A DNA stretch of 64,000 nucleotides. Source: an uncultured virus (IMG/VR IMGVR_UViG_2061766007_000135) (Duplodnaviria; Heunggongvirae; Uroviricota; Caudoviricetes). The stretch is from IMG/VR virus record IMGVR_UViG_2061766007_000135; one strand, given 5' to 3'. A program made the position numbers and the translations under genes. The notes beneath the pieces were generated by a model. It was not told the DNA's origin. It saw nothing but the letters and a program-made list of their open reading frames with translations, and did not search any database. This document shows, piece after piece, positions 1 through 64,000 of this stretch. Within the stretch, counting starts at the first letter, position 1; every line of letters begins with the position of its first letter.

Positions 1-1512
1 TCTGCAGCGCTGCTTTTAAATTATATGCATGATATTGCACCATCCACAGTAGAGGAGCATTGGAAATATGGGCTACATAAGGTCAAGACTCATGGCATCG
101 ACATGGACAATATCCCCGAAGGAACTAAACTTGTCGTCGCGCCAGATAGTTCCAGTAATGAGCAAAACAAGCATTACGAACTCTGCGCCAAAGGTGTGGA
201 TGTCATCGTACTCGATCACCATGAAGCCGACAACACAGTTGGCGATCCAGCAATTATCGTCAACAACCAGTTGTGCGCCTATCGGAACAAGTTCCTCTCG
301 GGTGTTGGAGTGGTCTATAAAACCTTGCAATGTTGCGACTCTTTACGACACATTCACGGAGCCGTAAATTGGTTTTTAGATTTGGTTGCGCTTGGTTTAA
401 CCGGCGATATGATGGACGTGCGCTCTCCTGAAACAAATTATTATATTACAGAAGGTTTTACTCAAGTTCGGAATCCATTTTTTGTATATCTTGCAGATAA
501 AAATGAATATTCTATGGAAGGGAAGTTTACTCAGCATTCTGTGGCTTGGTATATTGTACCATTCATTAATGCAGTTACAAGAATTGGGACTGATGAAGAT
601 AAATTATTAGTATTTGAAGCAATGCTTTCTTGGAAAGCTGGTCAGCTTATTTTAAGTGATAAGCGTGGCGCAAAAGGAGAAGAAGAACTTCGTGTTGTAC
701 AAGCTGTACGACATGCTTCAAATGTAAAACGACATCAAGATGAAGAGAAGAAAAAGTTACTTGATGCCATGTATGTTAAAATTGAAAAATATCACTTGGC
801 CGACGAGCCACTAATTATAATTCAGAATAAGGGAGTAGAAGATGATGATCCTATTCGTGGTATTACTGGGCTTGTGGCTAATAGTATCATGGCCACCTAT
901 ACTAAACCAACTCTCATACTTAATGAGATTACGAATCCAGAGACTGGCGAAATTACTTGGTCGGGAAGTGGAAGAGGTTTCAATACTGGCCGTGTTGATA
1001 ATTGGCGTGATTATATTAACAATACCGGCTGTGCCATTTTCGCTGAAGGCCATGCTATGGCTTTTGGTGTCGCTTTTACTCCGGATGGACTCGAACAATT
1101 CAAGACCCGCGTAAGAGAAGACTTCGGAACAACTCAGTTTGAGACTATATATGAAGTCGATTTTGTTTGGACTATGGCAGATAATTTTGATGATATTATC
1201 ATAAATATCGGTCGATATAAAGATATATGGGGACAAGGCGTGCCAGAGCCCCTAGTTGCGATTGAACATATTAAAATTGACGATCCTATTCAAATTAATT
1301 TACTTAATAAAGGTGCATTAAGAATTGATTTAAAACCATCACAAACTTCATTATTGAAATTTGGTAGTAATATAGAAGAATATCAAGAATTACTTGGTAA
1401 AACAATTACAGTAGTTGGTACTTGTGATATTAATGATTATGGTGGACATGAATATCCACAAATTCGTATTAAGGATTATTTCTTTGAAACTGTTTCAGCA
1501 TGGGATTTTTGA
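1..1512 (+). CDS. recJ: RecJ-like ssDNA exonuclease (DHH family), 5'-truncated by window edge
   Basis: Frame open from position 1; VLDHH, LSGVGVVYK, DLVALGLTGDMMD, GSGRG and EGHAMAFG motifs; ends TGA. Confidence 0.9.
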   Translation, partial: SAALLLNYMHDIAPSTVEEHWKYGLHKVKTHGIDMDNIPEGTKLVVAPDSSSNEQNKHYELCAKGVDVIVLDHHEADNTVGDPAIIVNNQLCAYRNKFLSGVGVVYKTLQCCDSLRHIHGAVNWFLDLVALGLTGDMMDVRSPETNYYITEGFTQVRNPFFVYLADKNEYSMEGKFTQHSVAWYIVPFINAVTRIGTDEDKLLVFEAMLSWKAGQLILSDKRGAKGEEELRVVQAVRHASNVKRHQDEEKKKLLDAMYVKIEKYHLADEPLIIIQNKGVEDDDPIRGITGLVANSIMATYTKPTLILNEITNPETGEITWSGSGRGFNTGRVDNWRDYINNTGCAIFAEGHAMAFGVAFTPDGLEQFKTRVREDFGTTQFETIYEVDFVWTMADNFDDIIINIGRYKDIWGQGVPEPLVAIEHIKIDDPIQINLLNKGALRIDLKPSQTSLLKFGSNIEEYQELLGKTITVVGTCDINDYGGHEYPQIRIKDYFFETVSAWDF

Positions 1513-1537
1513 CAAACTAAGAAAGTTATGGTATAAT
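1509..1537 (+). promoter_or_regulatory. sigma70/sigmaA promoter with extended -10
   Basis: TTGACA (1509-1514), 17-nt spacer, TG-n-TATAAT (1529-1537): perfect consensus. Confidence 0.85.
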
Positions 1538-1539
1538 AT

Positions 1540-1800
1540 ATGAAGAATGAGAAATTTGTAGTTGTTCAATTCCCGTTTGAAGAATATGATGCTTGTAGAA
1601 TACAAGATATTTTTGAAGCAATTAGCACACGAGTCGCCAATGTTACTGGTATGGAAACTATTATGATTCCAAGCGATTGTACTTGGAATCTTTTAACAAG
1701 AGAACAGTTAATTAATATAAGAAATACGATTGATATATTATTGGAGAACAAAAATGACTTTAACAGCGAAACAAGAGCAAGGATTGAAAATTGCGGTTGA
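1540..1800 (+). CDS. Hypothetical protein (86 aa)
   Basis: ORF filling the gap between recJ and the helicase; overlaps the helicase start; its ATG lies only 2 nt after the -10 box, so the start is uncertain. Confidence 0.55.
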   Translation: MKNEKFVVVQFPFEEYDACRIQDIFEAISTRVANVTGMETIMIPSDCTWNLLTREQLINIRNTIDILLENKNDFNSETRARIENCG

Positions 1801-2944
1801 ACGCTATAATAACCATGAGCCTTATACTGTCATTGCTGGTTATGCGGGTGTTGGTAAATCTACATTAATTCGTTTTATTATCGCCGCATTGAATTTAAAT
1901 CCTTGGGAACTGGCTTATATCGCATATACTGGTAAAGCTGCGCAAGTATTACGAAATAAAGGCTGCCCCAATGCAATGACTGCTCATAGACTTTTATATA
2001 AATCGCATCCAAGAGAAGATGGTACTTTTGTACATATCCCAGTAGAAACATTAGCTCCACGTAAATTAATTGTAGTTGATGAAATTTCTATGCTGCCTAA
2101 AAAAATGTGGGAACAACTACTTTATTATAAAATTCATGTTATTGCTCTTGGTGACCCTGGTCAGTTACCTCCAGTAGCCGCCGAAAATAATGGTGTGCTG
2201 GAACATCCTCATATTTTTTTGGATGAAGTTATGCGGCAAGCCGCGGAAAGTGAAATTATTCAATTAACTATGGATATACGCGCGGGCAAACCATTGCAAT
2301 ATAAATCTGGCAATGAAGTTCGTATTGTAACGCGTGAAGAATTATTAAAACCTGGATTTTTATTTTGGGGAGATCAAATTATTGTTGGTAAAAATGAAAC
2401 ACGACGTTATATCAACAATAAAATGCGTGAAAGCTATTGGAAAGATCAATTTCAAGAAGAACCAATCATAGGTGATAAATTAATTTGTTTGCGCAATGAC
2501 TGGGAATTTATTAATGACACTAATGATGCTTTAGTTAATGGCTTAACAGGCACATTAACGAAAATAAGACAAGTGACTGATGGGCCGCAATTTAATCCTT
2601 GGATGGATAAAACCTTATTAATTGACTTCCAGCCCGATATAGAAGATACAGCGCCTTTTTCTGAAATTGAAGTTGATTATAAATTGTTATTAACTGGTAC
2701 AACAACAGTCACTAGAGGGCCAAATAGTAATTGGAAAAAGATCCCTAAATTATATCATCCTCATGAATTTGATTATGGATATGCTATTACGTGTCATAAA
2801 GCACAGGGTAGCGAATTTGATAAAGTAATTGTCCTAGAAGAATTTTTAAAAAGTGAAAGTCGTTTAGATCATATTCGCTGGCTTTATACCGCGGCAACGC
2901 GTGCGGCAAAAAAATTAATTATCGTCAAAAACTTTCACACTTGA
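1754..2944 (+). CDS. RecD/Dda-like SF1B DNA helicase
   Basis: GYAGVGKS Walker A, VVDEISM, GDPGQLPPV, YAITCHKAQGSEF, LYTAATRA; GGAG SD before ATG 1754. Confidence 0.9.
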   Translation: MTLTAKQEQGLKIAVERYNNHEPYTVIAGYAGVGKSTLIRFIIAALNLNPWELAYIAYTGKAAQVLRNKGCPNAMTAHRLLYKSHPREDGTFVHIPVETLAPRKLIVVDEISMLPKKMWEQLLYYKIHVIALGDPGQLPPVAAENNGVLEHPHIFLDEVMRQAAESEIIQLTMDIRAGKPLQYKSGNEVRIVTREELLKPGFLFWGDQIIVGKNETRRYINNKMRESYWKDQFQEEPIIGDKLICLRNDWEFINDTNDALVNGLTGTLTKIRQVTDGPQFNPWMDKTLLIDFQPDIEDTAPFSEIEVDYKLLLTGTTTVTRGPNSNWKKIPKLYHPHEFDYGYAITCHKAQGSEFDKVIVLEEFLKSESRLDHIRWLYTAATRAAKKLIIVKNFHT

Positions 2945-2969
2945 AAAAGATAAAAAGTTATGATAAAAT
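2941..2969 (+). promoter_or_regulatory. sigma70/sigmaA promoter upstream of the DNA polymerase
   Basis: TTGAAA-N17-TAAAAT with extended TG; spacer shares AAAGTTATG with the 1509 promoter. Confidence 0.7.
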
Positions 2970-2997
2970 ATATACAGGAAATAAATGAAAGAGGATT

Positions 2998-5900
2998 GTG
3001 AAAATGGCATTTTTTAATGATCACAACCATACCATGTATAGCAATCTACGTCTTATTGATTGTATTAATAAGCCAAAAGACCTGATTGATAAAGCAATTC
3101 AATTAGGTCTTTCTGGCATTGCGATTACAGATCATGAGGCATTGTGTTGTCATATTGAAGTTAATCAATATGCAGCAAAAATCCGTGAAACACATCCTGA
3201 TTTTAAAATTGCATTAGGCAATGAAATTTATCTTACAGATACACGTGGTCCTGCTGCAGGTCCATATTATCATTTTATTCTCATAGCTAAAGATGCTCTT
3301 GGACATAAAGCTTTAAGAATTTTAAGTTCTAAAGCTTGGTATAATATGTATTATGCTGGTATGGAACGTGTCCCAACTTTAAAAAGTGAATTAGCAGAAG
3401 TAATGAAAGAATATAAGGGACACGTAATTGGTACAACAGCTTGTATTGGCGGAGAATTAGGTCATAATCTTTTAGATATGAGATTAGCTGAAAAAGCTGG
3501 ATTGCCGCCATTACCAGATAATCAAGAAAATATTGACCGTTATATGCGGTTTTGTATAGATACTTTTGGCGAAGATTTTTATATTGAGTGTGCGCCTGGT
3601 GAAAGTGCAGAACAGATTTATGTAAACCAGAAACTTTGTGATATTTCAAAGCAATATGGTGTATTAATGGTTCCTGGTACAGATAGTCATTATTTAAGTA
3701 AAGATTTGAGATTTGCGCATAAAGCATATTTAAACTCAAAAGATGGTGAACGTGAAGTAGATAGTTTCTATGAATATTCATATCTTATGAGTGAGGAAGA
3801 ATGTGCAGAGCATTTACGCAAAAGTGGAATGAGTGATGAGTGGATTCAATGGATGTTTGAAAATACTCAGTTAATGCAAAAAAGTATTGAAGATTATGAT
3901 TTAACTCGTCCTCAGCAAATCCCAACAGTGCCAGTCCATCCGCCAGTTAAAAGTGCGTGGTGGGGTGTAAATAACCCATATGCAGATGATATGTCTTGTT
4001 ATCCAGTGTTGCAATCTTTGTTTGTTTCAGATGAACCGCAAGAGCGGCAATGGATACATGATGTCTGGGATGCGCTCAATGAAAAAATAGGATTGTGGGC
4101 AGATAATGATGTATACGTACAAAGGCTTGAAACTGAAGCGACGGTCATCAAAAATATTGGCGAAAAGCTTGGAACTTGCTTGTTTGCTTATTTTAACACT
4201 TTTAAACATTATATTGACTTGTTTTGGGATTGTGGCAGTATTGTTGGCCCTGGACGCGGGAGCGCTACTGGTTTTCTCAGCAATTACTTATTGGGAATTA
4301 CGCAACTTGATCCGATCAAATGGAACTTACCTTGGTGGAGATTTTTAAATAAAGAAAGAGCAGAACTTCCTGATATTGACATTGACTTGGCTCCAAGTGT
4401 TCGTCCATTGATTTTTGAAAAGATTAGAGAAGAACGTGGAGAGCTTGGTTTGGTTCAAGTTGTTACATTTGGAACTGAAGCAACTCGAAGTGCAATTCAA
4501 ACAGCATGTCGTGGTTATCGTGGTCCTGGTGCTGGTTACACAGAAACAATAGTACCAAGTGGTCATCAAGAAGTTGTTGAATTATATAAAGATGGTATTG
4601 ATATTGATACAGCGAACTATTTAACATCACTTATTCCACAAGAGCGTGGTTTTCTTTGGTCTTTTGAAGAATGTATTTATGGTGATGAAAGTAAAGGTCG
4701 TCGTCCAGTACAACCATTAATTGCAGAATTTAATAAGTACCCAGGTTTGATTGACATTGTATTGAATATTGAAGGATTAGTAAAGTCAAGAGGTATTCAC
4801 GCATCAGGTACAATTTTATATGATCCAGCAACGTTATATGATACTGCGGCAATTATGCGCGGGAAAGATGGAGATTTAACAACTTGTTATGATCTTCATA
4901 TGGCAGAAGCCGCAGGAGATACAAAATATGATTTCCTCGTAACAGAAGTTTGCGATAAAATGATTCAATGTCTTAATCTATTAAAAAAAGATAAGCAAGT
5001 TGAAGATTTAAGTTTACGAGAATTATATGATAAGTATTTGCATCCAGAAAAAATTGATACAACTAATCCGGAAATTTGGAAACATTTGGCCGCTGGAGAT
5101 ATTTTGGATGTTTTCCAGTTCAATAGTGGTGTAGGATTGGCGATGGCAAAAGCTATTAAAGCCACTAATCCTCTTGAAATGACCGCAGCAAATGCAATGA
5201 TGCGATTGATGTCAGAACCTGGCACAGAAAGTCAGCAAGATAGATATATTCGTATTCGTGATGGTGGCATTGAACTTTTTGATATGGAAATGCAGAAAGC
5301 TGGGCTGCCAGAAAAAACAATTGCGGCAATGCATCAATATTGTGACACCTATTATGGGTGTTGCGCAATCCAAGAACAAATGATGCAAATCTTAATGGAT
5401 AAAGATATTGCAAATTTTAGTTTGAAAGATGCAAATGATGCTCGTAAGATTGTTGCAAAAAAGCAAATGAAACGTATTCCAAAATTGCGGCAAAAGGTAT
5501 ATGATGCGATTGGTGATGAACATAAAGCAGATTATATTTGGGAAGTCGCCGTTCGTCCTCAGTTAGGATATGCATTTAGTCTGAATCATAGTTTACCTTA
5601 TAGCTTTGTTGGTATTCAAACGATTATATTGGCGACACAGTTTAGTCCTGTATATTGGAATGCAGCCTGTTTGATTGTAAATAGTGGAGCTGTTGATCCA
5701 GAAGAAAAAGGACAAACAGACTATGGTAAAATTGCAAAAGCGGTAAATGATATTAAAAGTCGTGGCATCACCGTTGCGCCGATTGATATTAATGTATCTG
5801 AATATGGATTTACTCCAAATGCAGAAACTAATTCTATTATGTTCGGCATGAAAGGTCTGTTGAATGTAGGAGAAGATGTAATCGCGGCAATTGTAAATAA

Positions 5901-6930
5901 TCGTCCATATAATAGTTTTGAAGAGTTCTGCGCAAAAGTGAAATTAACTCGTCAACCTATGATTTCATTAATTAAATCTGGTGCTTTTGATAAGTTTGGT
6001 GAACGTAAACGTATCATGGCACAATATCTTTGGATCACATGTGATAAAAAGAAACGTATTACATTGCAGAATATGGCGGGTTTAATTCGTCGGAATATGT
6101 TGCCAGAAGAATTAAAAGAGCAATGTCGTATCTTTGAATTTAATCGTTATTTAAAAGATAGATGTAAAAATGCAATGGCGCCAAATGGATATTTATTGGA
6201 TGAACGCGCATTCGGATTTTTGAATGAGTATCCAGTAGAATTTAATTTGGAGCATAAATGCGGATGTTATTGGTTAGCAGAAAAAGAATGGGATAAAGTT
6301 TATCAGGCCGAAATGGATAAAGTAAGAAACTGGATGAAAAATGATCAAGCAGAAGCACTATATCGGCTTAATAAAGAAATCTTTGAAGATGATTGGCATA
6401 AATATGCAACTGGTAACTACTCAAGTTGGGAAATGGAAGTTATGTGTTTATATGATCATGAACACGAATTAGCAAAAGTTAATCGTAGTAAATATGGTTT
6501 AAGTGATTACACAAAACTTCCTGAAGAACCAGTAGTAGAGACATTGTGGCGTGGTCGCATCCCAATTTATCGGTTGTCTCGTATTGCTGGCACAGTTATT
6601 GCAAAAAATAAAATGAAGTCTTTGATTACATTATTGACTGTTGAAGGTGTTGTCACAGTTAAATTTACAAAAGAGTATTTTGCAATGTTCGATAGACAAA
6701 TTAGTCAAAAAGGCAATGATGGAGTAAAGCATGTAGTTGAGCGTTCGTGGTTTCAGCGTGGTAGTATGTTAATTATCACTGGAATGCGACGTGGGGATGA
6801 ATTTGTTGCGAAAAAGTATTCAGCGACACCTGGACATCAAATGTATAAAATTGATACAGTTCTTGCTAACGGTGACTTAGCATTGCGCGCTGAAAGAGCA
6901 ACAGGAGAGAGTGAAGATGAAAGCGAGTAA
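2998..6930 (+). CDS. dnaE: DNA polymerase III alpha subunit (DnaE-type, family C)
   Basis: PHP domain (HNHTMYS, AITDH, GNEIY, TDSHY), GPGRGSA, PDIDID catalytic motif, GIHASG, GYAFSLNHS; start GTG 2998 or ATG 3004. Confidence 0.95.
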   Translation: MKMAFFNDHNHTMYSNLRLIDCINKPKDLIDKAIQLGLSGIAITDHEALCCHIEVNQYAAKIRETHPDFKIALGNEIYLTDTRGPAAGPYYHFILIAKDALGHKALRILSSKAWYNMYYAGMERVPTLKSELAEVMKEYKGHVIGTTACIGGELGHNLLDMRLAEKAGLPPLPDNQENIDRYMRFCIDTFGEDFYIECAPGESAEQIYVNQKLCDISKQYGVLMVPGTDSHYLSKDLRFAHKAYLNSKDGEREVDSFYEYSYLMSEEECAEHLRKSGMSDEWIQWMFENTQLMQKSIEDYDLTRPQQIPTVPVHPPVKSAWWGVNNPYADDMSCYPVLQSLFVSDEPQERQWIHDVWDALNEKIGLWADNDVYVQRLETEATVIKNIGEKLGTCLFAYFNTFKHYIDLFWDCGSIVGPGRGSATGFLSNYLLGITQLDPIKWNLPWWRFLNKERAELPDIDIDLAPSVRPLIFEKIREERGELGLVQVVTFGTEATRSAIQTACRGYRGPGAGYTETIVPSGHQEVVELYKDGIDIDTANYLTSLIPQERGFLWSFEECIYGDESKGRRPVQPLIAEFNKYPGLIDIVLNIEGLVKSRGIHASGTILYDPATLYDTAAIMRGKDGDLTTCYDLHMAEAAGDTKYDFLVTEVCDKMIQCLNLLKKDKQVEDLSLRELYDKYLHPEKIDTTNPEIWKHLAAGDILDVFQFNSGVGLAMAKAIKATNPLEMTAANAMMRLMSEPGTESQQDRYIRIRDGGIELFDMEMQKAGLPEKTIAAMHQYCDTYYGCCAIQEQMMQILMDKDIANFSLKDANDARKIVAKKQMKRIPKLRQKVYDAIGDEHKADYIWEVAVRPQLGYAFSLNHSLPYSFVGIQTIILATQFSPVYWNAACLIVNSGAVDPEEKGQTDYGKIAKAVNDIKSRGITVAPIDINVSEYGFTPNAETNSIMFGMKGLLNVGEDVIAAIVNNRPYNSFEEFCAKVKLTRQPMISLIKSGAFDKFGERKRIMAQYLWITCDKKKRITLQNMAGLIRRNMLPEELKEQCRIFEFNRYLKDRCKNAMAPNGYLLDERAFGFLNEYPVEFNLEHKCGCYWLAEKEWDKVYQAEMDKVRNWMKNDQAEALYRLNKEIFEDDWHKYATGNYSSWEMEVMCLYDHEHELAKVNRSKYGLSDYTKLPEEPVVETLWRGRIPIYRLSRIAGTVIAKNKMKSLITLLTVEGVVTVKFTKEYFAMFDRQISQKGNDGVKHVVERSWFQRGSMLIITGMRRGDEFVAKKYSATPGHQMYKIDTVLANGDLALRAERATGESEDESE

Positions 6931-7498
6931 AATTATAGTTTGTCTTGTGGGCAAGAGTGGATCTGGCAAAGATACACTCGCCCACAAACTCGCCGAGCAA
7001 GTAGGTTGGAATAATGTAATTTCATGTACTACTAGACCTCGTCGAGAATATGAAGTCGATGGTAAAGATTATTTCTTTATTTCAAATGAAGAATTTGCTA
7101 AAAAAGTTTTAGATGGCGATTTATTGGAAGCTACTTATTTTAACACTTGGCACTATGGAACAATGAAATCGACATTAAGAGATGGTATTAATGTCGGCGT
7201 TTGGAATCCTGAAGGTTATGATTGTTTGCGAGAAACTGTAAAATTTGATCCAGAGATTAAATTATTTGCTTATTATCTTCAGTGTGATGATAAGACTCGT
7301 CTATTGCGGCAATTAAATCGTGAAGAGCATCCTGACGTACATGAAATTGTGCGTCGATTCGGTACTGATGAAGAAGATTTTGAATGGCTAGACAATGATG
7401 ATATTCCAACTCTTCGAAATGAAAATTGGGATCATATGCAGTGGAATCAAAACTATATTACAAATATTGTAAATACTTATTTGGACAATCAAGGTTAA
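6917..7498 (+). CDS. gmk: Guanylate kinase-like nucleotide kinase
   Basis: GKSGSGKDT P-loop, SCTTRPRREYEVDGKDYFF, YGT; ATG 6917 has the better SD spacing. Confidence 0.88.
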   Translation: MKASKIIVCLVGKSGSGKDTLAHKLAEQVGWNNVISCTTRPRREYEVDGKDYFFISNEEFAKKVLDGDLLEATYFNTWHYGTMKSTLRDGINVGVWNPEGYDCLRETVKFDPEIKLFAYYLQCDDKTRLLRQLNREEHPDVHEIVRRFGTDEEDFEWLDNDDIPTLRNENWDHMQWNQNYITNIVNTYLDNQG

Positions 7499-7527
7499 GC
7501 AATCTACTTTAATCTTGATATATAATG
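7482..7527 (+). promoter_or_regulatory. Putative phage-specific promoter/regulatory motif, copy A (TGGRCAW-N7-TAA-N2-AA-N2-TA)
   Basis: 30/46 ungapped identity to the motif at 51252-51207 (-); lies just upstream of nrdD. Confidence 0.45.
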
Positions 7528-7554
7528 TATGTCTATAAAGGGGGATTGTATATC

Positions 7555-9885
7555 TTGATTACAAAACGTGATGGTCGAAAAGTAGAATTTGATGGCAATA
7601 AAATTCGTATTGCTGTCGCAAAAGCATATTGGGATCCAGAATGGGCACCAGAAAAACCTTTTCCACCTTATATAGAAGATATTGTATCTTATATTGAAGA
7701 TGAAAATGAAGCCTATGATATTTCAGTAGAAGAAATTCAAGACATCGTTGAAGAATTTTTAATGAAATTTGATCCTAAAACTGCACGACGTTATGTGCGT
7801 TATCGTTATAAGAAAGAAGTAATTCGTGAACAACGTGATGACTTCTTTATGCGCTTAAAGCCAAAAATTGAAGCAACAGACGTACAAAATCAAAATGCTA
7901 ATATAGATGAATATTCTTTTGGTGGCCGCAAAGGAGAAGCAGATGCGGCGGTAATGAAAGAATATGCATTAAATTATTTAATGAGTGATATGGCACGTGA
8001 TAATCATATTAACAATATGATTTATACACATGACTTAGATGCTTATGCTGTTGGTATGCATAATTGCCTCACAATTCCTTTTGATGATCTTTTAGCTAAA
8101 GGTTTTAATACACGACAAACTGATGTGCGACCTGCCAATAGTATCAATACTGCATTTCAATTAATAGCAGTTATTTTTCAGCTACAATCATTACAGCAAT
8201 TTGGTGGCGTTTCAGCTAGTCACTTAGATTGGACTATGGTGCCTTATGTGCGGAAAAGTTTTTGGAAGCATTATTTAGATGGATTAAATTTCGTTTGGGA
8301 TAAAAATATAAAAAATGCGCGTGAACCATTTAGAAATTTTATTCGTAGTAATATTGATGTAGTTAATACTTCTATTGAGGACAATATATATAAAACTGCT
8401 AATATGACTGTACCATATGATTGTGTATTAAGTATATATAATTATGCTATGGAAATGACGAAACGAGAATTATACCAAGCTGTAGAAGGTATGTATCATA
8501 ATCTTAATACTTTACAATCTCGCTCTGGCAATCAACTTCCATTTACCTCTATTAATTATGGTACTTGTACTTTACCTGAGGGCCGTATGGTAATTCGTGC
8601 ATTATTGGATGGTTCACTTAATGGCATTGGAAAATTACATCGAACTTCTGTATTTCCTTGTGGCATTTTCCAATGTATGAAAGGTGTCAATAGAGCACCT
8701 GGCGATCCTAATTATGATTTATTTTGTCTAGCATTAGAAAGTACTGCAAAACGTTTATATCCTAATTATGCTAATTGTGATTGGAGCGGTAATGAAGGAT
8801 ATGACCCAAATGATCCTTGCACTTATTTTAGCACAATGGGTTGTCGTACAGCTAATGGTAAAGATATTAATGTTGAACCTGGAGTTAATGCACAACGTAA
8901 AGATGGACGCGGTAATTTGTGTCCTGTAACGATTATACTGCCTACTCTGGCGATGATGGCCAAGGATGCTTGGCAAGATATTCAAAAGCTAGATAGTGCA
9001 TCCGTTGAGGATGGCACGCGCGGAGACGTAGACGAGAAACCAAAAACGCTCTGGGAAATTTTTATGGCAATTCTTGATACCAAGATTGTCGAAGCAAAAG
9101 ATCAACTAATTGAGCGTTATGAATATATGTGCAAGCAAGATCCTCGTTCTGCGCAATTTATGTATGAAAATCATACAATGTTAGGTTACCATCCAGAAGA
9201 AGGTATTCGTTCTGCATTAAAACATGGGACTCTTACTATCGGACAACTTGGTATAGCCGAAACACTTGAAATTCTTATTGGCACGAACCAGTGTCATCCC
9301 GAAGGTATGAAAGCTGCTAAAGAAATTGAAGAATTATTTAAGAAGCGTTGTAGTGAATTTAAAAACACTTATCGTCTGAACTTTGGTGTTTATTATACAC
9401 CTGCCGAAAATCTTTGTTACACCGCAATGAAGAAATTCAAGAAGCGCTATGGTGTTATTCCTAAAGTATCTGATCATGAGTATTTCACCAATAGTATTCA
9501 TGTGCCAGTTTGGGAAAAGGTTGGAGTACTTGATAAAATTGATATTGAATCTCAGTTAACTGGTTATAGTAACGCTGGTTGTATCACTTATGTAGAATTA
9601 GAAACTGGTATTGCTAATAACTTAAAAGCAATGGAACAAATTGTAAATTATGCAATGGATCATGATATTCCATATTTTGCAATCAATGTTCCGAATGATA
9701 CTTGCTTAGATTGCGGCTATACCGCGGAATTTAATGATTGTTGCCCAGTTTGCGGCAGTCCACATATTCAGCAGCTACGTCGTGTAACTGGATATTTAAC
9801 TGGCAATTATAAAACTGCATTTAACTGGGGCAAACAAAAAGAAACTGAGGAACGAGTAAAACATACAGGAAGGATGGACATTTAA
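7555..9885 (+). CDS. nrdD: Anaerobic (class III) ribonucleoside-triphosphate reductase
   Basis: N-terminal ATP cone (ITKRDGRKVEFD), HNCL, MGCRT, TPAENL, CxxC...CxxC Zn site, glycyl-radical RRVTGYL; probable TTG start after GGGGG SD (ORF track start 7525). Confidence 0.95.
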   Translation: MITKRDGRKVEFDGNKIRIAVAKAYWDPEWAPEKPFPPYIEDIVSYIEDENEAYDISVEEIQDIVEEFLMKFDPKTARRYVRYRYKKEVIREQRDDFFMRLKPKIEATDVQNQNANIDEYSFGGRKGEADAAVMKEYALNYLMSDMARDNHINNMIYTHDLDAYAVGMHNCLTIPFDDLLAKGFNTRQTDVRPANSINTAFQLIAVIFQLQSLQQFGGVSASHLDWTMVPYVRKSFWKHYLDGLNFVWDKNIKNAREPFRNFIRSNIDVVNTSIEDNIYKTANMTVPYDCVLSIYNYAMEMTKRELYQAVEGMYHNLNTLQSRSGNQLPFTSINYGTCTLPEGRMVIRALLDGSLNGIGKLHRTSVFPCGIFQCMKGVNRAPGDPNYDLFCLALESTAKRLYPNYANCDWSGNEGYDPNDPCTYFSTMGCRTANGKDINVEPGVNAQRKDGRGNLCPVTIILPTLAMMAKDAWQDIQKLDSASVEDGTRGDVDEKPKTLWEIFMAILDTKIVEAKDQLIERYEYMCKQDPRSAQFMYENHTMLGYHPEEGIRSALKHGTLTIGQLGIAETLEILIGTNQCHPEGMKAAKEIEELFKKRCSEFKNTYRLNFGVYYTPAENLCYTAMKKFKKRYGVIPKVSDHEYFTNSIHVPVWEKVGVLDKIDIESQLTGYSNAGCITYVELETGIANNLKAMEQIVNYAMDHDIPYFAINVPNDTCLDCGYTAEFNDCCPVCGSPHIQQLRRVTGYLTGNYKTAFNWGKQKETEERVKHTGRMDI

Positions 9886-10421
9886 TGCGCTACGCTGGTA
9901 TTATATATGATGATACTGCGGCAGCTCCTGGACTTTGTTTGTCCTTCTATACTCAGGGCTGTCCAATCCATTGTTTAGGTTGTCATAACCCTGAGACTTG
10001 GGATGAAGAAGGCGGCTACGAATTTACTACAGATACAATGAATCATATCTTAGCTGGTATTCAAAAGAATGGGATTGTTCGTAGCTTTGCGGTATTGGGT
10101 GGGGAGCCACTCTCCCCACATAATGCCTTTTTAACAGCAATGGTTGTCCAAACTGTTAGAGAGCATTTCCCGCAAATTCCAATTTGGGTTTGGTCGGGTT
10201 ATGAAATGTCAGAAATTATTGCAACTTCTAATAGCCCGCATATTCGAATGATTTTATCCAAAGCTGACGCATTAGTTACTGGTCCTTATAAAGAAGAACT
10301 ACGTGATATTAGACTACCATATCGAGGTAGTAGTAATCAAAAAATATTTTTGGTTGACCGTCAAAAAAATCTATGGTATAATAAAGAAAATGAAAGAGAG
10401 GAGTATAGCCCATATGCCTGA
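9885..10421 (+). CDS. nrdG: Anaerobic RNR activating enzyme (radical SAM)
   Basis: GCPIHCLGCHNPETW, LGGEP, RGSSNQ; TAATG coupling to nrdD. Confidence 0.93.
   Translation: MRYAGIIYDDTAAAPGLCLSFYTQGCPIHCLGCHNPETWDEEGGYEFTTDTMNHILAGIQKNGIVRSFAVLGGEPLSPHNAFLTAMVVQTVREHFPQIPIWVWSGYEMSEIIATSNSPHIRMILSKADALVTGPYKEELRDIRLPYRGSSNQKIFLVDRQKNLWYNKENEREEYSPYA
10354..10382 (+). promoter_or_regulatory. sigma70/sigmaA promoter embedded in the nrdG 3' end
   Basis: TTGACC-N17-TATAAT with extended TG; GAGGAG SD and ATG 10414 follow. Confidence 0.75.
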
Positions 10422-10872
10422 TGAAGAACGTATCGTAATGGAACAAGATGAGTATATGGAATATTTGCGCAATCAGGTAAAAGGAGATGCTACCCCTGTT
10501 GCTCAATTAAATCTTTATCAAATGAACAAAGATTTGGTAAAAGGTTTAAAATCAATGACCAATATGGAAATTAATAAAGCACTTGAAAAAGTTCAGGCTT
10601 GGTTTGAACCAAATTTTAAATATTATGCTCTTTTAAATCATGAACAACATTATTTTACGATTTTTCATGATTGCAATTATAAAAATCCAAACAAAACATC
10701 AGAAGCATTTCTGCGAGCATTAAAAGATATTTTAATGAATTGGTATGGAGATAATGATATTCGTGCGATTGATGTGCAAGAGGATGGAGCAGTAGAAATT
10801 TGGGGTATGTGGAATGGCGAACCTACTGTTGCTTATTTATTTCCATATGATCAAGGAGTTGTAGATTATTAA
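10414..10872 (+). CDS. Hypothetical protein (152 aa)
   Basis: GAGGAG SD before ATG 10414; TAATG coupling to the next gene. Confidence 0.75.
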   Translation: MPDEERIVMEQDEYMEYLRNQVKGDATPVAQLNLYQMNKDLVKGLKSMTNMEINKALEKVQAWFEPNFKYYALLNHEQHYFTIFHDCNYKNPNKTSEAFLRALKDILMNWYGDNDIRAIDVQEDGAVEIWGMWNGEPTVAYLFPYDQGVVDY

Positions 10873-11135
10873 TGGAAAAGATTGGTTATTTAAATTTAAA
10901 TGCGACGATGCCCACTTTATTTTCTTTTGTTGATGAAAAAGGTGAGATTCATAAGTTTGAATTTGCTATCGGTAGCCCAAAAGAGTGTATAGATACTGTG
11001 AGTATTCTTATTGAACAACATGGTGTAACTAAAGTTCATTGTAATAAGTTGGCTTATACAGTACATGAAAATATTGCACAACTCTTAAAAACTAATTATA
11101 ATTATAATAATTGTAGCTTTGATCTAACAGAGTAA
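10872..11135 (+). CDS. Hypothetical protein (87 aa)
   Basis: Coupled ORF within the operon. Confidence 0.7.
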   Translation: MEKIGYLNLNATMPTLFSFVDEKGEIHKFEFAIGSPKECIDTVSILIEQHGVTKVHCNKLAYTVHENIAQLLKTNYNYNNCSFDLTE

Positions 11136-11146
11136 GGAGAAAAAAT

Positions 11147-11380
11147 ATGGCTCGTTATCTATTAAATGTTGTTGAAAGTTATCGTGTAAATACCGTTGAT
11201 GAAGCTTTGGCTATGCGTGATGAAATGAGCGCCGCGACAGAATATGAACTACAGTCTTTCCAGTATACTACTAAATTTAATAAGAAAACTGAAGAAGAAT
11301 ATCAGGTCGTAAAAGTAAAGAAAATTATTAATGATGAGAAAGATCCAACATCTGGAGTACAGGTGAATTATGAATATTAA
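11147..11380 (+). CDS. Hypothetical protein (77 aa)
   Basis: AAGGAG SD; overlaps dUTPase start. Confidence 0.75.
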   Translation: MARYLLNVVESYRVNTVDEALAMRDEMSAATEYELQSFQYTTKFNKKTEEEYQVVKVKKIINDEKDPTSGVQVNYEY

Positions 11381-11963
11381 TGCTGGTTTTAAACGTATAA
11401 GTAAATATAAAGATGATGAAAGCATCATCTTGCCAGTGCGTAAAACAAAAGCATCCGCAGGCTATGATTTTTATGTCGCGGAAGATATTGTTGTACCTAG
11501 CTGGTCAAGTACTATTGAAGCGGATTTCGCAAATGAATTAGCGAAAGATTTAAGTTCATATTATGGAACCTTTGAAGACTTTGTGAAAACTCTACCTTAT
11601 GATTTAGAAACTACCTCCACTCTAGTAAAGAAGTATAACCATAAGGTTACATTAGTACCAACTGGTATTAAGGCTTATATGCCCGATGATTGGTATTTAC
11701 AGCTTAGTGTGCGTTCAAGTCTTCCTTTAAAGCATTGGATTATTTTAGGTAATGGCGTCGGAATTATTGACTCTGATTATTATAATAATCCAGATAATGA
11801 AGGCCATATTTATTTTCAATTAATTAATCTTTTACCTTTTGATATACAACTGAAGAAAGGCGATTGTATTGGTCAGGGAGTCTTTCTACAGTATGGTACG
11901 GTAAATGATGATAAGGGTAATGACACTGAACGTGTCGGCGGATTAGGTTCTACAGATGCGTAA
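11370..11963 (+). CDS. dut: Trimeric dUTPase
   Basis: SAGYDF, LVPTGIKA, RSS, GIIDSDYY, IGQGVF, RVGGLGST motifs. Confidence 0.93.
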   Translation: MNINAGFKRISKYKDDESIILPVRKTKASAGYDFYVAEDIVVPSWSSTIEADFANELAKDLSSYYGTFEDFVKTLPYDLETTSTLVKKYNHKVTLVPTGIKAYMPDDWYLQLSVRSSLPLKHWIILGNGVGIIDSDYYNNPDNEGHIYFQLINLLPFDIQLKKGDCIGQGVFLQYGTVNDDKGNDTERVGGLGSTDA

Positions 11964-12444
11964 TATATTAGCATTAGATCAGGCTACCCGTACTACCGGG
12001 TGGTCTGTTTGGCATAATAATACCCTGACTGAATATGGACATATAACTTTTGATGATGAAGATCCATTTAAACGCAATCATCATTTTTGTTAGTGGCTAG
12101 GCACTATGATAGAAACAAGAGACATTGAGTTTGTAGTTATTGAAGATATTTAGATGTAGGTGTAGAATGTCTCTACATTTTAGAAATTGGCTTGGCTCTA
12201 GGGCGCTATCATTGAAAAAGTGCTATGCTAGAATTTAGATTATAAACTATTACGTCCAACTGAGTGGCGTGCAACTTGTAATCTTTTAAAAGGCTAGGAT
12301 AAGCACCGTGAGAATTAGAAAAAAATTGCATAGGATTGGGTGCTAACACATTTTAATCGTAAATGTACCCAAGATGAAGCTGATGCAATTTGTATAGGAT
12401 ACGCCGCAATTACTGCGGAAGATAATGAATTAAATTGGGAGTGA
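11956..12444 (+). CDS. ruvC: RuvC-like Holliday junction resolvase (162 aa, 10 in-frame TAG read as Gln); missing from the ORF track
   Basis: Hand translation: MRNILALDQATRTTGWSV...VVIEDI(Q)M(Q)V(Q)NVSTF(Q)KLAWL(Q)G...PTEWR...TQDEADAICIG; RNase H-fold acidic motifs; fills the dut-holin gap exactly; ends TGA. Confidence 0.88.
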
Positions 12445-12448
12445 GTAT

Positions 12449-12862
12449 ATGGAATGGGCTGTTATAATTGAAGAAGTATTTCGTATTGTATTAATTCCAT
12501 TAGTCGGCATTGCAGTTAAATACTTAATTCAATTTGTAAATATGAAAATTGATGAATTTCAACATAAAACAGATAATGAATTGTATCAAAAATATTTAGC
12601 TATGTTGAATGATACAATAGTAAATGCTGTTACTACTACTAATCAAACTTATGTAGATAGTTTAAAAGCACAAGGTAAATTTGATCTTGAAGCGCAACGT
12701 ATTGCATTCCAAAAGACATATGATGCTGTTATTGCGGTTCTTGGTGAGGAAGCACAGCGTTATTTAAGCGCTGCAGTTGGTGATTTAAATCAATATATTA
12801 CCAACGCTATTGAGCGTCAAGTAGTACTTGATAAATTACTGACACCTGCTACAAATGGATAA
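12449..12862 (+). CDS. Holin-like membrane protein (LL-H-type), TAG-free
   Basis: Single N-terminal hydrophobic helix, AVTTTNQTYVDSLK segment, C-terminal IERQV; family call from recall, not from a search. Confidence 0.6.
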   Translation: MEWAVIIEEVFRIVLIPLVGIAVKYLIQFVNMKIDEFQHKTDNELYQKYLAMLNDTIVNAVTTTNQTYVDSLKAQGKFDLEAQRIAFQKTYDAVIAVLGEEAQRYLSAAVGDLNQYITNAIERQVVLDKLLTPATNG

Positions 12863-12908
12863 AAAAAATAAGGGGTTACTCGTATTTGAGTAACCCCTTA
12901 TTTTTTTT
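12861..12908. terminator. Bidirectional rho-independent terminator
   Basis: Perfect 21-bp inverted repeat AAAAAAAATAAGGGGTTACTC-gtattt-GAGTAACCCCTTATTTTTTTT between convergent stop codons. Confidence 0.93.
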
Positions 12909-13479
12909 ATCCAATTTCATTATGTTCATGTAATGGTAAAGCACGCACACGCTCGTCCCAAATATCCATATGACCATTACCACCTAAATCATGATATAAA
13001 GTCATACGTTCATTATATTGCATTAATTCAATCGGCGTAATATACCCACGCTCAATATAGATTTTACAAGTTTGAATTAAATTATGCAAATGTAAATCTA
13101 AAACACCTTGTTGCAATAATAAAGAATCTTGTTTACTATCTTTTAAATCTGCTCGAATTTCAGCAACTGAACGTTGTAAGTCTTTAACCGCGATTAAAAT
13201 TTCATCGTCTACAGCTTTACTTGCAGCTTCGGCTTGTGCAAATTTTTTATCAATAGCTTCTTCCATAATACGTATTTGCACCTAACATTTTTCACTTAAT
13301 GCTGTTGAGTTACGAGCAAAAGCATCCCATTCCGCCTATTCACGTTGTCGAGCACCTGCTTGTCTATCTTTTTTATTAGGATCAATCAGGTGCTTAGCGA
13401 TTAGTCCGATAATCGCCGCCGCAAGAACTGGAATACCCCATTTAACAAGAGTTTCCAATACTAAACCCCATGTAACCAT
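12907..13479 (-). CDS. Lysis-region membrane-anchored coiled-coil protein (190 aa, 2 TAG)
   Basis: GGAAGGGGAG SD; N-terminal TM (WGIPVLAAAIIGLIA), C-terminal YHDLGGNG...VRALP typical of holin-adjacent Firmicute phage proteins. Confidence 0.7.
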
Positions 13480-13494
13480 ATTTACTCCCCTTCC

Positions 13495-13851
13495 TTAGCC
13501 TAGGATAGCATCTTTGTCATCGCTAGGCTCGCTATCACATTGAGGAGCGAGTTCCGCGATTGCTTTATAATTTTCAGCAATTTTTTTGTAATTTTCTACA
13601 CCGGCTTTTGCTGTATAACCGAGACGCAATGATACATATGTCGTAGTTAAATAAGCAAAAATTGTTTGTGCAAAAGTACCAAGTTCAGGTCTAATCATTA
13701 ATAAAATTAATAGTGTTAAAGATAAAAAAACCCACGTTATTATATCAACAATCGTGAGCTTTTTACTAAATTCAAGCGGTCGCTTTTGCTTTCGCTAAGA
13801 TTGCGGCGATTGCTTTTGCTTGCGCTTCGCTATCGCATTCTAACTTGACAT
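13495..13851 (-). CDS. Putative two-TM holin-like protein (118 aa, 2 TAG), overlapping the endolysin 3' end
   Basis: EFSKKL + TM1 + TM2 + YTAKAGVENYKK; the only ATG upstream of TM1 in the stretch read is 13851, reached through two TAGs. Confidence 0.55.
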
Positions 13852-14692
13852 ACCATTTTTCTTTAGATTCTGAACCATTAACTTTTACCAAATATTTATT
13901 AGACATATAACCAGATTTGTCGTTCCATTCAATGGCTGACCAATCGCCTTCAACAGCCAGCACATCAACAATTTGCCCAAAACGTATAGTAGTAACTACC
14001 CCATATTGTGTGCCGGGGCCTTTACGTAAATTAACTGTAGAGCCGGATGTACCAGTAACTTTAGCTTGATAAACCATTTTTTTCACCTCGATTTTATCTG
14101 GCTGGCTTGGCTGAATGCAGCACTTTTCAGCTTCACCATAATTGGTATATATTACAGTACCAGGATAATAAAATTCTAAAATTTGTTTATAATTAAATCC
14201 TTGTTTAGCCATTTCTTTTGCTCCATACTATGACATACCTACACCATGGCCATTACCTGGACCATTGTCATATGGATCAATTTTAGCTTGTAAATAAGGA
14301 CGATCGCCACCCCATTTTTCTTTTGCGGATTTAATGCGACCTCCATTAGAATTACTATATGAACAAGTTTCTATTAATTTGCCATTATAATATAAAACTT
14401 CCCCTTTTGTCTCTTCTACAGCTAACATTGCATTAGGATACAAAGAGGAAATACGAGAGGCGCGGAAAGCCTAATGTTTACTACTTTGATCAGTAATATA
14501 CCCTTTGTGGGTATACGTATAAAGAGCAAAAGTCCGCGCGGCAACTGCTTGGGCTTTACAAGCTTCTAAAAGGGCGTTGCCAATCTCACTTGGTACAACG
14601 CCCTTCAAATACTCTTCAAACTCAAGATCTACTTCATTCACTCCATAGTGTTCTAGGTTTTCCTATCGTGAAAGAGCGACTTTAATATTCAT
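13772..14692 (-). CDS. SpoIID/LytB-family lytic transglycosylase + SH3b domain (probable endolysin; 306 aa, 3 TAG)
   Basis: EEYLKGVVPSEI, EACKAQAVAARTFA, AVEETKGEVLYYNG, SNGG, PYL, GHGVGMS(Q)YGA...ILEFYYPG; C-terminal VNLRKGPGT...GYMSNKYL SH3; TAGs at 14663, 14471, 14228. Confidence 0.9.
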
Positions 14693-14991
14693 CAGAATAC
14701 AATATTTACACTAACTGAAATCTCTGTGCCGTTAAGAGATTCATTAATTGAACTAATATGAGCAGTAAGCTGGTCAATATTATAAAGTGTATTCTGTTGG
14801 TCATCCTTAATAGTTAAACGATTAATACCATTTAGGCCATAATCACGAAGCCAACTTGCGGTATTGGCATCATTTACAACATTTAAATAAGCCATAGAAT
14901 TCATAATACCATTCTCAAAAGTAGTATTACGATTAAAACCAGTCAACTGAATAGTCTTGCCAGCATCGCCATTAAATATTACATAAGTCAT
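14692..14991 (-). CDS. Hypothetical protein (99 aa), TAG-free
   Basis: GGAGGG SD; TGATG coupling to the endolysin. Confidence 0.75.
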   Translation of the reverse strand: MTYVIFNGDAGKTIQLTGFNRNTTFENGIMNSMAYLNVVNDANTASWLRDYGLNGINRLTIKDDQQNTLYNIDQLTAHISSINESLNGTEISVSVNIVF

Positions 14992-15008
14992 AATGCTTAA
15001 CCCTCCAA

Positions 15009-16058
15009 TTATATAAATAAAGCTCCATTGCCGAGTAGCTTAATATAGCTTTCCGGCATATCATTATTAGCAGTAGCCCAACAATAAATCGACATAATAG
15101 CATTAAATAATTTATCTCGATCTTGCTCAATTACTTCATTCTATGCTACCAACTAATCCATTTTATTTTCAAAATCATTACGAATAGTTTGAAGATTTAT
15201 GCCCCTATTAACCAAAAGATGACAATCATAAATATTGCCTTGATAATCTATGGTTTTACTTTCGATACCTGCTAGACAACGATGATATTCACTTGTATAA
15301 AACATTTCATTATAAGTTTCATACTAACGTGCTACATATACCCATTTATTATAATTAATTCCATCCTATTTGGTATAATTTCCTGGGACTTCCATAGTAG
15401 GAGCAGTTAATCCCACTTGCCAATATTCAGAACCAAAAGGAGCATTCTCTATATTGGGTAAAAGTTTTTTATGTAAATGCGTCATATCAGTAAACCATAA
15501 TACAGGATCAAAAGTTAAATCTTCGGCTGTTAAAGTGGCTTTTGTAATTAACCGTAATTTTGTATATGTGTATAAGTGAATATCTGCTATATAAGTATTA
15601 TAAATAGTTGAAATATTATTTACACAAGTATCAAAAGAATTAATACCACGTTTATTATCGTGCAAGCGTTTGGGCCCATCTAAGCTTAATTGTATAATAA
15701 CAATTAATTTACGTTTATGTAAAGTACAATAAGTTAAAAGTGGCTTAATAAAATCCTAATAAAAAGAAATAGATTGCCCATTTGTAGGAATCATAATATA
15801 CCGAATATAAGGGTCATAGTCTAAAATTTCGGTAATAAATTTTTCAAAATATTTACCATTAATACTAGGTTCCATACCCCAGATACCTAAACTAATAATA
15901 TCTGGAGTTAAAGCGGCTCGAACATGATGCGCAAAACTCCCATCTTGTAATGCAGCAACAATATTAGCATTAGTATTATGCTGTTTATTCTACATAATAC
16001 AATAAGTACATTGTTCATTACAAATATCACTATAATATATATCTAAATTTGTTATCAT
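15009..16058 (-). CDS. Radical SAM enzyme with SPASM/twitch-like C-terminus (349 aa, 6 TAG)
   Basis: CNEQCTYC (CxxxCxxC), WGMEP, PTNG, SLDGPKRLHDNKRG, CLAGIESKTIDYQGNIYDCH; ends TAA. Confidence 0.85.
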
Positions 16059-16123
16059 GATTCAAACCACTTTTCATCTTCCCAGGTATTTAGCCACAAA
16101 GCTACACATAAAGACATACACAT
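16055..16123 (-). CDS. Small Trp/Cys-rich ORF MCMSLCVALWLNTWEDEKWFES (22 aa), candidate leader or precursor peptide
   Basis: AAGGGGGT SD 8 nt upstream; its TGA overlaps the radical SAM ATG (ATGA). Confidence 0.45.
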   Translation of the reverse strand: MCMSLCVALWLNTWEDEKWFES

Positions 16124-16145
16124 TTCATTTTACCCCCTTTACTTT

Positions 16146-16174
16146 ACAGTATAAAATTTTTGTCATTTTGTCAA
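16146..16174 (-). promoter_or_regulatory. Possible sigma70-type promoter for the peptide/radical SAM/lysis genes
   Basis: TTGACA (16174-16169), 17-nt spacer, TACTGT (or TATACT at 15-nt spacing). Confidence 0.45.
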
Positions 16175-16177
16175 ATT

Positions 16178-18292
16178 TTATCGCACATAAATCCAAATGC
16201 GGCCATTAACTTCAATATCTTTAGGCACTTCTTTAGAACCTGCGTGCCAAATTTCATAATTCGGAATTTCTGAAACAGTACCAATAATTCGTTCTGGATA
16301 CATCATAATTTCTTCACGAGTCATTATATCTACTGTCCCATCAGGAGCACTACATACAGCTGCACCTAATGAATAATCATCACGATTACGATATGGATAA
16401 ACTAATACACGTCCACTTACTGCAATAGGAGTTTTACATTCTTCTGTTTCACCAATAGCAACACCAAAAGTGTCTGAAATAATTTTAGCACTGGGCATTA
16501 AACGTTCAGTTGCTAATTGCATAATGCCAGTTTGAGTTTCAATAACTACTCTGCCGGGTTCATCTATATTAGTTGCTCGATATTCAGCATAATCATTCCA
16601 CACGGCACCTTTAATACCTAAAGTACTCCTTACATAAGATGCTCCATCACGATAAATTAACCAAGCACCACTACCTGTAACAACTGTACGTGCATTACCA
16701 TCCCAATATGTATTAGTATATACACCCTAAGCTCCACCTGAACAACCGAAATAGACGTCTAAATTCTTCTAATCTCCATCAGCATTTCTTACTGCAAACC
16801 ATCTCTATGAACTATCTGGACTTTCAATCGTAATAGTATTTTTAAACCACCACATAGAGGTCCCATAACTCCATGAAATTTTACCTGCATGAGTTGAATC
16901 ATTATCATTATAAGGGAAAAGAGCTATGCTTGGATCATAATTATTTTGTGCTTTTATACAAAGTGTACCGCCTACATTGTGATCACCAATATAAACATCA
17001 TCACCTATAGCAAACCAAGTGTTATTTACACCCGTTTTTACTGCATTGGGATCATCTGCGTAACCATAAAAATGAAAATGTGCATCAGTGCTATCATAAT
17101 GCATTATAGTAGTATAAGTACCACTACTATAATTTCCTAAACGTAATTTATTATTATAAAAATCTAATTGTGCATAAGAACTAGTGTCATTATATCTATA
17201 TAATCTAATGGTTCCGCCATTACCACTACCTGTGGTAGTACCACTACCATCCGCCCATATTGCAACTCCTTGAAGCCATTGTTTTGATAATACCTAAAAA
17301 GTAGTAACTGGTATTGAAGTTATTACTGAACCATCTTTATAATATGAACCAAAAAATGTTGTCATCCAATCTAACCAAGTCCCATTATTATAATTACGTT
17401 GTAAAATTTGATACCCAGTCATATCTGGACCAACTACAGATCGCGCGCGTATAAAATCATATCCTAATTTATCATGATAACTTACACTATCAACTTCCTC
17501 ATCTGGTGCATTAGAAGCACCTAAATTATTATACTGTATTGTAAGAGAGGAATTAGCACTTTCATTTTTTAAACAAACATTTCTTATTACGGGAGCTGTT
17601 GACCATGAAGGAGGAGCACCAGTGCCGCCACCAACTAAAACTACATTACCAGCACCTACATCTGTTGATGCAGTTGTCTATGCATCAGTCGCATAAATTA
17701 CTCCCTAAGTAGTATAATTAGTAGATGATTTACCTACAAAATATCTATTACCACCTACCGCAGGAATCGTCCAAGTTCGATCTGAACTAGCCGCACTTTC
17801 AATAGTTGCGCAATAAGCATTACTATTATATAATTTAATCTATCCTTTATAATTGCCTTTAGTGCCAGAAGCAGTCGCATTACCTATTTGTAATGTACTT
17901 ACGCCAATAGCGCTTGTTGTACCCATTGTAGATAGATGCGCACGAAATGCAGTAGTACTACCACTGGTATCATAAATATAATATCCACCACCAGTGCCAC
18001 TGCGATAAAGAAAAATTTCTTGTTTGCAACCAAGACGTTTATCAACTACTAATCCACCTTTAATATACAAAGAGCCATTATTAGTTGATGAACTATCAGT
18101 AATACCATTTATAGTAACTACCCAACTTGCAGCATCAGTGCCGGCAGTAGAAATACCACCATACCATTGACCATTAGAGGGAGTAAAATATAATTCATTA
18201 GCATTAATTGTGTTATTGGCTAATGCGGCATCATATTGCGCCTATGTTAAATAATTAATTCTCAAAGGAGAAACACTTGTTGTTGTAGCCAT
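16178..18292 (-). CDS. Tail fibre/spike with C-terminal intramolecular chaperone (peptidase G2-like) domain (704 aa, code 15)
   Basis: Fragments 17840, 16805 and 16178 share one frame joined by TAGs; C-terminus WNDYAEY...PGRV...IISDTFG...PIAVSGRVLV; N-terminus INYLT(Q)AQY. Confidence 0.8.
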
Positions 18293-18309
18293 TATATTTT
18301 ACCACCTTT

Positions 18310-19062
18310 TTAATTTGCTATTAATTCAAAAGAACGAGCAATTGTATCACGATATGCAGTTTGATTACCTTCATATACTTTCCACTGGCAGGATATAGTA
18401 GTTGAAGCGGGCACTAAAGCCTAAATACTTGCCGCAGGACAATATGTACTATTTAATCGAACATTTAAGCCTGGTATGATAAGATTTAAATATTCATTAC
18501 TGGCACCAGATGTTCCACCACGACTTGCCACTCCACTTCCACTAGGAAAAACACCATAAGCAGTTGAAGCATAAGCAGCATATGTATTATTAGCTTTTTG
18601 ATATAAATAATTATTATATGTAAAACCACTACCAGTACCAACACTGAATGTTGTACTTAATGCTCCAGTAGCAGATGCTATTGTATAATAATGATCGATT
18701 GCAAAAACCCGTCCAACTGCACTACGAATACCATGAATAGTAGAAGCTACATTATTACTGCCATAATTATAATTTACTACACATTCATAAAAAATAAGAT
18801 ATGCGAATAATTGTGTATTAATAACAGGAGCTCCATAGGTGCCTCCTATACGATAACAAGTTGCACTATTGCCGACTGTTGTTGTATAAGTAGTAGTAAA
18901 TAATGGAATACTTTGAGACGAAGTGGAAGGAGTTATAGTGCTAAACTAAGTTTGACCTAAATTAAAATTATATGTTTTAGTAGCAATTAAATGCCCACCC
19001 ATCATAAAACCATCATTCGGCTATGTTAACTAAACTTGATTTGTACCTAAATAAAGCGCCAT
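18310..19062 (-). CDS. Tail fibre-associated protein (250 aa, 4 TAG); missing from the ORF track
   Basis: Starts MALYLGTNQV(Q)LT(Q), like MAVYLGS at 29608; GGTG SD; ends TAA. Confidence 0.75.
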
Positions 19063-19066
19063 TAAC

Positions 19067-20548
19067 TCACCACCTTACAATTTCTATTCCTGGCACTGCT
19101 GCCCATTCTGGCGCACCAGAACCATTACTCTTTAAAAACTAACCAGAAGTACCTGCAGTTGTAGGTGCATAAATAGTTGCAGTTGATTCTGCTTTTGATG
19201 TACCATTTAAAGTTACACAAGTGCCTCCTGCATATGTTTTACCAGCAGTAATTACACCATCTCTAGTTACATAAACTGGTTTAGTTGTTGAGCCTACTGC
19301 GCTCCATACTGCGGCCCCAGTAGTTGAATCGATAGTAGAATCTATATGTGCTAATGTTTTCCATACACCATATGTCCAAACACCATTACTTTTTGCAAGA
19401 TGACGATATAATAAAGAAAAACTACTATCCATAACAAACTATTTGATATAATTTTCACTATAAGTAGCAGCATTAATAAGTTTAAAACCGCAACCCCAGT
19501 CAGGCAACTAACCATGCAAAGTTTGAGTACGGGGACCATTAATTGAATAATAAGTACCAGGTGTAACAATATCGGTATCAATATTAGTACCTTCCGCAAT
19601 CTCCTAGCCCACTGACCATAAATTTATACCAATACCAGGAATATCTCCGTTAGTATTAAAATAATATTTAGTCCCATCACAATAACCAATATAATAACCT
19701 GCTGGAAAAGTATAATTAGTTGAACTAGAAGCTTGGCCATTTAACCAAATTGGTAATGCACCTTCGCCGCAAATATTTAAAGTTAAAGCCTATGCTACAC
19801 TATTGCTATTTACATTAAAAAATGCGAAATGCCCTTTCTAAATAGTATAATTACCAATACCATAACCAACTTTAGCTGCAGTTCCTGCTGCTGTATCTGT
19901 ATAAGCAGTTAAATAATATTGATTATTATACCAATATTGTCTAAACCAATAAGTACCATCATAAATAAACAAAACAATAGCGCCATCTATCCAACCAGTA
20001 GTACAAACACCACTACTCATTGCTGCACTACCATATTGATATACTTGTTTTTTAGTACCAACTGTAGTACCAGATGGATACTAAAATGCTAAAGTCATTG
20101 TCGCAGCAGCAGATGCATTAGTAAATTTTACTGCCACTGTTGTTCCTGCTGTTAAACTAAATCCATCACCATTAGTTAAAATAACTACTTTATCTTTAGT
20201 TGCCTACGCAGTAGAACAAGTCCCATAATATGTGCCTAAAAATGGCTACCAACTTGGTACGCCATTCATTGATTTTAATACTTGCCCCTAAGTTCCTACA
20301 CTAAGACCACTTACTGTATTTGCTGCTGAACCATATAATAAATCACCTTTGGCAACACCAGTAAATGCACTTAATGGAATACCAGTTAATTCTGCACCGC
20401 TACCATAAAATTTATTGGCATAAACATTATTCCATTTTAAAGAACTGGTGCCTAAATTATATACACTAGTTGTTTGAGGATTTAAATTACTTAGTACTTT
20501 ATCGACTACTTTTAGACTAATTACTGAAGTATCGCCGAGAACTGCCAA
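19067..20548 (-). CDS. Tail fibre protein (493 aa, code 15)
   Basis: TTG start after GGGGGG SD; fragments 20288/19838/19139 in one frame; Gly/Thr-rich; ends GIEIVRW-TGA. Confidence 0.78.
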
Positions 20549-22615
20549 TTAAATCCCCCCTTTAATCTAAATTTTTTCTTCCTTACGTGCAGTACTACCA
20601 GTTAATATTGGCTCTACACGAAGATCACTATATTTAATTGGTACTGTGCCATCATTAGAATACTAATTTAATTTAATTTTCATATATGCGGTTATATTAG
20701 GTATACCGCCCCAAGATCCGTAAGAATCTTCTCCATCCCAAAAATTCGTACGATCCAAACCAATATATCCTTCAACATATTTCCAAGTATTATCAGTGGG
20801 CAATGCACTTTTTTGAATCGGATAATGCCAATTAGCACCATTATAGCTTTCAACAACCCAAGTATCTTTAGCTCTTGTTGTACCAGAATATGCAATTTTT
20901 AAATTTACTTGATTAGTACTAGTAACGCTATTTACCACTCCAGTTATATCATTGCTAAATCTTCCTATATCATGATAACCAATAGTCGAATTAGAACGAA
21001 ATCCAAGGGCTGAATAATCTCTTGCAATCCAATTAGCATTACTTTTTACATACATAACCGTATCACCAGCAGTAAGTGCTTGTGTTAATTGTGTTTTAGT
21101 ATTATTAACATATGTTACATCAACATGAGATAAAAGTTTATTATTTGCAGTATAATAACCTACTGTCACTAAAAACTTACTCATATCTTGTTTACATTTA
21201 ATCCAAAATGAAATTTTATAACACTAATTGGGAACTACGGCTATTTTTATAGGTAAGAAGTCAGTACTAACACCAACACCCTATACCACAGATGCAGTAG
21301 CATTTCCAGCTACATCAGTAGTGTCCCAAGTCCAACCACTAGGCAAAAATGCTGTGTCTTGTTTTGCACCATCACCATTAGGATATAAATTACATTCATT
21401 AAATTGCCGACTAGCAAAAGTGCCACCATCAATTTTATCTTTATTGCCTAAAACTGTATAATTAATTAACTCCTCGTGATCAGTAATTATAGAAGTATTT
21501 ACATATGCTAAATACCAAGTCACTGCAGTCATATCGGGGCCTGCGCTAATATATACGTGTCCACCAGTACTAAAATCTGTATCACCAGAAGTTGCGCCGC
21601 AACGATATAATATCGCATACTCTTCCCAATTACCAGTACCTTGATCTGAAGTGATAAATTGTACTACTGCTCCAGCTCCCTAATTATTATACTTAGCACT
21701 TACAGTATATCCTGCAGGTATTTTAGCTACAAATCGTTCAATAACTACTCGATTAGCTGCAGCAGTATGAGTGGCTACAAATCCTCCCAATTTTGGTGAA
21801 ATCTAACCAACATTGGTATCTGCGGTAATTTGTAAAATATAAGGATGGGATGCCGCAAAAGGTGAATTTTGACTAGTAGCTGCTATACGCGTTAAAGTAA
21901 CTCCATTGCCACTTTTATGATTATACACTGCAACTAAAGTGCTTGTATCAAAATAATTATCATTCATTAATGAAGTATGTGTCGTATATGCACGCATACC
22001 ATCAGGTTCTACATAAGTAGTACCACTAATAGTTCCTTTATGAATAGAAACTTTATTAGTAATTGGTGTAGTAATTAAGTTACTAATACTTAATGTGGTA
22101 TAAGGTGCAATATATGGTAAATTATTATCACACCAAGTTATCATACTATCAGAATCAGTTACTAAACCGCAACTTAATAAATATTCATATAAATCTTGTA
22201 TATCATAAACACATAAATTTTTTACTTGACCTTGCACTCCACTAATCGCATTCTTAGGTCCCTAATAAATAGTTCCAAACGTACGTGTAAATGGATTGGC
22301 ACTATTAATATTATAAACTCTAACACCTGAAGCAGTATATTCAGTATTCGCAGTAGGATTATTTATTAAAGCAGGAGAAAATACAATCTAGCCTTGTTGC
22401 GCATAAGCTTTTACCCAAGTTGGAGACTAATTAGTAGTAGTAAATTTATATGTAAAGCGACAATAATATAATTTATTCATAGAGAGTCGCGTTTCATAAT
22501 CAAAAGTATAACAAGCATATGCACTATTTGGTGTACTCCATTCACTACTACTATTCATAGCTAAATTATGAATACATAATCCATCTTTCTCTATTATTCT
22601 ATCAGAAAAAATCAC
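20549..22615 (-). CDS. Tail fibre/carbohydrate-binding-like protein (688 aa, code 15)
   Basis: GTG start; fragments 22427/21803/21281/20663 in one frame; stop abuts the next start. Confidence 0.72.
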
Positions 22616-22631
22616 TTATGTCAAGCCCCCT

Positions 22632-23987
22632 TTAGGTTGTAATTTCTAAACAACCCGCAGTAGCATTATAAGTAATTACTGCATTAGAAGTAACCTAAAA
22701 TGTTGGCGCAGTAATTGCGCCAGTAGATGGATTTACTGTAGCTAGCTTATTAGTTGTAGCTCCATATTTAACTGCCGCAAGTTCATTATTATTATTAGTA
22801 CCAGTACTATTTTTTACTAAGATAGCATGTTCTGCATTATCAGTAATAGCAGTTTGTTTTACTAATTCGGCATCAGTAAGAAAAGCAAGAGTGCCATCTC
22901 CATTTTGTAAACGTATTGCACGGTTAGCACTTAAAGTATCTAATGGCCATAAATCTACATAATACCCATTATTAAAAAGTGTTAAACCACCTTTTACAGT
23001 TGAACTACCTAAGACTAAACATCTCATAGTTCCATTTTTATTTTCATACAAATGCGCGCCACTCACTGCACGAGGTCTATGATTACCAGATGAAGAAGAA
23101 CTAAACCATATTGGATAAGTTTTAGCGGCAGTAGTATCAGAAGTATGAGCTTTTAATTGAATCTAACCATTATAGCGCCAAGTATTATTAGTAGTATCAG
23201 CTAAAAGAATCCATTTTTCATCACCGGTATTTGTAGAATTTTCATCATATAAACCGTGATTAGTATTACCAGATCCAATACCCCACCAATAATCAATAGG
23301 CTTGCCACTTATTGTTGAAATTATTTCCAAACTTTTGGTCGTTGTGCCGCTGCTATGCTAATTTGAAATAAACATTTTAGCATCAATATTACCGACAACA
23401 CTTAAATAATTACTTGGTGTTAAAGTATTAATACCTACTCGGCCATTAGATTGAATCATCATTCTAGCTTTAGCACCTTGCGCAAAACTATCGGTAGTTG
23501 CAAAATATAAACGAGTACCATAACTACCAGAAGATTGCGCATAAATACCACCAGAAGCTGCATTACTTGCAGCACCAAATGTAATACCGCCTACCCAACC
23601 AGTATTAACATCTGTACCAGAACCACCAGCACCATTTACTATATGCAATTCTCTTATATCAGTTCCAATTACCATAGAGCTACTACTTAAATTCATAGAT
23701 GTAGGTATTGTATCTGCTTGTAATATATGACTCCAAGTTCCATCACCGCGCAAAAAATTAGCCGTTGTATTAGAAGAAGGATAAGTACCACCTAAGACAT
23801 TCGGCAAACTAGCCCAATAAATAGTTGTACCATTGGACATTAAATACTAATTAGCCGAACCTGCTGTCAATGAAGATCCGCCATTAGTAGAAGGTGCATA
23901 TAATTTAGAAATTGAAATCCAAGGAGTTATTACTTTTTCAGAAACATTTAAACTCCCAGTAACTGTTGTGCTTTTTAACTAAGCCAT
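22632..23987 (-). CDS. Tail fibre protein (451 aa, code 15)
   Basis: AGGAGG SD; starts MA(Q)LKSTTV; FLRGDGTW and GRVGINT fibre motifs; fragments 23358/22695 in frame. Confidence 0.8.
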
Positions 23988-23999
23988 GTAATTCCTCCT

Positions 24000-25940
24000 T
24001 TATATTTCTAAAAACTATTCCGCGGAGAACCGAATGTTATCATTGATTTGAGGATTAATAGTCATATTATCTTTTTCTTGTAATTCACTATTAATAACTC
24101 CAATACGCATTACTGCAAAAGCCATTGGATTTTGTTCATTTACAATTAAATGTTTATTACTTGGTATCGTCGTTGAATTACAATAATCTAATTTCAGTTT
24201 ACCATACGCATTATTAGGTAAATTATATTTTTCAGGAAACACTAAGCTATGATTTAATGTAAGTGTAGCACTTGATGGCTATGCACTATTATTGGTTGTA
24301 GTTGTTGATATTGTTTTATTAGCCACAGTTATAGTGGTAAGTAAATTATCATTTTCATCATAAATATCTAAATGCCAAGCTACTCGTGAATATAACAAAT
24401 AATAATATTGAGTACTAGCATTAGCACTACTTTTTCTAGAATAACTAAATTTTTTTCCCGAAACAGTAATAAGAGGATAAGTAAACTAATATTCTTTATT
24501 ATTAATTAGATTAATAGAATGATTAAAAGTTACTATTGTTCTAGTTGCACTAATATATTTTGTAACCATTTTTCCACTCTCATAAGTCTAATAGCTACCA
24601 CAATGAAAACTTTCAGTAGTTGTAGTATAAGTACTTGAAGTAGTTATTACATCTGAAATTGTAGTAGATTCATTATCAGCAATTTCATTATACTCATAAC
24701 CATAGGCATTATGAGCATCATCAATACGTAAACCTAAAAAATATAAACTAGATACCTATTCCGCAGTTAAAGCTGTACTATATATTCGAAAATCATCTAT
24801 ATAATAATCATTAGAAGCATACGTGGTAACATTATCCCATCCATTTAAAAAAATAGTAGTACCAGTAATAGCTTTATAAGTTTTAGCTTCTGCCCATAAA
24901 ACTCCATCCTAATATACGCGACATTTTGTGCCATCACCTGTCATAACCCAATGATGCCAAGTATTTAATGTAGGTTTTGTAACCTAAGTAGTAGTGCCCG
25001 GATTATATAAAGGATTACTAGATGAATCACCAGTATTCCATAAATTACCATTATATAATCCATTTAAACGAACACCATCCTTAAAACCCCAATGCATTGG
25101 ACCATTACTTGATATTTTTGCCCACCACGCAAAGCTGTAATTATTAGTAAAATCTGTAACATTTAAATTACTTATCTATACATGCTAATTAGTTGCAGTA
25201 AAATGTAAACTCTTTAAATAACGTCCCGTATCTGTAGTAAATACTGGAGTGTTAATTATCGAACCATTAAATCCATAACCTGAATTATCATAAATAGTTG
25301 TACCATCAGCTTCATCACATTTTAAATGCACAACTAAACCTTTGGCTAACTCTTGTACTTCTGCAATAGATAAACAATGATCATATAAACGAAAATCATT
25401 TATCTTACCTTCTAAAGCTGTAGCACCTGTCTGTTTATCACGCCCTAAATAATAAGCACCTTGTGTTTTAGTGCGAGTCGTTAGCGGTCCAGTCCAAGTT
25501 TGTTGTACAACACCATCAACATATAAAAGTAATGTGGTACCATCATATGTATATGCAATATGCGCCCAAGTATCTTGTTCTATATTAAAAGTTGATGATA
25601 AATCAGGACTACCAGCCCAATAAAAACGTAAGTTATGTGCTGCGCTTAACTCAATATTAAAATTTATTCCGCCAGTTAAGTTATAATCCCCAAAAATCAC
25701 ACCACGACTAGCTTCATTATGCTATATCCAAAAAGCAATAGTAAATGGAACATTCCCACCTGTAATAATACTATAAAAAATTTCTCCTGTCAAAGATATA
25801 TAATCATCACTACCATCAAAAGAATAACTTTGACATAACTTACCACTAGAAACTACCGCTCCACTTACTACTGCATCTATTGAAGCATATCCATTATTTT
25901 TTAATGTCCCATTAAGAGGGAGCCATACTGCTAATGCCAT
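24000..25940 (-). CDS. LamG/concanavalin A-like lectin domain tail protein (646 aa, code 15)
   Basis: Starts MALAVWLPLNG; WAHIAYTYDG...LYVDG...GKINDFRLYD LamG-like signatures; ends FLEI-TAA. Confidence 0.82.
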
Positions 25941-25952
25941 ATAACTTCCCCC

Positions 25953-27593
25953 TTAAGTCATAAAGACAAATTCAACACTATTATTAGTATTATTCCATTT
26001 AATATTGCATTTTTCAACGTATGCTAAATGAAGACGATAAGCATTTGCTCCTATTGTGCCTTCACCTGCAATACTATAAATACGTGACGAATAATGCGTT
26101 TCAGCGACTGAAGATGCATTAGTATCATCTGCCGTATGTAAAATACACCATTTAGTAGTTGCATTATTATCTCTATTCTATTTTACTACTTCACTCGCGG
26201 CTTTAGCTGCGGCACCGGTTGCGGCAAGAGTAGTAGAAGTTGATGTAATACCATCAACCAACTTAGTCATACCATATGCCGAAGTAGAAGCTGTTGTTAA
26301 TGTAATTGTACCAGATGAAACACCTAATACGCTCACTTGTAATTTAGATGCCGCACTTGATGTTCCAGCAGTATGTGTCAATGTAGTATTTACAGATACA
26401 AATGCTGGTGCCGCAGCACCCTTACCCATTAAGGCAGTACCAGTCGCACCTTGAGCCGTATTAGTTAAAGTAGTAGTATCACTTGCATATAATACTCCCC
26501 ACTTAGTCCAACTAGTTTGTCCTGTGCCGCCATTACCCACACCCAACTTACCAGTAACTCCAGGACGAGGTGCAGAGTCCCAAATAGTTGCCGCAGATGT
26601 AGAAGCTAAATTTATCTACACAGAAGGAGATGTGCAAGCTATTGGTACGCCATCATAACGCATATAAACAGGTGTATAAGTACCACCAATACCATTTCCA
26701 TCATAAGTATATGGCATACTCATAAATACTCGCCAACTATTCCACGTACCATTATTTTTATAACGGAAAAACGGTCCTCGAACTGCTCCATAGAAAAACT
26801 ACCAATCCAAATTTCCGGCACTGCCATAATTACGCATGGTAATTACATTACCACCACTTACAGAATTATTCCCATATGGATTATTATTAAATGTTTGTGT
26901 AGTAGAAGCATCCAAAGAATAAGCAACACCATACGCGGCTTCATCTAATGCAGTAGCACCACTTAACCTAGATCCAGAAGTATCAAGAGCCCAAGTATGC
27001 TAATAATGATTACCAGTATCTAAAATAGTACTTAATGTACTATTGCGTGCATGTAATAAATCAGTACCTGTTGAAGAACGAATAACACCTTGACAATCAA
27101 CAGCACCAACATACCATTGTGAAGAAGTAACTCCTGTGGCGCTACCAACTTTATAACCCATTAAACCATAGCCGCCAGTAGCAATTATTGAAGTAACTCC
27201 AGTAATCGAAGTAGCTGCATAATCTATGCTACCAATTCTTGCAGTAGTTAAAGTGGCTTTACCAGCACTAAAATTACCGCTATTATCACGCTACACAAGA
27301 GTATTAGCAGTATTTAAAGATGTAGCAGCCATTTCACTCAATGCCGCAGTGCCATTACCAATTAATACTGAACCCGCAGTCACCGCGGTTCTACCAGTGC
27401 CACCGTGCGGCACAGGCATTACCACATCGCCTAAATCATCTATTGAAATAGTTTCATCTGTTAAAAAATATAAATAATTTTCATTAATGCCAGTTAAGGA
27501 GCTACCACCACTATTTGTAATAGTACCTCCACCAGCCAGTGTTTGATACTATGCTTTTGTTAAATAAATAACTTTTGCAAGTGCTTCACTCAT
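25953..27593 (-). CDS. Tail fibre protein (546 aa, code 15)
   Basis: AGGAGG SD; starts MSEALAKVIYLTKA(Q)Y; VPHGGTG and GVGNGGTG repeats; ends VEFVFMT-TAA. Confidence 0.78.
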
Positions 27594-27604
27594 AGTGTGC
27601 CTCC

Positions 27605-29608
27605 TTATGAAACAGTATATCCCTTACCGGTTGCGATAGCAACATCGGCAGTTGTTAACTAATGTCGTAATGTACCTAAAACACATTTCGGACTTTGACC
27701 ACTTACTGCATTTGATAAATTATTAAGTACCTATAATAATGCTGGACGTTGCATACTAAAATTTTGATCTAACCAAATATGTCCATGATAATTCGATGGC
27801 AATTTTAATTCTTCTAATTTATAACAAGCCCAAAATGGTGACTAACTATTTGTGCCTGCTGTGCTACCTGCATAATATGTTAAAGTTGTATCGGGATTTA
27901 ATGAAATATTTGATATATCAATTTTTCTTACATTATAACAATAAGCTGCAAAATAACGCATATCACCACCAGTGGCGGTAAGAGCAAACTTAGTTGTCAC
28001 CCAATTTGATAAATCAATTTCTTTTAAATTATAACAACTATAAAACATTTGATACATTCCACTAGTACATACCCAATTTGAAGTATTCCAATTACCAATG
28101 GTTATTTCTTCAAGTTGAAAATCATTAGCAAATAAATAATTAAAATTCGTTACTTTCCAATTAGTAGTTACCCAATTATTTACATAAATATGTCGTACAC
28201 TATACATTGAACCAAACATATTAGATAAAGAAGTGCAAGCCCAATTTGTAGTATTCCAATTATTTAAATTTAATTCAGTAACTTTATAACAACTACCAAA
28301 ACAATCATTTGCCTATTGTACTGCCCAAATTGTAGTATTCCAATTTTCAATATCGTGGAAATGATAACGAGAATTATTATGGAAAAATAAACTATCTATT
28401 CTCTTTGGCCGCCAATTTGCAGTATTCCAACCTGATAAATCAATATCTGTTAAACGCCGACAATATGCCCAAACTCCAGATAAACCATCATCAGCAGTGA
28501 TGGTCCAATTGGTAGTATCCCAAGTATCCACTTTCAAAGAACGTAAATTAACACAATAATACCAAGCTTGTGAAATACCTGTAACATTTAATGCTGAAAC
28601 ATCCCAACTACGTAAATCTAATTCTTCTAATGATTCAGCTGCATTCCAAGCGGCAGCTAAATTAAATGCTCGATTACTAGTAGCTCCCCAATTTACAGTA
28701 TTAAAAGGCACAATACATTGTCGCATTGCTGCACAAGTTGAAAACATATAATCAATAGTTGTAACATGCCAATTTGTAGTATCCCAACTACTTAAATCTA
28801 TTTTTTTAATACTAGTACATCCAGAAAATGTACTACTTAAAGTTGTTACATTCCAATTAGTAGTATTCCAACCAGTAAAATTAATTTTCTATAATGACCG
28901 CGCACGATACCAAGCCGCGGCTAAACTAGTTACTACACTTTTACTACCTATCAAAGTATTATCATATTCCATCCATTCTGTGCAATAGCGATAATCATCA
29001 GCAGAACCAGTAGTAGTAGTTAAATAGGGTAGCATACCACGACGCTCTAAACAATGCTAGCTATATTGCGGCTATGCCACTATCGTTCCAACAGTAGCTG
29101 CGGCAATACGTCCAAAATAAAATTGCTAAATATGATTGGTACTTGCAGGCACAACTTTTAAAACCACATAGTCATATGAAGAACTGCCATAATTAATTTC
29201 GGCATAAGCATTAGAAGCATAATTGGCAGTTGAATCTTGCACCCAATTATTACCATTCATATGTCCAACAGCAACAGTAAAATTACCTGTATTCATTGTA
29301 CATCTAATACACGCCCATTTATAAGCTACCTTAGATGTATTATCATATGTTAAATACACTCCCTCAAAATCTGCGGGAATTGTAATATTATCTAAATTAG
29401 GCCAACCTGATGGACGAGTCCATTCATCCCAAACATCTCGTTCACCAGATAGGTTATTGGGATCTTCAATTAACGCAGTACCACCAATAGTTTGAGTTTG
29501 AGTTTGGGAAATTATGTTATTATTTGTATCTTTAGTAATTGTTTTTACTTTTTCAACTACTGTATGTAAACTTGGTGATATACGATGCGATCCTAAATAA
29601 ACTGCCAT
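27605..29608 (-). CDS. BspA/DUF285-like leucine-rich-repeat surface/fibre protein (667 aa, code 15)
   Basis: Repeated L..lDls.W.t.nw.v motifs; fragments 29126/28313/27842 in one frame; ends IATGKGYTVS-TAA. Confidence 0.8.
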
Positions 29609-29619
29609 AATTTCCCTCC

Positions 29620-31023
29620 TTAACCAAATCTAATAATTTCAATTTCTTCGCCAAGATGCGACCAAGCACCCCAGCCATTAGTTGTATTACCCGTACGCCA
29701 TCTTATTCCATCACTTGAAAAAGCTAACTCGTGAGCGCCACCGCCAGACATATCTGACCAACCATTAAAACCAATTATCTATGAATATGTGCCTACCCCA
29801 GAAATATTTAAAGCTGCTACGCTCTTTTTTATTCCACAAAAAATTAATTTACCGTTATAATCCGCTGGTGCCTATGATACTTCTCTATTAGTGGTATTAG
29901 TAGCAGTAGAATCAAATACTAAATAAGTATGTGTGTGTTCATAAGTAGCCGCGCCACCAGTTGCGCCCAATTTTGCAATACCGGCAGTCCCAGTGGTCGC
30001 CGCCGGTAATGTACTCCATACAGGTGCCGCACCTGCTGAACCAGTACCAGTCATCGCTAAAAATTTCTATGTATTAGTTGTATTTGCGGCCAAACGAGTT
30101 GGGGTATTTGCCGCACTTGAATACATTAAATCAAAAGCTCCAGACAAAACAGATTTTTTAATATAAGTAGTATTAATAGCATTACCATCACTATCACCAG
30201 TAGCTTTTGTTGCCAAGCCATCAAACGTAGCACTATAAGTAGATCCTGGTGCAGTTTTTAATACCCACTTACTATGAGTATAATCATAAATACCACCATT
30301 ACCACTATTGCCGACAATATATCCAACTTTTAAAGTATTTGTACTATCTGTATTATTGACTATTAAACCTTGATCACCAGTATGATTTGCTTTGGTAAAA
30401 GTCATTAACATTGTAGATGGATTAATATCAATATTTGTACTATAACCTGCTTCATCAGCTGTTGCGGCCGGTGAAGCTGCAGTAGTAAATAATAGTTTAT
30501 GGGAAACATTATCACTATAAACAGTCTATCTTACTAATGTGTCAGTATTGGTATTAGTTGTATAACTTGGTGTAGCCCACTATCCATCTTCACGTAAAAA
30601 TTTAGTAGACTAACTCTATGAAGAAACAGTAGATGAAATAGTTGCTCCTGCACTTATCGTGCCAGAACTGGTAACTACTAAATTATTACCAGATCCAATT
30701 TTACCCGCATTCGTAATATTTCCATGTGCATGTGAACTTGGTGTCATTGTTGTTGGGAAATTTACCCAAATAGGTGATGTTCCATCAGATGATAAATATT
30801 GACCACTTGCCCCTGCAGTAGTGGGGAAATATGCTGTTTGCCAACAAGCCTAGCCATTCTACGAAACTACAATCTAACCATTTGTACCAGAAGTTCTTGT
30901 ATTGTTGTTGCCTAATGAAGCCGCATCGAATAAAATTAAACGGGAAAATGCGCCTATAACACTGCTAATACGACCGGTGACCTATAATTTACCATCAATA
31001 ACTGTACTTTTTAACTATGCCAT
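29620..31023 (-). CDS. Tail fibre protein (467 aa, code 15)
   Basis: Starts MA(Q)LKSTVI (like 23987); ends EIEIIRFG-TAA; fragments 30067/29872 in frame. Confidence 0.78.
30526..30732 (-). repeat. 69-codon segment duplicated at 33833-34039
   Basis: 63/69 aa identical with many synonymous differences; TAG at 30616 aligns with CAA at 33923. Confidence 0.9.
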
Positions 31024-31039
31024 AAATTTTTAGGCCCCC

Positions 31040-33598
31040 TTATATTTCATTATAACATGTAAAATAACTATCACCTATTTTTTTTAACTAGGCTTTATTA
31101 TCTATTTCATAAAATTCTCTACTCATTAATGTATGAGAATCTAATAATTGAATCTAACCATTATTAGTGTAAGGCTATAATATTGCATCATTGTTAATTT
31201 TTGTAATTGTCAACCAATCAGTAGCTGTTGAGGTACTAGAACTACCAACTGTCCGTACAAAAGAAATTGATGCATTAATAGTAGCTTTAAATAATTTAAT
31301 ATACGCTATATTTTCAAAATTGAATAATTCATTATCTATAGTAAGAATAACAGTACGACCAGTAAGACTACTTGTACTACTACTCTATGATGCCTATGTG
31401 ATTCTTGCCATACCACCAACCAAAGTTTTATAGCTAATTTCCTAATCATTACTATCATAAAAAATTATACCTACAAAACCTCCAGCATACTTTGGATTAT
31501 CTTGTGATGCTCCACTGACATAATTCTAATCTAAACGTGCAATTTTAGTAGCAAATTTATAAGTATGCCAAGGCTCAATTAATACAGTCGTTGGATAAAT
31601 TGTCCTAGATAAAGTAATTGAGTACGTGTTATAATAATAAGGCATTGAACCAGATGGAGTACCGCTTGAAGCGCTAATTGTTGCATGGGATATAAAAGTT
31701 CCTTCACTACGATCGCCATTAGGATTTTCTTTTAAATCCATTACATGTAAAGTCTATTTATTATCTACTTTTGCTCCTAAATTATACAAAGCTTTTACAT
31801 CATCTGCATTTAATGCAGTAGCATACATACGAAAATCACTATAATAGCATTTTACCATACGATTTACACTACCTGCACTAGATAAGCCAATATATAAATA
31901 AGAAAATGCGGCTAAGTAATCTTCAGTAGTATTATCATTATCTACTACGGTATTTTGTAAATTACCATCTAGATAATAATTACTATTATGTCCATCATAG
32001 GTAAAAGTTAATAAATGCCAATTAGAATCATTGAACGCGCTGCTAATTGAATGCGTAGTATGTCGTATATTAGTACAAAAATCTATTACACTATCACGCA
32101 TATGTAAAGCAGTAGAGGTATAATCTGTAGGCTAAGATGCTAATAATGATGTACAAAATAAACCTGAATTACCACGACCAGCAATCCACTTATACCAAAA
32201 ACTAACTGTTATAGCTGTAGATGTAGAATGCGGCAAAGCAGTTTTAATATAAGATGCTTCCGCAGGTAAATTACCAGTGTTATATGCTGATACATCTGTA
32301 TTACTATATAAATATAAACAAGATGAGTATCGTGGACTTTCATTCATATAATAGCCAGTTCCATATAGCGTGCCATTATTTTCATAGCCAGAGCTATCTT
32401 CAATGATAAGTTTTTCATCATTAAAATCATCAAGAGACAAACAATAATCAGTCGCTGTGGAGCCTATTTCTAATTTAGGACACGTAATATCTACATTTGT
32501 GCTAGTTTGCGCACCAGAAATTCCAAACGTAACACCAATTTGATCCGCGGCGCGTGCTTCTGCAACTGTAAATGTATGACTTATACGAGTCCAAGAAGTA
32601 CTATCAATAGCTACTTGTTTAGTAGTTAATGCATTACCTATTGTCTAATCCCAAAGATATATTTGTACAGCTGCAGTGCCTCTATAATATGCAGATAATG
32701 TATATGACTAACCAGGTAAGAATTTCCAATAATTATATTGAACAATATCTCTAAGACCTGACGTATTACCAGTAATACGCCAATAAGTACCTGCAACATC
32801 ATAAGGAGTAGAACCAGTTTGAACTGTTATAGTACCATTGCCACTAGATGCCGCGGCAAAACCCCATAAATCATAAGTATTTAATTTATCTGCCGCGGCA
32901 ACTAAATCAGACTATTTATGTGACCCACGTAATAAATTATTATTTACACCAGCAATTGTTTTATCCATTTTATAGTGAACAAATAACCCCTATGAAATAA
33001 AATGAATTTGTGACGCTGATAAGCATTCATCATAAATACGTAAATCATTCAATAAAAAACTGCGACCGCCAGTGGGATTTGTTCCTACTACATTAGTAGC
33101 ACGGCATCCCAATCCAATATTATTACAATCAGTAGGATATGCTCCTGTTATAGTAGCACTACCCCGTTCAATTCCATCTATATACATTGTAGCAATAGTT
33201 CCATCAAATGTCGCGGCACAATGATACCATTGTTTAGTCTTTACTGTAGTAGCATACCTTATAGTATCAGTAGTACCATTTACACCCAAACGAAATTGTG
33301 TACTAGTATATATAGAAAAATAAATTTGCCCTGCTGCTGCATCCGCATTTTTACAAAACATAATATTATTACCATTAGCAAAACTATTTGCATCGCTATA
33401 TGCCCAAAAAGCAATAGTCCATTTGTTTGGTAATAATTCATCTGTTAAATGCCAAATAGTAGAACCACCCCAAGAACCTTGAACAACTTTTCCAATAGTA
33501 TCAGATCCACTGCCCGCTTTACTAGGTTGCGGCAAATCATAAAATCCTTGATTTCCTTGAGTTGTATTATTTAATGGAAGCCAAACCTATAATGCCAT
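31040..33598 (-). CDS. LamG/concanavalin A-like lectin domain tail protein (852 aa, code 15)
   Basis: GAGGTGG SD; starts MAL(Q)VWLPLN; two LamG-like blocks (WYHCAATFDG...LNDLRIYD; WHLLTFTYDG...SDFRMY); ends YNEI-TAA. Confidence 0.82.
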
Positions 33599-33610
33599 TT
33601 ATCCCACCTC

Positions 33611-36600
33611 TTATATAAAGATAAAATCAATAGCATTATCACTAGAATTAAATGCTAAATAAGCTTTATCAGTGCCAGAAATATTTAATGCCTATTGAAC
33701 TGCGCTAATACGATTAGTAGAAGCATTAGCATAAATATTTGCACTATAATATGCTTCCATTGCAGTACCGCTTGTAGGTGAAGCTGTTGTTGTAGTTAAT
33801 AATTTACGATTTTCACTTGTAGCTATTACACTCTATTTTACTAAAGTATCAGTATTAGTATTAGTCGTATAACTAGGTGCTGCCCAAGTACCATCTTCAC
33901 GCAAAAATTTTGTAGACTATGTTTGACTACTTACTGTTGAAGAAATTGTAGCACCTGCGCTTATAGTACCAGAACTAGTTACGACTAAATTATTTCCACT
34001 ACCAATTTTACCTGCGTTACTAATATTCCCATGTGAATGGCTATATGCCGCTGCGCCACCACTAGCTCCAACTTTCGTAATGCCGGCAACACTATCACTA
34101 GCAGTAGGTAAATTAGCTTTAGTAGCTGTAATTACACCTTGTGTATTTTGAGTAATAGTTTTAATAAAAGAAGTAGAGGTTCCACTGGCCGAAGGATCAG
34201 TAACTGCAGTTTGTACTACTTTATATGAACCATCTGGACCTAAACGTTCCCAAGCACTACCAGACCAAATATATTCATATGCACTATCAGCATCAATAAT
34301 TACATCGCCAGCAGTTTTAGTAGAATAATCAGTAATCTCAGGATCAGTGGTACTACCATCAGTAATAGCTACTGTAGCGATACCAATAAAATGTAATGCT
34401 GAAGATAACCCCAAAGAAGTTCGTAAAGTTTCAGCAGTTAAAGAACCGCCCAAACTAATATCATTACCAGCAATAGTAACTTTAGAATTAACTAACATTG
34501 CGTTAGTTACTCCACCATCTTTAATTTTAATAGTACCAGTGGAAGTAATCGCAGTTTGAGTATCACTACCATTAACTAAACCTGCACCAGGAGTAATGGA
34601 AGTAACCGATGCTGGCGTTTTAAAAATATAGCTTTCTCCACCTGCGGTTAATTGATATTTTGTATTTACGCTTAAACTTAAACTAGAGGTACCAGAGCTA
34701 CTTGCCAAACTTATTGGATGAGTATGCGTTGAACTCGCTGCATCTGTAATACCATAACCAGATAAAGTCGTTGGTGCATTAGTTATTTCATTCCAATCCA
34801 AAGCGCCATGTAATGTAGTAGCATATATATCTTTCCATTTATAATCAGAAGTACCTAAAGTTTTACTATTAGTCACTGCAGGATATACATTACCGGCTAA
34901 CTACATATCATAAGTATTCTGTTCAATACGAATAACATTATTCCACGTAGTTGCTGAAGTTGATGACGTACCACTTTGAATAGTAAAATAATTAGTATCA
35001 CTACTACCAGTTCTTAATGCCGCAATACGCCAAGAAGCCCCAGCTGTTTTATTAGTATTATACCAAAAATTAATAGCCTTATCAGTATCACCCATAATAA
35101 TATTAATATCACTTGTCATATTATTAGAGCCATCTAATTTTAAATATCGACTATCATGATTATGATTGCCTGCCGCGGCGGTAGAAGCGCTAGTACCAAT
35201 TTTAATAACACCTTTAACAGCAGTACTAGCATCAGGAATATCGGTTAATAAAGACCAAGGTATAGAGCCTGCAGCCAATGTGCCAACAGTGGTAATATTA
35301 GAAGAACCTGCCCAAGTAGATAATGCTGTATTTTCTACTTGATCATATCCAGGTAATTTACCATCAGTTCTAAAATGATAGTGTTCTCCATCATCATAGA
35401 CAATATAAACGCCTCTTGGCAATGTATAATTTGTATTAGATGAAGGTTCACCATTAATATAAATTGGTTTTGCTCCTTTGCCGCTAATATTTAAAGTAAT
35501 TGCACCAACATAAGAATTAGTATAATATATCCAAACTTGAAAATATTTACCAGCAGTTAATTCGTGATAAGAAGAAATACTGCCTACTTTATTCGCAGTG
35601 GCTGCCGCAGTAGTACAATAAATACTAGTATAATAATAAGTAGAATTTGTATTAATTAACTGTATCCAATATGTGCCATTATATATAAAAGGATATGTAA
35701 AATTAGCTTGAATACTATCAGTAGCTGGTAAGTTAGCTAATGATTTACCATTATTACTAATATATTGAATTGTTTTAGCACCAGTACCATTGACATCAAG
35801 TTTAATACCGCTTACTGCTGCACTATTCGTATTAGTAAAAGTAACCCAAATAATTTTCCCTGTAGTTAAACTATCAAAGTCAGGACAAACTACAACTTTA
35901 GTTGCGGTCGAACCAACAGTTTCACAAGTACCATAATAAATATTAGTTAAATTTAATGCTTTTCTTGCTAAAGGAGACGTTGCCACTAATGCATTTGTAT
36001 TTGGGCAATAAAAAAATTGGTGCGAAGCCAAGAGCTAGAATTTATTCGCCGCATCTCGACTCGCACCAATATATAAATAATATTTACCTTTAACAAATGT
36101 ATCAGCGGGAACGGCAGTGTTATTACTAACAAATTTATAATAAGAAGTGGTAGAAGTATTGTCTAATATAAAATAACCATTAACATCTAAATCGCCGACT
36201 AAATAAATATCACAATAAGGTGGTAAGGTACTATTAAATGTATATGCTGGATCTCCTACTGGAGCATCTTCATATAAAGCACTGGTAGTTAATCCTGTAG
36301 CTTTAGTTAATTTACTGCGGCCAGCGTAATAAATTACACGATCAATCCGAAATGGAGTTGTATCTACAGTTTTATTAGTATTTGTTGTACCAGTAGTAAC
36401 AATAGAATGTAATTTCCCAGCATTATCTATCATACATAATGTATATGGGAATATATCATATGTACTATTAGCATATCGTGCTTCATACTAATTCAAAAGA
36501 CGATCATAATGATCGCCATCTGAATATGAAGAATCTAACATCCATCCTTCAGTACCATAATTTACAGATCCAATAGTCTACTCATTATCAGAAGTACCAT

Positions 36601-37090
36601 TAATAATAAAAGTGCTTCCACGATCTGTAATTGTTTTATTTGCGTGATATGTTAAAATAATATCGGCATATTGATTTAACTAATTAGTTAAAGGTGTATT
36701 ATATTTAAAATATATTAAATTAGAAGTAAGACCATTAATAGTTAAAGTATTTTTAATATTACTACAAGAAGTTGTTAAACGTAAACGGATAGTTAAACCA
36801 TCTTTAATATCTTCTGCATATAAATGCGGAATATCAACAGTAAAATTGCCGCTATCATCATTGGGATTTGTATCCCACGCATACAATAAATCAGCATTGC
36901 GCGCATTCAATGGTTTGCGCATTTTTTGCTCTGCTGTAGTTAAAGTTGCAGCTGTTGTATGTGTACTTGTCTATAAGTCCACATAAAACTTCATTTCATC
37001 TGTTGTTAAATATACCCAACCCTCTTGTCGCTATGGTCTTGCACTTTCTAAATTATTACTACTACCCTTCTGAATTTTAAAAAGAGCCAA
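33611..37090 (-). CDS. Long tail fibre protein (1159 aa, code 15)
   Basis: TTG start after GGGGAGG SD; fragments 36680/36035/34901/33917 in one frame; PTTLSGYGITDA and HTH/HNH metal-knot-like motifs; ends IDFIFI-TAA. Confidence 0.82.
33833..34039 (-). repeat. Second copy of the 69-codon duplicated fibre segment
   Basis: HSHGNISNAGKIGSGNNLVVTSSGTISAGATISSTVSSQT(Q)STKFLREDGTWAAPSYTTNTNTDTLVK(Q). Confidence 0.9.
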
Positions 37091-37117
37091 TCTTCAGCCC
37101 TCCCCACTCATACAAAA

Positions 37118-37726
37118 TTAATTGCCTTTTAAATCAAACCAAGCAACTGCTTTAGACTCAAGAGCCTCTAAACGAGACCATAATTGTCTAACATCGTCAC
37201 CACTAAGGCTATAATTCTCTTCAACTGAGATTTCAGAAGTTGGCAAAGGCGCCAAAATTTTCGCGGCACAAGGTGCCGTCATTAAACTATAAGCATATGT
37301 ATGTGTGATTGGATCAATAGTATACATATGCACTGCAAATCTAATCTCTCCAGCTTGTTTAGTTGCTTCATGACCAATCTTCCAACCAAACAAAATTTTA
37401 TCTGGATGACTTAAATCTACATCATAAACAGGAGTAAGACGACCTTCTCCTGCGGCATTTAGATATTCAATAACGATTGTCAAACCCGCAAGATCAACAT
37501 CGTCAAAATATCTATCACAACTGAAATAGATAGTTGCCGCACGATGATCATTACCAACACTTAAATAATCTCTATACTTAGGTGGTAAGGTCATCTTACG
37601 GGTATTTAAATCTAAATCAATGCAGGCAAGAGCGAGTTCATCCTCGCTCATGCCTGCTGGGACTAAATTTCTATTTTCAGCTGAGGCAGTTAATTGAATT
37701 TGTTCTAATATTTCCTAATAGTTCAT
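37118..37726 (-). CDS. BppU-like baseplate upper protein N-terminal domain protein (202 aa, 1 TAG at codon 4)
   Basis: AAGGAGG SD; VGNDHRAATIYFSCDRYFDDVDL...FGWKI...AGEIRFAV; resembles the N-terminus of 37747-39612. Confidence 0.7.
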
Positions 37727-37746
37727 TCAATGCTACCTCCTTTAAA

Positions 37747-39612
37747 TTAAGATACAATCTAGAAAACAGTATTATTAGATTGATCTTTGTAAATATGTAA
37801 AGAAATAACATTACTGGTCTAGGCGTCACTATTCAAGGTTTCTCCAACATGGCCTTCTTCGCCCCAAACTTTATGAATCATCTTGCAATAAACACCATAA
37901 TCATGTAAGTTATTACCTTCATCATAAGGCATAGGTGCTAAATGATCAAAAGTAAATGTATCATTTTTGGTGAACTCCATAATAGAATAATTACTATTAG
38001 GATTTGGGCCGCCAGTAACATACCATTGATAATACCATTCTTCTGTATGTGCAGCAGATGGACTATTAGCAGGGAAAGTTACACTTGATACAGTAATCTT
38101 TTTCTCTTGTACATTGCCTACAACTGTTACACTAGTTGCTTGATCTGGTTTTGCACGTACTAAAATTGGATTTGGTAATACTAAAGTTTCGGATACAGTG
38201 TTATTACGATGATTTACAATTTCACAACTGTATTCACCTTCATCATTATCTCCCAAAGTTAATGTAGCGGTATTAGAATTTTCTACAGCAACAGCATTAG
38301 GTGATAATACAACACCAGTACCACCATTTCCAGCGGTAATATATGATTTCTTTTTCCAAACATACTCTAATGTACTATGCTCAGGTGCACGTTTAGTATC
38401 TGCCGCAACGACATTAACACTTAAAGAAACTGCTGGAGCAGAAGCCTCATCAGGATCACGTGAATAAACACCTAAAGGTTGAGTGGTTTGTCCAAAAGCA
38501 AGTTCTTGAGCACGAGGAATTACTACTGCAGGACTACGAGTCCAGCGAGTACCAATAGTTTCACCATTACCATCTGTACTAATATTACCAATGTCTACAC
38601 TATAAACTCCAGCAATATTAGCAGCATAACTAGCTTGATTATAAGCAGCATCTAATACATTACTACCATTATACCAACGATAAGTTAATGTACTATTTTC
38701 ATCAGCAGGATTTGCTTCAACGCTTAAAAGACAATAGCCTTCTGGATAATTAGTTTCTACATTAGCAGCAGTACCAATAATTACGCCAGCATCTAAAGAT
38801 TCCAAATAATCAAGGTAATCTTCAAAATCTTCACCTTGTGGAACGGTTTTAACAAGCTCTCTAGGAGTACTATTATCAAGAGTACGAATAATAATAGGTG
38901 AAGCGCCATTCATAGTATTAATAACACCACTATACAATGGACGCTTATAAACTAAATCAGTCATATCTTCTGCCGCCAATGCAGGATCTTCAACTGATAA
39001 ATTCAAAGTTTGTTTGACTGTGCAACTCGTCTTTTGAGTACTTAAAGAATAAGTAATTTCATCCACGTCTTGATCATTAGTTTCAATACGGAAGAAACGT
39101 AAAGAAAATTCCAAAGTACCTGCAGCTTGAGTCATTTTTTCAGTAATTAACCAACCAAGCCACATAGTATCTTCAGTGGCATCGCAGAAAATTACTTTAG
39201 AATTACCAGATACATTATTTGTAGTATGTCTCCATTGAACCCAAGCGCCGCTACGAATCTTAGGATCAACCGCACTAGGAGCAACTAAATCATACAAATC
39301 TGTATTATCATACCAACGATCGACTTTAAAGAAAATTAATTCAGCATTGGCATCACCAGCAACACCGATACCATTGTTGGCAAATGCAGTTGGAACACTA
39401 ATCATACGACTATCGAGATCTACTCTCATTGGTTCCTCGTCCAATGGTAAACGATAAAATTTATTTGGAGCATGAGTTTCTCCACCAAAACGTTGTTTCA
39501 ATGCTTTATAATACTGAGGTAAACTTTGAATTTCTGCTTGAGTTAAATCATGTAATTCGCCAAAAAGCGCTTCATATTGAGCTCTCTTATCTTCAGTAAT
39601 TACAACTTTCAT
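37747..39612 (-). CDS. BppU-like baseplate protein with Ig-like domains (621 aa, 2 TAG near the C-terminus)
   Basis: VAGDANAELIFFKVDRWYDNTDL...AGTLEFSLRF; YRWY/YVWK...YSCEI Ig-like patterns; read-through brings the stop next to the downstream SD. Confidence 0.72.
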
Positions 39613-40073
39613 TGATTATTTTCTCCTTTCATTACTACTTCTTTTAATGCTAAAACAATAGCCTCGTAATATCTCTTAGCATCTGCAGACAACTAACTGA
39701 TCATAGCTATCTATGAAGACAACTAATAATGTTCAGTTTTTAAAATAACACGAACCGAAGTACTTTCAATATGAGTGCCGCTATCTATTTCTAAAATAAA
39801 TAATGACATCATAACCGAGGCATTAGTAATACGTAATGTAGCAATAGAAGGCATACGATAAACGAGATGACCTCCATCATTTATTGTATTATGTAATTCT
39901 ACTACATCTCGTAAACCAGTAGTGGTATCTTTTAAAATTAAAAATACCTAAATATGTTTAGTTGGACGATATGGAATATAAAAATCAATATCATCCACAT
40001 CAACGGCAGTAGTCACAGAAAAATCAGTTAATGTTAATGATCCTATGCCGTTATATTCTACCTTGGGTCGCAT
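39609..40073 (-). CDS. Hypothetical protein (154 aa, 4 TAG); missing from the ORF track
   Basis: GGGGGG SD; ATGA overlap with the next gene. Confidence 0.75.
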
Positions 40074-40089
40074 TTAAGAACCCCCCTAG

Positions 40090-40121
40090 AAAAAAATTGG
40101 GAGCCTTACAAGAAGGCTCCC
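40090..40121 (-). terminator. Hairpin with U-tract (terminator or attenuator)
   Basis: GGGAGCCTT-cttgt-AAGGCTCCC 9-bp stem followed by AATTTTTTT on the minus strand. Confidence 0.7.
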
Positions 40122-40128
40122 GCACTTC

Positions 40129-40174
40129 TAAATAATATAAAATTATTTCTACATTATTTAATCATTCATGCCCA
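40129..40174 (-). promoter_or_regulatory. Putative phage-specific motif, copy C
   Basis: TGGGCAT-N7-TAA-AT-AA-TG-TA, same spacing as copies A and B. Confidence 0.35.
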
Positions 40175-40370
40175 TATCCACTTCTTGCCATTTAGCAATT
40201 TCAGAAGCGGGAATGGTCACAATTTTTACACGTCTTTCACCATCGGTTAAGATTTTACCATTATCGGCATGAAGCTTGAGTAATTTTACAGAGTAAATAC
40301 CCTCTAAATATACTTGGCTTTCAATCGTACCATTGGTGCCCAAATAACGATACATTGGAGTTTTAGTCAT
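40158..40370 (-). CDS. Small tail-associated hypothetical protein (70 aa), TAG-free
   Basis: AAGGAGG SD before ATG 40370; LHADNGKILTDG motif. Confidence 0.75.
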   Translation of the reverse strand: MTKTPMYRYLGTNGTIESQVYLEGIYSVKLLKLHADNGKILTDGERRVKIVTIPASEIAKWQEVDMGMND

Positions 40371-40387
40371 AATAATCCTCCTTATTC

Positions 40388-43300
40388 TCAAACTTCATAA
40401 ACATGATAATATTGTTCTTCAAATGTTTCTTGCTCAGCACTATCTGACCATACAAGACCACATACCTCTTTTACCAAGAAATCAATACACTATCTCCAGT
40501 CATTAAAACCACTTTCCATAGTATGAGAAGCACTAGGTGTAGTGGTCATATAAACATAAACATTTACACCCAATGTAACATTCGCAAATACCGTTCTACC
40601 ACTTGTCATAGAATAACCATGGAAAAGTGAATCAATTGGAACAGTATTGCTACCAAATGTAATAGAATTAATATTAGCATAGGCAAATGCATATCTAGCA
40701 TTAAAATTAGTTACACTACTATTAACTACAGAAGCAGGAATAATCAAATCAACTGGATGCGCCGCCGAGAAAGCACTATTAAAAGCACTTTCACCGAGAT
40801 ATGATAAATGAATTGGTAAAGTGTCTAAGCGTAAAGATGAACATCCATAGAAAGCATAATTACCAATCGTAACAATACTATTTGGTAAATCTACATAACG
40901 TAAATTAGATACAGGCTATCTTTGATTGATTTCATCATATTGTAAATCAAAATTAAAAGTATGCGCTGAAATAGTATCAATTACTGCCGTATTATCATTA
41001 GAGCCTTCAAAGAAAACAGCGATAATATCTTCATTATTTTCTAATGGACCATGAGCATCACTTTCGCCCTATTGATCAATAGATGTAGTTAAAGTAGCAC
41101 GAATTTCTAAAGTTTCACCATTATGTGTCACACGTTTTGGGAAACAAATTTTACCTTTTAAACCACATTCTGGATTAATGGTTGCGCCCCAATATGGATC
41201 CTATTGCGTGCCCATACGTTCAAGGATCATCTGGTCTTCAGTTAATGGATGTGCGTATACACTTTCTAATTCAAATGTAGCAAAGAAAGAAATATTATTC
41301 TATACTCTCAATGGAACCGTACCATTATATATGGTAGCATCATCAGTTAAACTTGTGCGCCAACCAACAAAATGATATGTACTATATAAGCTCATATTTG
41401 GATCAGTAGTGTCATCTTTCCAAGGAACTAATGGTGTTAATGTTACATCTTGACCAGCAACGGCAATTGTTCTTACATTTGATCCTTCATATTGGAATGG
41501 TTCGCCAGTGTCCATATAATAAGAACAAATATAACCTGTTTGCGCAAAGACTGCCACAAATGTATAAGAACTTTCTACCAAACTATATTGGCTTAAACTC
41601 TTATAAGTGCTTAATTGTGTTTCTGCATCTTCACAAATAACCGTACTGGTACGATTACCAACAGTACCATTAGTAACCATCCAATCATTATGAACAGAAC
41701 CTTTTGCTTCCCAGTCAAATCCATTATTACCAACAAGAGCCCAGCCCAAGAAGTCATAATGTAATCTTTGTGGAGTATCAAAAGTATAAGTAACTGTTGA
41801 ACTTAAGCCATTAACAGTAGGTGCGTATTTTTGTGTGCCAAATTCATGAATTGAACCGTCAGGTAAATATTCAATGAAACGAGCCTTATGAGCAGGTTCT
41901 ATATATTCGGCAGTAATATCTAAATCTGGGAAATGTGTTGCAGTTTGATAATAGCCAAAGATTTTTGCTTCATCTATCTTATGATTACTATCATTATGTA
42001 CATGAATATGACCAGTAATCTATGGAATTAATTTTTTATTTGGATCTAATGCATCAGTATAAATCGGTCTGAAATAATATGAATCATATGGTACAGCACC
42101 TTGACTATTTGGATTGTTTGGCGCATCTAAATCAGAACAGAAACGATCTAACATAGACAAATCTGTAATTGGGCTATTGCCTTTTTCTTTAATATACAAA
42201 ATACCATTTTGTAAATCTTTATTCCATTGCGCCGCAGTAGTATATTCATATGGTTCATATGTTGCATCATCACGATAATAATAAGAAGCAATTTGATTAC
42301 TATCATATACTTCATCAATAGTTAATTGACGATATGGCGTCCAATCTACATTCTTTAAAGAAATCATTAAGATTGGAGAAGTATCTTCAATGTTATTTTG
42401 TTGATCTGAGGCAACAATTTTTAAATGATACAAATAATTTAACAAACGGAATGAGTCATAACCCAACTTAGTATCATCTAATTGTAATTTATTAATCTTA
42501 GTATAAATATTTGTACTAAGCGCTCCACCTTCAGTAAATACTGCAAATTTATCTGCTGCGCTTTCAAAAGTTGGTAATAAGTTAGTTAAATTATCAATAT
42601 ATAATCCAGTAGGATCAGTAGCTGGAGCTGTTACGTGTGTTGGTTTAACCGTTAAAATATTAGTTAATTTCAATGGCTTTTCTAAACTAATTTCAGTTAC
42701 AGTATCTGGTAAATAAATTGTTGTTAAAACATTGCCTTTCGGGAATTCAATAGCGCCAATTTTAGTACCTAACAACTTGATAATTTCTAATTTATTGCAA
42801 GCTGAAATTTGTGGGTCTAAAGTTAAATTGCTTAAGTTACTTAAATCAACTAATCTTAATAAACCTTTAATACTTTCACCAGTAGAACCTACAATACAAC
42901 TAGTTAAAGCTTCATTACGATAACCATCGCGGTCATCGCCAACTTTTAAATCACGTAAACGAATAGCATTACCAAGTACTAATTCGTTAAGATATTTATT
43001 AGATAAATCACCTAAACTAGATACGTATTGTGGACCACGCACATAGGCTAATTGCTAAGTTAAAGCAATACCCAAATTTGCTTTTTTCGCAATAGAAATT
43101 GGTGGATTAATCGTTACTGAATCAACAGCGCCACCCAATAAGAACTTCTATGCGGCAGAAGGTGTTTCATCATAAATAACAGAAACATATTGAGATAAAT
43201 ATGGAGAAATAACATAAGTAGCACTTGATGGGAAAGTTACTCCGGCAGAAGTTCTACTTGTATCATTTAAGTTATAACGCATTTTAATTTGACCGCTTGC

Positions 43301-46300
43301 CTTTTTAGGATCATATGCGCCAGCGCCCCATTCAGAGTCTAAATAATTAAATCTGTTACGAATCATAGACATTCTTTGTAAATGTCTATCGCCCTGTAAG
43401 CAATAATAATAGTCTTCCGTCCAATCAGTATTGCCATCTTGATCAGTAAAACCATATTCTGTTAAAGCAGGAGCCAAATATTTATAAAACTCATCATAGT
43501 TCTTCATAACTGGAGACCACTTATTACTACTCAAAGTTTCATAATATTCAATAACACGCTCATATTTAAATTCTTTTTCACGTAAGGCTTTATACAAACC
43601 CATTATTTCATTTTTAAAGCAAAGATATATATTATTCCATAATACTGAACCATTGCCAGAGAAAATAGAATCAGTAGAACCAGTTGCGCTATAAATTTCA
43701 ATATCAGGAATATTAACACCATTAATATTGCGAGTTATTAATTGTCCCTGAGAATTAGTAGCGCGCCAAGCTAATGGAGGAGTAGCATCTACATCATAAT
43801 CCCAATATACTTGACCAGAATTATTAATGCCTAACTAAGTATCCATATCATAGAAAATTGGATACCAAATATAATCACCATTTGCTTCTTCTGGACCCCA
43901 AGAAGCAATCATCATATTTTTCTGACGAGAGTCATAAAGTAAGAAGAATTCAGTAATTAAGAAATAGAACCAAGTATAATTAAGATTTAAATGCTTAATT
44001 GCTTCATTCTTAAATTTCGCTAAACGATAACGATTAGTATCTGCGGTAAAATATTCATATAAGTCAGTTGAGAAACCAGCATATGTAATTTCAAATTTAA
44101 TTGAAATATAACGCCATAAAGCAGTTCCTGTATCTGATAAAATAATACCAATATCAGCTAAATCATCTATCGTATAAGTACCATACTTCCATTTTTGTGC
44201 GGTAGTATCATAAATAAATGCATGTTCAGTAATATATTCTGTATCATGCGCATCAGAATTTTCATTTTCTGCGCCATCACTTTGAACGCGAATGAATTTA
44301 AGCAATTTTTCTTGTCCACCATTTGGATCAATAGTTAATTTACCAGCTAATGGATCATAATAATTTTCATTAGTAATTGCTCCAGTTTCTTCGTCATATT
44401 CTAAAATAGTTTCATCATATGCACCAAGTATTGTGAATACTTTTTGCACAATAATTGTCTATTCACTATAAGTATCATTCTGAACATCTTTATTATAATA
44501 AGTAATATATGGTTCATATGTGCGTGATAAAGTTTTATAATAGATTGGTTCAATAGTACGTTTTGGACGAGCATTATCTGTAAAATCATAACTAGTTACA
44601 TCTGTTGAACGTACCCAGTCCCAGAATCTACCAAAATTAACACTACGTGCTGCCCATTCAGCACTTGAACCAGCTTTTGCTTCATCTGCATGATTGGTGG
44701 TTTTCATTTCAGGATAACGCTGTTCGAAATGATCTTCAATACCATAATAAGTTTCCTGATTAGTTGGATCAGTTAACGTACTTAACCATTCTTCATCGCC
44801 ATCTTGGAACTTAGAATAACCAGGTTGATTCTAACGTAATTCCCAACATTCGCAAACGTCAGCATAAGTTAAATTTTCTGTTTTTTCAGTTACAATGCAA
44901 GTCTTTTTAGTAGGATCAGTTTTATCAGCTTTGGTCTAATTTACAGATGTAGCATAAGGATGTGCAGTTTCATCAGTAAAACCAAAAACATTTTCTGAAC
45001 CCTTATGAATATTTAAATTATAACGACCAATATATTCTTTATTACCATCGCCATCTTCCCAGAAGACAATAATAGGATAACCATATACTGCTGTACGATA
45101 TAATTTAGCATCTTCGGAATTAGGTAATAAACGTCTTAATGGATGACGTAAATCATAAGTAGTAGCATCATTCAAAAGGAATGTACTATAATTAGCACCA
45201 GCAGTATTATGAGTAGATGCACTATCCATATAATCCGCTTTTAAACAGAATTCTTTTGCTGGCAAGCATTGTCCAATAGGCCAGAAACCTTCTTCCATTG
45301 CTTCGACAGTATAAATATCTCGGTTAGCTTCATCGCCGTCCCAAGCTTCAATGCGGAATGGATTAGCTTCAATGCCTAAAGGTGTCATTAAAGTAGGATC
45401 TGCCCAATCGGCTGAACCGACTTCCAATGCATAACTAAAATTACGACGTGGATAGCCTTGTGAAGAAGTACCTTGTACATTAATTTTACAGTTAGAAATA
45501 TGGAAACTCTTACCTGGGGCTGGATCATAATAATAAATATTTACACCAATTTTATTGCCTTTAAAGTAAGGTAATCTTGGCTGAGTATTTGTTACTGTCG
45601 CACCAGCTGGGAATTTAGGAGTTTTAATTGTCATAACAGGAATTAAGCCTGACTCTTTTACCTTTCGATAATCAAGATTAGTACCTTCATCATTAACAAT
45701 TGCCTTACCTTCAAGATAACGAGTTCTTTTAACTGCTAAACTAGATGCATCGGCCGTCCAGTTCTAACCAATATCAGCAAAACTTAATGGTTGTTCATAA
45801 ATACGAATATTATAAATATCTACATCACAACAATCAGATGTAATAGTAATACCAGATTCACCACTAAAACTTTGAGCAAAACTGATATTAGAAGGATATT
45901 TTAAAACACCGCTTAAAACACCATCAATATAAGCATAAATCATAGGTATACTATTTGAAGCAGGACCAATTACGAAAGAAACTTTAACACGTACATCATC
46001 AGTATAACGTGCGCTTACTAAAGTAGAATGATCTAAGCTTAAGAAAGCTTCTTGTGTACCAAGTAAAATACCCTTTTCACCGCCATAATAAGACAAGAAA
46101 GCACTGTTTGTAGATGAACTAATTACACGTTGAACTATTTCATCACCAGTTTTAGGATTAACTTTTGGTACTCTTTTACCTGTAGCGATTTCAATCGCCC
46201 AACCATCTTCGCCCTCTTCGTATAAACTAAGATCATATGATTTAGCTGTACGAGTTTCATCATCAAACCATTTATTATCACTTAATTCTGCATACTTTAA

Positions 46301-48055
46301 ATAAACGGTTTGTATATTAATTAAACGTGAATAGTCAACAGCGTTATGTACTGCAAAATCAAATTCATAAGTTTGACCAACATTACCGCCACTGCTAAAC
46401 AATGTCATTGGAATAAAAACAGATGCGCCATTAGATACACGTAAAAAGCTATTCTTTTCACTATCCTTAAGCCATCCATTATTATACCAGTTAAAACCTG
46501 TTAAACGAACAGGAGCATCAATCAATTCATCATTTGCGCCAATGGCCTTTAAAACTTTATTATTATTAGTAATAACTTTATTAAGCCAAGTCTAACGCTT
46601 GATTGGAGATTCATCATTAGAACGTCCTGCAGCACTTAAATGTAAAATAGTGCCAGGGACTGGCTCTAAACTATAACGACTTTCTTCAGAAATTTCAACC
46701 TAGGCTTCCCAACTAGCATCGCCAGCTTGGATACGGAAAGTATTCATTCCTAAATGATAATCAATAATATCCCAATAGATATATGAACCAGCTGAATATG
46801 TTATATCTTGACTACTAATTTCTTCATCATTAATATAATAAGTAACTGTAATACTAGATGTACTATTAGCTGGATCAATAATTTTATAAGGAATATCAAT
46901 TAAAGTATAATTAACAAATCCAGCACCAGTACGAGGGAAAGGAGACCAAATAATAATTCCTTCCGCATCTTTAATCCAACCAATTTCATAATGCAAATCT
47001 TTACTAATTTCTACCGCTGTTGTACCGATTGTTAAAATCGCAGTTATATCTAAAGTATGTGCGCCGTGAGTAGCAGACTCAAAAATTGGCCACAAATCAA
47101 ATACACCACTAGTAGTAGAAATTGTTTCTTTGCGTGTTACCGGAGAACCAAAATTAGCATCACGTACCGCAGTTACTTCAATTGTTCCAGTTTGGAACAA
47201 ATCACTTGGAGTAACCCCTTCACCTAAAGTTAACTACCAAGGGAATTTAAATTCACCTGCAGAATACTCATAAAAGTTTTCTGGAGTCCATTGATTTGTT
47301 GGACCATAATTAACGTCAATAACTGAAAAACTAGTACTTAATACTTCAGATTCACGATCATTAATAAAAGCTTTAACCTTTAATACTGTTTGTCCAATGC
47401 GCAAATAACTTGCTGGAATATTTAATTCAATAGTGCCAGAACCATTAGTTAAATTCAAACGACCTGGGCTCCAAGTTTCACGATAAGGTTCAAGAGCTGT
47501 GCGGCTTGAATAAAAGCTAACTTCAAATTCAGCCTAGCTACCACGTTTTCTGTCGACAACGCGTAAAGTTGCTCTTGCATTTTGTCCTTTTGCAATCATA
47601 GGTGGGAAATTTACATCATAACTTAAATCAATAGATGCAGCACTTCCGCCACCATTGCCAGAAACTAAGATTTCTTCTACCCAACAATATGTATTATCAA
47701 TTCTCTTGATACGATATAATGTACCATCGTGATTGATAATAATATCTTCCACATTATAGGTTTCAACTGGCTTATTAATTACAGTATAAGCCAATTCAAT
47801 TGCCGTACGTGGATATGGGAGTAAACCTTGTGAGTCGTCTGTGGCGACTAGCGTATCCGCACAGTCGCCATAAACGAACTTAATTCCTGACCCGCTCATA
47901 ACATGACGCTGCCCTTGTGCATCATCAAAATAAATTTTATTGGTATCATATGCAAAAAATACCGCACCTGGGGCAGTAGCAAAATTTTGAATCTACTCAT
48001 CTGTCCCACGATATGGTAAGAAAGCATCATTTGAACGTTCAGAAGTTACACTCAT
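40388..48055 (-). CDS. Giant virion/tail protein with LamG-like, CotH-kinase-like and LRR regions (2555 aa, code 15)
   Basis: Eleven ORF-track fragments (47534 to 40490) share one frame separated by TAG; AGGAG SD; QGTSSQGYPRRN, LKADYMDS, YDSRQKNM, FYDMDT(Q)LGINNSG; C-terminal LPNSIVTIGNYAF repeats; ends TGA. Confidence 0.8.
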
Positions 48056-48085
48056 TTTAAAACTCCTTTCTCTCAATGAGAATCA

Positions 48086-50014
48086 TTAAGTTGTAGGATC
48101 AAAAGATTCCCACATCAAATCCACACTATATGAAGCAGCACTAGTAGGCTTTGTAATAGTTAAACTTGATGAAGTTAAACTCATTGCTGCACCATTCGTC
48201 CAAGTTGAACCACCCCAACCTGGTTTATAGCCTGGAGTTAACGTAAGAACATTATTACTTAAACTTTGTGCTAACTAAATGGCACTAATACCATCGTCGA
48301 TAGCAACCTAGAAAGTTTCAGTAGTTGTTCCCGTGACATGACCATTTTCAATAGTAAGACCTGTAATGGCTGAAAAAGTCTAATTACGAGAAGCAGTTGA
48401 ACTAGTATTACTAACAACCTTATTGCCGCTATTAGCGCTTGTAACACTGGCGGTATTATAAGGAGTATGTTTAATATAGACAACTGATTTACCATTGTTT
48501 GTACCACCACTAATAGTGGTAATAGATGAATCAATTTCTAAACCAGTACCAACACCAATGGCTTTATCACCAATAGTCATACCACTACCATTTGCATCCA
48601 AATAGAGGTATGTAAATTGATTACTTGTACCACCACCACTAATAGCAGTAGCCAATTTATAACTGTTGATTGCATCATCGCCGGATGGAATTAAAGTCCA
48701 AACAATATCAGCAGGTGCTAAATAACCAGCACTATTTTCAGTTTTTCCTGCCGCAGCACTAGCAATTAACAAATCACCTTGACGTGCTGATGTAGTTATT
48801 ACGTCAGTACCACTGCTACCAGCTTTAATTGTGACAGTGTCTCCAGCTGGACAATTAACATAATAAACATCGCCAATAGAAACGCCACTGTTATTATTTG
48901 TATCACCAGATGGTAAGACATACTATAATGAAACACCTGAACCAGTAGTTGGCACAGTGCCTTTATAGGTCATTGCATTAGCGCTCTAAAATTTAGTAGC
49001 AATTAATTCATCAATCTAAGCAATAGTATATACTGGTAAATTTGCAGTGACTGTAGCAGTGCGAGCACTATTAGCTGTTGAATAAGTGTATGTTACATCA
49101 TTCGCGCCAGTGCCAATAGTAGTAGTAGAATTATTATTTCTATTATCGCCTACGACAAATTGATAACGTACTTGTAATTCACTGCCCACCGTGATTGTGC
49201 CATTATTTGCCGTTTCAGTACTTAATAAACCAATTTTTAAATATTTATTAGTATTGTCCACAGCTCCGCCAACACGGTAATTAGTATTAACCTAAATAGC
49301 TCCGCTAACTACACTAACTGTAGTGCCATTCGCACCGACAATATTAAATGAATTATCAGTTGTGCTATTAACAGCCGTGCCAGCACTATCTGTGCCGCTA
49401 TAAATATTACGAATAGTAACAGTACCACCTGTAACACTATTTTCACTATAAGAAGCAATTACTGGAGTAACTGTATTTGTAACATCACGAACACGTAAAG
49501 ATACTGTTTGGCTGCCAGCATTTTTTGTAACTGTTAACGCAGTACTATTTAAAGACTCAATGGCGAACGCAGGAGAAAATGCTAAAGTGCCATTGGTACC
49601 ACTACCAGGACGTAAATCATAAAAATTAGTTGTAATTGTTGCTTTATTAGATGAAGCTGTGACTACGGTCGCGATAGATTTAAAGATCTTAGATGCATCA
49701 GTATTTTGAGGATTAATCTAAACCCACGCACTTGCACCAGTAAGACCAGTATAACGACATAAAATATTTTCAGCACGAGCATAATATAATGCAGTTGTAC
49801 TTAAATTGGCAGTATCAATAGCCTAAATAGCTGCCCAGTTATTATACTCTCTAAAATCACCAATGCGGATACGTTCTGTGGTAGAGCCATTATTATAGTC
49901 AATATACATTGCACGTTCATCAGTAGCAATATATATATTACCATCAGTTTTTGCATCTGGTAAATTAGCCTAAAGACCTCGCAAGAACTTTACTCTTGCA
50001 TCAGTAGCTGCCAT
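48086..50014 (-). CDS. Tail fibre-like protein (642 aa, code 15)
   Basis: AGGAG SD; starts MAATDARVKFLRGL(Q)ANLP...GNIYIATDE; fragments 49016/48380 in frame; ends LMWESFDPTT-TAA. Confidence 0.78.
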
Positions 50015-50036
50015 GTATTCTCATCTCCTTAATTAA

Positions 50037-51188
50037 TTAATTAGGAATAACTTCCCAAGTTAAAGTAACATCATCAACGCGAGCATCAATATATTCAGTA
50101 ACATTTGGATAAGTTGTACGATTAAATGTTAATGAACCAACATAATTAATCCATTGTCCACGTGCATTTAATGTATAATGTTCTCGATCACCCGCACTTA
50201 AATTTGCTACTGCTGTATTTAACCCAGGTACTACGCCAGGAGCCGTTGTTCCTGAGAATACATCAAGATTAACTACACCCTAACTTAATTCTGGAACTGG
50301 AACATTATTAACACGAATTTCTTGAATACCAACTAATCGTTGTAGATTTTCAAGATCTTCAACACGTTTAATTAAACCAGTGCTTTCAACTCCAGGCGTA
50401 ATAATTGTCCCATCTATAGGGTCAAGTTCAGGTGGAGTACCTACTGTACCAACAGTAGTATCTAAACGATCTAATCTTGTATGAATAGTATCTAAATTTG
50501 TAACTTCGGTTTGTAGAATTTGAACTAAATCTTGTAACCCTTCAAGAGTCAATAAATTAGGTTCATACCAACCTAATGATCCATCAGCTTCTACTTTTGG
50601 AGTTAAACCTGCCGGCCAAGGATGATTAGCATCTACAGTAACCAATTCATAATGTGCAGGAACTGCCGGAACATAACCAGCAGTTCCTTCTTCCCCTTGA
50701 GCTTCTGTAGCTGCTACAAAATGATGATATACTTTTTCATAATTTTTTAATGATAATGCACCATCTTTTAATTCAAAAACATCATCATTTAAATCAAAAT
50801 GTGTTGCCACATTTGCAATTTTCTCATCTAATGTCATACCATCAGCAAAAACAACACTTGAGCTGCGAGTATGAGCATTTAACTAATGCCATTGATCATC
50901 CGCGGCATAGATATATAAATCTTGAGTAGAAGTAGTTCCATCAGTTAAAACTAATAAATCATTAACGACAGGTATGGCACCATTTAACGCGGCAACAATA
51001 TTTTCAACCAAAGTAAGACTTTCATCAATCGTACCAGTATAAAAATGCGCCACACCGATCGGCACAGTGCCGCGATATAACTCATTAGTATCTAATAAGA
51101 AATATAAAGTTTTATCATCTTTAGTTTCTAATGCATCATAATTAGCACGCGTTCCATATCTAAATACTACTTTAGATGTTGCTGCCAT
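50037..51188 (-). CDS. Tail fibre-like protein (383 aa, code 15)
   Basis: GGAGGGAG SD; KVVFRYGTRANY...LYFLLDTNELY N-terminus; fragments 50883/50280 in frame; ends LTWEVIPN-TAA. Confidence 0.78.
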
Positions 51189-51206
51189 ATGTTAACTCCC
51201 TCCCAT

Positions 51207-51252
51207 CATTAATTTTCAAAATTAAATTATGTTAGTTATTATAACTTGCCCA
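51207..51252 (-). promoter_or_regulatory. Putative phage-specific motif, copy B
   Basis: TGGGCAA-N7-TAA-CT-AA-CA-TA-ATTTAATTTTGAAAATTAATG in the intergenic gap before 51188. Confidence 0.45.
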
Positions 51253-51253
51253 C

Positions 51254-51640
51254 TTAGAGGTCATCATTAACATAATCAATAAATAACCAACGTTCCTCTG
51301 TAGGATGCCCAGTGTTCCAAGCAATTAAACGATCAACAGAAGCAGCATCCATTTTAATATTATAAATAGGAGACATATTTAAAACCCGGGCCGGAAAAGT
51401 AAAGGTATAAGATGAAGATCCCTACTCTATTGGATTACCTGGATGTAAAATACGTATCATTGTAGGAGTATCATTAACATAAAATCCAAATCCTATTAAA
51501 GCACTAATAGTTAAACTCACAATACGAGTTTTACTATCCCAAATCGTGCCACCAACTAGCTAATTGCGTGTTAACCCAGCTGGGAAATTACGAGCATCTC
51601 CATCTTTAATATAACGAATCTATTTCTATCTAAGTGCCAT
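51254..51640 (-). CDS. Hypothetical protein (128 aa, 4 TAG); missing from the ORF track
   Basis: AAGGAG SD; MALR(Q)K(Q)IRY...; ends TAA. Confidence 0.75.
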
Positions 51641-51654
51641 ATATTATATTCTCC

Positions 51655-54600
51655 TTATAATAATCGTTCCGCCGCAATGTTTGCTTGCATAGACATCAAA
51701 CCATCATATGCCAAAGAAATACTAATAGATCTAATAACATATTCTCCCCGAATTCCACTATTCATATCTACTACTTTAATACGATGATTTGGTTCTAAAT
51801 AATAAATTGGTAAACAACTAACAGTAATTGAATCTTGATAATAAGTTGTTTCATAAAGTAAATTATCTAATTCATCTTTAGCACTTTTGCCTTGATAGCT
51901 TAACTAAAAATATTGTGCTAAACCAGAAGTTAATTGCAAATAAACATAACTAATATTGTGTTCACGCGGCTAATAACTATCATCAGGATCCATAAATAAA
52001 ACTTCGGGAATATCTCTAACGAATATAGCTTTTATATTTTTATCATTAATTACTTTAGGCCGATGGCCGATCAAACTAATTTTATATTTCCCTAAATCAG
52101 AACCAGCATCAATAAAATCTAACCAAAATAGCATTGATTCAGGTCGTAAAAATTTTAATAATGTATCGCCAGTGTTAATATTTAATTCACAATAAATTAC
52201 ATCAGGGTCCCAGTAACAATTATTAACCCACTAATCTTCATATTTCCGAGCTAATAATTCACGTCTATGATTAGCTTGTTCTTCTTCAAAAAGAATCTAA
52301 GTCTATCCAACGCCAACCCAAGTATTATTATCACCGGTACGATAATTATTATAAATAGTATTACCAGTTTCTGGTAACGGAATATTATGCGTATTATTAT
52401 TATCTGGTTTGCTCCATTGTAATAATGTAGTTAAACAATCAATCATTGCATTTTTCCATTGAGTCAATGCTGGGGAATGTGAGACATCTATCGCTGTATA
52501 ACCAGTTGGAATTTCAACTGTATTTTCACTATTATTTAAAGCAATAGTGTTAATAAAAGTAGTACCTAACTAAAAATTCTAAGCTGCTTCACTGCCAATT
52601 ACTTTTACTAAATTTAATACTAAAGCTTGCCATAACGTATTTGCCGCGCTGCGTATACGTAGTTCACGTTCATCAGTAGTAATAGCCGTATTACGCATTA
52701 ATGAATTATAACTTGCAGTAAAATTACTTAAAGCACCCTAAATATCTATGCGTGTCAATGCTAAATTCGACTATTCACTTGTCTATATGACAGCTTTATC
52801 CGCATCTGTTAAATCTAATAATTCACTCAAAGTATTTTCAGTGCGATAAAGTTTAGGCCAAAATTCTAATAAATCAGTAAAATAAATCTCATAACGTGAA
52901 CTCAATCTTTCTTCCCACATTTGAATCTCTTGCATAAACGCTTCAACTCGATGTGTAAAACCTACTTGCCGATCAGTATCACTATTTAAAGTAGCATAAC
53001 CTAAACCTTTTACTGGAACTAAATCATAAACACGAATTACGCCACGGCCATAATTATCAATAATTCTTGCCCAATCACTTGTAAATGTACTATTGGCATC
53101 AGCCAAACTGAAAAAAATAGTTTTATTACAATTACGAAGCCAATCAGTCCAAGTATATAAAGTCTATTGATTCTTTAAACGTTTCTCGTTGGTTTGCGCT
53201 AAATCATTCTAACAAATATGACGAAAACGATTAATCGAATCATCCCAAATCCAAAAACCGCGATATTCATTATCTACATTACCACAAAACGTACTTAAAG
53301 TTACATTCTAGTAAGCAATTGCTTTATAAGGTTCAGTAAAAGACCCACATAATGTGCGGCCCAAGGGCGTATTACCACTATAATCTGCATCATTATCTGC
53401 ATACAAATTAATTAAACGATTAATATCTACAATATTTAAAATTAAAGTATTATCTCGTGCAAGAGTCAACACTCTTACTCTTGCCTGTGCTTGTGAATAA
53501 TCCACTGCCATACGATATAATAACTCACGCCAATCAACACAATAACTAACCCCATGCGTTTGATCTAACTATACCCAAGCTGCTCCAAAAAATTTTGAAG
53601 AATTTGGACGCGGCATATTTAAATCATCGTTATAAATAGGATATGGCTCTTGCATACGCTTATAATCTTGTTCAATTTTATCCTAATCGCGTGCGGCTAA
53701 AGCAATGCGTTCATCAGATTTACTTAAAATAGTAGTATTTTCACGCCATTCACCATTAGTGTAATTAATATTAAGATCTGCACGATACCAAATATCATTA
53801 TTTAAACAATGATAAACAACAGGTTTGTCATCAATAGCGCAACGTAAGTGGCAAGGAGCAGTATATTTGCTTTCTACATTACTAATTTCACCCCAAATAA
53901 TCCAATCATTGCGGACATTTAATAAATTTGGTTTATTAACATATGATTCTACCTATTGATTTTCTGCAAAATCATAAATATAAGTAGCTTCCTATGTGCT
54001 AGCAAAATAACCAGTAGTGGCTTCACTTGGTTGTACACCATTCCAAATAATATTATGATAAATTTTTTTACGTTGAAAAATAAAACGCCCATATACATCA
54101 TAATAATATTCAAATTCACCAAGTACTTCTTTAATTTTATCTAATAATTGAACAATAGTACCGCCAGCCGAAATAATTAATTCACCTGGCATAGTTAACT
54201 CAGTACGCTAATACCCCGCGGTGTCACCATATTCCAAATGTTTAACTACACGCACATAACGATCTTGATAAGTAGGTTTATCTAAATTAATTGTATTATC
54301 ATCTTGCGGCTAATAATTCCAAGTATTTAATAGCCACTAGCCCATATCATCTGTCTCTAAAGCAAAATTACTTGTATAATCAGAGAACGTAGGAGTCAAT
54401 GATAAATCATAAATAAATGCACTTACATTTTTTAAACGATAATCTAACAAAGTAACAGATACATCTTCAAGATCATTAATAATAATATTTTCAAAACTTT
54501 CGTGCGCATATACATGAATAGCATTTCTAATAATTTCTTCAATAGTCAAATCTACTTTTTCTACAGTGCCATCAGGTTGCATTGCATCTAACACACCGAA

Positions 54601-55053
54601 ATCGTGCTCTGCAAATACAGACCCTCCAACACTACCATCAAGTAAACACATTTTATCTTTGCCGGTTAAAGAAATATTAATACCTTGTAAATTATTCTAA
54701 ATAGATAATGATGTTGTTATAAATAAACCCTATGGGAACCAAATAATATCTTCATATTTATCATCGACAAAATTTTTTAAACCAATAAATAAAGCATATT
54801 TTGTATGAATTTGCCAATCTGCCTCATTTACATTAGGTATTTCTGTAATCATCTATAAACTAACTGTTCTGCGGCAAGCCGAAGAACCATCAATAGTTAA
54901 ACTGCCTGATACAATATTGCCTGTAATTTCTTGTAAAGGTAATTCATTAAAATTTAAAACTACTACTTTACAAAACTATTCACGAATTGGATAGGTATCT
55001 AATTTTAACAAAAAGTTTTTATCCTATAATGCAGGTTCTTTATGCATATACAT
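51655..55053 (-). CDS. Baseplate hub/tail tip-like protein (1132 aa, code 15)
   Basis: GGAGG SD; IDGSSACRRT N-terminus, FEYYYDVYGRFIFQ, C-terminal PIYYLEPNHRIKV...GEYVIRSISI; fragments 54337/53992/53308/52783 in one frame. Confidence 0.72.
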
Positions 55054-55068
55054 AGTTATTTACCTCCA

Positions 55069-57981
55069 TTATAATTTAGATTTTAACTATTGATTTAATA
55101 TAGCTAAAGTGCTTCGATAAATACCACGATTACTCTATATGATAGCCGCAGAATAAGTTTCATTATCTACAACATACCAATCATAGTCTTGATATAGTTC
55201 CATTTCACTACGATTAATTGGTACAAAACGTCTATTACGCCAAATAAAAAGTGTTGTATCTGCCGACAAACCACTAATTTCACTATGGTAAGTTAACTGT
55301 CTTAAATTAAATGCTGTTCTACACCATTCTTGATAAGTCTCTTCACATCTAGTAGAATTATAAGTTACATCATTTGCACTTTCAATCGCATAAACAGATT
55401 CTTGTATCTAATAATACAAATTTGTAAAAACACCTGGTGTTAAACGCAAAAATACATCAGCACTATCCCTATAATCAATTTCTGGTAAAATAGAGCCTGT
55501 CTACATCGCTTGGACATCTGTACCGGTAGCATTCTATGGCAATTTTGGATTTTTTACATAAATCATATGAGAATAATCAACTGGCACTAATGTTTCGCCA
55601 TTATACTAATAATATGTCTAATTAGTATGATATAAAACCCATTTATCATATAACAAAATATATCCTTGTACAATATCTGCATTTGTAGCATCCGTCCACC
55701 ATTCTGGAGTAACAGATACACCTATACTTGCACTTTCAATAATAGGATAAGTATGAATAGACATAAAATACTCAGATACTACAGACCGTTTTAAAGTTGA
55801 TAATTCATACAAAATATTCATTTGATATGCTGGATCGTTTTCTGGATTATTACCGGGTGGTAAATCATCAATACCATAACCACTCCAACCATAATAAGTA
55901 GAAACAGTCTATGTATCTACACGTTCATCACTTTCTGCATCAGTTACGACCCATTCCATTGTAATTTTACCAGTATCATTCAAGCCATTGGGATTACTTA
56001 AATATAAAGGAGCTTCATATGGTTCATCTAATGTTAAGGCATATCTATTAGAAGGGCCTACTGCAAAATCATATTCACCCCAATGGAACGCGGTACCAAC
56101 AATATTAACTGTTTGTCCTCCACCTTCGCCAGGATCAATAATGATACTGGTACAAGCATGGCCTTCTGTCCAATCCCATTCAGATAAATAAGTAATTACT
56201 TGCGCCTAATCATACTATGTTGATGCCTAATATTCCATACGTTTTTCTTGAATATAACGTGTAACTGTACGTGTCACAGCTACATGCTATGAACCATTAC
56301 GAATAATATCATAATGTAATAATTCTTCAAAAGTAAATGCAGCTACTTCACTAGCCGTAGCAGAAAAAGTATGTAACATACGACCCGTAGTATTTTCTGG
56401 TGTTAAAGAAATATTAGTTAATTTTACAATATAATTACCTTCCATTGGAGATTTAAATAACTTAATTTTACCATTATTTAACCAAGCCAAAACTTCTAAG
56501 CAAAATACACGTTCTGCGGTAATATTACGATCAGTTAAATCTGTCGTATCTATAAAAACATCAGCTAAATGATCTAATCGGCCATTGTCTCTCTAATAGC
56601 CATTAATTAAACTATCTTTAGCTATTAACTCATCTTTAGAAATAAATAATTCTTCATTATCACTTAAATAAGTTAATAACCCACCAATAGTAAACTCTTT
56701 ATAATTTAATGCACCATTGCGCATAATAACTGGGTATTTGCGGCCGATAGTTGTTTTTTTCACTTCAGAAATTACAGTTTTAAATGAATTAACATTGGCA
56801 TTAAAACTTAATTTAATCTATTTCTCGCCATCATATAAAAACATAAATTCAAAAAATGCAGTGACTGGCTCACTCTCTACACGACGAGATTTAATATTTT
56901 GATTATTAATTTTTTCAATACCATATTTATAACTTATGCCTGATTCTACTGTATAATCAATATATTCCCAATCAGCAAACTTTTCTGCGGACTAAAAAGT
57001 ATACATTGTAGACCAAACATTATAATTACTATTACTATCTGTACGTAAAATAGCATAAGATCCATTAAATGCCCATAGCTCTGGATTCGTTTTCTAAGAG
57101 TGTTCATTAGCTTGCTAATTATCTCTTGCTTCATATGGATCATCTACATTTGGATCACGCCAAGCAGTCGCGCGCGCATGTAATTTTATACGTCCATTAT
57201 CATAATCTAATTCTGGGAATAATTCAAAAGGTAATAAAATACCAATATTCGCCATACTTGTAATCGTATAAATAGCACTATTTATTTCTAATCCATTAAT
57301 AGTACGAATACTATAAGTTAATAAATAAGAACGACCTGTAGTTAAAGTAGCTTGAGCAATAAATAAATCATTAGACCGGCCTAATTCTGTATCTTGGCTA
57401 CTATCATGAATTGTCCAATTAGTATCTTCAACTACTTGAGTAGTAGAACTACCTTGTGCATTAGTTTCCAAACTTTTTAAAATAAATCTATATTCATATA
57501 CTTTTTCAGATATATCATTATTTAAATAAATACCTGTAAAATATCTATTCATTATAGAATTTATAGTCTATGAATCTAAACCTTCAATACCAACAGATGG
57601 CTCATTAGTATATTTTACAATAGAGGCCGTAGAATAAAAACCAATATATGGAGTAGTATCCGCGGCGCGATTAAAATAAGCTAGCTAAACTTTATAGAAA
57701 TTACCTGTCACTAATTTCGCTACTGTAGTTGCCGCTAATGAAAAAGTAACTGTAAAATTTTCTGTATCCCAAATGGTAGCCTATTCAATAGCAACAAGAG
57801 TATCTGTGGTGGTTGTTTTAATACGTAAAGCAAAACCTGCTACTTCAGATACTCTAACAGCCGAATTCATAGTAAATGGGACTACCAATTTGGTAGTCCC
57901 ATTTTTACTATCTGTATAAAATGAAGGTAATGTGCCAGCTAAATTGGGAGGTAATAAACGATTTAGCTGCGCCATAGTCAT
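55069..57981 (-). CDS. Tail/baseplate structural protein (970 aa, code 15)
   Basis: TAATG-coupled start; fragments 57781/57115/56287/55618 in one frame; KLFKSPMEGNYIVKLTNISLTP segment; ends TAA next to the downstream SD. Confidence 0.7.
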
Positions 57982-58367
57982 TACTCCTCTTCTTCAAGAA
58001 TTACTTCAAAAGCTTCAACCTGCTTTGGAGTCAACTCCAAATTCTCGATTAAACTAACTGGAATTGTGCGCAAATCTACTTCAGAAGTAAACGCATCCAA
58101 TTCAGCACGTGCCTTGCGGCATTCCTCTTCCAAGCCTTCCTTAATCTTGAATACATTCTCAGCAGTCTGGACAAACTGTCCATTTTCATCCTGCTCAAGA
58201 TAATCCTGCGCAAACTTGCGCTCTTGATCTATATAAAATTCCGTTTCTTTCTTCAATGCTGCTGAGTTCTTTGCAAGAATTAAACTCAACTTAAAAGGCA
58301 ACTTCATCTCCTGAAGTTCATCAATTGCCGCAGAAAGATTAGAAATCTGATTAAAAGTAAGTGTCAT
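57981..58367 (-). CDS. Hypothetical acidic protein (128 aa), TAG-free, possible tail assembly chaperone
   Basis: AAGGAG SD; complete in the standard code; 8 Gln codons, none TAG; function is inference only. Confidence 0.7.
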   Translation of the reverse strand: MTLTFNQISNLSAAIDELQEMKLPFKLSLILAKNSAALKKETEFYIDQERKFAQDYLEQDENGQFVQTAENVFKIKEGLEEECRKARAELDAFTSEVDLRTIPVSLIENLELTPKQVEAFEVILEEEE

Positions 58368-58397
58368 ATAAAAATATCTCCTTTATCTCTTTAATAA

Positions 58398-61300
58398 TTA
58401 AGTCCAAGTTACGCGACCTGCGCCGGTATAAAACCAACCACTAGATGGATTTGAGTCACTACTTGTATTTGCATATAAATCTGCATAAACAATATTATTA
58501 AATTTATATTGAGTAGAACTATTACTATATCTTTGGAAATAATAACCCGTGCCCTAGCCAGTACTTGCTGTATAAGATCTATCAGTCGTACCATCCACTG
58601 TTAGTGATGGGCCATATACAGTATCACCGCGACGCTCAAATTTAGCTGCTGCAGCATCCCAACCTGCTTTATAAGCTGCATTATAAAAAGTTTCCAAACT
58701 ATATTGTGCATAAGCAGTATTATTACTTGTTAACTAAATTTTAGCCTATTTTCCTTCTCCTGATTTAGCTAAACTCATACTTACACTATTTGTATTAATA
58801 CCCGCTGGACTAGCGGCACTGCTACTTTCATATAAGCGAGCATAGGCACTTAAATTTAAATTTGAACTATTGCCGGCCACCAATTTGACGACGTGCCCTT
58901 TATACCAAGCGGTGTCGGCCATATTAAAACCCGTTGTAGTAATTGTAACTCCACCAACAGTGAGAGATGGTGTAATTGTTCCATTTGTGGCAGAAAAACT
59001 AAGACTAGTATTCGAATTACTAATAATAGTTACTGCCTCTGAAGTTTGACCTTCAACTTTTGCACCACCATTTGGCGCAGTATTTGCTAATGTTAATTGT
59101 CCATTTGAATAGGTTGGTGTTATTAAATGGAAATGTTTACCACCTAAAACAACTAAATTAGGTGTAATAGACTGCGCAGTACTTTCGGGTATGCCATTAA
59201 CACCGCCCGTAGTATAATTAATTATATATCCTTGTGAATAAAGCTCATCTAAATCTCCATTCATAGATGTAGTCACTGAAATTTCTTTAATAATTGCACT
59301 CGATGCTAAACGAATAGCTTGATTAGCTGCATTAATACCACTATTTGCATTCGATAGGGCCTATTGCGCAGTACCCATTGCACTTGCAGTATCTTCAGCA
59401 TTATTACCAATTGATCCACCCAAATTGGATAAAGAAGTATTAATTCCTGCCATAGCAGTCTAAAAAGCAGTTTGAGTTATAACGGGCTCATTATTAATCC
59501 AAATACCTTCAGTGGCACTAATGCGTGTAGCTTGAATATTCCAAAGATGCCCAGTAATCCCCAACTAACTATCAGTACTTAATGGATATAAAGCAATACG
59601 AGAATTATTGTTATTAGGATGCTAAAATGCAATGCCTATTCCTCCATTGCCATTAATACCTAAAGAACTATCAGGAGTACCTAATGGATCTGATTGATTA
59701 TAACAGATTGTATAAACTCCACCATTATAATTAATAATAGCATTAGTATCTATATTACCAGTATTAGTATTAACCGTAGATGTAGTAATACTAGTTGTAC
59801 CTCTAATAGTGCCAGTAGAAGTAGTAATACCATTATCTATTAAACCATCATTTGATCCTGAACCTGAATCTCCATCTCGATTACCAGAACGTAAAATACG
59901 TGTTTGATTAGGTTCAGAATTATTATTATTAGAACCACTTGCTTCTGAAGGAGTACCTACTCCATAATTCCATGAACTACCTACTGTATCAGTCGATGTA
60001 GTTAATGATACAATACTAGATCCGCCAATTACCGTTGAACTATATGTAGTTATACCATGAGTATGAGCAGTAATATTAATATTACTCATAATAATATGTG
60101 AATCTGTTGCAAAAGCAGTAATGTTTAATGAATCATTTGGCGTAGTAAAAGTAGGTTTGCCCAAAAATAATACGCCATTTGTACCATCTAATACAATCTA
60201 TGAATTTGCTAATGTAATTTGATTATTGGCTCCATCTAAATGGATACCATAACACCACTAATTATTATAAGCACTATTATTATAACTACGTTTAATATAA
60301 ATACTAGATGAGCCAATTACCCAACCATTTAAATTACCGCCTAATAATAATCCATCTTTTTCAGCAATATAATTTGCTAAAGCTCCTGCATCAATCCCCT
60401 ATAGAGTTCTAGCTGATGACATAAAAGTACTAGCTAACATACGCCATATAAGCTATTGATTATTATTAATTGTTTCAAATCCACAATAATACTAACGAGT
60501 GCCTAATTCATCTTGTATAGTAACTTTAGTATTCGTTAAAGTAACCGGATTATCAAATTCATCTGTTGTAGTTTGTAAAACAATAGTTAAAGCAGTTAAT
60601 TCATCATTTTCATCACGAGTTTCTGTAAAGCTACCATTTAATATATAAATAGAGCCACCAGCTTCGATATGATCATAAATCTAATCTACGGTATTAGCAG
60701 CATTCTACGTCTAGAAATTAGTAATCACGACATTAGAAGTAACTGTATAACTCTGTGTAGTTGCAGTATCTCCAGTGGGCGGAATACCAATACGCGATTC
60801 ATTATTAGTTAAAATACTACCATCTACATCACTGCCGATAATACGTGCTTTCTCTGCCTGTAATCTGCGGCAATAGACTGTACCATCAGTACGCACACCA
60901 AAATTAATACCTTCATAAGGTGTACCAGCATAAATAGCGAAATTACCAAAAGTACCAAATGCTTCAGGCCCCAAATATGTTAATGAAGTATCATTTTGTG
61001 GCAACTATAATGAATTAACCCAAGTTTGATAATCATTACCGGTAGCATATGTATATGGATAATTAATATTTTGCCGCAATATCTAATCTACATAAAATTT
61101 AGGCACTGCAATCTGGGTATTAGTATTTATTTGTCCATTACCTTCAACAATTGCTTCTTTACCATTTAACTTACTACCATTTGGTAATAACTAATGATTT
61201 AATGAATTACCATATTCATCTATAAATAAGGTTTTTCCTTGAGATGGATTACTTCCATTTCTAACATTGCTACTGTTTGGATTACCATCCTATTCCGGAT

Positions 61301-64000
61301 CACCTAAGAATATTATACCAGAATTATTTTTTTGTGTCAAACCAGCATCAGAAATATACCAAGGACTATCATAGCCAATTTTTCCGTGTCGCGCAGTCAT
61401 ATATCCATTCCAACGAACACTAAAGAATGGATTACTAACATATTGTCCACCGCGCCAAGGATTCTCATAGCCAGCATAAATCGCAAATTGATTAATATCT
61501 GCATCACCATAAATAGTATTATAAATATTACTCAATAAACGCTATTGCTCTCTACGGTAATCTTCTTGTAATTGTTCCTAAGATTTTAACTATAATTGTC
61601 TTACAGTTTCACCCAATTCTGCTAATGCCGCTGGATCATCATCTTCATCTGGATTTATCTCTACTTCAGTCAAAGAAATTTGATCATTACGAATTGCCGC
61701 ATATCCACCAATAGCTTCTAAGATTGTAGTCGCTTCAATATAATCTTGTAATTTAGCTGGATCGGCATGTAACTAATTAATACCAGATTCCAACATAGAT
61801 GCTAACTACCAACAAAAACATTTACGATAATACTCATATACTTTATAGAAAATACGAATTTGTCTCTAAAGTGTTTCAACATCAGCAATTTCAGTACGAG
61901 ATAGCAATATAGGAATATTAAATCTAGAACCCTCTATAGTAATATCAGGATCAATAGGGAAAGCAACCTAATTTAAAGCGACATTCGAATTTCTATAATA
62001 TGTATAAGTAGATGATAAAGCTGCAGGAGTAATTGTAACTATACTACTATTTTGAATACGACCAACTGGTTCACCAATTTCAGTAATACGAATATAAGCA
62101 GCATAATCGCTCATATCTTGCCAAACCCATTGACCATTCTATTTAACTTTCACTTTAGGATTCCATAAATAGCGATCAGTTTCTTCTACAGGGTAAGTTT
62201 TATCTGGCAATGTCGCTTCAACAGTATTATCTGGTCTACATTCAGGATCCCAATAATTAGATAAAGTTATCTAATAACCATTCCATAACGCAGTCTAAGC
62301 ACTTAAATAACCATAGGACTAAGTATAGCGCTTACTAGTTACGGCACTTACGCCCCCACTTTTCCTATATACACTATGAGCAGTAGGAACATTAAAATAA
62401 TGATTATGCACAAATGTTTCTACATTTCGCATACTCAATGGTCCGTCTAAACTCCAATCATTTGGATCATCGGGATTAATTACAATAGCAGTTAAATTAT
62501 CTATATTATAAATTTCATTATGTAAATCTTCTAAAGTAACTTCTTCTCCTTGTAAAGAACGTTCATACCAAGTAGCGATCTATCTATCCAAATATTCTGC
62601 GGTATTACGTGCCGCAGTACCAAATGTATAATAATGATATACATCTTCTGAATATAAACTCTAATCAAAATATTGTGAAATACGGGCAAAAACACTTTCA
62701 GGACTTGTAGGTGTCCAATCTTCAAACTCAAAAGTAGGAACAGTCTATGCATTCAAATAACCTTCTACATATGCCGCGATAACATTGGTTAAATCTAAAT
62801 GCACCTATTGCGTATCTGGATCAGTTACTAATAAAGATTCTAAAACTTCACCAGGCGATTCTTCATCTGTAATAGACCAAGTTTCATTTGCTTCATCAAT
62901 AATTACATAAGAAGAAAGAGTCTAATCATTTTCATCATAACTTAAATCATCACGCAAAAAAGTCTTAATCTAATTGACACTATCTTCATAAGAAATTTCG
63001 CCCTAACGATAAGCAGAATATAATTCATGCATATAACGATAACGCACTTTTGCACGTTCTGCTTTAACATAAGCTGCATATGTATTACCAGCACCTAATA
63101 ATTCAATAATAGCCGCATCAATTTCACTAGTTTCTTTAGTAGATGCCATACCTAAATACATATAACGACTTAAAGAAGGAACATTTTCATTAATATGTTC
63201 TTGATATAAACCTTGATTATTAATATACCAATTACCAATACGACCATACTTAGTAGCAATGCCGCCAGTAATTAATGTGCCTTGATTTGGATCAACAATA
63301 AAATAGTTATTTATTGGATCTTTTAAGAATTGATCCGCCCAAGTCATTTTATACTATTCTTCTTTTGGCAACATTAATTGAGTAGCACTAAGAGGAACTT
63401 TACAATATAGGAAATACTAAGAAATACCTGCTTCAGAAGTATCATACCAATTAGTTGTCTTATCTAAATATGTAACCGTATTAGGATTTAAATTTAAATA
63501 ACACGTTTTAGTTGAATTACTTAAAAGTGCATTACGACCATCGAATTGAATACGACCCTTACCTGCGGGACCAATAAAACCAGTACCATCTTCAGTAAAT
63601 CCAAAAGACATTGTTCCATTGTGGAAACCATAAATACCAGCTTGATCCATTGAAGAATCAGCTTTAACCGCCCAATTACCTAACATAACGCCAGTAAATT
63701 GATTACGACTATTTTTAGTGCCTGCGGCAATCATAGTGCTTAAAATTGCACCATTGGTTTCATCTAATGTTAAACTTACTCCATTCCAATCATTTACTAA
63801 AGATGAAGTATAAATATATCGCTAAAATGCAATAGCCTAACATACGTGTGTATGCGCCTAATCATTTAATTCAAAATGTAAATATGTGAAATATGGTTCA
63901 GTATTTAATTCATCTTTCCATTGCCAATAAGTATTATAATCATTGGTGTCGCCTTCTGCTTTATCGCCATAGCGAAGATAAAACTCATTAACTGGCGGAG
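58398..64000 (-). CDS. Very large tail protein (>1860 aa, code 15), 5'-truncated by window edge
   Basis: Fragments 63417/63003/61290/60711/59622/58746 all in one frame; GRIGNWYI, FSVRWNG, FGVRTDG beta-repeat motifs; frame open to the window end; ends VTWT-TAA. Confidence 0.78.

Follow-up and report, generated by a model that had tools for sequence, protein, structure and literature searches.

Stop-codon recoding has been put forward by Borges et al. (bioRxiv 10.1101/2021.08.26.457843) as a switch for late and lysis genes in phages, and section 8 of that preprint describes Agate phages in which an early gene harbours a recoded homing endonuclease. A second described system is Phass-1, of the proposed Phassvirus group (Babkin et al. 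2023, PMC10607447), which has tRNA-CUA genes, many tRNAs, no aminoacyl-tRNA synthetase of its own and a suspected Clostridia host. Its recoded open reading frames are described as "mostly virion genes and several DNA-processing enzymes", and the parts of the paper used here contain no early/late analysis.

The 64-kb stretch of DNA analysed here (the window) comes from a phage of gut type in whose tail and lysis genes TAG is read as glutamine. It contains 41 genes, none with TAG as stop. As part of the explanation that we favour on balance, the phage would be a large phage of Bacillota using code 15 (TAG as glutamine), and a member of a DnaE-polymerase group to which Phass-1 and two standard-code Enterococcus phages, EF1 and VRE9, also belong. 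Like the window phage, Phass-1 reads TAG as glutamine, and among GenBank records it has the nearest DnaE (39% identity), but it is only distant kin; the 26 kb around its DnaE yielded no RuvC homologue. The cultured, standard-code Enterococcus phages VRE9_3 and EF1 (37% identity for DnaE, 38-39% for RuvC) share the gene order Dda helicase, DnaE, Gmk, hypothetical protein, dUTPase and resolvase, followed by convergent phrog_32343 and phrog_30026 tail genes, although they have an 89-nt gap between dUTPase and resolvase where the recoded window phage has an 8-nt overlap.

The + strand starts with a RecJ-like ssDNA exonuclease (25..1512; phrog_2484 8e-109, Pfam DHH and RecJ_OB), an 86-residue hypothetical protein without family match (1540..1800) and a Dda-like SF1 helicase (1730..2944; phrog_325 4e-94, AAA_30 and UvrD_C_2), whose real start is probably later than 1730. 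These are followed by a DnaE-type DNA polymerase III alpha with PHP, pol, fingers and HHH domains (2998..6930; phrog_405 3e-222, Pfam domains), guanylate kinase, Gmk (6911..7498; phrog_1815 3e-36, PF00625), the anaerobic ribonucleotide reductase NrdD (7525..9885; PF13597 3e-138) and the NrdG activase (9885..10421; phrog_626 2e-39, Fer4_12). Three hypothetical proteins of 152, 87 and 77 residues, hyp152 (10414..10872, longest open reading frame from 10303), hyp87 (10872..11135) and hyp77 (11147..11380; 81% identical to its homologue in a relative, G001), precede dUTPase, dut (11370..11963; phrog_135 6e-35, PF00692). As the original prediction held, none of these eleven genes has an in-frame TAG (0 in 4004 codons with each taken as its longest open reading frame, the 1310 codons of DnaE included), and they stop only on TAA (seven) or TGA (four).

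The absence of TAG from this block (25-11963) is not a matter of chance. Its genes contain 139 CAA and CAG codons, and the late-gene rate (237 TAG in 16859 codons) would predict about 56 TAG (P of zero ~2e-25); Fisher's test of TAG against CAA plus CAG, block versus late genes, gives 1.7e-26. The trinucleotide itself is not avoided, as 128 TAG occur off-frame. Nor does the pattern stem from circular calling of open reading frames, because these are identical under code 11 and with TAG read as Q, save for the Gmk frame, which extends upstream into DnaE, and the large genes match family profiles over their full length. The four hypothetical early genes are fast-evolving and poorly conserved, and none of their 17 glutamine codons is TAG (P ~2e-4 at the late rate); slow evolution alone is therefore an insufficient explanation.

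On the minus strand, in-frame TAG is present in 25 of 28 tail and lysis genes, at 1-42 per gene. The lysis cassette (12907..14692) encodes a phrog_4105 TM protein, a two-TM protein of 127 residues and a SpoIID and SH3 cell-wall hydrolase, with 2, 2 and 3 TAG, respectively. The late block (14692..63998, open at the window end; TAG in 22 of 25 genes) encodes a radical-SAM protein, tail fibres with Laminin_G_3 and BspA-LRR domains, a 2562-residue protein, tail proteins and a tape-measure-like protein. For one protein, hyp621, read-through of TAG becomes necessary only at codon 598 of its 621. The three TAG-free minus-strand genes are short (14692-14991, 40158-40391 and 57981-58367). That most tail and lysis genes need TAG suppression, as predicted, is borne out by the 25 minus-strand genes, with all three of the lysis cassette, but not by a holin-like gene on the + strand.

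TAG is decoded as glutamine in the window. Glutamine makes up 3.47% of the early gene products and 3.62% of the late ones when TAG is counted, versus 2.22% when it is not. Over 114 aligned TAG sites, Q is the commonest partner (29) and gives the best log-likelihood (-311, against -363 for K, the next best). For six of the ten TAG codons of the RuvC gene, the aligned residue in VRE9_3, a cultured Enterococcus phage with the standard code, is Q, and TAG and Q interchange in RuvC alignment columns among relatives.

The + strand unit runs past 11963. The ATG of a gene for a RuvC-like Holliday junction resolvase (11956..12444, + strand; phrog_159/827 2e-18, PF02075; profile match to E. coli RuvC 1hjr, E 1.7e-5) overlaps the end of dut by 8 nt. 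The next gene is the holin-like one (12449..12862, + strand; phrog_13712 'holin' 5e-28, Holin_LLH only E 0.019), whose product has a coiled coil and a single TM segment at its N terminus. A bidirectional terminator (12857..12912), a perfect 26-bp hairpin flanked by an A-run and a T-run (-37.6 kcal/mol, z -11.1), separates the convergent + and - units. In RuvC, 10 of 12 glutamine codons are TAG, the highest TAG density of any window gene; they occur throughout the gene from codon 46 on, and an alternative start at 11905 would bring their number to 11. The holin-like gene has none. The prediction of a TAG-free block is thus correct up to 11963, but the TAG boundary falls within the + strand unit, at its 12th gene, and the 13th is TAG-free again.

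Host-type sigma70 promoters had also been predicted for the block, a claim that survives at three gene junctions and not as a general enrichment, as the window contains 81 sigma-70-like matches versus 77.8 +/- 8.4 in shuffles. The three sites are near-consensus, TG-extended and of SigA/sigma70 type, all at + strand junctions and with a common AAAgtTATGgTAtAAT core: P1 (1509..1537, TTGACA-17-TATAAT, 12/12), P2 (2941..2969, TTGAAA-17-TAAAAT, 10/12) and P3 (10354..10382, TTGACC-17-TATAAT, 11/12). G001 has perfect sites at the homologous junctions, upstream of Dda (P1), upstream of DnaE (P2) and at P3. Of 66 sites of this type in G001, 57 are in the early/tRNA region, five in the replication block (three of them at junctions homologous to those of the window) and four in the 70-kb late region. 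Two strong SigA-like sites are also present on the coding strand of the late block of the window (22596-22624 and 61312-61340). P3 probably drives six genes: hyp152, hyp87, hyp77, dut, ruvC and the one for the holin-like protein. Neither a gap nor a terminator was seen between the site at 10354 and 12857, and RuvC appears to be co-transcribed with dUTPase, which makes its TAG codons the sole delay visible in the sequence.

The RuvC resolvase also bears on the origin of the block. Homologues of DnaE, Gmk, dUTPase and RuvC, in conserved order, are found in standard-code phages (Enterococcus phages VRE9_3 and EF1, SPbeta and phiCD211), and the CAG share of CAA plus CAG differs between early (28%) and late genes (10%), as would fit a replication block recently acquired from a standard-code phage and too young to have gained TAG. 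We regard such an origin as very unlikely, since the window is colinear with G001 through both the replication and the tail/lysis modules, and the block, its promoters and the TAG-rich RuvC at its end are common to all recoded lineages examined. The heavy recoding of RuvC within the replication unit suggests long residence of that unit in a recoding background.

No tRNA of any kind, suppressor included, was found in the 64-kb window. Among the records of relatives (contigs of 105-169 kb in the whole-record work), four of seven have one tRNA-CUA each, all with a mismatched 1:72 pair and G73; the records of the two closest relatives, which are 61% and 11% complete, have no tRNA at all. A SigA-like site precedes the tRNA-CUA by about 40 nt in G001 and by 106 nt in another relative, G002. 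With the suppressor behind an early-type promoter, nothing in the sequence sets a delay. Searches of five relatives' records found neither an RF-1-domain protein nor a class-Ic aminoacyl-tRNA synthetase, which leaves the tRNA as the only visible part of a 'code-change module'. The tRNA-CUA genes of the relatives are one reason to consider it scarcely credible that the host itself reads TAG as glutamine, leaving no switch. Were TAG just another sense codon of the host, a 4004-codon block without it (P ~1e-25) would be inexplicable. The nearest cultured relatives have Enterococcus and Clostridioides as hosts and carry standard-code annotation, and the nearest genomic matches of the endolysin are in Bacillota and Clostridiales assemblies. 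We know of no bacterial lineage in which TAG encodes glutamine.

Across the family, TAG use is lower on the replication side than in the remaining genes in 18 of 18 recoded lineages (6.6% of glutamine codons versus 23.5% elsewhere), but only two of the 18 have a strictly TAG-free replication side. RecJ of one sister clade contains 8 aligned TAG, 13 over the whole open reading frame, and code-neutral replication genes are accordingly a family tendency, not a rule. In the L005-L011 clade, the aligned parts of RecJ (8), Dda (1-2), DnaE (1-2), Gmk (2-3), NrdD (0-2) and NrdG (1-2) carry TAG, which means that these phages must suppress TAG during synthesis of their replication proteins. A gradient runs from G001, in which TAG is mostly in tail/TMP, lysis and RuvC genes (1 TAG in 6222 replication codons, 1.1 per 1000 in fibres), through the window, with TAG in nearly all late genes, to G002, where replication genes have it as well (2.9-3.2 per 1000; 22 in RecJ).

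Such a gradient might arise from constraint without regulation: once a suppressor is present, TAG would spread as a near-neutral glutamine codon wherever it is tolerated, selection would keep genes cleaner if their products are required ahead of the suppressor or without it, and the pattern would be a by-product and not a timer, the window being one point on the way. The rarity of strictly TAG-free replication sides points the same way, as do the lack of 5' skew of TAG within genes (mean rank 0.499) and of a distinctive +4 context (p 0.07), the 2562-residue protein with 18 TAG here and none in its G001 homologue, and the variable recoding of replication genes reported in section 8 of the preprint (bioRxiv 10.1101/2021.08.26.457843). 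Against it are the consistency over all 18 lineages, the TAG-free state of poorly conserved early genes, and RuvC, which sits inside a TAG-poor unit and yet has the TAG usage of a late gene (29% pooled, 10 of 12 in the window), something that does not follow from a simple by-product model. We consider constraint a possible explanation, but not the likelier one.

Some virion genes might point to a cost of suppression, with slow or incomplete decoding making TAG disfavoured where full-length output matters most, so that its usage would track required expression and not early or late class. A phrog_4088 protein of about 350 residues, encoded just after portal and scaffold-like genes and, by gene position alone, probably the major capsid protein, has no TAG in G001 or in the heavily recoded G002, the 463-residue phrog_2729 virion protein of G002 has none either, and in the window three short minus-strand genes within the late block are TAG-free. 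Replication enzymes, however, would not normally rank first in abundance among phage proteins, yet theirs is the cleanest block, and the capsid assignment is positional. As the whole explanation, cost is improbable, although it can act together with the one we favour.

That explanation, which we hold to be somewhat the most probable, combines a code-neutral early unit, late genes and RuvC locked by TAG, and a phage tRNA-CUA. The replication and nucleotide-metabolism unit would read alike in both codes behind host SigA-type promoters, so that a standard-code host can express it immediately. The lock would apply to nearly all tail and lysis genes, plus RuvC at the end of the replication unit, whose products would be completed only once glutamine-charged phage tRNA-CUA outcompetes release factor 1. 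Transcriptional control would make this TAG lock redundant for most late genes. We infer that the phage genome carries a tRNA-CUA and that the host uses code 11; suppression would also have to increase with time and truly delay TAG-containing proteins. The predicted translational early/late switch is partly supported for the window: the codon pattern, the decoding of TAG as glutamine, the junction promoters, the tRNA-CUA behind a promoter of this type in G001 and G002 and the lower replication-side usage of all recoded lineages agree with it, but the window lacks a suppressor, its boundary is at RuvC, its holin-like gene is TAG-free and few lineages are strict.

The prediction that the locus fits an already proposed model was right, the model being that of Borges et al. 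(bioRxiv 10.1101/2021.08.26.457843). As in the parts of that work considered here, a phage whose host would keep the standard code reads TAG as glutamine, recoding affects structural and lysis genes, a suppressor tRNA would bring it about and, as in their crAss-like and Agate examples, the replication machinery is in standard code. Unlike theirs, the lineage consists of DnaE-type, large Bacillota-infecting phages, apparently belonging to none of their named clades; the release factor and aminoacyl-tRNA synthetase of their 'code-change module' were not found in the relatives, and the holin-like gene is TAG-free where they stress a bias towards lysis genes. A term search of the preprint main text returned none of the words resolvase, RuvC and nuclease. 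The Agate homing endonuclease is nevertheless comparable to RuvC, each being a DNA-cutting enzyme in an early transcription unit loaded with a recoded stop, and that heavy load implies that both should be made only late. The Agate enzyme is intron-borne and uses TGA as tryptophan, whereas RuvC here uses TAG as glutamine and belongs to the replication unit as a regular gene, as it does in standard-code relatives. The TAG-rich RuvC is the sole addition to the published recoding model.

The window has a G+C content of 34%. Under the standard code (code 11), long open reading frames are present on the plus strand at 1-12862 and the minus strand is broken into short pieces from 12907 onward; for annotation, this means that the late 51 kb of the window fragments under code 11. 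When TAG is decoded as an amino acid, the minus strand resolves into a close-packed row of 28 genes of 77-2562 amino acids, and the proteins obtained by reading through TAG match families of tail, lysis and RuvC proteins. The plus strand encodes RecJ, a small hypothetical protein, a Dda-like helicase, a DnaE-type polymerase III alpha subunit, guanylate kinase, NrdD, NrdG, three small hypothetical proteins and dUTPase (the early block, 25-11963), followed by a RuvC-like resolvase (11956-12444) and a holin-like protein (12449-12862). The minus strand carries a lysis cassette (a phrog_4105 membrane protein, a protein with two transmembrane segments and a SpoIID+SH3 hydrolase), and then a weakly matched radical-SAM-like protein (15009-16058; PF04055 5e-4, phrog_1802 1e-8; six TAG), which separates the lysis cassette from the tail fibres. 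A series of tail-fibre and tail proteins follows, the last being the product of a tape-measure-like gene at 58398-63998, which runs off the window. Between the convergent units lies a hairpin (12857-12912) with a perfect 26-bp stem flanked by A- and T-runs (−37.6 kcal/mol, z −11). No ribozyme and no Rfam family was found in the 64 kb.

The four small hypothetical proteins of the early block gave no informative family or Atlas match. One of them (11147-11380; 77 residues) belongs to no family, and its neighbours in the Atlas are hypothetical proteins from viruses. It shares 81% identity with its homologue in the relative G001, above DnaE (62%) and every other gene compared. The NrdD gene of the window is uninterrupted, whereas its homologue in the relative locus L012 (14406-17883) aligns as two pieces about 1.2 kb apart, which suggests an intron, an intein or an inserted endonuclease gene. 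At the junction of the convergent units (12449-13479 in the window, 144640-146593 in G001), the holin-like gene and the gene for the phrog_4105 membrane protein have exchanged strands: behind RuvC on the replication strand is the holin-like gene in the window and the phrog_4105 homologue in G001. This swap suggests an inversion at the junction.

Taken as longest open reading frames, the eleven genes of the early block contain 4004 codons with 139 CAA or CAG and not one in-frame TAG, against 128 TAG off-frame, and they stop on TAA (seven) or TGA (four), bearing out the original prediction for the block from RecJ to dUTPase. The 28 minus-strand genes contain 237 TAG in 16859 codons, or 39% of their Gln-type codons. 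The same rate applied to the early block predicts 56 TAG (probability of none about 2e-25; Fisher 1.7e-26). The early genes give full-length profile matches and are identical open reading frames under both codes, which shows that their lack of TAG is genuine and was not produced by gene calling. Slow evolution of conserved enzymes does not explain it either, since four poorly conserved early genes are also free of TAG (none among 17 Gln codons; P about 2e-4). The accompanying prediction, that most tail and lysis genes need read-through, stands: 25 of the 28 minus-strand genes contain in-frame TAG. The exceptions are the three short minus-strand genes that lack it and, among the lysis functions, the holin-like gene on the plus strand, which has no TAG. 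In one late protein of 621 residues (37747-39612), the first of just two TAG is at codon 598, so a nearly full-length product would be possible without suppression. CAG makes up 10% of CAA plus CAG in late genes versus 28% in early genes (p 1e-6). A replacement of CAG by TAG is unsupported: window TAG codons face CAA, CAG and TAG in relatives 22, 7 and 9 times, the same as window CAA sites.

The early/late model of stop-codon recoding (Borges et al., bioRxiv 10.1101/2021.08.26.457843) fits the window and is the best reading of it. A standard-code host would read the first-needed phage genes directly, since these are kept TAG-free; the phage would encode a tRNA-CUA, and the late functions, being written with TAG, would reach full length only after suppression has set in. 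A rival reading, the main one, holds that TAG spread neutrally, within constraints, and does not act as a timer. This rival draws support from the lack of positional or context signal in the TAG codons: they are spread evenly among the Gln codons (mean rank 0.499, n = 244), which speaks against TAG as a gate at the 5' end of genes, and the +4 base after TAG is not distinctive (p 0.07).

Several comparisons assign TAG in the window to glutamine. The Gln content of early proteins is 3.47%; that of late proteins is 3.62% with TAG counted and 2.22% without, so the two balance only when TAG is included. At 114 TAG sites aligned to relatives, the commonest partner is Gln (29), followed by Lys (12), and the log-likelihood is −311 for Gln versus −363 for Lys, about 51 log units in favour of Gln. 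In RuvC columns conserved among relatives, TAG and Gln interchange at the same positions. Compared with the RuvC of the cultured, standard-code phage VRE9_3, six of the ten window RuvC TAG codons correspond to Gln, two to Ala and two to Lys.

No tRNA gene, including any with a CUA anticodon, is present in the 64-kb window, and the early/late reading presumes a suppressor in the phage's own genome. Four of seven relatives' records contain 12-37 tRNA matches each, with exactly one tRNA-CUA apiece; the remaining three records, all of them fragments, lack tRNA genes entirely. All four tRNA-CUA have a mismatched 1:72 pair and G73, which we take to be Gln-like identity features. Paralogy is uninformative on suppressor identity: two of the four have a Leu tRNA as their closest paralogue, one a Trp tRNA and one a Val tRNA, all at 64-71% identity. 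The amino-acid identity of TAG therefore rests on the alignments. The G001 suppressor (L044 7637-7727, equal to G001 33636-33726) has a long variable arm and measures 91 nt, against 75-76 nt for those of G002-G004. In G001 the tRNA-CUA is preceded by a SigA-like site at a distance of about 40 nt, in G002 by one at 106 nt. Neither an RF-1-domain gene nor a class-Ic aminoacyl-tRNA synthetase gene was found in five relatives' records. The tRNA arrays of relatives also hold a ROOL RNA (350 bits, G003) and tmRNA genes (G002 and G003), at L047 10054-10649 and 7487-7802 and L045 7450-7780.

Host-type sigma70 promoters had also been predicted for the early block. In overall number the matches do not exceed chance, with 81 sigma-70-like sites in 1-16500 against 77.8 ± 8.4 in shuffled sequence. 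What does hold is a set of three near-consensus sites at plus-strand gene junctions (1509-1537, 2941-2969 and 10354-10382) that have a AAAgtTATGgTAtAAT core in common and are SigA/sigma-70-type promoter candidates by sequence, with −35 and −10 hexamers, 17-nt spacing and a TG-extended −10. Perfect sites are found at homologous junctions in G001. This 168.7-kb relative has 66 such sites: 57 in its early and tRNA region, five in the replication block, three of them at junctions homologous to those of the window, and four in its 70-kb late region. Roughly two dozen TTGACA-17-TGnTATAAT sites, perfect or nearly so, are packed on one strand into some 10 kb of small open reading frames (G001 62993-73359; L052, L053), which looks like a dense early-promoter region. 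Two strong SigA-like sites are also present on the coding strand of the late block of the window. At 61312-61340 (minus strand), inside the tape-measure-like open reading frame, there is a perfect TTGACA-17-TATAAT with TG extension; in the tape-measure homologue of G001, a site matching at 11 of 12 positions (106911-106939) adjoins a stretch that aligns with the window. Possibly the window site works as a conserved internal promoter from which the downstream tail genes are transcribed.

The TAG-free stretch ends within the plus-strand unit, at RuvC. The product of 11956-12444 matches PF02075 (4e-6, over 144 of 148 positions) and phrog_159/827 (2e-18), and a profile of three family members matches E. 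coli RuvC (1hjr; E 1.7e-5, residues 4-159). A PDB search with the single sequence gave no match, so the three-sequence profile was needed for this one. Asp8, Glu63, Asp140 and Asp143, presumably the catalytic acidic residues of RuvC, are invariant, and on this sequence evidence the gene is a real ruvC. Its start is most likely the ATG at 11956, in an 8-nt overlap with the dUTPase stop. Ten of its 12 Gln codons are TAG, and at 62 TAG per 1000 codons, versus 14 in the late block, no gene of the window is denser; by a conservative count of 10 in 13, the excess has a binomial p of 0.006. The first TAG is codon 46, where translation without suppression would end. From the promoter-like site at 10354-10382 to the hairpin at 12857, no gap, promoter or terminator is seen, so RuvC appears to be co-transcribed with the TAG-free genes on both sides of it.

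Relatives show a gradient of TAG use, which again favours neutral spread under constraint. In the G001 clade, the replication genes contain one TAG in 6222 codons and RuvC four. In the sister clade L005-L011, the aligned parts contain eight TAG in RecJ, 1-2 in Dda, 1-2 in DnaE, 2-3 in guanylate kinase, 0-2 in NrdD and 1-2 in NrdG; the whole RecJ open reading frame of G002 has 13.

A search with a RuvC profile returned 80 further viral loci, forming 32 clusters at 80% identity. Eighteen of these are clearly recoded; the other 14, with fewer than six TAG outside RuvC and its upstream genes, were dropped, and most look standard-code. In the 18 recoded clusters, TAG accounts for 83 of 1267 Gln-type codons (6.6%) in same-strand genes upstream of RuvC, the replication side, for 315 of 1342 (23.5%) in all other genes of the locus and for 53 of 182 (29%) in RuvC. 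In every one of the 18 clusters, the replication side has a lower TAG share than the rest (p 8e-6), and the difference in TAG ratio between functional classes that was noted earlier is thus general in this DnaE phage family. This consistency argues against pure neutrality, and so does the RuvC pattern. A replication side strictly free of TAG is found in only two of the 18 clusters; strictly code-neutral replication genes are the exception among relatives, and on this point the early/late model is too simple.

In the pooled counts of the recoded clusters, RuvC is coded like a late gene. Thirteen of the 18 clusters have a higher TAG share in RuvC than in its upstream neighbours and five a lower one (sign test p 0.096); in three of the five, RuvC contains no TAG. 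The pooled comparison gives a Fisher value of 6.5e-17, in which sites within a lineage are non-independent; the search pattern itself required CAA or CAG at two RuvC Gln positions, a bias against TAG. Four loci (L078, L079, L094 and L095) at first appeared to be recoded in RuvC only, with three TAG there and almost none elsewhere. In the cluster representative L078, there is no TAG within the aligned stretch, so these TAG come from a spurious upstream extension of the open reading frame.

A cost of suppression may act as well: in the heavily recoded G002, the probable capsid gene, so named by position only, is free of TAG. The protein concerned, a phrog_4088 member of about 350 residues, is encoded downstream of portal and scaffold-like genes and by its position is probably the major capsid protein. 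It has no TAG in either G002 (L059 11674-12726) or G001 (L053 3869-4915), and the structural block of G002 averages 23 TAG per 1000 codons.

No near match to the window was found among GenBank phages, and an exact 48-nt stretch of it occurs in neither viral_contigs nor metagenome_contigs. A DnaE search returned 13 IMG/VR loci at 39-65% identity and, in genome_contigs, no relative. By DnaE, the nearest GenBank record is Phass-1 (39%), described in PMC10607447, followed by the Enterococcus phages EF1/VRE9 and by SPbeta-type phages (37%); shared DnaE and gene order group the window phage provisionally with the Phass-1/EF1-like DnaE phages. In the same order as the window, VRE9_3 has a helicase, DnaE, guanylate kinase, a hypothetical protein, dUTPase and a resolvase; next come convergent tail genes from PHROG families that the window also has. 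No RuvC homologue was found in the 26 kb around the DnaE of Phass-1. An endolysin search gave two weak matches only, in Bacillota and Clostridiales assemblies, and cultured relatives grow on Enterococcus and Clostridioides. The VRE9_3-like gene order, the SpoIID+SH3 lysin and the two weak lysin matches point to Bacillota as the likely host, which the early/late reading presumes to use the standard code. To the published idea of early/late separation by stop-codon recoding, the window adds a clean, well-delimited case from a lineage of Bacillota phages. The standard-code relatives cultured on Enterococcus, whose gene order is the same, would provide a possible laboratory system.

For RuvC, a more specific reading can be put forward tentatively, and we consider it rather less probable than its failure: the recoded stop would act not as a global early/late switch but primarily as a safety lock, securing the junction-cutting resolvase along with the functions of tail and lysis. 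RuvC would be transcribed with the early nucleotide-metabolism genes from a host-type promoter, its TAG codons would block translation until the suppressor works, and branched replicating DNA would be shielded from being cut too early. On this view, the gradient seen in relatives would reflect the order of locking, with RuvC, tape-measure and lysis genes first, then fibres and then replication genes. The window points to one gene, ruvC, in which a TAG lock would be unconfounded by transcriptional control and so open to a direct test.

The recoding phenomenon, the early/late model and the broad lineage (Phass-1, PMC10607447) are known in print. A TAG-rich resolvase within a TAG-free unit driven by a host-type promoter is not mentioned in the main text of the Borges et al. 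preprint, and among the literature matches listed there is no related paper on the resolvase of a recoded phage. According to the same preprint (bioRxiv 10.1101/2021.08.26.457843), the replication machinery is standard-code in the crAss-like and Agate examples and variable elsewhere, and a heavily recoded homing endonuclease lies within an early gene. Of what that preprint describes, this endonuclease is the closest analogue to the TAG-rich RuvC found here.

Follow-up and report, generated by a model that had tools for sequence, protein, structure and literature searches.

Phages that read TAG as glutamine (Gln) are already known, as the first-pass annotation of the DNA analysed here had rightly said, and the available parts of two accounts (Borges 2021; Babkin et al. 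2023) treat them under genetic code 15. The accessible text of the Borges et al. preprint (bioRxiv 10.1101/2021.08.26.457843) describes code-15 crAss-like and Lak phages and the large Jade, Sapphire and Agate clades, where recoding affects structural and lysis genes and leaves replication genes compatible with the standard code; these phages carry suppressor tRNAs, and a model in which the suppressor tRNA times late expression was already proposed there. Peptides with Gln at TAG positions are, as far as the accessible portion of Peters et al. (2022, PMC9523058) goes, shown for crAss-like phages only. Nearer to our case is phAss-1, of the proposed genus Phassvirus (OQ749652; PMC10607447; NCBI 'Caudoviricetes code 15 clade'), a large siphovirus-type phage of the human gut. 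In the available part of its description, TAG stands for Gln in genes for tail, tape measure and lysis, recoding extends to the holin and dUTPase genes, three tRNA-Sup-CTA genes are assigned the type Gln by tRNAscan-SE (Babkin et al. 2023, PMC10607447), and Phassvirus members are 80-86% identical to each other (PMC10607447). phAss-1 carries a tRNA array with a suppressor tRNA-CUA and no synthetase of its own.

The window, by which we mean the whole stretch of 64,000 nucleotides analysed here (IMG/VR record IMGVR_UViG_2061766007_000135, from an uncultured virus), has in common with phAss-1 a PolIII-alpha-type DNA polymerase, NrdD/NrdG, dUTPase and RuvC; unlike in phAss-1, its holin-like and dUTPase genes are not recoded. 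The polymerase, of PolIII-alpha/PHP type, finds its best matches in phAss-1, Enterococcus phages and SPbeta-like phages, with phAss-1 at the highest identity (39%) among the GenBank phage records listed. A tblastn search with the 1132-aa tail protein gave matches in phAss-1 and Enterococcus phages, the widest among the matches listed being phAss-1 (29% identical) and MT835469. Capsid and terminase lie outside the window. The polymerase and tail genes are nearest those of Bacillota phages and not those of phages with Bacteroidota hosts. When positions 1-12900 were compared by megablast with 50,697 phage records, nothing matched, and judged by nucleotide similarity over that part the window lies outside Phassvirus. 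The phenomenon is known, and the window is part of a new, distant code-15 phage. The sequencing runs that match it best are labelled bovine gut metagenome, whereas phAss-1 is from the human gut. Among the runs listed as containing the window, none is of RNA. Runs X5-X8 leave parts of 8000-17999 without cover.

Two further groups of relatives serve for comparison. The standard-code relatives (Enterococcus phages EF1 and VRE9, SPbeta-like Bacillus phages and Clostridioides phage phiCD211) have a PolIII-alpha-type polymerase at 37% identity, a RuvC gene near gmk or dut and a phrog_32343 tail protein, as in the window; their aligned RuvC genes hold no in-frame TAG and supply the references for Gln columns. 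The closest relatives found at the DNA level are the IMG/VR contigs G001 (168.7 kb; G002 is the same phage), with 62% polymerase identity to the window, and G003 and G004, with 53%. All three have in-frame TAG and a tRNA-CUA, and in G001 there is synteny with the window across the tail and lysis module. They differ from the window in the extent of recoding: G001 is less densely recoded (its homologue of the 2555-aa protein, 35% identical over 2595 columns, has no TAG), whereas recoding reaches further in G003 and G004, whose RecJ, helicase, polymerase, gmk, NrdG and holin genes contain TAG too. The features of the window are as follows.

1..11963, plus strand: early/replication module of ten TAG-free genes (PHROGs matches)
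1-1512, plus: RecJ-like exonuclease, 5' end open
2998-6930, plus: PolIII-alpha-type DNA polymerase, 1310 aa (PHROGs)
11370-11963, plus: dUTPase, 0 TAG (PHROGs)
within 1..11963, plus: Dda-like helicase, guanylate kinase, NrdD, NrdG and three small ORFs (PHROGs)
11956..12444, plus: RuvC-type Holliday-junction resolvase (Pfam PF02075 after TAG read-through)
12449..12862, plus: holin-like protein, 137 aa, one N-terminal hydrophobic segment (phrog_13712 'holin', E 5e-28)
12907-13479 and 13495-13878, minus: two small membrane-type proteins of 190 and 127 aa, 2 TAG each (phrog_4105 and phrog_4257, both of unknown function)
13772..14692, minus: SpoIID-domain and SH3 protein, 3 TAG (PF08486, 63.3 bits; PF08239, 49.9 bits)
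14692..14991, minus: small gene, 99 aa, with 0 TAG, 3 CAG and 1 CAA
15009..16058, minus: radical-SAM-like protein, 349 aa, 6 TAG (phrog_1802, E 9.5e-9)
16178..37090, minus: eleven genes of tail-fibre/receptor-binding type, 96 TAG in total, several with common N-terminal modules; LamG-like and BspA-LRR-like domains
37118..40073, minus: three virion-type genes of unknown function, with 1, 2 and 4 TAG
40158-40370, minus: small TAG-free gene, 70 aa
40388..48055, minus: giant virion protein, 2555 aa, C-terminal BspA-type LRR, 18 TAG
48086..51640, minus: three tail-module genes, with 10, 2 and 4 TAG
51655..55053, minus: baseplate/tail protein, 1132 aa, 25 TAG (phrog_32343, phrog_1887)
55069..57981, minus: tail protein, 970 aa, 20 TAG, among them 57685-57687 (residue 99) and 56818-56820 (residue 388)
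57981..58367, minus: DUF1617-like helical protein, 128 aa (phrog_1401; Atlas structure matches to DUF1617 clusters)
58398..64000, minus: tape-measure-like protein, >1866 aa, 42 TAG, the ORF running past the window edge

Several of these names call for comment. The RuvC gene, whose start overlaps the dUTPase end by 8 nt, reaches 27.6 bits for PF02075 (cut-off 22.2; profile positions 1-144 of 148) only with TAG read through, and it had no match among PDB sequences at E up to 1. The SpoIID domain scores well above its cut-off of 23, and the protein is likely an endolysin; the two membrane-type proteins beside it are possible lysis accessories, by position only. For the radical-SAM-like protein PF04055 gives 20.7 bits, under the cut-off of 29.5. 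Among the fibre-type genes, PF13385 scores 134.7 bits at 24000-25940 and 116.3 bits at 31040-33598. The giant protein likely starts at the SD-ATG at 48055 rather than at the TTG at 48076. The tape-measure name would follow from size, position and the 3149-aa tape measure protein of phAss-1, the ORF itself having no family match in PHROGs or Pfam. A GC-rich hairpin with a T-run at 40099-40121, after the small gene 40158-40370 and read by eye, looks like a terminator within the late block. A scan of 10000-17000 for promoters and terminators gave 39 against 36.6 and 3 against 3.2 in shuffles, no excess.

That TAG is a sense codon in the late genes is clear from coding density. On the minus strand from 12900 to 64000, ORFs of at least 100 aa cover 41.0% under code 11 and 97.9% with TAG read as sense, while the control reassignments of TGA and TAA give 41.6% and 47.5%. 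Across the 29 late genes (17,073 codons), TAG occurs in frame 247 times and TAA and TGA never, and each gene stops at TAA or TGA; the 27 minus-strand genes among them account for 237 of the TAG, and most of these genes have a GGAGG-like Shine-Dalgarno sequence before an ATG, GTG or TTG start. The small TAG-free gene at 40158-40370 comes in addition to those 27. The first-pass annotation, which had proposed the comparison of codes 11 and 15 and described one-frame fragments broken by TAG between Shine-Dalgarno starts and TAA/TGA ends, is borne out on these points, and no TAA or TGA was found inside the reconstructed genes. It had also stated that no gene ends in TAG, which is true, but for genes read under code 15 it could not be otherwise; the real test, the 11 TAG-free plus-strand genes, has none ending in TAG and is weak at n = 11. 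A standard annotation would leave some 51 kb of the window with 41% coverage by ORFs of that size, and the resolvase, the endolysin and the giant tail proteins would be missed or split.

The use of TAG is split between early and late genes far beyond chance. The ten replication genes (3,918 codons; stops TAA or TGA) have no TAG against 136 CAA/CAG (98 CAA, 38 CAG), while in the late genes 247 TAG stand beside 384 CAA/CAG (Fisher p = 1.7e-26), so that TAG makes up 39% of all their Gln-type codons. CAG, which is 28% of CAA/CAG in early genes and 10% in late genes, has largely been replaced by TAG. The recoding had been placed on the minus strand and across the structural and lysis genes. This describes most of it, but recoding is not confined to that strand, since the plus-strand RuvC gene (11956-12444) has 10 TAG in 162 codons, and four genes in the region, at 12449-12862(+), 14692-14991(-), 40158-40370(-) and 57981-58367(-), are TAG-free.

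How could such genes be translated? We are confident, short of certainty, that the window belongs to a large tailed phage of a Bacillota-type host with two coding regimes, in which late TAG is read as Gln by means of a suppressor tRNA of the phage. The early module (1-11963) reads the same under the standard code and code 15. A phage amber suppressor tRNA, with CUA anticodon and Gln identity, would be encoded in a tRNA array beyond the window, would be charged by the Gln-tRNA pathway of the host, and would compete with host release factor 1 at UAG. TAG-bearing late genes would therefore give full-length product only once the suppressor has built up. For the suppressor, its charging and its part in timing, we infer from relatives and literature. 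No tRNA genes were found within the window and no Rfam family reaches its gathering score there, and an exact 60-base search from its right end gave no match in viral or metagenome contigs. A CUA-anticodon tRNA is present in all four relatives examined (G001, G003, G004 and phAss-1), within arrays of 27-33 tRNAs, and the array of G001 sits in a TAG-free strand block. In each of these four CUA tRNAs, position 73 is G and the 1:72 pair is weak or mismatched, features that we take to be Gln identity elements. No RF-1-domain protein was found in these four relatives and no class Ic (Gln/Glu-tRNA) synthetase in G001, G003 or G004; RF2, present in some Lak and Agate phages according to the available text of the Borges et al. 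preprint, was likewise not found in the relatives of the window. The timing role is weakened because the holin-like gene is TAG-free.

One may ask whether a dedicated suppressor is needed at all, since UAG might be read as Gln by a near-cognate host or phage tRNA-Gln(CUG) with release factor 1 inhibited or outcompeted. The relatives do also carry tRNA-Gln(CUG), the window is without tRNA, and since neither a release factor nor a synthetase is encoded in the relatives, the host might conceivably be manipulated. However, with 42 TAG in one ORF and 25 in another, read-through would have to be nearly complete at every codon, and the CUA-anticodon tRNA recurs in every relative examined. We consider this route very unlikely, and a phage suppressor tRNA remains our preferred reading.

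Which amino acid does TAG then specify? At the level of sequence comparison, TAG is shown to stand for Gln in the late genes. The 970-aa tail protein has two nearly invariant Gln columns, 99 and 388, the sole Gln columns among the nearly invariant ones of a 36-sequence alignment, and both are TAG in the window (P = 4e-4 by chance). Among 84 distinct DNA-level homologues, column 99 holds CAA/CAG-Gln in 43, TAG in 21 and no other residue, and column 388 holds Gln in 63, TAG in 12 and another residue in 8; homologues without TAG in the aligned stretch have CAA/CAG-Gln in 26 of 26 and 35 of 35 cases, respectively. Opposite TAG, such homologues have Gln in 63 of 183 non-gap cells, where the background is 2.2%, the enrichment opposite TAG that had been asked for. 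We counted DNA-level loci and left out the stored full-length proteins of a large protein database, which would be circular as evidence because that database includes the product of the window with each of the 20 TAGs already written as Q, so that Q in its other entries may likewise be translated TAG.

Further comparisons point to Gln, and more distant ones give no Gln signal. The SpoIID motif GHGVGMS-[TAG]-YGA has Q at the TAG position in all three PDB sequences aligned (4rwr, 5i1t, 5txu), and at 14228-14230 the codon is CAA in contigs about 98% alike from two other studies (X6, 991 nt with 21 differences; X8, 233 nt with 4). Of the 10 RuvC TAG columns, 6 are Q in the RuvCs of two standard-code Enterococcus phages (P = 7e-5) and none is Q in five more distant RuvCs, from Clostridioides and Streptococcus phages, where the CAA/CAG-Gln columns of the window are not conserved either. 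Against G001, CAA/CAG-Gln stands at 17 of 78 non-gap TAG columns and at 37 of 167 CAA/CAG-Gln columns of the window, the background being 2.4%. Opposite 16 window TAGs each in G003 and G004, Gln is absent from the commonest residues; we dropped these two contigs as tail-gene references, because, with identity down at about 29-35%, conservation is lacking at TAG and CAA/CAG-Gln columns alike. Counting TAG also brings the Gln content of late genes from 2.25% (CAA/CAG alone) to 3.70%, with early genes at 3.47%. The three clues to Gln in the first-pass annotation are real and its coordinates exact (SpoIID TAG at 14228-14230, minus; TAG at 30616 and CAA at 33923; RuvC IEDI-TAG at 12139-12153, plus), and every test it proposed that could be run supports the code-15 reading. 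Its paralogue clue, a duplicated segment of 109 residues (76% identical) with TAG 30616 against CAA 33923, is a real pair but weak alone, being the single TAG-Gln pair among 8 HSP pairs of in-window paralogues, which are otherwise uninformative.

Could TAG be sense for another amino acid, such as Ser, Leu, Tyr, Lys or Trp? At 91 nt, the CUA tRNA of G001 has the kind of long variable arm that Ser, Leu and Tyr tRNAs typically show. The 18 TAGs of G001 itself face mostly non-Gln residues in the window (T 5, N 2, K 2, with no Q among those listed), and the 970-aa protein varies at most of its TAG columns, with Gly in 34 homologues at column 138 and Asp in 24 at column 330. Against this, no other residue is similarly enriched, TAGs in the RuvC gene of G001 fall on window TAGs and on a Q column of the Enterococcus phages, and the two Gln columns, the SpoIID motif, 6 of the 10 RuvC columns and the TAG-to-CAA variant agree on Gln. 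We therefore hold another amino acid to be very improbable.

A host that itself uses code 15, with the phage simply matching it, would make a code switch unnecessary; we obtained no evidence for it and give it almost no credence. No bacterium is known to read TAG as Gln, and cultured relatives infect Enterococcus and Bacillus, which use the standard code. The absence of TAG from ten early genes with 136 Gln codons would also be unexpected if TAG were ordinary throughout infection. Decay of a prophage or sequencing error, for its part, is refuted by the stop asymmetry (247 TAG, 0 in-frame TAA/TGA). Frames kept across every TAG, with Shine-Dalgarno sequences at starts, also speak against it, as does the recurrence of the stretch in several runs and of in-frame TAG in 48 of the 84 distinct homologues of the 970-aa protein. 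Pseudogenes or sequencing errors, reassignment of TGA or TAA, and a code-15 host were thus all rejected as explanations.

We return to the uneven distribution of TAG among the genes. In one co-directional run, dUTPase has no TAG, RuvC, the most densely recoded gene of the window, has 12 Gln-type codons of which 10 are TAG, and the holin-like gene has none (9 CAA, 1 CAG), while its homologues in G003 and G004 have 2-3 TAG. The DUF1617-like gene comes after the tape-measure-like gene in the most densely recoded stretch, lies between two heavily recoded genes, has no TAG, uses CAG for 7 of its 8 Gln codons and is an outlier at P = 7e-9. The avoidance is shared by relatives: in 13 recoded ones, TAG accounts for 2 of 79 Gln-type codons in the homologues of this gene and for 114 of 422 in the gene next to it (p = 7e-8), and CAG use is raised where TAG is avoided. 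It is possible, though we offer this tentatively, that each gene, and not each block, has a TAG load of its own, which would act as a selected dial for the timing and amount of translation. If so, TAG-free genes would encode proteins needed before or independently of the suppressor, or in amounts beyond imperfect suppression, and the TAG-saturated resolvase would be the product held back most tightly.

More generally, the window offers clean natural evidence for the meaning of TAG, in two Gln columns and a TAG-to-CAA strain variant, and its conserved TAG-free genes within recoded DNA could be used for testing the idea of recoding as a timer. It comes from a lineage far from any described recoded phage, apparently of the bovine gut and with a Bacillota-type host, and because its polymerase is only 39% identical to that of phAss-1, it extends what is known of code 15 in large phages whose hosts are of Bacillota type.

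Our analysis of the window indicates that TAG is a sense codon in the late genes, an observation that is confirmed, and the reading of TAG as Gln (code 15) is supported at the sequence level. Under code 11, long plus-strand ORFs are present at 1-12862 and the minus strand from 12907 to 64000 consists of fragments only. When TAG is taken as sense these fragments join into closely packed genes, the longest of 2562 aa, with the final minus-strand ORF running open at the window end. Measured as minus-strand ORFs of at least 100 aa across 12900-64000, coverage is 41.0% under code 11 versus 97.9% with TAG freed, and the gain is specific to TAG because freeing TGA or TAA instead gives only 41.6% or 47.5%. 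This confirms the first-pass annotation, which had claimed from the sequence alone that TAG is reassigned and that standard annotation fragments about 50 kb. The gene content under code 15 is as follows.

25-11963, plus strand: early gene set, 10 genes, 3,918 codons; TAG 0, CAA 98, CAG 38, in-frame TAA/TGA 0
2 genes on the plus strand, 27 on the minus strand: late gene set, 29 genes, 17,073 codons; TAG 247, CAA 345, CAG 39
plus strand: RecJ-like exonuclease, Dda-like helicase, 1310-aa PolIII-alpha-type polymerase (PHROGs/Pfam)
plus strand: guanylate kinase, NrdD, NrdG, dUTPase (PHROGs/Pfam)
11956-12444, plus strand: RuvC, above the Pfam cut-off only with TAG read through
12449-12862, plus strand: holin-like gene (PHROGs/Pfam), TAG-free
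minus strand: two small membrane-type proteins
minus strand: SpoIID+SH3 protein, likely endolysin
14692-14991, minus strand: small gene, TAG-free
15009-16058, minus strand: radical-SAM-like protein with 6 TAG, flanked by the fibre genes and the endolysin; Pfam score below the cut-off
minus strand: about a dozen fibre/receptor-binding-type genes with LamG and BspA-LRR domains
minus strand: 2555-aa protein
minus strand: baseplate-type proteins of 1132 aa and 970 aa
minus strand: tape-measure-like ORF, more than 1866 aa

TAG use differs sharply between early and late genes (Fisher p = 1.7e-26). All 10 early and 29 late genes terminate at TAA or TGA, a GGAGG-type Shine-Dalgarno precedes the start in most late genes, as had been described at first pass, and in-frame TAA or TGA, which had been named as evidence that would count against the reconstructed genes, occurs 0 times in the 17,073 late codons. 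Beyond the 29 late genes counted there is an extra small TAG-free gene at 40158-40370, followed at 40099-40121 (minus strand) by a GC-rich hairpin and a T-run. The late block shows no other clear terminator-like site, and this one points to two or more putative late transcription units. At 16178-37090 (minus strand) about eleven fibre/receptor-binding-type genes with shuffled shared modules follow one another, an unusually long run: N-termini are common to two gene pairs, and the genes at 29620-31023 and 33611-37090 have in common a 109-residue segment at 76% identity. This arrangement suggests what may be a multi-receptor tail.

Among DNA-level relatives the closest is the 168.7-kb IMG/VR contig G001, the same phage as contig G002, with 62% polymerase identity and a tail module syntenic with that of the window; the contigs G003 and G004 have 53% polymerase identity. 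Among the GenBank phage records listed, even the nearest are distant. Phage phAss-1 (OQ749652), which NCBI places in a 'Caudoviricetes code 15 clade', is 39% identical for the polymerase and 29% for the 1132-aa protein, and the next nearest are Enterococcus phages of the EF1/VRE9 type and SPbeta-like Bacillus phages (polymerase about 37%). Megablast of window positions 1-12900 against GenBank phages gave no match, and this together with the 39% polymerase identity rules out membership in Phassvirus, the genus proposed for phAss-1. The nearest relatives infect Bacillota. The terminase gene is located outside the window. Two sequencing runs, X1 and X2, cover 99% of the window; the best-covering runs bear the label bovine gut metagenome and may be where it comes from, and runs from four other studies contain small parts of it. 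The lysis junction at 12449-13479 is rearranged between the window and G001: in the window RuvC and the holin-like gene share a strand, opposite to that of a 190-aa membrane-type gene, and in G001 the strands of the holin-like and membrane-type genes are swapped.

Which amino acid is inserted at TAG? The 970-aa product appears in a large public protein collection (entry P0001) with Q at all 20 TAGs. Part of that collection is called under code 15, and its Q counts are circular for recoding questions because a stored Q may be a translated TAG; we therefore counted residues at the DNA level, with TAG written as X. From 94 loci in IMG/VR and GTDB, 93 gave a match and 84 were distinct, 48 of these with an in-frame TAG within the aligned stretch and 36 without. 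Opposite the TAG at residue 99 (57685-57687) the 84 homologues carry CAA/CAG-Gln in 43 cases, TAG in 21 and anything else in 0, and all 26 TAG-free homologues have Gln there. Opposite residue 388 (56818-56820) they carry Gln in 63, TAG in 12 and other residues in 8, with Gln in 35/35 TAG-free homologues. These two are the only Gln columns in the nearly invariant list of the 36-sequence alignment, and the chance that both would be TAG is 4e-4. The remaining 18 TAGs of the gene lie in variable or gapped columns, and two of these columns favour other residues (34 homologues have Gly in column 138 and 24 have Asp in column 330). Taken over all TAG columns, Gln fills 63 of 183 non-gap cells in the TAG-free homologues, against a background of 2.2%, so that in this protein the columns opposite TAG are enriched for Gln, as the first-pass reading had led one to expect.

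Other genes bear on the same question. The first-pass annotation had drawn on three clues, whose coordinates (14228, 30616, 33923 and IEDI-TAG at 12139-12153) all proved exact. Its SpoIID motif, GHGVGMS-x-YGA with TAG at 14228-14230, holds up well, with Q at that position in all three solved sequences (4rwr, 5i1t, 5txu). Moreover, contigs of two other studies have plus-strand T at 14228 and G at 14230, turning TAG into CAA: one of 991 nt with 21 differences and depth 6.1 (run X6), and one of 233 nt with 4 differences and a low depth of 2.9 (run X8). The RuvC clue also stands, since Q occupies 6 of the 10 TAG columns in two standard-code Enterococcus phage RuvCs (P = 7e-5); the figure is 0/10 in five RuvCs of Clostridioides and Streptococcus phages, which are more distant and do not conserve the window's two CAA/CAG-Gln columns either. 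The third clue, a CAA at 33923 aligned with the TAG at 30616 in a duplicated segment, is correctly placed but weak as evidence for Gln, being the single TAG-Gln pair among paralogues within the window. Compared with G001, CAA/CAG-Gln is found in 17 of 78 non-gap TAG columns (background 2.4%), a rate equal to that of the window's own CAA/CAG-Gln columns (37/167); G001's own TAGs align mostly with non-Gln residues of the window, and the tail genes of G003 and G004 are too distant for Gln columns to be conserved. Counting TAG as Gln raises the late-gene Gln content from 2.25% (CAA/CAG alone) to 3.70%, the early genes having 3.47%. The CAG share of CAA/CAG codons is 28% in early versus 10% in late genes, and the lower late share is expected if C-to-T change drifted CAG to TAG.

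How might TAG be decoded? The 64,000 nt of the window contain no tRNA and no Rfam family. A CUA-anticodon tRNA is present, within arrays of 27-33 tRNAs, in all four relatives examined (G001, G003, G004 and phAss-1), and in each it carries G73 together with a 1:72 pair that is weak or mismatched, features that count as Gln identity elements. The only CUA tRNA of G001 (locus L045 7637-7727, minus strand, about 33.6 kb in IMGVR_UViG_3300024270_001991) is 91 nt long and of class-II shape: its variable arm measures about 21 nt, A1 is mismatched with C72, and position 73 is G. The 75-77-nt CUA tRNAs of the other three are unlike it in shape; the TAGs of G001 in RuvC nonetheless fall on Gln or TAG columns. 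The G001 array is located within a TAG-free strand block. The arrays of both G004 (locus L047, 7487-7802 and 10054-10649) and G003 (locus L046, 7450-7780) also hold a tmRNA gene, and that of G004 a full-length ROOL RNA (350 bits). An RF-1-domain protein was not found in the four relatives, nor a class Ic synthetase in G001, G003 and G004. For phAss-1, the published genome description lists three tRNA-Sup-CTA genes, of type Gln by tRNAscan-SE, and reports no synthetase (Babkin et al. 2023, PMC10607447).

From these relatives we infer, as the most likely mechanism, a phage amber suppressor tRNA that host enzymes would charge and that would compete with host release factor 1. TAG-bearing late genes would then be fully translated only after the suppressor had accumulated. 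The same suppressor and timer model is put forward in the preprint of Borges et al. 2021 (bioRxiv 10.1101/2021.08.26.457843). A timer is in keeping with the clean separation of early from late genes and with a resolvase, RuvC, whose Gln-type codons are nearly all TAG (10 of 12); a holin-like gene free of TAG is harder to reconcile with it.

The DUF1617-like 128-aa gene at 57981-58367 (minus strand), flanked by the tape-measure-like ORF (42 TAG) and the 970-aa gene (20 TAG), has no TAG and uses CAG for 7 of its 8 Gln codons (P = 7e-9 versus other late genes). Its homologues in 13 recoded relatives have TAG 2, CAA 51 and CAG 26 among 79 Gln-type codons, against TAG 114, CAA 263 and CAG 45 among 422 for the adjacent gene in the same relatives (p = 7e-8), and thus TAG avoidance in this gene is conserved. 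The boldest reading compatible with the data, which we hold to be less likely than not, is that each gene has its TAG load adjusted separately, RuvC lying at one end and this gene, with none, at the other.

The first-pass statement that the phenomenon is already known in gut phages agrees with the literature: TAG-to-Gln recoding is established, being treated in the Borges preprint, reportedly proven by proteomics in crAss-like phages (Peters et al. 2022, PMC9523058) and described for phAss-1 by Babkin et al., and theta ribozymes are reported to adjoin suppressor tRNAs (Kienbeck et al. 2024). Thus the recoding itself is known, and the window is a new, distant code-15 phage, of value because it allows these genes to be annotated correctly and gives clean evidence that TAG means Gln.

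Follow-up and report, generated by a model that had tools for sequence, protein, structure and literature searches.

Paired terminal peptides suggest gene-order assembly of fibre components in a TAG-recoded gut phage

INTRODUCTION

The long tail fibre of phage T4 is encoded in the gene order gp34-gp35-gp36-gp37, with a small hinge protein among its parts. In phages such as T2 and S16 (gp37-gp38) or Mu and P2 (Tfa), the gene after that of the fibre gives rise to a protein that binds the C-terminal tip of the fibre, and the two are exchanged together as a pair. The LtfA and LtfB fibres of DT57C and the tailspikes of CBA120 attach via N-terminal domains, and we know of no code of paired end and start tags described for either. 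According to the respective papers, the T4 long tail fibre proteins are placed from phage-proximal to distal (PMC5537660), a short conserved N-terminal peptide docks the variable RBP2 onto RBP1 in podophages of Klebsiella, namely KP32, K11 and KP34 (PMC13352976), and the DT57C LtfA/LtfB fibres as well as the tailspikes of the Ackermannviridae (CBA120) are receptor binders assembled on one another (PMC4728585, PMC11721090). Here we analysed a fibre gene cluster within a 64-kb stretch of DNA from an uncultured virus, called the window below, together with fibre loci of other phages.

RESULTS

Reading TAG as glutamine (code 15) opened long open reading frames (ORFs) on the minus strand that are fragmented when using translation table 11, and gave 17 fibre genes (G06-G22), all on the minus strand, at positions 16178-51188. 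These genes contain 1-18 in-frame TAG codons each, with 20-42 found in G01, G03 and G04, and their stops are TAA or TGA, TAG terminating no gene. A search for tRNA genes found none within the window. Such TAG recoding is also seen in the gut phage phAss-1 ('Caudoviricetes code 15 clade'; PMC10607447), which has two suppressor tRNAs with the anticodon CTA and a tail protein with ~29-31% identity to G04 of the window. That phage is a distant relative only and was uninformative with regards to the tags studied here, because its fibre region is far shorter than that of the window.

The candidate tags at the C-termini of the fibre proteins would read ..hWE.. (a), [FWY][ND]xTxxx[ILV]xFxF (b), hxxNxhxxxxFIEI (c) and [IV]x[IL]xR[WF] (d), with the putative N-terminal counterparts being a PF24243-like xGTxAxYxxL..LYFxTD (A), the predicted first strand of a LamG lectin (B), MAQLKDLIVNGxxRF (C) and MxxYLG[ST] (D). 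The features of the cluster, all on the minus strand, were as follows.

G06, 50037..51188, minus: 383 aa; A-type start MAATSKVVFRYGTRANYDAL..LYFLLDT, a-type end LTWEVIPN; residues 9-30 match PF24243 'Phage tail tip domain' (Pfam, E 3e-7, 30.1 bits against a cut-off of 23.7)
G07, 48086..50014, minus: fibre protein of 642 aa; A-type start, a-type end LMWESFDPTT
G08, 40388..48055, minus: 2555 aa; A-type start, with leucine-rich repeats of the BspA type close to the C-terminus (Pfam LRR_5, E 5e-10, residues 2384-2476; phrog_14959, E 6e-63), end YYHVYEV
Unlisted ORF, 40158..40370, minus: 70 aa; strong AAGGAGG ribosome-binding site, 17 nt past the G08 stop; MYRYLGTNG near its start resembles the D tag
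G09, 39609-40073, minus: within the block 37118..40073
G10, 37747-39612, minus: has a domain in common with G11 (residues 64-220 against G11 residues 38-182, blastp E 3e-7)
G11, 37118-37726, minus: a-type end VAWFDLKGN
G12, 33611..37090, minus: shaft protein of 1159 aa; TTG start, A-type start motif, b-type end FNSSDNAIDFIFI
G13, 31040..33598, minus: lectin-like protein of 852 aa with two LamG domains (Laminin_G_3, PF13385, E 1.8e-33, above the gathering score); B start MALQVWLPLN, c end CYNEI
G14, 29620..31023, minus: fibre protein of 467 aa; C start MAQLKST, d end EIEIIRFG
G15, 27605..29608, minus: leucine-rich-repeat protein of 667 aa (weak LRR_5 match); D start MAVYLGS; C-terminal part homologous to a D protein of locus L037 (E 2e-11)
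G16, 25953..27593, minus: fibre protein of 546 aa (Phage_fiber_2, E 1.4e-5); A-type start ..VIYLTKAQYQTL..LYFLTD, b end WNNTNNSVEFVFMT
G17, 24000..25940, minus: LamG protein of 646 aa (PF13385, E 3.8e-39, above the gathering score); B start MALAVWLPLN, c end EQFLEI
G18, 22632..23987, minus: fibre protein of 451 aa; C start MAQLKST, degenerate b end YNATAGCLEITT; weak homology to G14 over the full length (E 8e-7)
G19, 20549..22615, minus: 688 aa; GTG start with an alternative ATG at 22558, end IQIKGGI; phrog_5911 'tail protein' (E 2e-21), weak CBM_4_9 match
G20, 19067..20548, minus: fibre protein of 493 aa; TTG start immediately next to the G19 stop, C start in the variant form MAVLGDT, d end GIEIVRW
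G21, 18310..19062, minus: 250 aa; D start MALYLGT
G22, 16178..18292, minus: terminal fibre protein of 704 aa; A-type start ..RINYLTQAQYD, C-terminal domain ending in NGRIWIYVR

The six proteins with A-type starts (G06, G07, G08, G12, G16 and G22) group together in a hidden Markov model (HMM) built from these six; when probed with PF24243, G22 scored under the cut-off (E 0.0054, 16.5 bits) and no match to this family was seen in the terminal fragments of G07, G08, G12 and G16. The NGRIWIYVR ending of G22 was also found in the last fibres of loci L029, L102, L109, L110 and L124. G19, which occupies the slot of a lectin, was considered as a further LamG protein and rejected, its hhalign probability against a LamG profile being 0.06%. 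Searches of PDB sequences with G14, G21 and G22 gave chance-level matches only (E >= 0.22).

Using the TAG=Q reading, we found every end and start motif listed in the first-pass annotation, which had proposed four types of junction, at its position. LTWEVIPN, LMWESFDPTT and VAWFDLKGN, ending G06, G07 and G11, are each followed by a start (at 50014, 48055 and 37090, respectively) that contains F-x(2,4)-G and [YF]xxxD. For the second type, FNSSDNAIDFIFI of G12 and WNNTNNSVEFVFMT of G16 are followed by MALQVWLPLN and MALAVWLPLN, and YNATAGCLEITT of G18 by the GTG start at 22615. YNEI (G13) and FLEI (G17) come before MAQLKST, as does KGGI (G19) before MAVLGDT. In the fourth type EIEIIRFG (G14) precedes MAVYLG and GIEIVRW (G20) precedes MALYLG, with the MAVYLG gene followed by a start with YLTKAQY and the MALYLG gene by one with YLTQAQY.

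The same annotation had described the gene middles as largely unrelated or shuffled, which was only partly right, several of them being homologous. The body of G21 is unrelated to those of the other D proteins. G13 and G17 are homologous lengthwise, G14 and G18 weakly so, and G12 with G16 and G16 with G22 are homologous too. G12 is a mosaic with segments recurring in G14, G16 and G20: a segment common to G12 and G14 has 92 of 137 residues identical, 43 of these 92 by different codons, and G12 residues 385-581 have 41% identity with G20 residues 107-305. Together with the window order [A,b][B,c][C,d][D], which repeats ~2.5 times, these homologies favour plain tandem cassette duplication, whereby the end>start pairs would be residual similarity of paralogues having no pairing function. 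Statistics within the window were uninformative, because tandem duplication is the relevant null there.

Pairing was assessed in other phages by scanning viral contigs with three one-sided motif searches, which gave 124 loci in genetic codes 4, 11 and 15 and, among 1377 adjacent gene pairs, 536 junctions after dereplication. With regular expressions that were tuned after the data had been seen, B and C start motifs that were themselves scan seeds, and Fisher p-values that are inflated by relatedness among the phages, 29 of 33 [FWY]N..[IVL].F.F ends preceded a LamG gene with a MALxVWLPLN start (b>B, p = 3e-35), 28 of 34 MAQLKDL-type starts came after a ..FIEI end (c>C, p = 4e-21), five of six ..IxRW ends preceded an MxxYLG[ST] start (d>D, p = 2e-9) and an a-end preceded 8 of 23 A starts (a>A, p = 6e-6). 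Three of the four b>B misses are LamG genes with a start that was mis-called or variant. The end>start pairings were strongly non-random across these junctions, and adjacency of the motif pairs in relatives, on which the earlier proposal depended, was borne out, with the same pairs recurring under other gene orders, codes and bodies. For example, the pairs are preserved in L014, L093 and L123, where the genes run C-fibre(b) > LamG(c) > C-fibre. Within the family of C-start fibres (39 dereplicated of 69), the gene that follows can be predicted from the end of the fibre itself: a b-end was followed by LamG in three of four cases and a d-end by a D start in two of three, with other ends followed by either in 0 of 32.

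As judged by blastp, the conserved element is the junction and not the body. The b|B junctions have 10 unrelated upstream bodies, the c|C junctions 11 upstream and 11 downstream clusters, and the d|D junctions five upstream and four downstream clusters. The D tag (~7-10 aa) is carried by at least four unrelated bodies, namely leucine-rich-repeat proteins, G21, one unrelated family and one 51-aa peptide, and the C tag (~20 aa) by 11 body clusters; among 18 small c-ending proteins, the E of FIEI is the sole invariant alignment column. Cassette duplication, raised earlier as the simpler alternative, accounts for the repeated order in the window but not for conservation confined to the tags, which occur as single-copy pairs on unrelated bodies in many other phages of three genetic codes. 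Moreover, the paralogues of the window are old, the DNA of the fibre region having only one pair of repeats of >=40 nt, at 70% identity, and synonymous differences, with the tags still conserved. Duplication is contradicted as a sufficient explanation, serving solely to explain how the repetition arose, and we judge it quite improbable as an account of the pairs.

At the DNA level, the codons of the junctions vary at synonymous sites, also between the window's own paralogous junctions, and the spacers range from 0 to ~220 nt. Given bodies that are frequently unrelated and synonymous differences in the junction DNA, selection acts on the peptides, and on this sequence evidence the tags are under protein-level selection. 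If the junctions were instead ribosome-binding, translational-coupling or recombination sites, with the peptides as by-products, features such as the R-W-stop written AGG TGG TGA in six of nine d|D junctions, with a 2-8 nt spacer and thus Shine-Dalgarno-like for the next gene, or the TAT TTA GG constant in nine of nine D starts, would be accounted for. However, ..IIRW is retained in L048 as CGT TGG TAG with a 68-nt spacer, ..IIRFG is retained in G14 with a separate GGAGGG after the stop, and several b|B and c|C junctions, whose spacers span the whole range, have no Shine-Dalgarno-like sequence. With synonymous variation throughout the junctions as well, we hold such nucleotide-level signals to be a very improbable explanation.

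Exceptions to strict pairing were of several kinds. LamG genes occur in tandem, four after a single b-end in L011 and two each in L020 and L014, as do C fibres in L094 and L109, D genes in L048 and A2 fibres in L007. All members of such an array have the start tag in common and the cognate end precedes the first member only, which is easier to reconcile with branching or a common anchor than with a strict chain. Tagged fibres without a downstream partner gene were found in L103 (b-like end, then a holin-like gene) and L112 (d-end, then a membrane protein), and G18>G19 of the window likewise has a b-like end with no LamG partner next. The idea of a single long collinear fibre fits poorly with these arrays and with the cluster-final tagged fibres of L103 and L112. 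Small genes encoding 73-166 aa lie between the c-end and the C start in L088, L102, L109-L111, L114 and L123. In unsplit long fibres (L020, twice in L106, L048 and L064) the C core lies mid-chain after an ..I[DS]E.. strand, and the c|C junction may therefore be the split of a once-continuous shaft. The D proteins have no C-terminal motif in common, and D>A2 is a gene-order rule only.

Nor did MALxVWLPLN behave as a grafted docking peptide. In an AF2 model of G17 residues 1-220 (pLDDT 80.7), which has a ConA-like lectin fold (best Foldseek match 5hon_A, E 2e-11), residues 3-7 are modelled as a strand, the first of the LamG fold, and the GLVxHYxL strand of the B tag recurs inside LamG proteins. 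On this model the B tag is an inherent part of the LamG fold. That finding, as well as the tandem genes having a start tag with no cognate upstream end and the partnerless fibres of L103 and L112, would agree with inherited synteny under independent constraints, where an old module keeps its order by descent and the ends at a junction never touch. The N-tags would then be anchors to a common hub or a first fold strand, the C-tags folding or trimerisation nuclei, and the bodies would seem unrelated only through fast evolution of receptor-binding genes; G13/G17 and G14/G18, being diverged homologues, show that fast body divergence does occur. Against this, the next gene in the C-start family tracks the C-terminal tag and not the family, none of the 32 other ends preceding B or D, and an extreme C-terminus conserved over 7-15 residues on variable or unrelated bodies is uncommon at the distal ends of fibres, where variability is usually highest. 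Taken as a whole, we find inherited synteny unlikely, if deserving of weight.

DISCUSSION

The pairing of ends and starts suggests a fibre whose parts fit into each other in the order of their genes. Our best reading, to which we would give about an even chance, is that shafts, lectins and tip proteins are linked by head-to-tail connector tags. The cluster would be a multi-component adsorption apparatus, built from a set of modules that is common among phages infecting anaerobes of the gut and rumen, with short terminal peptides serving as head-to-tail connectors between neighbouring gene products. The C-terminal tag of one protein would find its counterpart in the N-terminal strand of the next gene's product, so that gene order would mirror assembly order, and recombination could swap shafts, lectins and tip proteins with the ability to assemble being kept. 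In the window, an old duplication would have multiplied one series of modules, [A-shaft(b) > lectin(c) > C-shaft(d) > D tip]. The products are probably composite or branched fibres, three or four in number (G06-G08, G09-G15, G16-G21 and G22), with each such fibre opened by an A-type protein, rather than one long fibre. The tags, their pairing across lineages and selection on the peptides are shown here; physical contact, its stoichiometry and the choice between a linear and a branched geometry are inferred.

A broader proposal, which we put forward tentatively and with some doubt, is that of a portable plug-and-socket code in gut and rumen phages using codes 4, 11 and 15, in which at least four terminal peptide pairs of 7-20 residues specify the attachment of components. 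If so, the wiring of composite fibres with several receptor binders could be read straight from the ends and starts of genes, and recombination could lengthen or rearrange chains of shaft > lectin > shaft > lectin. The window, with ~17 fibre genes in three or four 'sentences', would then be the most elaborate example among those examined.

Compared with the known systems, the window resembles T5-like DT57C, with its branched lateral fibres, and CBA120 in having several receptor binders with genes side by side. A b-end followed by a lectin resembles the fibre and tip-adhesin pairs of T2/S16 (gp37-gp38) and Mu/P2 (Tfa), but the lectin of the window bears a further tag and is followed by another shaft; no gp38, Tfa, adhesin or fibre-assembly family was among the Pfam or PHROGs matches of the window fibre proteins. 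The D and C tags are, like the docking peptide of the Klebsiella receptor-binding proteins (RBPs), short conserved N-terminal peptides on variable proteins, and tandem arrays with one start tag would suit branching of that kind. There, however, the socket is an internal branching domain, whereas here it is the last 7-15 residues at the C-terminus that correlate, with at least four tag pairs in series; no Pfam family for a T4 gp10-like branching domain was found at E <= 0.01 in G06-G22. The likeness to the T4 long tail fibre lies in several proteins from consecutive genes, which are joined end to end in T4 and, going by the comparison of loci, would be so in the window. The T4 fibre families gp34-gp37 had no Pfam match in the 17 window proteins or in 16 terminal fragments, and no PDB sequence match linked G14, G21 or G22 to them. 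In contrast to T4, the putative connectors of the window would be short portable tags on unrelated bodies, with lectin domains between shafts, and its unit is iterated and reshuffled. The fibre cluster of the window would be a variant of these known multi-protein fibre systems, the T4 long fibre and the Klebsiella docking peptides.

Genetic code and terminal tags of the fibre cluster

Translated with table 11, the minus strand from ~12.9 kb to 64 kb was fragmented into short ORFs; with table 15 (TAG = Q), the same stretch (~12.9–64 kb) resolved into long genes packed as a tight operon, every gene having a GGAGG-type ribosome-binding site on its 5' side. The 17 fibre-cluster genes G06–G22 (16178–51188) contained 1–18 in-frame TAG codons each, and none ended in TAG. 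Encoded on the plus strand at 1–12 kb were a RecJ-like nuclease, an SF1 helicase, a DnaE-type polymerase, guanylate kinase, NrdD/NrdG and dUTPase, and these replication and nucleotide-metabolism genes (1–12000) lacked in-frame TAG, making recoding unnecessary for them. TAG recoding was limited to the late structural and lysis genes of the minus strand (12900–64000). No tRNA, suppressor tRNA included, was found within the 64-kb window. A search of viral contigs with the tail protein G04 found no close relative, and tblastn against GenBank phages gave distant relatives only (phAss-1, MT835469 and Enterococcus phages). The nearest named relatives, both distant, were a contig of faecal origin and phAss-1 ('code 15 clade'), each ~30% identical over half of G04; the fibre region of phAss-1 is too short to inform on the pairing of tags. 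Further features of the region were as follows.

13772–14692, minus strand: lysin-like gene, matching the PHROG 'amidase' family phrog_1794
15009–16058, minus strand: radical-SAM-like gene (phrog_1802) with CxxxCxxC near its start, between the fibre cluster and the lysin-like gene
40158–40370, minus strand: ORF of 70 aa within the 314-nt gap that follows G08 (2555 aa); its AAGGAGG site is strong

The 70-aa ORF carries MYRYLGTNG near its start, which is D-tag-like (see table) and may be compared with a 51-aa D-tagged peptide of L051, one of the loci (L-numbers) retrieved from other phages.

Terminal tags of the fibre-cluster genes (capitals, N-terminal starts; lower case, C-terminal ends)
Tag	Motif	Genes
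A	xGTxAxYxxL...LYFxTD	G06, G07, G08, G12, G16, G22
B	MALxVWLPLN	G13, G17
C	MAQLKST or MAVLGDT	G14, G18, G20
D	MA[VL]YLG	G15, G21
a	..W[EF]..	G06, G07, G11
b	–	G12, G16; degenerate form in G18
c	..NEI, ..LEI	G13, G17; degenerate ..GGI in G19
d	..IEI[IV]R[FW]	G14, G20

All end and start motifs quoted in the first-pass annotation were found at their coordinates in G06–G22 under code 15; its types 1 and 4b (the starts that follow W-containing ends and those that follow D genes) fell into one family by HMM. Seeded on the six A starts of the window, the HMM placed 41 distinct starts of other phages in the same group, and Pfam PF24243 matched G06 above and G22 below its cut-off. From G12 onwards the genes read G12 (A..b), G13 (B..c), G14 (C..d), G15 (D), G16 (A..b), G17 (B..c), G18 (C..b'), G19 (..c'), G20 (C'..d), G21 (D) and G22 (A). 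The middles of the genes had been described as largely unrelated, which is true in part only: G13 and G17 were homologous throughout, G14 and G18 weakly homologous, and G12 was a mosaic having segments in common with G14, G16 and G20. A domain of ~150 aa was common to G10 and G11 (37118–39612, minus strand; E 3e-7) and is reminiscent of upper-baseplate (BppU-type) proteins, with no such Pfam match found.

The end of the last fibre, G22 (16178–16600, minus strand, for this end), has a ..GAVWNDYAEY.. stretch followed by a terminal ..VNGRIWIYVR, which also terminates the last fibre in L029, L102, L109, L110 and L124; as a guess, such an ending may represent a C-terminal domain for folding or self-cleavage.

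Pairing of tags in other phages

Since tandem duplication alone yields such a pattern within one genome, other phages were searched using seeds from a single side of a junction. Three back-translated motifs, MALxVWLPLN (35 loci), INYLTQ[AS]QYD (an A-type start, here A2; 51 loci) and MAxLK[DN]LxVxG (38 loci), were scanned over viral contigs, which gave phages of codes 11, 15 and 4. Genes were called by a simple rule combining ORFs and ribosome-binding sites, by which the genes of the window are recovered, and the resulting 1377 adjacent pairs were collapsed by shared 4-mers to 536 junctions.

Among these 536 junctions, a B start came next after 29 of 33 b-ends; three of the four misses were lectin (Laminin_G_3/ConA-like, LamG) genes with a mis-called start or the variant MALQVRLPLSG (L014, L099, L105), and the fourth was G18>G19 of the window itself. 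A c-end stood directly before 28 of 34 C starts, the c pattern being loose and matched by 74 ends, and a D start followed 5 of 6 d-ends, with L048 as an extra case overlooked by the pattern. An a-end stood directly before 8 of 23 A starts, with three near misses. The Fisher p values (b>B, 3e-35; c>C, 4e-21; d>D, 2e-9; a>A, 6e-6) are upper-bound impressions only, because the patterns had been tuned on these very data, B and C starts served as seeds and the sequences are related. A scan of genome contigs gave three loci, one a chance match and two, in rumen genome bins, obeying the rule.

The expectation that the pairs stay adjacent under other gene orders was borne out, with a b-ended C fibre, a c-ended LamG gene and another C fibre following one another in L014, L093 and L123. 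G18>G19>G20 of the window has this arrangement with the lectin slot filled by a non-LamG protein.

A further junction type was seen in L002, L043, L089, L093, L096, L128 and others (8 dereplicated cases), where LamG proteins ending in ..YEFKEE, ..GELIET or ..GEYIEW are followed by small proteins (180–240 aa) that start with MS[IV]xK[NS]G[IV] and end in a c tag.

Conservation of junctions and of protein bodies

For comparison of the protein bodies, the tags were cut off and the adjacent 200 residues compared by blastp. The b|B junctions joined 10 unrelated upstream bodies, of 194 to 3024 aa, to LamG proteins of one family, while 11 upstream and 11 downstream body clusters met at c|C junctions, and 5 and 4, respectively, at d|D junctions. 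Carriers of the d tag were the MAQL-type fibres G14, G20 and L043, a 103-aa protein of an abundant small-phage family and unrelated proteins of 630, 290, 277 and 261 aa; those of the D tag were leucine-rich-repeat proteins (G15, L037, L048), G21, another family (L040, L064, L079) and the 51-aa peptide. In 18 small c-ended proteins of several families, the E of ..FIEI was the sole invariant alignment column. As a control within one family, 39 dereplicated C-start fibres were sorted by their ends (G20, which fails the start pattern, not being counted): LamG came next for 3 of the 4 with a b-end, a D start for 2 of the 3 with a d-end, and either of these for 0 of the 32 with other ends. At the level of sequence, the conserved unit is the junction, not the gene.

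Duplication alone would account for the repetition in the window, but it leaves the conservation of the tags unexplained, and we consider it improbable. Inherited synteny, with the ends constrained independently of each other, is a less remote explanation, though still an unlikely one.

The abundant small-phage or prophage family of Oscillospiraceae (L040–L087, contigs of 20–50 kb) ends its fibre genes with the 103-aa protein (..VTLRRW), then MGVYLGS.., then ..INYLTQAQYD.. and directly a lysin-like gene. Searching with the D protein of L045 gave 5268 proteins at E <= 1e-5, one of them named from Subdoligranulum; 120 of the 5268 were listed, and among the matches listed all were at least 90% identical and added no alignment depth. 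L051 was tried as a natural d–D fusion under code 15 and rejected, as code 11 fits better and a TAG stop separates two genes.

Nature of the tags

In 22 aligned LamG N-terminal regions, the strand of the B tag recurred where the next domain begins, in the form GLVxHYxL. For G17 residues 1–220, an AF2 model (pLDDT 80.7; ~65 over the first 20 residues) placed residues 3–7 in a strand of a ConA-like lectin fold, with a carbohydrate-binding domain as top Foldseek match (5hon_A, E 2e-11). Alignment and model thus assign the strand to the LamG fold, and the B tag was rejected as a grafted peptide. The element needing explanation at the second junction is therefore the b-end, after which a lectin gene almost always comes next.

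The C (~20 aa), D (~7–10 aa), c (~14 aa) and d (~7 aa) tags matched no Pfam model, and no solved relative was found for G14, G21 or G22. In unsplit long fibres the C core occurred mid-chain at five sites, with an ..I[DS]E.. strand just before it, which by inspection hints that the c|C junction marks where a continuous shaft has been divided; an HMM of the c half did not pick up this strand ahead of the internal C cores. Taken as a whole, the tag comparisons show strong selection on terminal peptides outside any Pfam model.

Selection on peptide or DNA

Junction spacers ranged from 0 to ~220 nt, several of them without a Shine-Dalgarno-like sequence, and junction codons differed at synonymous sites, also between paralogous junctions of the window. 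Except for one pair of 70% identity, no direct DNA repeats of at least 40 nt were found in the fibre region. In its best-conserved paralogous segment (G12/G14), 92 of 137 residues were identical and 43 of these 92 used different codons; semi-global paralogue profiles were uninformative on the termini. The synonymous divergence and near-absence of DNA repeats imply that the duplication is old, and the synonymous-site differences exclude a recombination or DNA linker as well as recent gene conversion.

The d|D junctions showed apparent dual coding at a gene boundary.

19062–19070 and 29608–29623, with loci L037, L040, L043, L047, L058 and L064: d|D junctions, AGG TGG TGA in 6 of 9

This R-W-stop sequence lies 2–8 nt 5' of the next ATG, and looks like a d-tag coding sequence that also provides the following gene with its Shine-Dalgarno site. 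A nucleotide-level signal as the cause of tag conservation could draw on these six junctions, but the d peptide is kept without any ribosome-site role in L048 (CGT TGG TAG, 68-nt spacer) and G14 (AGA TTT GGT TAA, with its own GGAGGG), and spacers and synonymous codons vary; such a cause seems to us very improbable.

Architecture of the fibre

We favour, with moderate confidence, the reading that the terminal tags are connectors joining fibre components. A strand or hairpin at the C-terminus of one component would pair with the N-terminal strand of its successor, assembly would follow gene order and the bodies would be freely exchangeable.

The first-pass annotation had proposed one long fibre collinear with gene order, which is now disfavoured. 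Tandem paralogues with a common start tag occur as four LamG genes in L011, two in L014 and in L020, C fibres in L094 and L109, D genes in L048 and A2 fibres in L007, the cognate end preceding only the first of them. Moreover, tagged fibres close their cluster in L103 and L112, small genes sometimes intervene between c-end and C start, and D>A2 is a gene-order rule only, the D proteins having no common end motif. These features suggest sockets that accept one of several plugs, or several per trimer, and composite or branched fibres, each 'sentence' being opened by an A-type protein (G06–G08, G09–G15, G16–G21 and G22).

In some large phages, namely L011 (code 15), L014 and L026–L028 (contigs of 361 and 219 kb) and L020, arrays of 2–4 LamG genes with the same start lie behind a single b-ended fibre; they could represent alternative or multiple lectins on one shaft.

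Significance and relation to known systems

Where the host range of an uncultured gut phage is to be predicted or re-engineered, the main unknown is the architecture of its fibres. Were the tags connectors, the sequence by itself would reveal in which order and with which partners fibre components assemble, receptor binders could be exchanged at natural cut points, and there would be an explanation for the abundance of fibre genes in large recoded phages; even without contact between tags, the rule is helpful in annotation. In the portions of the literature available to our search, an end–start tag rule was not found described.

The T4 fibre proteins gp34–gp37 are encoded in order, and gp38 and Tfa proteins are tip adhesins. 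According to the respective reports, gp34–gp37 form an established multi-protein fibre (PMC5537660), N-terminal docking peptides are established for Klebsiella KP32-type systems (PMC13352976) and branched fibres for DT57C (PMC4728585). None of these proteins, gp38 and Tfa included, is homologous to the fibre proteins of the window, and none of these systems is known to employ portable end–start tag pairs in series.
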